A stretch of DNA of 32,000 bases from Edaphobacter aggregans (GCF_003945235.1 NZ_RSDW01000001.1:2970001-3002000), one strand, 5' to 3'. Shown: positions 1-32,000, counted from the first letter of the stretch. A program made the numbers and translations. The notes: generated from the sequence alone by a model not told the origin.

Positions 1-328
1 TCTATGGCGCATCGCCTTGGGCCAGTACCCGGAGCTGGTCGCAAAAGGCATGCCCGACACTGGCAGCGAGAACTACGGTGGTCCCATCGTCACAGCAGGG
101 GGCCTGCTCTTCATCGGCGCCACCAACTTCGACAAGAAATTCCGAGCCTTCGACAAAACTACCGGCAAGCTGTTATGGGAGACCACCCTCCCCTTCGCGG
201 CCAACGCAACCCCAGCCACCTACGAGGTCAACGGCCGCCAGTACGTCGTCATCGCAACTGGTGGCAGCACGATGAACCCAAGAGGCCCCATCGGCGGAGT
301 CTATGTCGCCTTCGCTCTCCCACAGTGA
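1..328 (+). CDS. PQQ-dependent (quinoprotein) dehydrogenase, C-terminal fragment; the 5' end lies outside the window
   Basis: The frame is open from the window edge to TGA 326-328. The beta-propeller-like tail [56 protein letters not shown] is typical of PQQ glucose/sorbosone dehydrogenase family C-termini. Confidence 0.7.
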
Positions 329-343
329 GCAGTCGGTCAAAAC

Positions 344-1957
344 CTAGGCACCTGCCGCCACCACCTCAAACGGCCGCATCATCTCGTTGTCCTCGTGCTC
401 CAGAAGGTGGCAGTGCCACACGTATCGCCCCGTGTAACCTTCAAACGGCACAATAATTCGCGTCACCTGGCCCTTATCGCAACGCACCGTGTCCTTCCAC
501 CCCGCCTCTTCGGGAGCGGCTGGTGTCGCAGCCCCGCTATAACGCAGCTCGCCTGTATCTTGAAACTGAAACACATCAAAGCTCCGCCGATCCAGCAGCT
601 GAAACTTCACCAGGTGCAGATGGATCGGATGCGAATCTTCCGTCAGATTCACAAGCTCCCATATCTCCGTCGTGTCGATCACCGGCTTCTCTGTCACCGG
701 CATATGCCACGGAGTATTGTTCAGCATCATCCCCATCGACTGCTGCACCTTATCCATCGTCTCGTCCAGCGTCAACCGCCGCGTCTTCACCGCCCTGCTC
801 TCTGGAATCCGCTCTATCGTCCGCAGCACCGGTGGCAACGAGCTGGTATCCCCCGACCCCGACGCCGCCACGCGGAACTGCATGATGTCGAAGCTGTCGC
901 TCTTCAGCACAATCTTCTCCCCGGCATGCGCGCTGAAGTCGAACACGATATCCGCCCGCTCTGCCGGAGCCACCAGCGCCCGCTTCATCTTCACCGGAGC
1001 ACCCAGCAATCCCTGGTCGCCTCCAATCAGATGCATCTCCAACAGATTGCCAAACGAGAGCCGGAAGAACCGCGCATTCGACCCATTCATCACGCGAAAA
1101 CGATATTTCCGCGGCTCCACATCCAGATAAGGCGAGAGCTTCCCATTGGCCAGCATTACATTGCTGTACACCTCCGGCACCCACGGCGACTTTGGATCTC
1201 CCGACACCGGATACTCCAGCTGCCCGTCTGACCGTAGAAATCGGTCGAACAGCATCAGTGGAACCTCATACTTCCCTTTCGGCAGATTCAGCTTGTCTTC
1301 CGTCTCATCGCGAACCACAAACAGCCCTTGCAGTCCCGCATAGATGTTCAGCCGATTAATCCCCATCGTATGGTCGTGATAAAACAGCAGCGCACCATCC
1401 TGCTTGTTCGGATAGTGATACACAAGCGACTTCCCCGGCACCACCCAGTCTTCCGGATACCCATCACTCGCTGCCGGCGTCCGCCCCCCATGGACATGAA
1501 CCACGCAGCGAACCTCAGGCTTGTCCGGCTCGGCGCCATGCAGCGTATGGTCAATCGGCAAAAAGTGCTTCACCGGAAGCTCATTCGCCCACTCCACCAC
1601 CAGGCCCTGCCCACTCTTCGTCTCAAATATCGGCCCGGGCGACGAGCCGTTGAACCCCCACATCCGCGTAGCAGGAAGATCACGATGCACCTTCTGATGA
1701 ATCTCCTGCATTGCTACCCGATAGAACGGAAGCTCTTTCTTCGCATCATCCGGATCCGGCCGCAATCCGCTGCTCTTCACCACCACAGGAATCGGCAGCG
1801 CATCCACATACGGCGTCAACTTATTCGGATCGAGTGCCATCGACGGGGGCACCATCCCGCTCGCTACCGCAGCCTTCTCAAATGACAACCCAGTCGCCAG
1901 AACTCCAGCGCGCCGCAAAAACCTTCTTCGAGAAATCAACCCGTTCGCCTCTCTCAT
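344..1957 (-). CDS. Multicopper oxidase (CotA/bilirubin-oxidase-like), Tat-exported
   Basis: All four copper-binding motifs are visible: HVHGG, YHDHT, HPIHLH and HCHLLEHEDNEMM. There is a twin-arginine signal, SRRRFLRRAGVLATG. I trimmed the start to ATG 1957; ATG 1996 and TTG 2023 are alternatives. Confidence 0.85.
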   Translation of the reverse strand: MREANGLISRRRFLRRAGVLATGLSFEKAAVASGMVPPSMALDPNKLTPYVDALPIPVVVKSSGLRPDPDDAKKELPFYRVAMQEIHQKVHRDLPATRMWGFNGSSPGPIFETKSGQGLVVEWANELPVKHFLPIDHTLHGAEPDKPEVRCVVHVHGGRTPAASDGYPEDWVVPGKSLVYHYPNKQDGALLFYHDHTMGINRLNIYAGLQGLFVVRDETEDKLNLPKGKYEVPLMLFDRFLRSDGQLEYPVSGDPKSPWVPEVYSNVMLANGKLSPYLDVEPRKYRFRVMNGSNARFFRLSFGNLLEMHLIGGDQGLLGAPVKMKRALVAPAERADIVFDFSAHAGEKIVLKSDSFDIMQFRVAASGSGDTSSLPPVLRTIERIPESRAVKTRRLTLDETMDKVQQSMGMMLNNTPWHMPVTEKPVIDTTEIWELVNLTEDSHPIHLHLVKFQLLDRRSFDVFQFQDTGELRYSGAATPAAPEEAGWKDTVRCDKGQVTRIIVPFEGYTGRYVWHCHLLEHEDNEMMRPFEVVAAGA

Positions 1958-2044
1958 TACACACAAACAAAGGAACGAGGGGTGCGGAGACAACATCTCT
2001 CCGGCACCCTTCGTTCCGATCAAATCCTATCTTCTACGCAACAA

Positions 2045-3631
2045 CTACTGGTTCACAGGACGACCCGTATTTTCGTTTAGCAAGAAGGTCCCGCCCTGCG
2101 GATTCTTGAAGTCGAACATATTCAGCAGCGTTCCCGCACGGCTGTCGAACGAACCATCGATCCGCTGGCTATCGACCCAGTTGTCTTCAACGAACCGAAG
2201 AATTGAGCTCTGATCCGTGATTGTGTGGTCAACGAAGTTCTGCTTCGCATACGGCGAGATCACCAGCAGTGGCAGCCGAGGACCATACCCGCAGCGCCCC
2301 TGCGCATGCAGCGAAGTGATCGACGACAACGCCGTCGAGCCGTCTCCGCACGAACCCGTCGCAACCAACGCATCCGCAGCCGTCGTCGACTGGTTCACAA
2401 TCGGACTCATCTGGTGATCGTACCAACCGTCCGAGTCGTCATACGCAATCACGACCGCTGTCTTGTCCCAGTCCTTCGACTGCTGCAGCAGGTTGATCAC
2501 GTGCACGACGAACGTCTGCTCATCCAGCGGATCCGAATAGCCGGCATGGCCATCCTGATACCCAGGAGCTTTCAGAAAACTGACCGAAGGAAGATTGCCC
2601 GCGTTCACGGCAGCATAGAAATCATTGATGTCGTACTGGTGGTTCGCCGCATCATCAAAGCCGATCATCTTCACCGACGATGGCCGCGTGTGCTTCGGGT
2701 TCGCTGTCGAAGCGTAGTACTGGAACGGCTGATGATGAGGAATGTAGTCGGCCTTCTTCGTCAGCGTGACCGCCGAGGTCGTCGAACGGCTGCAGCCCGT
2801 CGATCCATTGGAATTCGTAACCGTCAGGTCGAACCCGCCGGAGAAGAAGCCCCACGTTACGCCCTTAGCATTCAGCAGATCGCCAATGTTCTGGCCGCCG
2901 AACTGCACCGTCCCTGTGCCAGAGCACACATCGCCGATCGGGTCCGCATCGCTGATCAGTGTCTGTCCGCCGTTTCCATCCGGAACAACCGAGTCACCCG
3001 CGCTGATCGAATCAACAATCCCGCCCGTCTGTCCCGAGATCAGGTTGATCGCGCCGGGCGTCGAAGGCCCGAAGTTCGTGTCATAGGAGTTGTCGCTCAT
3101 CGCATACTGCTGCGCATAGTTCCAGAGCGCAGTCACCGTATTGCCGTCATAGTAGCCCATCACCAAACCATTGGTGGTCTGCCCGTTCGGCGGAGGTCCG
3201 GGCGTTCCCGTGTACTTCGGAAATCCATCCATCAAGCCGCCATGGAACGCCTGCTGTTCCGGCGTATAGTCGTGATCCTGATCCGCTGTTGCGGCCTCCG
3301 ACCGATCCAGACGGAACGGATTGGATGCCCCGGCTCCATTCAGCGCCTTATTCAAAAAGTTCGGATTGTTGTACAGCAATGCATCCGTATAACCATTCAC
3401 CGACGGCGTCCCCGCAGCCGTCTTGAACTTCGGCTCGCCCGGAGGATTCAACGCAACAGGATAAGTGCCAAAGTAGTGATCGAAGGAGACGTTCTCCTGA
3501 AAGATCACCACAAGATGTTTGATCGGCGTGGCAGTCGCTCGGGAGTTGGCTTGCGCATTCGCGACAGCCGGCCCCGCAATCTGTCCAGCCACCAGCAGCG
3601 TGGCCAAAGAACTCGCAATAAGTTTCTGCAT
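2045..3631 (-). CDS. Phosphoesterase-family enzyme (non-haemolytic phospholipase C / AcpA-type acid phosphatase), secreted
   Basis: The signature IKHLVVIFQENVSFDHYFGTYP is present. ATG 3631 lies 6 nt after AAGGAG and gives the signal peptide MQKLIASSLATLLVAGQIAGPAVANAQA. The longer track start at 3727 is unlikely. Confidence 0.8.
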   Translation of the reverse strand: MQKLIASSLATLLVAGQIAGPAVANAQANSRATATPIKHLVVIFQENVSFDHYFGTYPVALNPPGEPKFKTAAGTPSVNGYTDALLYNNPNFLNKALNGAGASNPFRLDRSEAATADQDHDYTPEQQAFHGGLMDGFPKYTGTPGPPPNGQTTNGLVMGYYDGNTVTALWNYAQQYAMSDNSYDTNFGPSTPGAINLISGQTGGIVDSISAGDSVVPDGNGGQTLISDADPIGDVCSGTGTVQFGGQNIGDLLNAKGVTWGFFSGGFDLTVTNSNGSTGCSRSTTSAVTLTKKADYIPHHQPFQYYASTANPKHTRPSSVKMIGFDDAANHQYDINDFYAAVNAGNLPSVSFLKAPGYQDGHAGYSDPLDEQTFVVHVINLLQQSKDWDKTAVVIAYDDSDGWYDHQMSPIVNQSTTAADALVATGSCGDGSTALSSITSLHAQGRCGYGPRLPLLVISPYAKQNFVDHTITDQSSILRFVEDNWVDSQRIDGSFDSRAGTLLNMFDFKNPQGGTFLLNENTGRPVNQ

Positions 3632-3790
3632 TGACATCTCCTTTAGTGTGAGGCCGCATCCGGGCCATCCCAAGGAGTAGTCGACTTTTATGAATAAGTT
3701 GTGACGATATCGTTTCGTCCCAAACAAAAATTAGCCCGACTCACTTTAGCTCATGGCTTACGCGGCTCTACACGCATCGGCCCCAGTGCG

Positions 3791-4984
3791 CTAGTTGATG
3801 AAATCGATCGTCCGCCACTCGCTCAGCGTCACCACACCAGCCTTGTTCACGCTCCACACCCGCCATCGATGTGGCTGCTGGCCCACCCCAAAAGGCTCCT
3901 CCATGCGAGTTATTCGAGCACCGTCTTTAGCCGGTACCCAATACATCAGCGATGGCGACCACATCTTCCGTCCAGGATCGAAGTACTGCGACTCAACTCC
4001 ATACAACTCACCGGGATTGCCCTCTTGCTCAAACGCGATCTCCGTCTTGGGAAAGCGCGTCACGCGCTCGCCATCACCGGGAGCCAGCAGTGTGACACTC
4101 GAGCTTCCCTTTGGAGCGTCCCGTTTCAGGCCGATCGAATCGATTGTGGCAAACATCTGTTCGATCGTCGGCAATGGTCCTTCCGGCACCAGCAGGAGCA
4201 CCCTCCAGCCCCCGTCTTCTTTCCGCAAGACCATAAAAGAGTGGAGGACCCCAAAGGAATCTTCCCCCTGCTCCAGAGTGGATGCCAAAACGTACGCCAG
4301 CCGTTCATTGCCACCCACCTTCTCGATCTGCGAGGTATAGCTCTGTTTCCCGCCCTCCCGCATCTGATTCAGACGGACCCAATTCCATGCAAAGGTCGAA
4401 ACCGCGGTATCCAGCGCGTCTTGAGGAGGTCGCACGGGAAACGAACCAAACGCCTCCATCACTCCTTTAGCGACCGCCTGAACCGCCGCTTCGTCGGCAG
4501 ACGTCAGGAGCTGCGTCGCCGACAACCCAGCCTTCCACTCTGGAGACTGCTCCAGCCAAACCAGAAAAGCCTCCCCAACCTTTCCATCAGGAGCATCTTT
4601 CAAGACCATCCACCAGCCTCTGTCCCCGCGCCGTGGCCGGCCAGCCATCTCCCTCATTCGCCCCGAACTCATCAACGGGCGTTCCTGTGCAGCGTTATCT
4701 GCGAAGACAGCATCGGGTAGAGTCCCATTTTGCCGCGCTGTGTCGATAGCAGGCAGGAGTGCGTTCGGGGGAAACGCCTGCCATTGGACCTGCAGCTTTG
4801 GATAGTCTTTCTTCAACTCCGCGACAAGGCCGTCGCCGTCGAAGGGCCGTCTGCTCGAAACCCAGAACGTCAGCTTCCCGTCGCGTAATGCTTCATACCG
4901 GTCCGGCGTACGCTGCCCCGCAAGAACCTGTCCTGTGCTCCAACCCAGCACAACCCACGCCGCTACTCGCAGAAAAACTCGCAC
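3791..4984 (-). CDS. Hypothetical secreted protein
   Basis: This is a long ORF with the same C-ending codon bias as its neighbours. GTG 4984 follows GGGAGG by 5 nt and gives a signal-like N-terminus, MRVFLRVAAWVVLGWSTGQVLA. I recognise no family. Confidence 0.55.
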   Translation of the reverse strand: MRVFLRVAAWVVLGWSTGQVLAGQRTPDRYEALRDGKLTFWVSSRRPFDGDGLVAELKKDYPKLQVQWQAFPPNALLPAIDTARQNGTLPDAVFADNAAQERPLMSSGRMREMAGRPRRGDRGWWMVLKDAPDGKVGEAFLVWLEQSPEWKAGLSATQLLTSADEAAVQAVAKGVMEAFGSFPVRPPQDALDTAVSTFAWNWVRLNQMREGGKQSYTSQIEKVGGNERLAYVLASTLEQGEDSFGVLHSFMVLRKEDGGWRVLLLVPEGPLPTIEQMFATIDSIGLKRDAPKGSSSVTLLAPGDGERVTRFPKTEIAFEQEGNPGELYGVESQYFDPGRKMWSPSLMYWVPAKDGARITRMEEPFGVGQQPHRWRVWSVNKAGVVTLSEWRTIDFIN

Positions 4985-5252
4985 ATCCGCCTCCCGGCGC
5001 GTCCATTTACATCCGCTCAAATATATACCTAAGGTTCGTATTTTCTGGTGTTTCCGCAAATGACGCTTCAATAAGGAGGATCGAAAAGCTGGCTGCTAAC
5101 TTAGCCAAAAGCCACTTCATCAGACAACCGCTATCAATTTCCGCAACCGAATCCCTGTCAAGCCCCAAATACGCGAATCCCCGCGCCAATCCTCACGAAT
5201 CACGTGCCGATCGATTCCACTCGAATCGATACAATAGATATAGCGAACAAAT

Positions 5253-5284
5253 GAAAGGCCCCGGAAACCATTCCAGGGCCTTTC
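5253..5284. terminator. Perfect 9-bp hairpin, a possible bidirectional terminator
   Basis: GAAAGGCCC (5253-5261) pairs with GGGCCTTTC (5276-5284) around a 14-nt loop. T-containing tracts follow on both strands. Confidence 0.4.
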
Positions 5285-5389
5285 TACTTCTGAACGAGAT
5301 ACTAATCTAAGCCGTTTACCTACAATATCTTGCCGATAAAACACCTGGAATGAATACTTTGCCTAAGCATCGCACCCTTAAGTCCTTCA

Positions 5390-5430
5390 ATAAGAATACT
5401 TTGGTACCAACCCAGGAGGGAGTTGGTACC
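5390..5430 (-). terminator. Hairpin terminator candidate downstream of the M28 peptidase gene
   Basis: GGTACCAAC (5403-5411) pairs with GTTGGTACC (5422-5430). It starts 9 nt after the stop at 5440 and is followed on the minus strand by AAAGTATTCTTATT. Confidence 0.4.
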
Positions 5431-5439
5431 AGGACTTAG

Positions 5440-7224
5440 CTACTTGCTGTCCGGCTTGGCAACCGCGCCCGGATAGATCCCCGGAATCGGAGCCGTCATC
5501 TCCCTTTCCTTCTCAGGATGCGGGAATGGCTTGCGTGGCAGCATCGCCTCGCGCTCGCTCGTGTTGTAGAGGAAGATCGCCTCGACCACCGCAGCCTGCT
5601 CCAGGTCGTAAGGATGCAGCCGGTCGTACGTGTCCATGTTCGAGTGGTGCGTGCGCGTTTCGTAGTCCATCGGGTCCTGAATGAACTGGAAGCCGGGCAA
5701 GCCAACCGCATCGTACGACAGGTGGTCCGTGCCACCTGTGTTGCGAAGCGAGATTGTCGTCACGCCCAGGTCCTTCAGCGGTGCAATCCACTGCCGGAAG
5801 ATCGGAGCGATCGCCGTGTTCTCCTGCGTGTACACGCCACGAACCATACCCGTGCCGTTGTCTAGGTTGAAGTACCCGTCCAACGTCTCCCACTCCCGGG
5901 TCGTCGTCAGCTTGCCGCGCTGGCGCATGAAGCCGGGAACGCTGGCCGGTTCAGGATGCTCCGGCTCTGCAAACGTGCCGAAGTGCTGCTTCACATAGCC
6001 CTGCGAACCGTACAGGCCCTGTTCCTCGCCTGACCACAACGCGATCCGGATCGTGCGACGCGGCTTCACGCCAAGCGCCTTCAGGATGCGCACAGCCTCC
6101 ATCGCCACCACGGAACCCGCGCCATTGTCCGTCGCGCCCGTGCCGGAGATCCAGCTATCCAGATGCCCGCCAACCATAACCACCTGGTCCTTCAGCTTCG
6201 GATCGGTGCCAGGAATTTCGGCAACGGTATCGAAGCCATGCTCGTGATCGCCCGTGAACTTCGTCTCGATGTTCACCTCAAGCGTCACCGGCACATGGTT
6301 CTGCAACAGCCGGCCCAGCCGGTTGTAGTGCTCGATCATCATCACGGCATTCGGAATCGTGACCGCCGTCTCCTTCACCTGCGCGCCACGCACGAGATTC
6401 GCCCCGTTGTCGTCGAAGATGATCCCTGTGCCGCCGCCCTTACCGCCATCGCGCGAAGGCGTAATGATCGCGGCGACGCCTTCTTCAGTCATCATCTTCA
6501 GCGCCGCTGTACGAACCGCAGCCAGCCGCGCACGATCAGCCATCAACTGCTGAACATTAGGAGCACCCGCACGCCCGGCACCCGTCGGATAGGTCTCCAT
6601 CTCCGCCAGCTCCTCGGTCGTATACCGATGGAACAGCGGCTCGGTCAGGTCAGGCGTCGGACGCATCGCACCAAACAGAACGATCTTGCCCTTCAGCTTG
6701 CCCTTGTACTTATCGAGTTCTTTGACATCCTGAATATCAAGGTAGACGGCCTCGCCCGACACCGGCCCGCTCGTCGCTGGAGACCACGGTGCTGCCTGCG
6801 CCATCAGCGGAGCCGTATCCGGAGTCACCATACGGATCCACGTATTGATCTGCTGCCAACCCATGCCGAACTCGCCCCAATCCTCCAGGTGCGCGTTCTC
6901 GAGGCCGATCGTCGTCAGAGTGTCCTTGGTCCATGCATTCGCCTTCGCCATGTTCGGCGAGCCCGTCAGCCTCGGACCGATCCCATCCGCCAGCGCCCCG
7001 GCAAACTGCATTACGTGCGAGTGCTTGAAACCCTCGTCTCGAATCTTTTGATACATCGCAAGGTCGATATTCTCCAGCGCTGGCTGAGCGCCATAGTACG
7101 AAGGAGTCTCGGTAACAGCCGCCACCGGATCCTTCTTCTTATCGGCAGCAACGGACGGTACAACGAGACCTGCGATGGCAGCCGTGCAACAGCTCCAGCG
7201 CGCAAAACTGCGAGCGAATGACAT
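5440..7224 (-). CDS. M28-family metallo-aminopeptidase, secreted
   Basis: Motifs GGHLDSW, TDNGAGS, SGEEQGLYGS and HHSNMD are present. ATG 7224 is preceded by GGAGGA and gives the signal-like N-terminus MSFARSFARWSCCTAAIAGLVVPSVAA. Confidence 0.85.
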   Translation of the reverse strand: MSFARSFARWSCCTAAIAGLVVPSVAADKKKDPVAAVTETPSYYGAQPALENIDLAMYQKIRDEGFKHSHVMQFAGALADGIGPRLTGSPNMAKANAWTKDTLTTIGLENAHLEDWGEFGMGWQQINTWIRMVTPDTAPLMAQAAPWSPATSGPVSGEAVYLDIQDVKELDKYKGKLKGKIVLFGAMRPTPDLTEPLFHRYTTEELAEMETYPTGAGRAGAPNVQQLMADRARLAAVRTAALKMMTEEGVAAIITPSRDGGKGGGTGIIFDDNGANLVRGAQVKETAVTIPNAVMMIEHYNRLGRLLQNHVPVTLEVNIETKFTGDHEHGFDTVAEIPGTDPKLKDQVVMVGGHLDSWISGTGATDNGAGSVVAMEAVRILKALGVKPRRTIRIALWSGEEQGLYGSQGYVKQHFGTFAEPEHPEPASVPGFMRQRGKLTTTREWETLDGYFNLDNGTGMVRGVYTQENTAIAPIFRQWIAPLKDLGVTTISLRNTGGTDHLSYDAVGLPGFQFIQDPMDYETRTHHSNMDTYDRLHPYDLEQAAVVEAIFLYNTSEREAMLPRKPFPHPEKEREMTAPIPGIYPGAVAKPDSK

Positions 7225-7330
7225 ACGTGATGGTCCTCCGGAAGATACGTTGGGTGTGAGCGAAAAGAATAGCAGAATGAACTTTGGACGATTGGCAGCG
7301 CCCGATGGTTTCGTCGCAAACGAAGAAAGG

Positions 7331-7422
7331 CTTAACACCGATCTTCACCGATGCCACCGATAAAGGTTGAGACAAGGGCCTTTTCATTAGGTCTGTTTTG
7401 GATCGGTGTGATCGGTGTTAGG
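7331..7422. repeat. MITE/REP-like palindromic element, copy 1
   Basis: The left arm is CTTAACACCGATCTTCACCGATGCCACCGAT and the right arm is GATCGGTGTGATCGGTGTTAGG. Five CACCGAT/ATCGGTG heptamers sit at 9-10 bp spacing. The element is homologous to 9082-9203. Confidence 0.6.
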
Positions 7423-7456
7423 TTTTTGGGCGCGATGGCGGCAACAAGCGAGATGC

Positions 7457-7771
7457 TTAGCTCCGCCGCGTCAGCCGCCGCACCCAAAGCGTCCCAAGAT
7501 ACCCCAGCGCCACCACCAGCACCACCAACCCAACAGGCAACCCAATCCACTTGTAACTGATCGTCAGGTCCACCGCATGGTGCGTGGCAAGGTTGAAAGC
7601 CAGAATCGTAATGATCCCGAGAAACGTCGAGGCAAAGAACGCCGCAAATCCTGCAGCTGTGCCCATCAACAGGCTCGCGAACCATCCCAGGTCGCCCAGC
7701 GGCACCCCAAACAGGTAACCTTCTCCAAACGTATGCGGAGTCGAGGCTCCGCTCTGCGTCACATGCGTCAT
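7457..7771 (-). CDS. Small integral membrane protein (hypothetical)
   Basis: The 104-aa ORF has three hydrophobic segments (WFASLLMGTAAGFAAFFASTFLGIITILAF, LPVGLVVLVVALGYLGTLW). The competing overlapping ORFs have a junk-like composition. Confidence 0.55.
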   Translation of the reverse strand: MTHVTQSGASTPHTFGEGYLFGVPLGDLGWFASLLMGTAAGFAAFFASTFLGIITILAFNLATHHAVDLTISYKWIGLPVGLVVLVVALGYLGTLWVRRLTRRS

Positions 7772-7790
7772 ACCAGTAGAATACTGCTTT

Positions 7791-8561
7791 ATGGCTGAAG
7801 GCGTTCAAAACGGACTGGTCCTCGCAACTCAGGTTGCCCGCGAAACTGCTGTGCTCAAAGCACCTAACGGCATCAATTACGCAGCATTCGGCGAGACCAG
7901 CATCGACGATCATGACCTCCAGCGCATGGTCCAGGCCGTTCCCACCGCCATCGCTGCCGCGCTCTCACGCAAAACCTACTACTTCGTCCCGCTCGCTATC
8001 AGCGAAAGTCGCGGCAGCGACACGACCCTCATCGCCCCCGCCTACACCCCAGAGCTCGGCGATCAGGCTATCTGCCACCGCAACGTCACCCTCACCGACA
8101 CGGAGGGCGTCTTCATCTCCACCCGTCTTCTCGGCGACCGCTTCGCCCTGGCCTTTGAGTTCTTCATCAACGTCGGCCATGCCTTCGTCGACATCGCCGG
8201 AGTCCCCGCGGTATTCGACCAGCTCGTCTGGAACCAGGTCCTTGCTGATGTCCGCGGCGAAACCAGCCAGGACGCCTGGGAGAGCCGTGCCCAGGCCCTC
8301 AACGGCACAGAAGCCGCAACCGGTAAGACCCCGCAGATTGACGAGAAGGCCAAGAGCACCTTCCTCGAGGCCGCCTTCTCCGACGCCCTCGCCATCTACC
8401 AGCTCTCTCTCTCCGTCGACTTCGACTACTCCGAGCTCCGCGAGCGCGAGTACCCCCTCCTCGCCCCCCAGCCCCTCGCCGAGCGCCTCCGCCTCGTCGC
8501 CAAACTCTTTCCCCCCAACCCTGGCTACGAGTTCTCCATCCGCTACCGTCGACGCGCCTGA
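7791..8561 (+). CDS. Hypothetical protein (256 aa)
   Basis: ATG ORF with balanced composition and C-ending codons. The alternative +1 frame (7834-8601) is P/S/T-rich shadow sequence. Confidence 0.6.
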   Translation: MAEGVQNGLVLATQVARETAVLKAPNGINYAAFGETSIDDHDLQRMVQAVPTAIAAALSRKTYYFVPLAISESRGSDTTLIAPAYTPELGDQAICHRNVTLTDTEGVFISTRLLGDRFALAFEFFINVGHAFVDIAGVPAVFDQLVWNQVLADVRGETSQDAWESRAQALNGTEAATGKTPQIDEKAKSTFLEAAFSDALAIYQLSLSVDFDYSELREREYPLLAPQPLAERLRLVAKLFPPNPGYEFSIRYRRRA

Positions 8562-8623
8562 TTCACCACGCATAAGCCGCCCCACAAAACTGCTACAGTA
8601 GTCGGGAAGACCGGAGCCATCCC

Positions 8624-9070
8624 ATGCCCGTGATCCGCACCTGCAAACACTGTGGCCGCAAAAACCGCGTCTCCGCAAAGCATTTGGCAGAGACCGGCCG
8701 CTGCGGCGAGTGCAAAGCCCCCCTCCCGCCTCTCAATGAGCCCATCCCCGTCGACGCCGAGCTCTTCGACGAAATCACTCAATCCGCAACCGTTCCCGTC
8801 CTGGTCGACTTCTGGGCCGACTGGTGCGGTCCCTGCCGAATGGCCGCACCCGAGGTCGCCCGCACCGCCGCCGACATGGCCGGCCAGGCCATCGTCCTCA
8901 AGGTCGACACAGAGCAGAACCATCCACTCTCAGCCCGCTACAACGTCCGCGGCATCCCTAACTTCGCCGTCTTCCACAACAGCCGCCTCGTAAAACAACA
9001 AGCCGGCCTCGTTGGCCACGATGTCATGGAATCCTGGCTCCGCTCCGCCGCCTCCGAACCTGTGGCCTGA
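8624..9070 (+). CDS. trxC: Thioredoxin 2 with N-terminal zinc finger
   Basis: The N-terminal CKHC...CGEC zinc-finger is followed by the WCGPC active site. GGAG lies upstream of the ATG. Confidence 0.9.
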   Translation: MPVIRTCKHCGRKNRVSAKHLAETGRCGECKAPLPPLNEPIPVDAELFDEITQSATVPVLVDFWADWCGPCRMAAPEVARTAADMAGQAIVLKVDTEQNHPLSARYNVRGIPNFAVFHNSRLVKQQAGLVGHDVMESWLRSAASEPVA

Positions 9071-9081
9071 AAATCTAAAGG

Positions 9082-9203
9082 CCTAACACAGATCTGCACC
9101 GATACCACCGATTTAAAAGACCGATAAAACAACAACGAAAAGATTCTCTTCAAATCCTTGTCTTTCTAATCTTGTTTTTGAATCGGTGAAGATCGGTGTT
9201 AAG
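9082..9203. repeat. MITE/REP-like palindromic element, copy 2
   Basis: The left arm is CCTAACACAGATCTGCACCGATACCACCGAT. The right arm, AATCGGTGAAGATCGGTGTTAAG, is the exact reverse complement of 7331-7353. A TTTT tail follows, directly downstream of trxC. Confidence 0.6.
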
Positions 9204-9246
9204 TTTTACCGTCGTATCGGGCCACAGCACGTCAAGGAGGTTAGCG

Positions 9247-10941
9247 ATGTCTGTAAGCCTGATCGGCTGGGGACGATTCACCGACAAACCTGGCCAGCGA
9301 GTCACAGTCCCCGCACCCAGCACCGACGCAGGCGCGCCATGGCTCTGGGACATGCTAACCGGCGAAGTCGCAAATCTCGCAAGCGTCGGCTTCGATCGAA
9401 TCCAGCTCCCACCCGCAAGCAAAGCCCAAGGTGGAGACGGCGCTGGCTGCGACGGCTACGGCGTCTACGACCCACGCGATCTCGGCACCAAGAACCAACA
9501 AGGAAGCATCCCCACTCGTTACGGCACCGCAGAATCCCTGCGCCAGTTGATAGCCGTCGCTCACCAACACGGCCTCGCCGTAGACCTCGACCTCGTCCTC
9601 CACCAACTCATCGGCGGAAAAAACGCCCAATACACCTACCTGGGAGCCGACGGCAAAACCCTGAACGGCCGAGGCGCGATGCAACCGGGCTGCTTTCGCA
9701 AATCCAAGGGAGGCGGCACACAGCCACAGGACGCCGTCCCGGTACCATCCGACGACTTCGCCTTCGGAGATGAAAAGGTCTATCAGCACTGCAAGCCAGC
9801 CCGATACACCATCAACGACGCGCTTGACTACGGCGACTGGCTCTTTCGCACCACCGGCGCCGACGGCGCAAGAATCGACGACGTCAAAGGCCTCTGGGCG
9901 CCCTTCGTCTCCGAGTTCATGCATCACGGAGCCATGGCCAACAAGCAGTTCTACTCCGAATACTTCGATGGCAACCCGGCAAACCTGAACTGGTGGGCCA
10001 CCTCCTCGCCCATCAGCAGCCGCAGCGGAGTCGAAGACTTCAACATCCACTTCGCCATCCAGACCGCATGCAACAACCTGTACGCCCGCGCTCTGGATGG
10101 AGCAGGCTACTCCCAGTGGAACCCCGGCCTGGCCTACGGCTTCGTCGACAACCCCGACACCGACACCAGCCCCGGCGAGCAGGTCATCACCTCGAAGATG
10201 CTGGGCTACGCCTATCTCCTCACCATCAGCTGCAAACAAGTCCTCATCTACGGAAAAGACTACTTCTCCGATCCAATCTGGCCCGGCGCTTACGGTCTCA
10301 AACCGCTGATCGACAATCTCGTCTACATCAACCGAACCTTCGCTTATGGATCACAAACCACCCGTTGGGTCGACAACTCCGTCATCGTCATCGAGCGCGA
10401 CGGCAATGGCGGCCAGATCGGCACCAGCCCCGGCCTCCTGACGGCCCTCAACTTCGACACCTACAACCGCCGCGAGATCACCTGCGCCACCAGCTTCGGC
10501 GCCAACGTACAACTCCACGACTACACCGGTCGACACGACGACATCTGGACCGACGGTCAAGGCAATGCCACCTTCACCATCCCATCCAACGCCTATGCCG
10601 GAGGCCAAAGCTACCTCTGCTTCTCACGGGCAGGCGCAGACAAGCCCATAACGCATCAGCCGCGGCACACAACCCAGGTCTTCTTCGGCGCGCCCGATCT
10701 CGACATTCCTCCGGCGACCGTCGACGGAGGGCAGACCATCGCAAGAATCTACGTGCAGAAAAACACCACCGTGACCTTCTCAAAGCAAACCAACATCCAG
10801 CCTGCGCTTCTGGATCAGGCAACTCCGGTTCCCGGCAATCGACCCAAGCAGACAGGCTGGTACAACATCGGAGTCAGCACGAGCTCCCCCGCGCCGGTCA
10901 ATTTCACGCTCAGCGTGACCTACACCGGCGGAACGATCTAG
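9247..10941 (+). CDS. GH13 alpha-amylase-family protein (Bacillus-licheniformis-type architecture), no signal peptide
   Basis: Matching segments: DGYGVYDPRDLG...TRYGTAESLRQLI, DLDLVLHQ (region I), ARIDDVKG (II), SEYFDGN (III) and FVDNPDTD (IV). ATG 9247 lies 7 nt after AAGGAGG. Confidence 0.8.
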   Translation: MSVSLIGWGRFTDKPGQRVTVPAPSTDAGAPWLWDMLTGEVANLASVGFDRIQLPPASKAQGGDGAGCDGYGVYDPRDLGTKNQQGSIPTRYGTAESLRQLIAVAHQHGLAVDLDLVLHQLIGGKNAQYTYLGADGKTLNGRGAMQPGCFRKSKGGGTQPQDAVPVPSDDFAFGDEKVYQHCKPARYTINDALDYGDWLFRTTGADGARIDDVKGLWAPFVSEFMHHGAMANKQFYSEYFDGNPANLNWWATSSPISSRSGVEDFNIHFAIQTACNNLYARALDGAGYSQWNPGLAYGFVDNPDTDTSPGEQVITSKMLGYAYLLTISCKQVLIYGKDYFSDPIWPGAYGLKPLIDNLVYINRTFAYGSQTTRWVDNSVIVIERDGNGGQIGTSPGLLTALNFDTYNRREITCATSFGANVQLHDYTGRHDDIWTDGQGNATFTIPSNAYAGGQSYLCFSRAGADKPITHQPRHTTQVFFGAPDLDIPPATVDGGQTIARIYVQKNTTVTFSKQTNIQPALLDQATPVPGNRPKQTGWYNIGVSTSSPAPVNFTLSVTYTGGTI

Positions 10942-11023
10942 GCCGTTGTCATGGAATCAATCGACCTAACCTATACGTGTAATTCACTTAGGCCTCTTCA
11001 TTCGCTCCAGGAGACAGACCCAA

Positions 11024-11905
11024 ATGCCACAACCTTCTTCGCTTCCCCGCGCCAGCTTTCACACAATCAATGCCGACGGTGTCCAGGTCTTCTACCGCGA
11101 AGCGGGCCCCGCCGACGCTCCGGTCATTCTGCTGCTGCACGGCTTCCCCTCGTCCTCACACCAGTACCGCGAGTTAATTCCCCTTCTGGCGAAGCGTTAT
11201 CGAGTCATCGCACCGGACCTCCCCGGCTTCGGCTTTACCGTAGTTCCTGACGAGCGAAAGTATGTCTACACCTTCGACTCGATGGCCAAAACCATCGATG
11301 CCTTCTTAACCGCGCTCGGGCTGACGAAGTACGCCATCTACGTCTTCGACTACGGCGCACCCGTCGGCTTCCGTCTGGCAGTCGCGCATCCCGAGCGCAT
11401 AACCGCCATCGTCTCGCAGAATGGAAACGCCTACGAGGAAGGTTTGAGTGACGGATGGGGCGACCTGCGCCGCTACTGGGCCGACCCAACTCCCGAGAAC
11501 CGCGACGCCATCCGCCCCATGGTCACCTACAAAGCCACGCGCGATCAGTACCTGTATGGCGTAAGCGATCCGCTGTTGGTCGCCCCCGAATCCTACACAC
11601 TTGACGCCGCACTTCTCGCGCGCCCGGGCATAGATGAAATTCAGTTGGATATCTTCCTCAACTACGCCACCAATGTGGCACTCTATCCCACGTTTCACCA
11701 GTATTTTCGTGACTTCAAACCACCACTTCTCGCCATCTGGGGCAAGAACGACCCCTTCTTCATCCCCCCTGGAGCCGAAGCCTACAAGCGCGACAACCCA
11801 AACGCGACCGTGGAGCTGCTCGACACGGGCCACTTCGCTCTCGAAACGCACGTGGAATACATCGCGGAGCGAATTGATCAGCTACTCTCATCCGTCACGC
11901 GTTGA
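11024..11905 (+). CDS. Alpha/beta hydrolase (epoxide hydrolase / haloalkane dehalogenase-like)
   Basis: LLLHGFPSSSHQYRELIPLL is followed by the Asp-nucleophile elbow VFDYGAPVG. An SD-like GGAGA lies upstream. Confidence 0.85.
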   Translation: MPQPSSLPRASFHTINADGVQVFYREAGPADAPVILLLHGFPSSSHQYRELIPLLAKRYRVIAPDLPGFGFTVVPDERKYVYTFDSMAKTIDAFLTALGLTKYAIYVFDYGAPVGFRLAVAHPERITAIVSQNGNAYEEGLSDGWGDLRRYWADPTPENRDAIRPMVTYKATRDQYLYGVSDPLLVAPESYTLDAALLARPGIDEIQLDIFLNYATNVALYPTFHQYFRDFKPPLLAIWGKNDPFFIPPGAEAYKRDNPNATVELLDTGHFALETHVEYIAERIDQLLSSVTR

Positions 11906-11946
11906 AAAAACGCCCCAGTCGCAATCATTGAAGGGAGTTCTATCTC

Positions 11947-12543
11947 ATGCGAGCAGATATTGTCCCCGGCTCCACATTCCCAGACTACGAACTACCAGAT
12001 CACACCACCAAACGCCGCAAGCTCTCTGAGTTGCAAGGACCGCACCCGATGGTGCTGGTCCTTAGCCGAGGAGGCTTCTGCCCAAAAGACCGTCGACAGG
12101 CAGAATTATTGGTTCAGTTTTATCGCGAGATGGAAGTCGGTTATTGCCGCCTTGTCACCATCAGCACCGACAACCTGGCAGAGACAAACGAGTACCGGAC
12201 CGGCGTCGGTGCCTACTGGCCGTTTCTGTCTGACGTCGGACGCACGATCCAGAAGGATCTCGACATCGCCGAGTACACCGATCCGCAGCACAATCCAATG
12301 ATCCCGTACACCCTCGTCCTCGAGCCCGGCCTCATCGTCTTCAATATCTACTACGGTTACTGGTTCTTCGGCCGGCCAACCATCGAAGAGCTACGTCAGG
12401 ACCTACGCGCCGTCACAAAGAAATGCCGCCCCGATTGGGACATCACAACCCCGGAACAAAAGGCCGCATGGCAATGCGGCGAGAAAGATCGCTTCTACCC
12501 CTACGGCAAGAGCTACGCAAAAGTGTTCGGCGAACAGGACTAA
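11947..12543 (+). CDS. AhpC/TSA-like redoxin
   Basis: The layout is thioredoxin-fold: FPDYELPDH...MVLVLSRGGFCPKDRRQ with a single CP cysteine. SD GAAGGGAG lies upstream. Confidence 0.65.
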   Translation: MRADIVPGSTFPDYELPDHTTKRRKLSELQGPHPMVLVLSRGGFCPKDRRQAELLVQFYREMEVGYCRLVTISTDNLAETNEYRTGVGAYWPFLSDVGRTIQKDLDIAEYTDPQHNPMIPYTLVLEPGLIVFNIYYGYWFFGRPTIEELRQDLRAVTKKCRPDWDITTPEQKAAWQCGEKDRFYPYGKSYAKVFGEQD

Positions 12544-12847
12544 GCTTCTACTTAAATCTCCAAACTATCTGTCAAGCTCATATCGCCAACAACCATCATG
12601 GAATCAAAGGGATAGGCTTGCCGAATGATTCCCCCTCAAACCCTATAATTAAGTCAGTACGAAAGGAGCTGCCGGACGAAAGTGATTCTCTGTAGTTATT
12701 TAGGATCAATACTTTAGCTATAACAGAGGCTTATTTTTCAATACTTTGGCGTACAGGTATGGCCTTATCTTATGTAAATAGAAGACTTTAGCAACAATGA
12801 GTACGGGGTGGGAGTAGTGCTGAGAGGGGACCACGGCATAGCAGTGG

Positions 12848-13348
12848 TTATCCCGTAATCACACCCATCGCCAGGATGGCACACCCCACGGTGAAGATAT
12901 CCTCAGCGACCGCGACGTACCAGTCTTTGAAGGAATATTGCCGGACAAGCTCTCGGCGAAGGAGAAATCCGCAAAAGGCACCGGCCAGAGCACAGGTCAC
13001 CGCAAGAAATACACCCTCGAACCCCGACCCATTCAGCCCAGCGGCAACGATCGCGCCAATCAGTCCGGCAACGATCAACCTCGCTGCCAAAGGTCCAGGC
13101 GAGACCCGATCCACCATCTTCGGCAACTTGTCGGCAATATTCTCTCCAACGGCCAACACGGTAAAGATCACAGCCGTCGGAAGCTTCGCCACCCAGAAAG
13201 CCCATGTTCCATCAACCGGCAGATATCCAAGCCACGCAAACCAGCAGAGAACAGCCATCGGCATCATCGTACGTAGCCCGGTAACAAACCCAAGCAGGGG
13301 GATTGCCATGATCCACGACAACACTGCAAGCGCCATTGGCTTCCTCAA
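12848..13348 (-). CDS. DUF4126-like integral membrane protein
   Basis: The 166-aa polytopic membrane ORF contains GLRTMMPMAVL and glycine-rich helices. ATG 13336 is an alternative start. Confidence 0.6.
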   Translation of the reverse strand: MRKPMALAVLSWIMAIPLLGFVTGLRTMMPMAVLCWFAWLGYLPVDGTWAFWVAKLPTAVIFTVLAVGENIADKLPKMVDRVSPGPLAARLIVAGLIGAIVAAGLNGSGFEGVFLAVTCALAGAFCGFLLRRELVRQYSFKDWYVAVAEDIFTVGCAILAMGVITG

Positions 13349-13502
13349 TCGCCGCCATCAATTTAGAGCATTCCTCAAGACCAACAAGAGAACACCACCA
13401 GACTATAGACCAGCCTGGCCGCCCATCACGTCAAAAAGTGATGGAGGCGCAGACTGGCCAATGTTTCCAGATATTCGGACGCTTTGAGGTCGGTACTGCT
13501 GA

Positions 13503-14780
13503 TCAGATCACGGAAGAAGGTTCACGCAGCCACCCATACAGCGGGAACTGCTCCGCAAGCTCACCGACATCCTTGCGGATCTTCTTCAATGCGCCCGCAT
13601 CGCCCCGACGATCGAGCGCCTGCGCGATCCAGCCTGCAATGACGCGCATCTCCACCTCCTTCATCCCGCGCGTCGTCAGCGCTGGCGTTCCAATCCGGAT
13701 TCCACTCGGCTTCATCGGAGGATTCGTGTCGTACGGAATCGCATTCTTGTTGACGGTGATTCCAGCCTCGCCCAGCGCGTTCTCCGCCTCCGAGCCAAGA
13801 ATGCCCTTCTGGAACACATCGACCAGCATCAGATGCGTGTCGGTTCCGCCGGAGATAATGCGATACCCCTCAGCGGCCAGAGCCTCCGCCAGAACCTTCG
13901 CATTGGCCACCACCTGCCGCGCATAACCAGCAAACTGTGGATCAAGAGCCTCCTTGAAAGCCACCGCTTTCGCCGCCACAACGTGCATCAAAGGGCCACC
14001 CTGCTGCCCCGGAAACACGCTACGATCCACCGCCGCCGCGAATTCCTGCTTGCACAGAATCAAGCCACTGCGCGGCCCACGCAGCGTCTTGTGCGTCGTC
14101 GTCGTCACGACATGCGCATGAGGAACTGGCGAAGGATGCGCTCCCCCGGCAACCAGACCAGCAAAATGCGCCATATCAACAACGAGATAAGCTCCAACCT
14201 TGTCTGCAATCTCGCGCATCCGGGCAAAGTCAAACTGTCGCGGATAGGCGCTGCCGCCACCAATAATCATCTTCGGCTTCTCACGGACGGCGAGAGCTTC
14301 AAGCTCGTCGTAGTCAACGGTCTCCGTGTCCTTCCGAACCTGATAGCCAACAATGCGATACAGCTTGCCCGAAAAGTTGAGCTTGTGACCATGCGTTAGG
14401 TGTCCACCGTGCGCCAGGTCCAACCCAAGGACGCAATCGCCGGGGCTCAAAAGCGCCATATAAGCCGCGGCATTTGCCTGCGAACCAGAGTGCGGCTGCA
14501 CATTCACATGTTCGGCTCCAAAGAGCTGCTTTGCGCGGTCGCGTGCAATGTTCTCGACCACGTCGGCGAATTCGCACCCGCCGTAGTAACGCTTTCCGGG
14601 ATAGCCCTCAGCGTACTTGTTGGTGAACACCGTACCCGCCGCCTCGAGCACAGCACGACTCACGAAGTTTTCTGATGCGATCATCTCCAGCCCTTCGTGC
14701 TGGCGAATGATTTCGTTCTCGATTTGTGCGGCGATGTCAGGGTCGGCGGATGTCAGTTTGGCATTCAGATCGATGGACAT
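13503..14780 (-). CDS. glyA: Serine hydroxymethyltransferase
   Basis: Full-length SHMT with the PLP-lysine motif [14 protein letters not shown] and N-terminal [17 protein letters not shown]. Confidence 0.97.
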
Positions 14781-14984
14781 AAGGGTATTTTATGCCCTGT
14801 ATTCCAGATCCATGGTCCGTTATTCGCGCAAAGAAAAGGGTTCGGCGTGGGAAGCTATGTAAACGGCGTTCTACTATGCTAAGGCGAGAAAGCTGTATCC
14901 ACCGAACGGCGAAGCGCAGATCGAGGGTTATCCTAACAGCGACTTCAGCAGCTAGTTTGAAGGCTTCAGCAAAGCGGAGGCGGA

Positions 14985-15140
14985 ATGCACGCTCTGATTG
15001 AACCAGTAGCCCTTTGGGGGCTGGTCAAAGAAGATCGAGTGCACGACTCGATCATAGCTCTAGCCTTCCTTGCGATTCTGATAGCTCCCTGCATCGCGGC
15101 GATCTTCGGTAGCTCGTCTGACTCTGAAGAGCCGACCTAG
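14985..15140 (+). CDS. Possible 51-aa single-pass membrane peptide (uncertain)
   Basis: ATG lies 4 nt after GGAGG. The product is MHALIEPVALWGLVKEDRVHDSIIALAFLAILIAPCIAAIFGSSSDSEEPT. Its codon usage is atypical and it is too short for the ORF track. Confidence 0.2.
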   Translation: MHALIEPVALWGLVKEDRVHDSIIALAFLAILIAPCIAAIFGSSSDSEEPT

Positions 15141-16345
15141 GGAATAGCCTGTTGCTGTTCGGCCAGACGTTTGAAAGCCTGATAGACGAACGAACCCATG
15201 TACCAACCGTCCATGTATTTATAGGGTGTTTCTCCTGTGGTGTAGTGACCGCAAGGAAGCACCTTTGAGACATAATCCACGCCATATTGATCGAAGTTTG
15301 CAAGAACGTCGAGGGAGAATTCGCGCAAAAACGTCAGGTCATAGGTCGCATGAATGACAAGGACACGCTTCGGGCTTGCGGCGAATCGCTGCATGTACGA
15401 CATGGGGCTGATTCCAGTAAATATCTGGCGCACTAAGTCCTGCGTGAGCCCTGCCTGTTGAAAGGCTTCGCGAATATGCCGCGTGCTTTGGCCTGTCCAC
15501 ACAACATCGCCAAACCAGGTTGAGGCGTGGTTGAAGGCACAGACCTTAAGGCGAGAGTCATGAGCGGCGGCGATGAAGGCATAACAGCTGCCGAGACTCG
15601 TCCCCAGCACACCGAACTGCTCGTAGCCTTGTGATTCAAGCCAGTCAAGGCAGCTGCGAATGTCGACGACGGCCTGCCTGCAGGCCTCGATGGTGCGGCC
15701 CACGTTCGCGCTGACGGCGTAGTCAGACCGCTCGAGCTCGGCTGGCCGCCTGATGTCGTGGTATGGCTTGGAGAGGCGTAATGCACTGATTCCGAAGCGA
15801 TTGAATAAGGTGCAGAGCGCGTTGTGGCTGAAAGCATCTGCGTTCCACTGCGGCATTACGATGATTGCCTGCTTCGGCCTGCGGCCCTGCTTTGCCTTCT
15901 GCTTGTCTGTTAGTTCTGGCGCGGGATACCAACGCGCGTTGACGATGTCGTTTTCGGGGTAGCGGGTGCGGATGGGAGAGGTGAAACGGAGAAATTCGGC
16001 TTCTTCTAGTTCGCCCTCTTCTGCTTTGCGCTTTAATTCTGCGTCCTGAGCCAGTGTTTCTGGGCGGACATTGGTTGGAAAGAGCTGTGGATGGCGGGTT
16101 TCGAGGCGGAAATCCGTGGGTGTGTCGTATCCGAAAAACTCCTCTGAATGGTTGACTATGACGTCGTTTATGGCGGTCATTCGCTGGAGATCATCTGCGT
16201 AATCAGTGGACAGATTCGCAAGCGGGCTGAAGTCTTTCAGCCAGTCGAAGCCCCATTCGAGGGGGCGGACGATTCGGTTGGTGTCGCGTGTAGTAAGTGC
16301 AGTCTCCCAGGAGAACATCCACTTCGCGTAAAGCCTTGAGAGCAT
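15137..16345 (-). CDS. Alpha/beta hydrolase with a roughly 150-aa N-terminal extension
   Basis: A Ser-Asp-His triad is plausible: nucleophile elbow GTSLGS, HATYD and CGHYT. The gene starts 16 nt downstream of the regulator's stop, on the same strand. Confidence 0.75.
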   Translation of the reverse strand: MLSRLYAKWMFSWETALTTRDTNRIVRPLEWGFDWLKDFSPLANLSTDYADDLQRMTAINDVIVNHSEEFFGYDTPTDFRLETRHPQLFPTNVRPETLAQDAELKRKAEEGELEEAEFLRFTSPIRTRYPENDIVNARWYPAPELTDKQKAKQGRRPKQAIIVMPQWNADAFSHNALCTLFNRFGISALRLSKPYHDIRRPAELERSDYAVSANVGRTIEACRQAVVDIRSCLDWLESQGYEQFGVLGTSLGSCYAFIAAAHDSRLKVCAFNHASTWFGDVVWTGQSTRHIREAFQQAGLTQDLVRQIFTGISPMSYMQRFAASPKRVLVIHATYDLTFLREFSLDVLANFDQYGVDYVSKVLPCGHYTTGETPYKYMDGWYMGSFVYQAFKRLAEQQQAIP

Positions 16346-16361
16346 TAATTTAGTTTAGCAA

Positions 16362-17072
16362 TCACAGCTCGGAGAGCACGAAACAGACGCGTCCGATGAG
16401 GTAGTCGGCTGGAGATTCGTGGTTAGCAAGTGGTAATAGCTGGACAGGAAACTCCCTCGAGTATGGGCGGAGGATGAGGCGGCCCTCGTCGAAGTCGACG
16501 AAGCGGAGGAGCAAGGCTGCACCGTAACGGACGGCGTAGAGGGTGGGCTGGTGGGCACGGTAGGGAGCTAGTGAGTTGTAGTGGCGGTCGAGGACGGCGA
16601 TGGCTCCGGGGGAGAGGACGGGCTCCATGGCGGCGACTTGCTGGGCGTCGGCACGGATGGCGAGGAAGCGATCCCAGTGGGCGTGTTTGGTTGAGGGGCG
16701 GGAACGATTGTCGTGAAGGCGTGAAGCGGAGACCTGAATCGTTTCAATGACGGCAGAGGGAGGGATGCGAGCATCGTCCATGGCGACGGATGCCGAGACG
16801 ACGGGGACGACCTCGATGGGGTTGGTTGGCTGGGGCGGGGTGGCAGCGGCAGTGAGTTCGAGAGGGAGGATCTGCTCGATGGTCAGGTTTTGCGATTCAA
16901 GGACGCGATCGAGGCCCTCGAGGGAGAGGGCGCGTTTGCGATTGAGGAAGTTAGAGATATGGGCTTGCTGGAACCCTGCCTGTTGGGCGATGCGGCGTCC
17001 GGTGAGGGTGCCACGCTCGATGCGCCCGAATAGTTCAAGACGGACGAGTTCGTGAAGATCTTGGAAGTTCAT
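16362..17072 (-). CDS. XRE-type HTH regulator with a LexA/cI-like (S24) C-terminal domain, apparently lacking the catalytic dyad
   Basis: The HTH is RRIAQQAGFQQAHISNFLNRKRALS. The C-terminal AAMEPVLSPGAIAVLD and LLLRFVD...LILRPYS resemble the S24 motifs GxSMxPxxxxGD and vKRl, with Ser to Ala and Lys to Arg substitutions. ATG 17072 lies 8 nt after GGAGGAG. Confidence 0.8.
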   Translation of the reverse strand: MNFQDLHELVRLELFGRIERGTLTGRRIAQQAGFQQAHISNFLNRKRALSLEGLDRVLESQNLTIEQILPLELTAAATPPQPTNPIEVVPVVSASVAMDDARIPPSAVIETIQVSASRLHDNRSRPSTKHAHWDRFLAIRADAQQVAAMEPVLSPGAIAVLDRHYNSLAPYRAHQPTLYAVRYGAALLLRFVDFDEGRLILRPYSREFPVQLLPLANHESPADYLIGRVCFVLSEL

Positions 17073-17116
17073 GGGTAGGCTCCTCCGAGGTCGAACAATA
17101 TCATTGGACAAGACGA

Positions 17117-17145
17117 AGATTAGGCGAAAATTTAGCTTTGTGCAA
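17117..17145 (-). promoter_or_regulatory. Candidate sigma-70-type promoter for the regulator
   Basis: On the minus strand: TTGCAC (17145-17140), a 17-nt spacer, then TAATCT (17122-17117), about 45 nt upstream of ATG 17072. Confidence 0.35.
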
Positions 17146-17214
17146 CGCATTTCGTGGGCAAATTGCTCAACTTTCAGGTGTTAGCGGTAACTTTGAGCTG
17201 AGGAAAGAATCATA

Positions 17215-17243
17215 TTGACATCGATTTTGTCTAAAGCTATAAC
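17215..17243 (+). promoter_or_regulatory. Candidate rightward promoter of the phage-like block
   Basis: A perfect -35 TTGACA (17215-17220), a 17-nt spacer, then TATAAC (17238-17243). It is divergent from the regulator's promoter. Confidence 0.45.
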
Positions 17244-17516
17244 CTTGAGACTTTCTATTCATCGCTTCAGTAACAGAAATGGTGCAAAAATCGTGCCGCT
17301 TCTCCTGGAACGAGAGTGGATGAATGCAGGGTGATTGATTTCCCAAGGTACGACGCTGGATTGATCAACGACAGACAGGTGTTTGCAGCTGGATTGATGG
17401 GCCAATAGAGCTCCACGGCAGGCTGACGGCACTTCATAACAACCTGAGCGAGCCCGCTCCGACCGCTGAAAAATACCGAGGCTCGCTGGGAGCATTACGC
17501 CTTGAAAGGGAATGAA

Positions 17517-17732
17517 ATGAAGTACTTGCGCATGAATCTGAAGGTATGTGAAGGGTGTGGAGCGCTTTGGCTCCGCATGGAAACAACAAACGGCGTTTAC
17601 TGCCGGGGATGCTCGCAACGACTGTCGGAGTTTCCGGCACCGCGTGGGAGAAGCAGGGCTGGACGGAAGTCGCGGTTGACGCGGGTTTCGCGATGCCAGG
17701 CGGTCGTCGTGTCAATGGGAGGTGGGCGATGA
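17517..17732 (+). CDS. Small zinc-ribbon protein with a basic tail
   Basis: The product contains CEGC-x16-CRGC, then RGRSRAGRKSRLTR. G/T-ending codons. Its stop overlaps the next start (ATGA at 17729-17732). Confidence 0.55.
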   Translation: MKYLRMNLKVCEGCGALWLRMETTNGVYCRGCSQRLSEFPAPRGRSRAGRKSRLTRVSRCQAVVVSMGGGR

Positions 17733-18229
17733 GCGCAGCTGTGCTGGTTTTGCCCGTGATCTGGGCTACTGAGGCTTTCCATGAGATCCGCGAGGTTCGC
17801 GACGTACGTGAGGTTGCGGAGGTTGAACAACGGCGGAAAGCGGCTCCTGAGCTGGCTTTCTATCGGAAGTACACGGAAGGGCTGCTTCGGCGTTACGTGA
17901 AGATGGCGATGGAGGCTGGACGCGCTCCTTCTCTGCTGGGACGGGAGATGTTCCGGGGGAAGGTGACCAACTACCAGGTGCATGGATTCGACGATGTGGT
18001 GATCTTTGTCCACGACGTGGAGCGATGTCTGGCAAAGCTGGATAGCGAACAGCAGTTGATCCTGGAACGGGTCGCCATGCAGGAGTACACGCAGGGCGAA
18101 GCAGCTGGGTTGGTAGGGTTGCCGTTGCGGACGCTGATCCGGAGGTATGGGGATGCGCTGGATGAGCTGACGGAGGTGTTCCTGGAGCGCAAACTTCTGG
18201 AGCCTTCGAAAAGCTGTCAAGGGGTCTAA
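17729..18229 (+). CDS. Sigma-70-family-like (ECF-size) transcription regulator
   Basis: A region-4-like HTH is present: LDSEQQLILERVAMQEYTQGEAAGLVGLPLRTLIRRYGDALDEL. A region-2-like segment is FYRKYTEGLLRRYV. ATG follows GGGAGGTGG. The longer track start at 17555 overlaps the zinc-ribbon ORF. Confidence 0.6.
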   Translation: MSAAVLVLPVIWATEAFHEIREVRDVREVAEVEQRRKAAPELAFYRKYTEGLLRRYVKMAMEAGRAPSLLGREMFRGKVTNYQVHGFDDVVIFVHDVERCLAKLDSEQQLILERVAMQEYTQGEAAGLVGLPLRTLIRRYGDALDELTEVFLERKLLEPSKSCQGV

Positions 18230-18339
18230 ACTGTGTAAAACTTGCTAAACCATTGATTCAATTGCAAATATTTCTGCCTGGAAGTTGGCATGGTAATTCC
18301 ACTCCAACTGCTATTCTGGAAAGGTAATCAAGAAATGAG

Positions 18340-18378
18340 ACGGGAGAGCGCCTGATGGCTGCTCTCCCGTTTGCTTTT
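18340..18378 (+). terminator. Strong intrinsic terminator between the regulator genes and the structural genes
   Basis: ACGGGAGAGC (18340-18349) pairs perfectly with GCTCTCCCGT (18361-18370), and 3 further bp can form in the loop. The tail is TTGCTTTT. Confidence 0.7.
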
Positions 18379-18388
18379 GGAGGTGGGG

Positions 18389-18739
18389 ATGGAGAGGAAG
18401 CGAGTGAAGGGGCGGTTTGTGAGCGAGGGGGCTGTTGCGGACGAAGAGACGGTGGAGAAGGAGTCGCGGGTGGCGACTCCAAGGCCGCGGTACTGCAGGA
18501 CGTTTGCCCGAAAGCGGGTGGCTGAGGCTCTACCGGAGATCATGGCCAAGTTTGCGGAGGAGGCGAAGAAGGGGAGCATTCAGCATATGAAGATCCTGAC
18601 GAAGCTGGGTGGGCTGGACCAGGGGGATATGCAGGTGGCGAGGAAGCGTCGGCCGAAGAGCATTATGGCGAAGCTGCTGGAGGATTTCGGGAAGCCACAG
18701 GAACAGGAGCGACCACGGACGGGCGCGGATAAGGCGTAA
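18389..18739 (+). CDS. Phage-like hypothetical protein (116 aa, basic)
   Basis: ATG lies 5 nt after GGAGG. G-ending codons. I recognise no family, and a small-terminase role is only a positional guess. Confidence 0.55.
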   Translation: MERKRVKGRFVSEGAVADEETVEKESRVATPRPRYCRTFARKRVAEALPEIMAKFAEEAKKGSIQHMKILTKLGGLDQGDMQVARKRRPKSIMAKLLEDFGKPQEQERPRTGADKA

Positions 18740-18771
18740 CGGTGATCAGAAGGATAACGGCGGATAAGAGC
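18721..18771 (+). repeat. Direct repeat copy 1 (51 bp), spanning the last codons and stop of the 18389-18739 ORF
   Basis: GGGCGCGGATAAGGCGTAACGGTGATCAGAAGGATAACGGCGGATAAGAGC, near-identical to 19478-19529. Confidence 0.85.
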
Positions 18772-18887
18772 GAAACAAAGCAAAATACGGGTGCTCTGTA
18801 CTGCGCAATAAACGATGAGATGAAAGCAGGTCCCCTTCGGGGAAGACAACAAGAGGCAGTGCGAAGAGCGATACAGAGGGAGGGTCA

Positions 18888-19496
18888 ATGGGGCAGGCTG
18901 AAGGGCTGCATCGGCGGTGTGGTGCGGGCCGGCGAGAGGGTTTGCGAGGCGTGGCGGGCCTGGAGATGCGGGCTATGGCGGTGGAGTTTCCCGAGGTGCA
19001 TGGGCATCCGAACCGGCTGCCTTTTGAGGGTGTGCTGACGCTGGTGGATGTGGCCAGCGATAAAGCTCCCAGTGGGGCGCGGGGGCATCGAGTGGTGTTG
19101 TCGAGGGCTGCGGCGGAGGCGGCTTTGCCTAGTCTGCTGGGCATGGCGGTTGATTACAAGGCCGGGTGGGACGGGCATGATGCGAGGCAGAAGTGCGGGA
19201 TTATTACGGCGGCTGAGTTGGATGGGAAGCGGCTGTGTGTCGCGGGCTATCTGTATGCGCGGGACTTTCCAGAGATGGAGGAGAAGATTCAGGTTGAGGG
19301 CGCTATGGGGATGAGCTATGAGCTTGCGGATGCGCATGTGGCTGATCTGCGGGCTTCGATCTGGACGCTGACGCGGGCTACGTTTACTGGTGCAGCGATT
19401 CTGCTGCGGGAGAAGGCGGCTTATCGGAGTACTAGCTTTCGGGTGAAGCGCCGGTCGACCGCGGATGCTCGCGGATGGGCGCGGATGAAGGCGTAG
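18888..19496 (+). CDS. Putative prohead-protease-like protein (function uncertain)
   Basis: The layout FEGVLTLVDVASD...GH..., GHD...CGIITAAELDG..L.V.GYLY and GMSYE resembles HK97-type (S78) protease His/Ser regions. A strong SD, GAGGGAGGG, precedes ATG 18888. ATG 18966 and 18975 are alternatives. Confidence 0.45.
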   Translation: MGQAEGLHRRCGAGRREGLRGVAGLEMRAMAVEFPEVHGHPNRLPFEGVLTLVDVASDKAPSGARGHRVVLSRAAAEAALPSLLGMAVDYKAGWDGHDARQKCGIITAAELDGKRLCVAGYLYARDFPEMEEKIQVEGAMGMSYELADAHVADLRASIWTLTRATFTGAAILLREKAAYRSTSFRVKRRSTADARGWARMKA

Positions 19497-19529
19497 CGGT
19501 GATCAGAGGGATAACGGCGGATAAGAGCA
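19478..19529 (+). repeat. Direct repeat copy 2 (52 bp), spanning the last codons and stop of the 18888-19496 ORF
   Basis: GGGCGCGGATGAAGGCGTAGCGGTGATCAGAGGGATAACGGCGGATAAGAGC. It differs from copy 1 by a 1-nt indel and 2 substitutions, and is preceded by three tandem GCGGATGnnn units at 19461-19490. Confidence 0.85.
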
Positions 19530-19665
19530 AGGACAACAGCAGATGCTGGGTCTCTCTGCTGTGCGAGAGACGTTGAGACTGTCTTTGCTTCGGTCGAGAT
19601 GACGATGTTTTTGGAGTGTCGAAGGAAACAGTAACTGCAACTACGAGAGATGCGATGGAGGATGG

Positions 19666-20055
19666 ATGAGTTTTGTGAGTGTGTTGGAGGCTGTGGGGAA
19701 GGGCTTTGAGAAGGGCTTGAAGTGGGCTGTGACGTATGCGGTTCCGGTGGAACGGTTGGTGGGGCTTCTGTTTCCTTCGGCGGCTCCGGTGGCGAAGGAG
19801 GTAGCGGATGCTACCTCGCTGATTCAGAGTGCTGTGCTGCTGGTGGAACAGAAGTATGCGGCCAGTGGCGTGCAGAGCGGGACCGGGGCGCAGAAGTTGA
19901 ATGAGGTGATGCTGCTGACGGAAGCGGCGGTGACGGGGCTGCTGGCGAAGGCCGGTGTGCAGGTGGATTCGGCTTATTTGCAGAGTGTGATTTCGGCTGT
20001 GGTTGCGATTTTGAATGTGCAGAGTGCTTCTGCGCCGGTGACTGCCACGGCTTGA
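19666..20055 (+). CDS. Phage-like hypothetical protein, distantly resembling the soluble part of LL-H-type holin-family proteins
   Basis: ATG lies 5 nt after GGAGG. The pattern SAVLLVEQKY...GTGAQKLNEVM...QSVISAVV recalls the LL-H family consensus from memory. There is no clear TM helix. Confidence 0.5.
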   Translation: MSFVSVLEAVGKGFEKGLKWAVTYAVPVERLVGLLFPSAAPVAKEVADATSLIQSAVLLVEQKYAASGVQSGTGAQKLNEVMLLTEAAVTGLLAKAGVQVDSAYLQSVISAVVAILNVQSASAPVTATA

Positions 20056-20107
20056 ACAAAGGTTCAGTGGGTGGACTGATGTAACAGAGAACGACGAGGA
20101 GAGAGCA

Positions 20108-20509
20108 ATGGATGTAGAGATGAAGGATGAGCTTGGTGCGTTTGTGCAGCGGCTTGCTGATGCGGCTGGTCTGCTGGAGCAGGCTGTTGAGAAGCTGGCT
20201 GCTCGGCAGAGTGACGCTGAGGCTTCGATTGGGCGGGTTTCGGCTACTGTCGAGGCGGAGATTGAGGAGCGGCTGGCCGCTGCTGAGGCTCGTATTGCGG
20301 AGTTGAAGGCTTCTGCTGCTTATGTGCCTACTACAGTTACACAAGGGCGGAAAACTCTGCCGGTTTCGATGGCTAATCTGCTGGCGAAGCAAGGGGTGAC
20401 TGTGGATTCGATGGAGGCGGGAGCTGTAGATGCTGCTTTGGTCAGCTTGAGTCTCGAACAGCGGATTGCGGTGAAGGCTCAGTTGATGCGGGCTGGTTTG
20501 CTGGGTTAG
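20108..20509 (+). CDS. Scaffold-like coiled-coil protein
   Basis: A 133-aa Ala/Glu/Leu-rich helical protein located directly upstream of the capsid gene. SD GGAGAGAG. Confidence 0.5.
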   Translation: MDVEMKDELGAFVQRLADAAGLLEQAVEKLAARQSDAEASIGRVSATVEAEIEERLAAAEARIAELKASAAYVPTTVTQGRKTLPVSMANLLAKQGVTVDSMEAGAVDAALVSLSLEQRIAVKAQLMRAGLLG

Positions 20510-20590
20510 GCGACCGCGGGTTTTCGCGGATGCACGGATTTTAAATGTTGGGCGTGGCTGCGGCTGCGCCCTTTCTTTTTGAAAGGGAGA

Positions 20591-21565
20591 ATGATGAACG
20601 CGAAGTTTACTGAGATTCATGCGGCTGCGGATTTTATTGGGCCTGGTGCGGTTGAGGTTCCTCTATATCAATCGGAGATTACGGACCTCGTCCGTCGGCG
20701 GGGCGTTTTTGGGCAGAGGATCAAGCAGGTTCCTGCTACGGGACATCCTTCGAGATTTTTTGAAGAGACGGCGATTCCTTCGCCTTCGGCTTCTTCAGGA
20801 TTCGTCGATCCGCGCAATATTGTTGCACCGCTGGTTACTCCGACTCGTGTGGAGCGTAGTGTTCCGCTGAAGGCGTTGGTCGCGCAGATCAACTACAACT
20901 TGTTCGATATTGAGCTGGGTCAGCAGCAGAGCCAGTTCGCTTATCTGCAGGCGAAGGATCTTGCCGATACTGTTGACGGCGTTCTGCGTACGCATGACGT
21001 TGCGCTTTGGAATGGTTCGGATACTAGTCTGAGCTCTCCGACGACTGCGCAGTATTATGGCGCGGGCGCGCAGATTGCCGCGGGTGGGAATACGGTGACG
21101 ATCGGCACGGGCCAGAGCATTGTTGATGGCTTCAAGTCGACGATTGCACAGATGGTTGCGAATAGCTCGTATGGTGTTCGTCCTACGGCTATCTATGCGA
21201 ATCCGGTGCTGCTGGATTTGATTGATCGTGAGATGAAGGCCGAGTTCAATGTCGTTCTGAATACGAAGGAGATTGCTGCTGGTTTGAGCGTGAAGACGCT
21301 TTCGACGCAGGCGGGCGAGATTCCTCTGATTCCGGAGTGGACGCTGAGCTATACGGGTACTCCTGGATCGGGCTCGGCTGTGCTGCCGGCTTATATCGTG
21401 ACGGAGGATTTGATTGAGTATCACTGGCTGAGCGATCCGAATCCTCGGATCTTCCAGCTTGGCGTTCCGGGTTCGCTTGCTTCGCAGTATGTGGTGGTGA
21501 AGTTTGGCGGGCTTGTGGTTAAGGGTGCGAATTATGCGCACTATCAGGTACTGGTTGATCGCTAG
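20591..21565 (+). CDS. Major capsid protein (HK97-fold type, inferred)
   Basis: The size (324 aa), the position after the scaffold-like gene, and the strong terminator downstream all fit. The segment LKALVAQINYNLFDIELGQQQSQFAYLQAKDLADTVDGVL resembles the spine-helix region of T7/HK97-type coat proteins. ATG follows GGGAGA. Confidence 0.65.
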   Translation: MMNAKFTEIHAAADFIGPGAVEVPLYQSEITDLVRRRGVFGQRIKQVPATGHPSRFFEETAIPSPSASSGFVDPRNIVAPLVTPTRVERSVPLKALVAQINYNLFDIELGQQQSQFAYLQAKDLADTVDGVLRTHDVALWNGSDTSLSSPTTAQYYGAGAQIAAGGNTVTIGTGQSIVDGFKSTIAQMVANSSYGVRPTAIYANPVLLDLIDREMKAEFNVVLNTKEIAAGLSVKTLSTQAGEIPLIPEWTLSYTGTPGSGSAVLPAYIVTEDLIEYHWLSDPNPRIFQLGVPGSLASQYVVVKFGGLVVKGANYAHYQVLVDR

Positions 21566-21584
21566 TCGTTAGTCGTGGGATAGG

Positions 21585-21675
21585 AAGGCATACCCCAGGG
21601 GCTGAAGCCCCTTTCTTTTTTCTTTTTGCGGCCAGGAGAGACCCAAGGCTAAAGCCCTTGGGTACCTAGAAGCAA
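21585..21675 (+). repeat. Composite two-hairpin repeat, copy A
   Basis: The sequence ...CCAGGGGCTGAAGCCCCTTTC...GAGAGACCCAAGGCTAAAGCCCTTGGGTACCTAGAAGC is homologous to 24418-24497. Confidence 0.7.
21597..21627 (+). terminator. Intrinsic terminator after the capsid gene
   Basis: AGGGGC-TGAA-GCCCCT is followed by TTCTTTTTTCTTTTT. Confidence 0.75.
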
Positions 21676-21726
21676 GAGCTTAGGGGGTGGTGGGGCCTAT
21701 GCAGTTATGGGTGGGCTAATCGTGCA

Positions 21727-21765
21727 GGGGCCGGTGTTTGTTGCCGGTCCCTGTTGCTTTTTGTG
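21727..21765 (+). terminator. Second hairpin with T-tract before the next ORF
   Basis: GGGGCCGG (21727-21734) pairs with CCGGTCCC (21744-21751), including one G-U pair. It is followed by TGTTGCTTTTTGT. Confidence 0.5.
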
Positions 21766-21787
21766 AGTTTTCATTTGGAGGTGTGGT

Positions 21788-22411
21788 GTGGGCTATTTGT
21801 TGCCTTCGGAGTATGTGGAGTATGGGCTGGGGGCGGAGACTTCGGACGGTTGGGTGACGATGGCTTCGGCTTTGATGGAGGCGCATTGCAGGAGGCCTAG
21901 TCTGCTGGTGACGCAGTATGTGGAACGGATGCGGTTGACGGCTGGGGCGCAGACGGTTCGGTTGAGCTATCGTCCGTTGGCTGCTGCGGTGGGGGCTGTT
22001 TCACCGTTGGTGGGGGTGAATGTGCGGTATGGGCGGCCTCGACGAGGGGAGATGACTGATCCTGTTCGTGAGCAGCTTGCCTTCGCGTTCGGCGTGCCGG
22101 GGAGTCGGAATGCGCTGGATCCGGCGAGTGTAGATGTGAATTTGAGCACCGCGGAGTTGACGTTTCCGCAGAACTTTTTGGGGATTAATTACAACGAGGT
22201 CGAGGTGACGTATACGTCGGGGGTTGTGACGGTTCCGGCGGCGGTGAAGGTGGCTTGTGCGCAGATTGTGAAGAATGCGCAGGCGACTCCGGCGATGAAT
22301 GTGAAGAGCAGCAAGATGGACACGATGCAGATGCAGTACTTCAGCGGGGTGCTGGTGGATCCGCAGGTGCAGGCGTTGCTGCGGCCTTATGTAGCGGAGA
22401 GGCTCGGGTGA
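21788..22411 (+). CDS. Phage-like structural protein, head-tail connector/adaptor position
   Basis: GTG start after GGAGGTG. 207 aa. The call rests on gene position only. Confidence 0.5.
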   Translation: MGYLLPSEYVEYGLGAETSDGWVTMASALMEAHCRRPSLLVTQYVERMRLTAGAQTVRLSYRPLAAAVGAVSPLVGVNVRYGRPRRGEMTDPVREQLAFAFGVPGSRNALDPASVDVNLSTAELTFPQNFLGINYNEVEVTYTSGVVTVPAAVKVACAQIVKNAQATPAMNVKSSKMDTMQMQYFSGVLVDPQVQALLRPYVAERLG

Positions 22412-22415
22412 GACG

Positions 22416-22838
22416 ATGGCGGATTTGATGGTGGCGGTTCGTCGGGCTGCGGATGTTTTGCTGCGCGGGTGTGGCGGACGGACGGTTTTGCTGCGGGTGC
22501 CTGCTCCGGGTGTGGCCGGTAATTCGGCGGAGCAGTTGGGGTTGACGGTTCCTCGGTTTCAGGATGTGGAGTTGGGGCCGGTGGTGTTTCGCAGGACTCG
22601 GGTGAATGCGGCGGAGGGGAAGGCGGTGCAGCGCGAGGTGCTGGTTTCGGCTTCGGCCGTGGAGGTGCTGACTGGGTCTTTGGGTTTTTCTTCGGCTAGT
22701 GTGCTGTTTGCAACTGCGTTTGGGGTGCTGGTGGATGAGGCGCTGCTGACGATTGTGTCGGCTACGGAGATGGAGGCTGGCGGCGTGGTGTGTGGGTATC
22801 GGCTGTTGTTGCGTGAGGCTGCTGCGCTGGAGGTTTAG
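22416..22838 (+). CDS. Phage-like structural protein (140 aa)
   Basis: ATG lies 4 nt after the previous stop. G-ending codons. I recognise no family. Confidence 0.55.
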   Translation: MADLMVAVRRAADVLLRGCGGRTVLLRVPAPGVAGNSAEQLGLTVPRFQDVELGPVVFRRTRVNAAEGKAVQREVLVSASAVEVLTGSLGFSSASVLFATAFGVLVDEALLTIVSATEMEAGGVVCGYRLLLREAAALEV

Positions 22839-22919
22839 GGCGAAACGGAAGGGACCGCGGATTGGCCGGATGATCGCGGATTAAAAACAGGCCGATTTGT
22901 TACTGAAAGGGTTACGTTT

Positions 22920-23426
22920 ATGCAGAATGCGAAGGATACGTTTTACGTCACGCTGCAGGGCAGGCTGGAGGCAGTGAATCCGGCGCGGACGGTGGTGGTG
23001 CGAGGAATGACTCGGCCTGGCGTGCTGGTGGAGGAGAACGAACTGGCTTCTGCGTATGAGCCTGTGGATGCGTTTCGGTTGCGGTGGACTGGGTTGAAGG
23101 TGGATGCGCAGGGGTCGCTGCCGCTGGTGACGATGGAGTGCGAGATTCGGTATGCGACGGATGGTAGCTCCGGCAATGGCGGGATGGATCGCGGGCGGTT
23201 GCTCGCGGCGATGGATGGGGAGCTGGTGAGCGCGGTGGGGGCGGCTCCGCAGAGTGTGGTGAAGATGAATTATTCGGGTGTGAGTGCAGGGATGGCTCCG
23301 GTGGCGATGGAGACGAATGTGTTTTGGGGCGATGTGGTGTTCGGTGCGACGACGGTAGAGGGCGAGCGGTTGGAGCGGGTGGCGACGGTGACGGTGTGGA
23401 GCTACCAGGAAGCGGGTGAGCTGTGA
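22920..23426 (+). CDS. Phage-like structural protein (168 aa, neck/tail-completion position)
   Basis: ATG ORF whose stop overlaps the next start (GTGA at 23423-23426). Confidence 0.55.
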   Translation: MQNAKDTFYVTLQGRLEAVNPARTVVVRGMTRPGVLVEENELASAYEPVDAFRLRWTGLKVDAQGSLPLVTMECEIRYATDGSSGNGGMDRGRLLAAMDGELVSAVGAAPQSVVKMNYSGVSAGMAPVAMETNVFWGDVVFGATTVEGERLERVATVTVWSYQEAGEL

Positions 23427-24403
23427 GTGGGGCTGGGAGTGGATTGGTTGGGGCGGTGGCTCCGGTAGCTCGGCGTGTGAGGGCTTACTTTGCGCCGGTG
23501 AATCGTGCGGCTGGGGTGCCGACGGTTTTCGATGCGGCGCAGATGGGAGGGTTTGGGCTGGATTCGCCGCCTGCTCCGTGGGTGGATTTGGGGTGGTGCA
23601 AGGGATTTGCTCGGAAGAGTGCGACGAAGGTTGGGGCGCTGCGGACGGGTGCTCCGGCGATTGTGGCCAGCCAGGTGCGGACTGAAGTGGAGGCCACGGT
23701 TCAGCTGGAGTTTGAGAGCTGGGGGAAGTTGCAGATGGCTCTGACGGCTGGGGCGCAACAGATGAATTTGTTGCTAACGGCTAGTGGCGCGGCGGCGAAT
23801 GGGAGTGGTGGAGTTGCTGCTGCTCCAGTTGCGCTGGTGGCGGGTTCTACGGCTACTGCGTTGAATGTGGGGGCTACGGCTGCTGCGGGATTTGCTGTGG
23901 GGAATCTGGTTGCTGTGGATGTGGACTACTCGGGGCAGGTGGGGTTTGTGGGGAGTGGCGTGAGCGGGGCTTATGTGCGGGCTTCGGCGGATGTGGGCGG
24001 CGATGTTAATTATGTGCGGCGGGTTTCGCTGAATGTTGGGCGGGTGGTTTCGATTGCGGGTGGGGTGCTGACGCTTGGGGCGCCTTTGCTGGCGGGAGCT
24101 CCGGCCGCGGGGATGCAGGTGAGCAGGCTGGCTGGGTTTGTGGATCGTGAGGGTGGTGGGTTCTTTCAGGAGTGGTCTGGACTCTTTGTAATGGATGGGG
24201 AGCAGGGGGATCGGGTGATCTATCACTATCCGCGGTTGCAGGCGATGCAGGGAGCTGCGGAGGCTCTTGAGGTTGTGGAGGCTCCTTTGGAGCGAGTGCG
24301 GCTGGTAGGGGCTTTTCGGGCGCTGCCGGTGAAGGATGCGAATGATGGGGAGATGTGCGTTTGTTTTCGGAGTTATCTGCCGGGGGTTATGCGGGCGGTT
24401 TAG
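23423..24403 (+). CDS. Putative major tail (tube)-like protein with an Ala/Gly/Val-rich inserted domain
   Basis: The N-terminal pattern YFAPVN...PTVFDAA...WVDLGWCKGF...GAP..VASQVRTEVEATVQLEFESW recalls tail tube families. It is followed by a terminator, like the capsid gene. Confidence 0.45.
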   Translation: MSGAGSGLVGAVAPVARRVRAYFAPVNRAAGVPTVFDAAQMGGFGLDSPPAPWVDLGWCKGFARKSATKVGALRTGAPAIVASQVRTEVEATVQLEFESWGKLQMALTAGAQQMNLLLTASGAAANGSGGVAAAPVALVAGSTATALNVGATAAAGFAVGNLVAVDVDYSGQVGFVGSGVSGAYVRASADVGGDVNYVRRVSLNVGRVVSIAGGVLTLGAPLLAGAPAAGMQVSRLAGFVDREGGGFFQEWSGLFVMDGEQGDRVIYHYPRLQAMQGAAEALEVVEAPLERVRLVGAFRALPVKDANDGEMCVCFRSYLPGVMRAV

Positions 24404-24417
24404 GTGAGGGTGGACGA

Positions 24418-24497
24418 AAGGCAGACTCCAGGGGCTAACGCCCCTTTTCTTTTGCTACGGAGAGAGACCCGAGGCTGAAGCCTCAGTGCCTAGAGGC
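24418..24497 (+). repeat. Composite two-hairpin repeat, copy B
   Basis: The sequence ...CCAGGGGCTAACGCCCCTTTTC...GAGAGACCCGAGGCTGAAGCCTCAGTGCCTAGAGGC is homologous to 21585-21675. Confidence 0.7.
24430..24455 (+). terminator. Intrinsic terminator after the tube-like gene
   Basis: AGGGGC-TAAC-GCCCCT is followed by TTTCTTTTGCT. Confidence 0.7.
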
Positions 24498-24607
24498 AAA
24501 CTGCGACGACAAATGCAACGGCGAAATGCGGGGGTCTCTCCACTGCGCAAACAGGCATTGGCAACGGTAAGTGCAGGCATGGATGAAGGATGAAGAGGAG
24601 AATATCA

Positions 24608-27600
24608 ATGCGTTGGAAGCTTAAAGGATGGACGCTGGTTGGTATGTTGCTGGCGTTTCCGGGGATTTTGTGGGTGACTGTAGCTGCGGTGGCGCAAATT
24701 GCTACTACGCAGGTTACAGATACGATCTATCGTGCGGATGGGACGCCTGCTACAGGTACTGTGATTGTTAGCTGGCCGGCGTTTACTACTTCGGCTGGAC
24801 AGGCGGTGCCTAGCGGAAGCACTTCGGCGACTATACCGGCGGGTGGACTGTTGAGTATGAGCCTCGTTCCGAACGAGGGTGCTATGCCGATGGGGACATA
24901 CTACACGGCTGTGTTTCATCTGGATGATGGGACTGTGAGCCGGGAGTATTGGGTGGTTCCGGTGAGCACGACTGCGGTGCAGGTGAGTTCGATTGAGAGC
25001 ACGGTGCTGCCTACCTCGGTAGCGATGCAGACGGTGAGCAAGGCGTATGTGGATACGGCGATTGCGGCGGCGGTATCGGGACATCCGCTGGATACATCGA
25101 CTCCGTATGTACAGAAGAGCGGCGATACGATGACGGGGCCGCTGGTGCTGCCGGGGGATCCGACGGCGCCGTTGCAGGCGGTGGATAAGCAGTATGTGGA
25201 CGTGAGTGTTACCGGAGTTGCGAGCGGGCTCTCGCAGAAGGTGTCTACGCTGCCGGGTGCTACTCAGACGGTAGCTCAGCCTCCAGGGACGGTGCTGGAG
25301 GTGAACAATCTGAACGGCACGGAGTATGCGAGCCAGTACCTGAGCGGGACCGGCAACAACGGCATCGCGAACGCCGTGTCGAGCGCGGATTGTGCGGGCG
25401 GTTGCGAGGTGAAGGCAGAGCAGAACTATGCGTCGAACGAGAATTACGCGCCGACGCAGTGGAACGACAAGACGCATGTAGAGGATACGCGGAAGGGACA
25501 GCGGTTCGACAGCTATCTGAACCCGGAGAGTGTGATGATGCCGGGTCAGGAGACCGGGCAGGTGATCGATGTGGTGTCGACACGAAGCGGAGCCAGTGTG
25601 CTTCAGGAGACGACATCCGCTTTTCCAACTTCGACCGGACTGGCGGTCTTCCATAGTGCGTTGACGGGAGGATCGAATCAGTTTCCGCAGAATCTTGAGA
25701 GCCAGATTCCTTATTTCAAGAGCACCTATGAGGCGTTGGCTGTGACGGGTACGTACAACACGCAGGGTCAGCATGTACTGGCTCCTATGGGGACGACCTG
25801 CTATGGCGTGGGAGACTGCCTGATCGGGTCGCAGACGCTGACGGCATCGGGCGGCTTTCGGGACAATGCGGACGAGGGGACACATCCGTTCGATCTGCAG
25901 GTGCGCGAAGATACGAATGTCTTTCAGGGGACTTGCTCGAGCGGGTGCACGCCTGGGTCGACTTCGGTGAAGGTTGCTACGACTTATGCGCCGGGGACGC
26001 AGGGCGATGGGCGGTTTCTGATCGATAAGAACCCGGCTAAGGTGTTAAGCGCTGGTGTGCTGACGGGCGTTGGCGCGGCGGGGAATCATGCTTCGGCTGC
26101 GTTCAGCGGGAGCGGATTTCCGGTGAGCGTGTTCTTTCAGACGGCGCAGACGCTGAGCTCGCAGGTGAACAACATCGCTCCGGGAACGGTGACGTTTGCG
26201 ATCGCGACGAGCGGTGTGCCGACGGGTTATGCGACGAATACGGCGGCGGCTCCGCAGACGAGCGGTGTGGCTTGCGTGACTGATCCGGTGAATGCTTACA
26301 CTGCGCAGAACTACGAGATGGCGAACTACACGGTGGTGGATGGGACGCATCTGCAGATGACGCTGAACAAGACGCATGTGTCGGGCGCGAGCGTGGCTAT
26401 GGCCGGCCTGTGCGGCTATGGCCTGGAACAGACGGTGGATACGACGGCGGGGATTCGACAGGTATTTCCTGTGGTTGGATCGTACTCTGCCACTGGGCTT
26501 TACTACGTTGGCGGGGAGACTCCGATTGTGGGAGCGATGGGGTCGACGTCGGCGTTTGCGAATGTGACGCTGAACATTGCTTCGATTGCACGTAATGGGA
26601 ATGTGGTGACGGTGACGACGGCGGGCAATCTGCCTGTGGATGTAAATGGGCTGAGCCTGACGGTCGCGGGTGTGGCGGACTCGAGCTACAACGGTGCCTA
26701 TACCGTAACGACGACGGGGCCGAATACGCTGACCTATGCGCAGAACGGCGCGAACAGCACGAGCACGGGCGGCACGCTGTCGTTGATGACGGGAGGGTAT
26801 GCGCTGTATCCGATGGCAGAGGTGTTGAGTGTCTTCAACACGGCGACCAAGAGCGTGGATGGGCAGATGTCGCTGGCTCCGAACACAGTGGCGTGGGCGA
26901 CGAACGACGTTGTGGAGCAGCCACACTACTACCAGGAGATGGTGGACGGGGACACGGAGTTTGTAGGGCAGACGACTCCGCGGCCGGGCGTGATTCTGCG
27001 TGCGGGTATTCAGTATGAGGGCAACAATGGGCCGGGCTTGCAGGGCTGGGGCGTGACGAACGCAGTGCCGGCTTCGAACTATTTCGGCAATGGCGGTACG
27101 CACTCGCCTCCGGATATGGCTTACCTGGCGAAGGGTATATGGCTGCGGACGATGGTTGCAGACGCCGGAGAGCAGGCGGTGTTCACGATTCACTGCAACT
27201 CGCATGGGTGCGGCAAGTGGAACTCGGGCTACAACCTGTTTGAACTGGATTCGAGCGTGGGAACGGACACGGTTGGGTTTCAGACGACGACGAGCACACT
27301 GTCGCTGAACCTGAGGGGAACGGGCTATTCGTTCACACCCCAGGGCTTTAACGCAGGAGTAGTGAATGCGACGACGCTGAATGGAGCGATCAGTGCAGCG
27401 AATATTTCGAGCGGTACGGTGAACGCGGCGCGGCTGCCGGTTTTTGGAGCATCGGGCGCTGGACATGCGGCAGGTGCGGTGCCGGATCCGGGTTCGACAG
27501 CAGGAACGACGCGGTATCTGCGTGAAGATGGGACGTGGGCTGCGCCGTCGGCTACGGTCGGCTCGACGACAGTGTCCGGAGCCACGGTGTCCGGCACAGC

Positions 27601-29209
27601 TACAGCGGACTACAACTTTCTGCAGGGATCGGGGAGCGTTTTGACCGACACCAGCGGGAACGGAAATGATGGAACGCTGGGAACAGGAGCAGCAGCGCCG
27701 AGTTGGACTTCGACAGGGCTGAGCTTTGCGCCCGGACAGGGTGTGTCGTTGCCGGCAACGCTGAACGGGACACAGACCTTTGTTCTTGGGATTTACATCA
27801 ATCCGCTGACGTCGGGACCGCAAACGAATAATCCGTATCCGGTGCTGCTTACATCGTCGCTGCCTTCGGCTGGCGGGTTCAACCTGATGTACCAGATGAC
27901 GGACGCTACGGGGAATTTCATCAACCTGACCTATGCTCCGACGCTGTTCGTCAATGCAAACCACAGGACGGATGCGCCGAATCTTCTGTCGGGTTTCCAT
28001 GTGCTTGCGGTGACACTGGGGACGGGCGGGAGCAGCCTGGACCATGTCTACATCGATGGAGTGGAGGTGGCGAACTATCGCTTGCAGGGAGCTTCTGCTG
28101 GAGTACAGACTTCGGGGAATCTGTTTGTCGGGTCGAGCGGATTGTCGACATGGACGGGGTCAGGGTTCAATGGCACGTTCTACAGGCTGCGGACTTACGC
28201 GACGCAACTGGCGGCGACGGATGTTGCGACGGTGAGTGCGGCGATCCGCAACGAGATTGCTTCGCGCGGCGTGTTGACGTCTCCGCAGCAGCTTGGATTT
28301 GCCACGCCACAGCTCCATGCGATCGGTGACTCGATCACGAATGGCGCTGGAGTGGCGACGCCCTGGTCTTCGCTGCTTTCGCTGGCACGCCAGCCTGCGT
28401 ATACGGTGACGAACTGGGGCATCACCGGGGTTGGTCTGCAGGCTCTGAACGGATCGGAGCCGAATCGCGTGGCGGAACGCTGCCAGACGAACTCGGGACC
28501 TGCTCTGGCGTTGGTGCTTGCCGGGACGAACGACTTCCAGCTGGGAAATGGAACGACGGCGACAGCAGTGATGGGCTCGCTGATGGGTGAAGTGCAGGTG
28601 CTGAAGCAGGCTGGCTGCAAGGTGTTCGTCGGGACGATGATTTCGCGCGGCGGCAATGATATGAGCGGGACAAACTACGATGCGCAGAAGGACGCTTATG
28701 ACGGGTTGATTCTGTCTTCGGCCAAGACTGGAGGCGCGGACGGAGTGATCGATTTCGCGGCTGATCCGCGGCTCGGTGCGGACGGTGCGAATGCGAACTC
28801 GACGTACTTCCAGTCGGACACGATTCACCCGACGCAGGCTGGACAGGCTTTGCTGGCTGCGGCGGCGAGCAATGCGCTGAACTACGCTTACGGCTATAAC
28901 GATTCGAATCCGCATAACGTGACGGCGCTGCCGTACAGCATGACTGCGGGGGATGGATACGTGAGCCTAGCGGGTGTGACGGGAGCGGGTACGGTGACGC
29001 TGCCGGATTGCACGGGGCAGAGCGGGGCGACGTATCGGATTGGGAATCCGCAGTCGGCTTATGCGGTAACGGTGGCTCCGCTGAATGCTTCGCAGCTGAT
29101 CAATGGGCTGGCGTTCGGGACTGCGGTGACGGTGCCGGCGAATGGGTCGGTGACGCTGCGGGATGTGCCGAATCCGAAGACGGTTTCGGGTTGCCATTGG
29201 GAGATGTAG
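24608..29209 (+). CDS. Giant tail-fibre/tailspike-like protein with hydrophobic N-terminus, LamG-like domain and SGNH/GDSL esterase domain
   Basis: Fibre motifs are present: KAYVD...SGDTMTGPLVLPGDPTAPLQAVDKQYVD and GAVPDPGSTAGTTRYLREDGTWAAP. A LamG-like block spans about 27600-28250 (SGNGNDGTL...LFVGSS...FNGTFYRLRTY). SGNH blocks are GDSITNG (Ser codon 28331-28333), AGTNDF and DTIHPT (28817-28828). ATG 24608 lies 7 nt after AGGAG. Confidence 0.8.
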   Translation: MRWKLKGWTLVGMLLAFPGILWVTVAAVAQIATTQVTDTIYRADGTPATGTVIVSWPAFTTSAGQAVPSGSTSATIPAGGLLSMSLVPNEGAMPMGTYYTAVFHLDDGTVSREYWVVPVSTTAVQVSSIESTVLPTSVAMQTVSKAYVDTAIAAAVSGHPLDTSTPYVQKSGDTMTGPLVLPGDPTAPLQAVDKQYVDVSVTGVASGLSQKVSTLPGATQTVAQPPGTVLEVNNLNGTEYASQYLSGTGNNGIANAVSSADCAGGCEVKAEQNYASNENYAPTQWNDKTHVEDTRKGQRFDSYLNPESVMMPGQETGQVIDVVSTRSGASVLQETTSAFPTSTGLAVFHSALTGGSNQFPQNLESQIPYFKSTYEALAVTGTYNTQGQHVLAPMGTTCYGVGDCLIGSQTLTASGGFRDNADEGTHPFDLQVREDTNVFQGTCSSGCTPGSTSVKVATTYAPGTQGDGRFLIDKNPAKVLSAGVLTGVGAAGNHASAAFSGSGFPVSVFFQTAQTLSSQVNNIAPGTVTFAIATSGVPTGYATNTAAAPQTSGVACVTDPVNAYTAQNYEMANYTVVDGTHLQMTLNKTHVSGASVAMAGLCGYGLEQTVDTTAGIRQVFPVVGSYSATGLYYVGGETPIVGAMGSTSAFANVTLNIASIARNGNVVTVTTAGNLPVDVNGLSLTVAGVADSSYNGAYTVTTTGPNTLTYAQNGANSTSTGGTLSLMTGGYALYPMAEVLSVFNTATKSVDGQMSLAPNTVAWATNDVVEQPHYYQEMVDGDTEFVGQTTPRPGVILRAGIQYEGNNGPGLQGWGVTNAVPASNYFGNGGTHSPPDMAYLAKGIWLRTMVADAGEQAVFTIHCNSHGCGKWNSGYNLFELDSSVGTDTVGFQTTTSTLSLNLRGTGYSFTPQGFNAGVVNATTLNGAISAANISSGTVNAARLPVFGASGAGHAAGAVPDPGSTAGTTRYLREDGTWAAPSATVGSTTVSGATVSGTATADYNFLQGSGSVLTDTSGNGNDGTLGTGAAAPSWTSTGLSFAPGQGVSLPATLNGTQTFVLGIYINPLTSGPQTNNPYPVLLTSSLPSAGGFNLMYQMTDATGNFINLTYAPTLFVNANHRTDAPNLLSGFHVLAVTLGTGGSSLDHVYIDGVEVANYRLQGASAGVQTSGNLFVGSSGLSTWTGSGFNGTFYRLRTYATQLAATDVATVSAAIRNEIASRGVLTSPQQLGFATPQLHAIGDSITNGAGVATPWSSLLSLARQPAYTVTNWGITGVGLQALNGSEPNRVAERCQTNSGPALALVLAGTNDFQLGNGTTATAVMGSLMGEVQVLKQAGCKVFVGTMISRGGNDMSGTNYDAQKDAYDGLILSSAKTGGADGVIDFAADPRLGADGANANSTYFQSDTIHPTQAGQALLAAAASNALNYAYGYNDSNPHNVTALPYSMTAGDGYVSLAGVTGAGTVTLPDCTGQSGATYRIGNPQSAYAVTVAPLNASQLINGLAFGTAVTVPANGSVTLRDVPNPKTVSGCHWEM

Positions 29210-29282
29210 TGGGTGGCTTGGGATGGGCCGGGGGAGTTGTCTCCGGCCTGTCCCGGCAAGCGATATGGATGGATGGTGTGGG

Positions 29283-30845
29283 ATGTCGAGGGATGGGTGG
29301 GCTGTCAGGGATGTGGACGAGTTGCTGCGGCTCGGACTCGAGATGAAGAAGAGGCCGGAGCTGATGCTTGCCATGGCCGAAAATATGCTGCGAGTGCGGG
29401 ATCGGAATGGGTTGATACAGCCGCTGCGGGCGAATGCGGTGCAGCGGGCGTTTGAGGAGGCTCGGGGGCAGCGGAATATTGTGCTGAAGGCTCGTCAAAT
29501 GGGCGTGACGACGTGGGTGGCGGCGAGATTTTTTTTGAAGACGATTACGGCGCGCGGGGTGCTGACGGTGCAGGTGGCTCATACGCGGGAGGCTGCGGAG
29601 GGGATCTTCCGGATGGTGCAGCGATTTTGGGAGTGTCTGCCGGAGGAGCTGCGAGAGAACGGCCTGGTGCGGAGCAAGGCGAATGTCGGGCAGATGATCT
29701 TTCCGGCGCTGGATAGCGAGTTTCGGATTGTGAGTGCAGGCGATGAGGGCGCTGGGCGCGGGTTGACGATTCAGAATCTGCACTGCAGCGAGGTAAGCCG
29801 GTGGCCGGGCGATGCGGGCGAGACGCTGGCGGGATTACGGGCGGCGATGAGTCCGGGGGGCGAGATGGTGCTGGAGTCGACGCCGAATGGAGCTTATGGG
29901 TGCTTTTATCAGGAGTGGGTGGCGACGGGTTTGAAGGTCGGCGAGTCGGCGAGTCAGCAGGGCGATGCAGTGGTGCGGCATTTCTTTCCCTGGTGGATGG
30001 AGGAGGATTATGTCGCTGCTGCGGTTACAGATTTGCGGGAGGATGAGTTGGCGCTGATGTCGGCGCATGGCTTGACGGCGGAGCAGATTGGGTTTCGGCG
30101 GGGGCTGGAGGCGAGTTATCGCGGGCTACGGTCGCAGGAGTTTGCTGAGGATGCGGAGAGCTGCTTCAAGGCTACGGGTGAGTGCTGCTTTGAGGTTCAG
30201 GCGGTCGAGGCTCGGTTGAAGGAGCTGCAGGAGCCCGTTGCGTGTCGGCGCGGTGGGGCTTTGCAGGTTTGGCTGCCTCCGGTTGCGGGGAAGGAGTATC
30301 TGGTTGCGGTGGATACGGCGGGTGGTGGCGCGGATGGGGACTTTGCGGCGGTGCAGGTGATCGAGATGGTGTCGGGGATGCAGTGCGCGGAGTTGCAGCA
30401 GAGGATTGGGACGCTGGAGCTGGCAAGAGTTTCGGCGGAGCTGGCAAGGGAGTATGGCGGGGCTTTGATCGCGGTGGAGAGGAATAATCATGGCGCTGGT
30501 GTGCTGGCTTATCTGGATAGCGTTGAGCGTTACGCTCGGGTTTATGAGCAGGGCGGAGTCGCGGGATGGTTGACGACGGCGGGGAGCAAGCCGGGGATGG
30601 TGAGCCGGATGGGGGCTTTGCTGGCAGAGTCCCCCTGGTTGTTTTTTAGCAGGAGGTTGTTGGGGGAGTGCCGGACTTTTGTTTCGATGGCCGGGGGACG
30701 GACTGGGGCTGCTAGTGGGGCTCATGATGATTGTTTGATGGCTATGGCGATTGGGCAGGCGGTTCGGGCGGAGTTGGCGGGGAAGAAGAAGGATGGGCCG
30801 AAGCTAAGGGAGGGGTGGGACTCGCGGGCTTTTTGGGTTGGGTGA
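29283..30845 (+). CDS. terL: Terminase large subunit
   Basis: Motifs: Walker-A-like VLKARQMGVTTW, Walker-B-like IQNLHCSEV, coupling motif LESTPNG, and nuclease acidic motifs VAVDTAGGGADGDFAAV and AHDDCLMAMAIG. The start is uncertain (ATG 29265, 29283 or 29343). Confidence 0.85.
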   Translation: MSRDGWAVRDVDELLRLGLEMKKRPELMLAMAENMLRVRDRNGLIQPLRANAVQRAFEEARGQRNIVLKARQMGVTTWVAARFFLKTITARGVLTVQVAHTREAAEGIFRMVQRFWECLPEELRENGLVRSKANVGQMIFPALDSEFRIVSAGDEGAGRGLTIQNLHCSEVSRWPGDAGETLAGLRAAMSPGGEMVLESTPNGAYGCFYQEWVATGLKVGESASQQGDAVVRHFFPWWMEEDYVAAAVTDLREDELALMSAHGLTAEQIGFRRGLEASYRGLRSQEFAEDAESCFKATGECCFEVQAVEARLKELQEPVACRRGGALQVWLPPVAGKEYLVAVDTAGGGADGDFAAVQVIEMVSGMQCAELQQRIGTLELARVSAELAREYGGALIAVERNNHGAGVLAYLDSVERYARVYEQGGVAGWLTTAGSKPGMVSRMGALLAESPWLFFSRRLLGECRTFVSMAGGRTGAASGAHDDCLMAMAIGQAVRAELAGKKKDGPKLREGWDSRAFWVG

Positions 30846-30901
30846 GGAGGGCATCGCGGAAGTGCAAGAGCAAAAGCACTCGGGTCGCTTCGCTCCCCTC
30901 G

Positions 30902-31000
30902 GAAATGCGGGGGTTCTTCGCTGCGCTCAGAATGACAAGCAAAAAGTAACAACGACAACTACAAAAGCAGAAGCAGATCCCCTTCGGGGATGACAACTAG
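30902..31000 (+). repeat. Composite short-repeat element (D plus E families)
   Basis: AAATGCGGGGGTTCTTCGCTGCGCTCAGAATGACAA has copies at 18783, 19541 and 24523. The hairpin ATCCCC-TTC-GGGGAT followed by GACAAC has a copy at 18829-18850. Confidence 0.6.
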
Positions 31001-31094
31001 AAAGGCAACCGCAAAAGCAACGACAACGGCACACTATAACAAAGGCGGCACATTACGACGGTGGCTAGTATTCTGTTGCGGGGGAGTTTCGGGC

Positions 31095-31961
31095 TTGGCG
31101 GTTTTGGCGGTGCAGGCGATTCGTCGGATGCGGGGTGGGGCGCAGAGCCAGTTGATGCTGGGGGCCGATGGGAAGCTTTGGGTGGTGAAGTTTCAGAATA
31201 ATCCGCAGCATTTGCGGGTGTTGGCGAATGAGTTGATCGCGACTCGGCTGGCGGCTGCGGTAGGGTTGACCGTTCCACAGAGCGATGTGGTCGAGGTGAC
31301 GGAGTGGCTGGTGGCTAATTCTCCTGGGATGCATGTCGAGTTGCCTCGGGGGCAGAGGGAGCAGTATTCGGCGGGGCTGCAGTTTGGGTCGCAGTTTGTG
31401 GGCGGGCTGATGCCTGGGCAGGTGGTGGATTATCTGCCCGAGCAGCAGCTGGATGAGGTGAGGAATCTGGCGGAGTTTGCGGGGATCCTGTGCATCGACA
31501 AATGGGCGGGTAACTGTAATGGGCGGCAGGCGGTGTTCGAGCGGAGGTCGAGGGAGCGGAAGTATCGGGTTACGTTTATCGATCAGGGATTTTGCTTCAA
31601 TGCGGGGGAGTGGACGTTTCCGGATTCGCCGCTGCGGGGGGTGTATCAGCGGAATCGGGTGTATGCGGGCGTAACGGGGTGGGAGAGCTTTGAGCCTTGG
31701 CTGAGTCGAGTGGAGGAGATGCGGGCCGATACTCTTTGGGGGATCGCGGAGGTGGTTCCGCCGGAGTGGTATGGCGGGGATACCGTGGTGATCGAGCGGT
31801 TGATGGAGCAGATGCTGATGCGGCGGTCGCGGGTGAGGGAGTTGATAGGGTGGTTTCGGGATTCGAATCGGGAGCCTTTCCCGATGTGGGAAAAGAAGGT
31901 GAGTGCGGTTGTGCCGAGGCAGTTTGCTGAGTTGAGTGTGGCGGGTAAGTTTGTAATGTAG
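31095..31961 (+). CDS. HipA-like kinase-fold protein, possibly with a degenerate catalytic loop
   Basis: The sequence GGAQSQLMLGADGKLWVVKF...LANELIATRLAAAVGLTVP, IDKWAGNCNGRQ, FIDQGFCF resembles HipA-like kinase families. TTG 31095 lies 8 nt after GGGGGAG. The track start at 30990 lies inside a repeat element, and ATG 31128 is an alternative. Confidence 0.55.
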   Translation: MAVLAVQAIRRMRGGAQSQLMLGADGKLWVVKFQNNPQHLRVLANELIATRLAAAVGLTVPQSDVVEVTEWLVANSPGMHVELPRGQREQYSAGLQFGSQFVGGLMPGQVVDYLPEQQLDEVRNLAEFAGILCIDKWAGNCNGRQAVFERRSRERKYRVTFIDQGFCFNAGEWTFPDSPLRGVYQRNRVYAGVTGWESFEPWLSRVEEMRADTLWGIAEVVPPEWYGGDTVVIERLMEQMLMRRSRVRELIGWFRDSNREPFPMWEKKVSAVVPRQFAELSVAGKFVM

Positions 31962-32000
31962 TGGATGGTTGTTGGATTGCTGAAGAAAAGGACAAGTCAA

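Follow-up and report, generated by a model that had tools for sequence, protein, structure and literature searches.

The analysed window is a stretch of 32,000 nucleotides from the Edaphobacter aggregans chromosome. It contains the left ~15.6 kb (about three-quarters) of a ~20-kb phage-derived cluster of head, tail and DNA-packaging genes. ORF calls on the + strand from ~17.5 kb to the window end reproduced the 14 co-oriented ORFs listed in the first-pass annotation. The features are given below; loci and contigs compared with the window are referred to by L numbers.

16362..17072, - strand: Xre/Cro-type HTH regulator, divergent, at the left border of the element (ORF extends to 17150; conserved start MNFQDLHEL)
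17517..17732, + strand: zinc-ribbon-like small protein (CxxC...CxxC), first rightward gene of the operon, with weak family matches only
17729..18229, + strand: sigma-70 region-4-like regulator of about 166 aa, its start overlapping the zinc-ribbon stop
18389..18739, + strand: 117-aa protein (122-aa ORF from 18371) with a conserved ~50-aa core; orthologues at 33-64% identity
18966..19496, + strand: prohead-protease-like protein (ORF from 18888; conserved core starts MRAMAVEF)
19666..20055, + strand: 129-aa Ala/Val-rich protein with a weak match to phrog_608 'holin' (E=0.007)
20108..20509, + strand: scaffold-like protein of 133 aa, so called from its position directly upstream of the capsid gene
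20594..21565, + strand: major capsid protein of 323 aa, predicted HK97 fold (AlphaFold, Foldseek and family Pfam matches)
21597..21754, + strand: two terminator-like hairpins 3' of the capsid gene (consensus matches only; repeats D12/D14)
21788..22411, + strand: head-tail adaptor (phrog_442, 4e-14; phrog_1161, 1e-5)
22416..22838, + strand: 140-aa neck/tail protein, position kept in all loci (dN/dS 0.34)
22920..23426, + strand: 168-aa neck/tail protein, position kept (dN/dS 0.27)
23423..24403, + strand: 326-aa structural protein, 'tube-like' in the first-pass annotation; conserved (dN/dS 0.18)
24608..29209, + strand: fibre/tailspike-like protein of about 1533 aa with an SGNH/GDSL esterase domain and tail-fibre motifs
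29379..30845, + strand: large terminase (phrog_2, 2e-22; ORF open from 29163)
30990..31961, + strand: HipA-like Ser/Thr kinase, first gene of a pair (PF20613, 3e-9, 36.8 bits against a cut-off of 27)
Outside the window, ~1.0 kb past 32000: portal (PF04860), seen in L001 and L116/L117

The capsid sequence of the window had no match in Pfam, PHROGs, NCBIfam or PDB sequence searches, nor among 50,697 phage records. Across its wider family, 10 of 35 diverse members matched PF17236 SU10_MCP (best 3.9e-8). An AlphaFold model (pLDDT 81, pTM 0.77) returned 370 PDB matches at E<=0.001 in Foldseek, the best 50 of which were capsid or encapsulin shell proteins; SPO1 (1e-13) and the HK97, SU10 and RcGTA capsids were found with E values from 1e-13 to 1e-9. 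The predicted structure and the family matches thus confirm the capsid claim of the first pass and specify it as an HK97-fold major capsid protein. Identity across loci is 85-95%, with a dN/dS of 0.08. A lone capsid homologue with 74% identity occurs within jumbo-phage-like contigs and hints at interplay between phages and the element. The hairpins behind the capsid gene may act as terminators, and the first of them has a near-copy at 24430-24445, after the 326-aa gene.

The prohead-protease-like protein had no direct Pfam, PHROG or PDB match. Its profile aligned with residues 11-169 of a 316-aa protein encoded between portal and capsid in L084 (hhalign 94.9%, E 4e-8), with invariant His, Ser and Asp columns; this match to the N-terminal half of the intervening protein bears out the earlier 'protease-like' label. 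The 316-aa protein itself is weakly matched by PF27290 YonD_N, and L084 is a related phage-like contig. The adaptor profile likewise matched a 193-aa L084 protein encoded 3' of the capsid gene (hhalign 91.8%). The scaffold-like protein showed weak coiled-coil-type matches only and is kept across loci (dN/dS 0.19). The terminase call also held (29163/29379-30845); its closest phage match is Roseobacter phage CRP-7 (28.5%), followed by Stx2 (933W-type) phages, in a range of 26-28% identity. The portal at L001:13481-14770 matched PF04860 over its full length (182.7 bits, cut-off 39.1; E 1.3e-53), and the conspecific contig L117 encodes its first 294 aa at 90% identity; identity to phage proteins is at most 23%. 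The cluster holds a complete head-and-packaging set, comprising protease-like and scaffold-like proteins, HK97-fold capsid, portal, large terminase and adaptor.

At the left end, the HTH regulator was matched by PF13443 (E=0.011) and phrog_4 'transcriptional repressor' (4.7e-4), and orthologues with 60-74% identity occupy the same position in L081, L083, L054 and L088. An S24 protease domain was not in evidence, and resemblance to lambda CI is limited to the HTH. The zinc-ribbon-like protein is conserved at 56-66% identity in L028, L081, L083 and L088. The sigma-like protein, with orthologues in L083, L028, L087 and L088, showed weak region-4 matches (Sigma70_r4_2, 7e-4; phrog_1740, 4e-4; NCBIfam sigma-E-like, 2e-6), all below curated cut-offs. 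These three element-encoded proteins are the only regulators seen, and no host regulator sites were identified.

The 117-aa protein and three orthologues gave no Pfam, PHROG, PADLOC or NCBIfam match; the core reads CR.F.RKR.AE..P.I...F...A..GS..H, and by size only the protein is a small-terminase candidate. The 129-aa protein reaches a hydropathy maximum of just 1.54, has a C-terminal motif that recurs in the following gene at 20108..20509 (repeat D3), and has a homologue immediately upstream of TerL in L096 and L097. The cluster yielded no identifiable small terminase, holin or endolysin, and the window contains no tRNA gene or Rfam family.

The neck and tail region is less recognisable. The 140-aa and 168-aa proteins had no family match; the 326-aa protein matched nothing in Pfam (22 orthologues), PHROGs or a PDB profile search, and hhalign did not align it with the tube protein of L084. 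No recognisable homologues were found for these three or for a ~770-aa protein of the element, whose gene in canonical-order relatives lies directly 3' of the 326-aa gene. The fibre call of the first pass was upheld and extended by a GDSL/SGNH esterase domain at aa 1244-1421 (PF13472, 2e-14), with a further match to phrog_5240 'tail fiber' (4e-4). Its gene evolves fastest in the cluster, at 2.3 times the host rate. The N-terminus is hydrophobic and signal-peptide-like, ends in A-x-A|Q and is conserved in 8 species; such a predicted export signal would not be expected on a virion protein assembled in the cytoplasm, and counts against a particle reading.

The HipA-like ORF, also correctly called in the first pass, matched PADLOC PDC-M66A (1.2e-8; dN/dS 0.13). 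Its DUF3037 partner, encoded just past the window end and characterised in L001, matched PDC-M66B (2.3e-9) and PF11236 (6e-22, 78.6 bits against a cut-off of 22.6), and the two genes separate terminase from portal. Adjacent HipA-family kinase and DUF3037 genes make up a PDC-M66 or DS-6/HipAD-type pair, for which defence activity is predicted here. The same gene pairing has been validated as a phage defence, DS-6/HipAD, in which the DUF3037 protein neutralises the kinase (PMC13092281, PMC12548924). Domains and order are the same as in DS-6/HipAD and PDC-M66, with a PF20613/PF07804 kinase followed by PF11236. However, the HMM matches are modest (1e-8, 2e-9), the DUF1829 domain of DS-6B was undetected, and here the pair has its place between terminase and portal, with which it is conserved even in distant relatives. 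On its own, such an embedded toxin-antitoxin-like pair could favour keeping the region.

The extent of the element was established from related sequences. Two metagenome contigs, L116 and L117, share 96-98.5% nucleotide identity with window positions 23809-32000, and in both the DUF3037 gene starts ~0.1 kb past 32000 and is followed by the portal gene. The first-pass remark that a portal is missing is thus correct inside the window and incorrect for the element: the portal is absent from the window because the window edge cuts the element short, and the suggestion made there that the genome might continue beyond the window proved right. In L001, the closest genome locus, the order is HipA, DUF3037, portal and ORFs of 534 and 210 aa, then purE, purK, efp and ruvX. 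In most species the two ORFs are a single ~770-aa ORF, so that relatives pass from the portal through one ~770-aa protein to host purE/purK. Among about 70 loci reaching far enough, the right flank contains purE in 64 and purK in 57. On the left, host genes directly adjoin the regulator, with a hydrolase, or SHMT plus the regulator, in L028, L054, L081 and L083. In the chromosome, the cluster is thus bordered on the left by an alpha/beta-hydrolase gene (near glyA) and on the right by purE-purK. The GC3 of the element (0.685) is close to that of host ORFs (0.681).

These borders bear on whether the region is an ordinary temperate prophage with portal, integrase, replication and lysis modules simply outside the 32-kb window. 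The portal is indeed past the window end, and members of the family appear as proviruses in two papers, one of which calls them 'likely active' (PMC5900883, PMC11924767). However, after the portal and the ~770-aa gene host genes resume, and none of the loci showed a recognisable integrase, replication gene, endolysin or tape measure, all ORFs lying between the host flanks having been assigned or searched. No att-like repeats spanned the element ends in the three loci containing both. The first-pass annotation had held that a portal together with integrase, replication and lysis modules just downstream of 32000 would make this an ordinary prophage; the portal alone was present, so that outcome was not reached. 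An integrase with attL/attR, a replication/lysogeny module and a lysis cassette, as expected of a functional temperate prophage, are all missing between the host flanks, and the element occupies one locus across genera in a distribution that is not patchy. Since its divergence also tracks the host at dN/dS values below 0.35 (see below), we give the ordinary-prophage explanation almost no credence.

Searches returned 538 terminase relatives in genome contigs, and the best 80 of these share 67-92% identity. Wherever the fetched sequence reaches, these 80 loci have the same gene order, barring internal deletions, and mostly the same chromosomal locus. They are titled Edaphobacter, Granulicella, Tunturiibacter or unnamed Acidobacteriaceae, except for three with broader titles and one MAG labelled Rhodanobacteraceae. 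In IMG/VR, at least 28 contigs carry this capsid gene, about 24 of them with the gene order of the cluster. Distant relatives have the order fibre-TerL-HipA-DUF3037-portal-protease-scaffold-capsid-adaptor-...-770aa, which is the canonical order circularly permuted, and the Acidobacteriaceae order is one block translocation away. The T7-like interpretation of the terminase position proposed in the first pass is therefore unsupported, and the nearest phage relatives of the terminase are CRP-7 and the Stx2 phages. Large deletions also occur at the same locus: Edaphobacter aggregans is found without TerL through portal, and L028, L054 and L011 without capsid through the 326-aa protein. The function of the element is thus dispensable. 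In L107 and L113 the portal lies directly 3' of the terminase and the HipA-like/DUF3037 pair is absent, with head genes kept.

The structural and packaging genes are under purifying selection. Median dN/dS across all element genes was 0.08-0.34 (capsid 0.08, portal 0.14, TerL 0.18, the rest 0.13-0.34), compared with 0.13 for purE and 0.10 for purK at similar dS, and more than 90% of ORFs are intact. Per-gene divergence correlated with that of purE/purK for all genes (r = 0.71-0.88) but the near-invariant capsid (r = 0.44). A Mantel test against purE+purK gave r = 0.866, a value reached in 0 of 5000 permutations; these markers are physically linked to the element, so that an identical signal would arise if the region recombined homologously as a whole. 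Read with that linkage of the host markers, the element has a stable chromosomal locus and is inherited vertically with its host.

Another reading is a cryptic prophage remnant retained for the HipA-like/DUF3037 pair, the secreted esterase 'fibre' or both, with the structural genes as passengers. The pair matches PDC-M66, a pairing that defends against phage elsewhere (PMC13092281, PMC12548924), and its two genes rank with the better conserved ones (dN/dS 0.13-0.17); the fibre bears a signal resembling one for export, and deletion variants keep differing gene subsets. Passengers would decay, however, yet no gene of the locus is under tighter constraint than the capsid gene, which evolves more slowly than purE/purK, and across more than 60 species the genes for portal, terminase, adaptor and protease have stayed intact and constrained. 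The two loci without the pair still retain their head genes. We therefore think a remnant with passenger structural genes improbable, with a slim chance of being correct.

A helper-dependent satellite, comparable to a capsid-forming phage-inducible island that makes its own capsids and takes replication, tails or lysis from a helper phage, would account for head and packaging genes without a replication or lysis module, for the size of about 20 kb and for the unrecognisable tail genes. Known satellites, by contrast, have integrase and replication/primase genes and are patchy at att sites, none of which applies here, and the single locus across genera, the host co-divergence and the element's own large terminase, fibre and several tail-region genes make a satellite very improbable.

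The product could instead serve a purpose other than gene transfer, either as a PBSX-like particle that kills competitors or as an anti-phage device whose structural proteins disrupt the assembly of infecting phages. The fixed locus, the absence of replication and integration genes and the conserved head, tail and fibre genes are hallmarks that such a system shares with a GTA. The rapid evolution of the fibre is what an arms race would be expected to impose on a protein that recognises targets, the cluster includes a defence pair, and the capsid homologue in jumbo-phage-like contigs, as noted, hints at phage-element interplay. On the other hand, constraint on terminase and portal points to a need for DNA packaging, which is not obviously required for these roles, yet PBSX packages DNA too; a PBSX-like sheath, tape measure and lysis genes were not found. 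We regard a killer or anti-phage role as unlikely, while leaving it a small but real chance.

On balance, it is probable that the cluster was fixed in the ancestor of the Acidobacteriaceae, has been vertically inherited since, and is an anciently domesticated particle system acting like a GTA or a PBSX-type defective-phage particle. The first pass suspected that a GTA-like or defective element describes the cluster better than a complete temperate phage does, and the fixed locus, the order shared by about 80 loci and the purifying selection support this. GTAs are tailed particles that carry essentially random host DNA, in fragments smaller than the cluster encoding them, into recipient cells, and host regulatory networks govern their production. 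A GTA cannot propagate itself, and here neither integrase/excision nor replication functions were recognised and no att repeats were found.

In the mechanism that we propose for this domesticated particle system, the operon would be expressed in a fraction of cells, controlled by the small sigma-like factor together with the divergently encoded HTH regulator. Proheads would assemble on the portal, mature via the protease and be filled with DNA by the terminase. As the element is unable to excise or replicate, this DNA would have to come from the chromosome. The heads would then acquire the esterase fibre and a short tail built without a tape measure, and particles would be released by functions encoded elsewhere. 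Thick exopolysaccharide is typical of Acidobacteriaceae, and the fibre would bind or deacetylate it. The searched literature reports no particles, packaged DNA or transfer for these bacteria.

The bolder form of this proposal, which we advance tentatively as possible rather than probable, is an independently evolved GTA engaged in routine DNA exchange. Such a viriform lineage would be new and the first in Acidobacteriota; it would go back to the ancestor of the Acidobacteriaceae and, with its genes arranged differently, to that of other Terriglobales. Its particles would have a tail lacking a tape measure and an esterase fibre directed at exopolysaccharide, and the cluster would bring its own HipA-like/DUF3037 toxin-antitoxin defence module. 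To our knowledge, only a handful of independent GTA lineages exist, none in Acidobacteriota. Members of this phylum dominate many soils, grow slowly and are genetically hard to manipulate. If the bolder proposal is true, a new GTA lineage mediates DNA exchange among some of the most abundant bacteria of acidic soils and peat. If particles are real, a conserved DNA-packaging system, maintained by selection in most Acidobacteriaceae, would provide a mechanism of horizontal gene transfer in soil and possibly a genetic tool for the family. The retention of the defence pair with terminase and portal poses a testable question, the coupling of domesticated particles to abortive-infection-type kinases. 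Whatever the function, counting these regions as proviruses inflates estimates of lysogeny in the phylum.

What Eichorst et al. described in 2018 as the 'cluster 153' acidobacterial prophages (PMC5900883), and the Tunturi virus study in 2025 as 'group (ii)' Terriglobales proviruses (PMC11924767), is apparently this element. Cluster 153 includes the 60-90 kb region of Acidobacteriaceae bacterium KBS 89 scaffold00005.5 (PMC5900883), which our locus L015 (67,897-89,246) overlaps; group (ii) includes record OY843766, with coordinates not given (PMC11924767), to which our locus L061 belongs. In both papers these regions count as proviruses, those with virion genes being 'likely active' in the classification of Eichorst et al. 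(PMC5900883, PMC11924767). Neither describes the fixed glyA/purEK locus, the missing integrase, replication and lysis genes, purifying selection, host co-divergence or a GTA-like reading.

No close phage relative of the cluster was found among the phage sequences compared, the capsid being unmatched and identity at most 28.5% for TerL and 23% for the portal. The nearest recognisable phage kin are the SU10-type (PF17236) capsids and the terminases of 933W/Stx2 and CRP-7; they are very distant, and the other gene content differs. PBSX and PBSX-like elements of Bacillus resemble the cluster as chromosomally fixed defective phages conserved among related species, and PBSX packages host DNA and cannot propagate. 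In contrast to the cluster, PBSX is myovirus-like, with a sheath, a tape measure and its own lysis genes, and is confined to a much narrower clade; no homology to it was detected.

Compared with RcGTA of Rhodobacter capsulatus and the alphaproteobacterial GTAs, there is no specific sequence relationship, many phage capsids being at least as close to the one encoded here as that of RcGTA. The RcGTA cluster follows the canonical gene order and specifies a siphovirus tail, complete with tape measure, as well as a small terminase that can be recognised, whereas the element, known here from its genes alone, has neither tape measure nor small terminase, a permuted order and an embedded defence pair. 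The RcGTA-like family (Rhodogtaviriformidae), marked by homology and synteny with a TerS-TerL-portal-protease-capsid-...-tape measure-hub cluster, does not fit, given the missing TerS and tape measure, the permuted order and a capsid match that reflects the general HK97 fold only. The likeness lies instead in the overall design: a ~15-20 kb head-tail-packaging cluster without integrase or replication genes, an HK97-fold capsid (that of RcGTA came up in the fold search with E 2e-10), lysis genes outside the cluster, and vertical inheritance through a broad clade, where purifying selection acts and the cluster is now and then lost.

A metagenome scan with a coding 44-mer found two conspecific contigs; a scan using the final 52 nt of the window gave no match. 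Both contigs are 96-98.5% identical at the DNA level to window positions 23809-32000. Each continues past position 32000 with a DUF3037 gene, starting about 0.1 kb beyond it, and a portal gene, starting about 1.0 kb beyond it. The nearest genome locus, L001 (terminase identity 92%), carries the terminase, HipA-like kinase, DUF3037, portal, ORFs of 534 and 210 aa, purE, purK, efp and ruvX in this order. Its DUF3037 protein (PF11236, 6e-22) and portal (PF04860, 1.3e-53; phrog_2662, 4.5e-39) were assigned to families. The 534-aa and 210-aa ORFs had no family matches and form one ORF of ~770 aa in most species. The first-pass annotation, made from the window sequence, had reported no portal. This holds inside the window but not for the element, where it is an edge artefact, because the portal follows DUF3037 in the near-identical contigs and in L001.

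The element spans about 20 kb with host genes on both sides, and no att-like repeats bracketing it were found. The other absences reported at first pass extend to its full length: no integrase, replication, endolysin/lysis or tape measure gene was recognised. These observations speak against a rival reading, that of an ordinary prophage, which is very unlikely. Two published surveys list members of the group as predicted prophages or proviruses. Eichorst et al. 2018 (PMC5900883) placed the KBS 89 copy (L015) in 'Cluster 153' of predicted prophages and classed prophages with virion genes as 'likely active'. A 2025 Tunturi virus study (PMC11924767) included the Granulicella MAG record OY843766, the source of locus L061, in widespread 'group (ii)' Terriglobales proviruses.

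The 14 co-oriented ORFs described earlier are all present; they lie on the plus strand, beginning near 17.5 kb and reaching the window end. Features of the window assigned by family search were as follows.

13503-14780, opposite strand: host serine hydroxymethyltransferase (SHMT), upstream of the element (PF00464, 9.5e-166)
15137-16345, opposite strand: host ABHD18-like hydrolase, upstream of the element
16362-17150, divergent from the 14-ORF array: HTH regulator, next after the hydrolase
21788-22411: head-tail adaptor (phrog_442, 4e-14)
Fibre of about 1533-1539 aa: GDSL/SGNH esterase domain (2e-14)
Large terminase: phrog_2 (2e-22)
HipA-like kinase: PF20613 (3e-9)

Direct family searches thus recovered the earlier labels for the terminase, adaptor, esterase domain and HipA-like protein, together with a weak similarity of the sigma-like ORF to sigma-70 region 4; they returned no match for the capsid, the protease, the 'tube' or several small proteins. 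In profile searches of Pfam, PHROGs, NCBIfam and PDB, the capsid, protease, 326-aa, ~770-aa and 122-aa proteins were without a match, as were two window proteins in an exact-protein look-up (index without the window's own genome). Window scans detected no tRNA genes or Rfam families. A CI/LexA-type repressor with an inactivated S24 protease domain was rejected, as the regulator aligns with lambda CI in the HTH only. The GC skew of the window is very strong and flips sign near 15-16 kb. Left of this point it lies at about -0.1 to -0.27, right of it at +0.2 to +0.44, tracking the coding-strand switch.

The family of the capsid candidate (20594-21565) is very large yet narrow, every member being annotated as 'hypothetical'. 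It counts 4095 clusters at 90% identity and, in a set of 1.84 billion representatives, only 319 at 50% identity. Pfam SU10_MCP was matched by 10 of 35 diverse family members (best 3.9e-8). An AlphaFold model built on a diverse alignment reached pLDDT 81 and pTM 0.77, while a shallow alignment (88-96% identity) gave pLDDT 29 only. In Foldseek the model matched HK97-fold capsids, with SPO1 best at 1e-13 and HK97, SU10 and the capsid of the Rhodobacter capsulatus gene transfer agent also found. Together, the SU10_MCP matches in relatives, the model and its HK97-fold matches identify 20594-21565 as the capsid protein, bearing out the first-pass label.

The protease-like ORF is strongly conserved in its core, which includes invariant His, Ser and Asp columns. 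Its profile matched the N-terminal half of the protein lying between portal and capsid in L084, a distantly related phage-like contig (hhalign 94.9%), and the adaptor profile matched the gene following the L084 capsid (91.8%). Apart from the adaptor, hhalign linked no neck or tail protein to the L084 tail module; the 326-aa protein, previously called 'tube', did not match the L084 tube protein, and that label stays tentative. Four conserved proteins of the element had no recognisable relatives, and none was recognised as a tape measure.

The fibre N-terminus (window 24590-24720) is Sec-signal-like, with M-x-WK-x-x-GWTL, about 20 hydrophobic residues and then A-x-A|Q; the classic tail-fibre motifs KxYVD and GDTMTGPL come after this segment. 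The feature is conserved in L001, L003, L012, L020, L030, L048, L062 and L075. In L102, a different 805-aa protein with a likewise signal-peptide-like start precedes the terminase. Such a start predicts export, which would be unexpected for a 'virion' protein.

The 129-aa and scaffold-like proteins share the motif LLAK(A/Q)GV(Q/T)VDS (window 19939-19971 and 20378-20410). Unlike in the window, a homologue of the 129-aa protein lies directly upstream of the terminase in loci L096 and L097. It may be a small terminase, a holin-like or a scaffold-related protein.

Several repeats occupy the spacers of the element. A direct repeat of ~62 nt (18710-18771 and 19456-19528; 41-nt core 95% identical) takes in the 3' end and stop codon of two genes, the 122-aa gene and the protease gene, and so brackets the latter. 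Corresponding spacers elsewhere hold other repeats (81 nt in L057, a 53-nt hairpin in L088, 36 nt in L014). Conserved operators were rejected as an explanation for these intergenic repeats because they are species-specific and differ between species. Two intergenic modules of ~70 nt form a pair, one behind the capsid gene (21585-21656) and one behind the 326-aa gene (24418-24482). Each contains a GC-rich hairpin with a T-run after it, and they may be attenuating terminators that tune the ratios in which the most abundant proteins are made. The DUF3037-portal spacer holds tandem repeats of 14-nt period in L028 (13394-13449, GGTTGTTGGTTGC-like) and L054 (14055-14108, (GAGTTGT)n), to which the last bases of the window, tggatggttgttggattgc, are similar.

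In IMG/VR, 28 contigs carry the capsid of the element. Those with 75-81% capsid identity show the order fibre-like, terminase, HipA-like, DUF3037, portal, protease, scaffold, capsid, adaptor, 140, 168, 326 and ~770 aa, which is the canonical order, circularly permuted. The Acidobacteriaceae order differs from it by one translocation, that of the protease-to-326-aa block. The position of the terminase after the fibre had been read as a T7-like layout; since relatives have the same succession, it is ancestral in the group and no sign of such a layout. No close sequenced phage was found: the capsid had no match, terminase identity was at most 28.5% (nearest phage matches Roseobacter phage CRP-7 and Stx2-type phages) and portal identity at most 23%. 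A second rival, a helper-dependent satellite, would fit the missing replication module but is unlikely, the element carrying its own large terminase and fibre and occupying a single locus in different genera.

A lone capsid homologue, 74-75% identical, occurs at 10001-10969 of the IMG/VR contigs L109, L111 and L112 (74-214 kb). Its neighbours are of jumbo-phage type (phrog_1735 at 1e-260, DNA ligase, polynucleotide kinase, CCA-adding enzyme, RNA ligase), and no other element genes were found near it. The domesticated element and a large phage may here have exchanged a gene.

A one-genome-per-species collection contained 538 terminase relatives. The best 80 of these (67-92% identity) are titled Edaphobacter, Granulicella, Tunturiibacter or unnamed Acidobacteriaceae, except for three records with broader titles (Terriglobales, Acidobacteriota) and one Rhodanobacteraceae-labelled MAG. 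All element genes occur in one constant order across loci, as far as the retrieved flanks extend and apart from deletions. Of ~70 loci, 64 have purE after the ~770-aa gene and 57 have purK. On the left side, a hydrolase or SHMT gene together with the regulator was found in all four loci that reach so far.

Large independent deletions inside the element were observed at the conserved locus. L081 (Edaphobacter aggregans JQKI01000001.1) retains capsid to fibre and has lost terminase to portal; L028, L054 and L011 retain terminase to the ~770-aa gene and have lost capsid to the 326-aa gene. MAG MFD04463.bin.2.174 holds two copies (L005, L035), each with its own purE/purK, so a mixed bin looks likelier than a duplicated element.

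Mean pairwise identity falls from 87.5% (capsid) through 75.7% (portal) to 69.9% (terminase); the host genes purE and purK stand at 75.3% and 80.2%.

Median dN/dS of element and neighbouring host genes
Capsid: 0.08
HipA-like kinase: 0.13
Portal: 0.14
DUF3037: 0.17
Terminase: 0.18
Remaining element genes: 0.18-0.34
purE (host): 0.13
purK (host): 0.10

Values of dS were comparable between host and element genes, and GC3 of the element equals that of host ORFs. Divergence of element genes correlated with that of purE/purK (r = 0.71-0.88 per gene; 0.44 for the nearly invariant capsid). A Mantel test over 41 loci gave r = 0.866, reached by 0 of 5000 permutations, a caveat being that purE/purK are linked to the element. 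Third-position G over C bias (G3/(G3+C3) = 0.72-0.92 in element genes) was rejected as an element signature, since purE/purK of relatives have a weaker form; amino-acid cost did not differ and is not diagnostic.

The HipA-like kinase and its DUF3037 partner match the PADLOC candidate PDC-M66 (1e-8 and 2e-9). Nearly all relatives have the pair between terminase and portal; it is absent from two contigs. The same gene pairing provides phage defence by experiment, the kinase being neutralised by the DUF3037 protein (PMC13092281, PMC12548924). Two further rivals, both less likely than the main reading, concern function: the element might be retained as a carrier of this defence pair (the pair has low dN/dS, but capsid and portal are constrained as well), or it might act as a killer particle or in an anti-phage role.

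Taken together, the results fit a phage-derived particle system domesticated long ago. That the capsid, portal, terminase, protease and adaptor are all constrained argues for heads filled with DNA still being made. As the element appears incapable of excision or replication, such particles would package chromosomal DNA. Literature searches returned no paper describing the constant locus, the pattern of selection or a reading of the element as similar to a gene transfer agent (GTA); a Sphagnum virome paper describes several shared phage-like regions without excision and replication modules, one in an Acidobacteriaceae genome, which may be this element. Packaging of chromosomal DNA is the principle on which GTAs and PBSX-like defective phages work.
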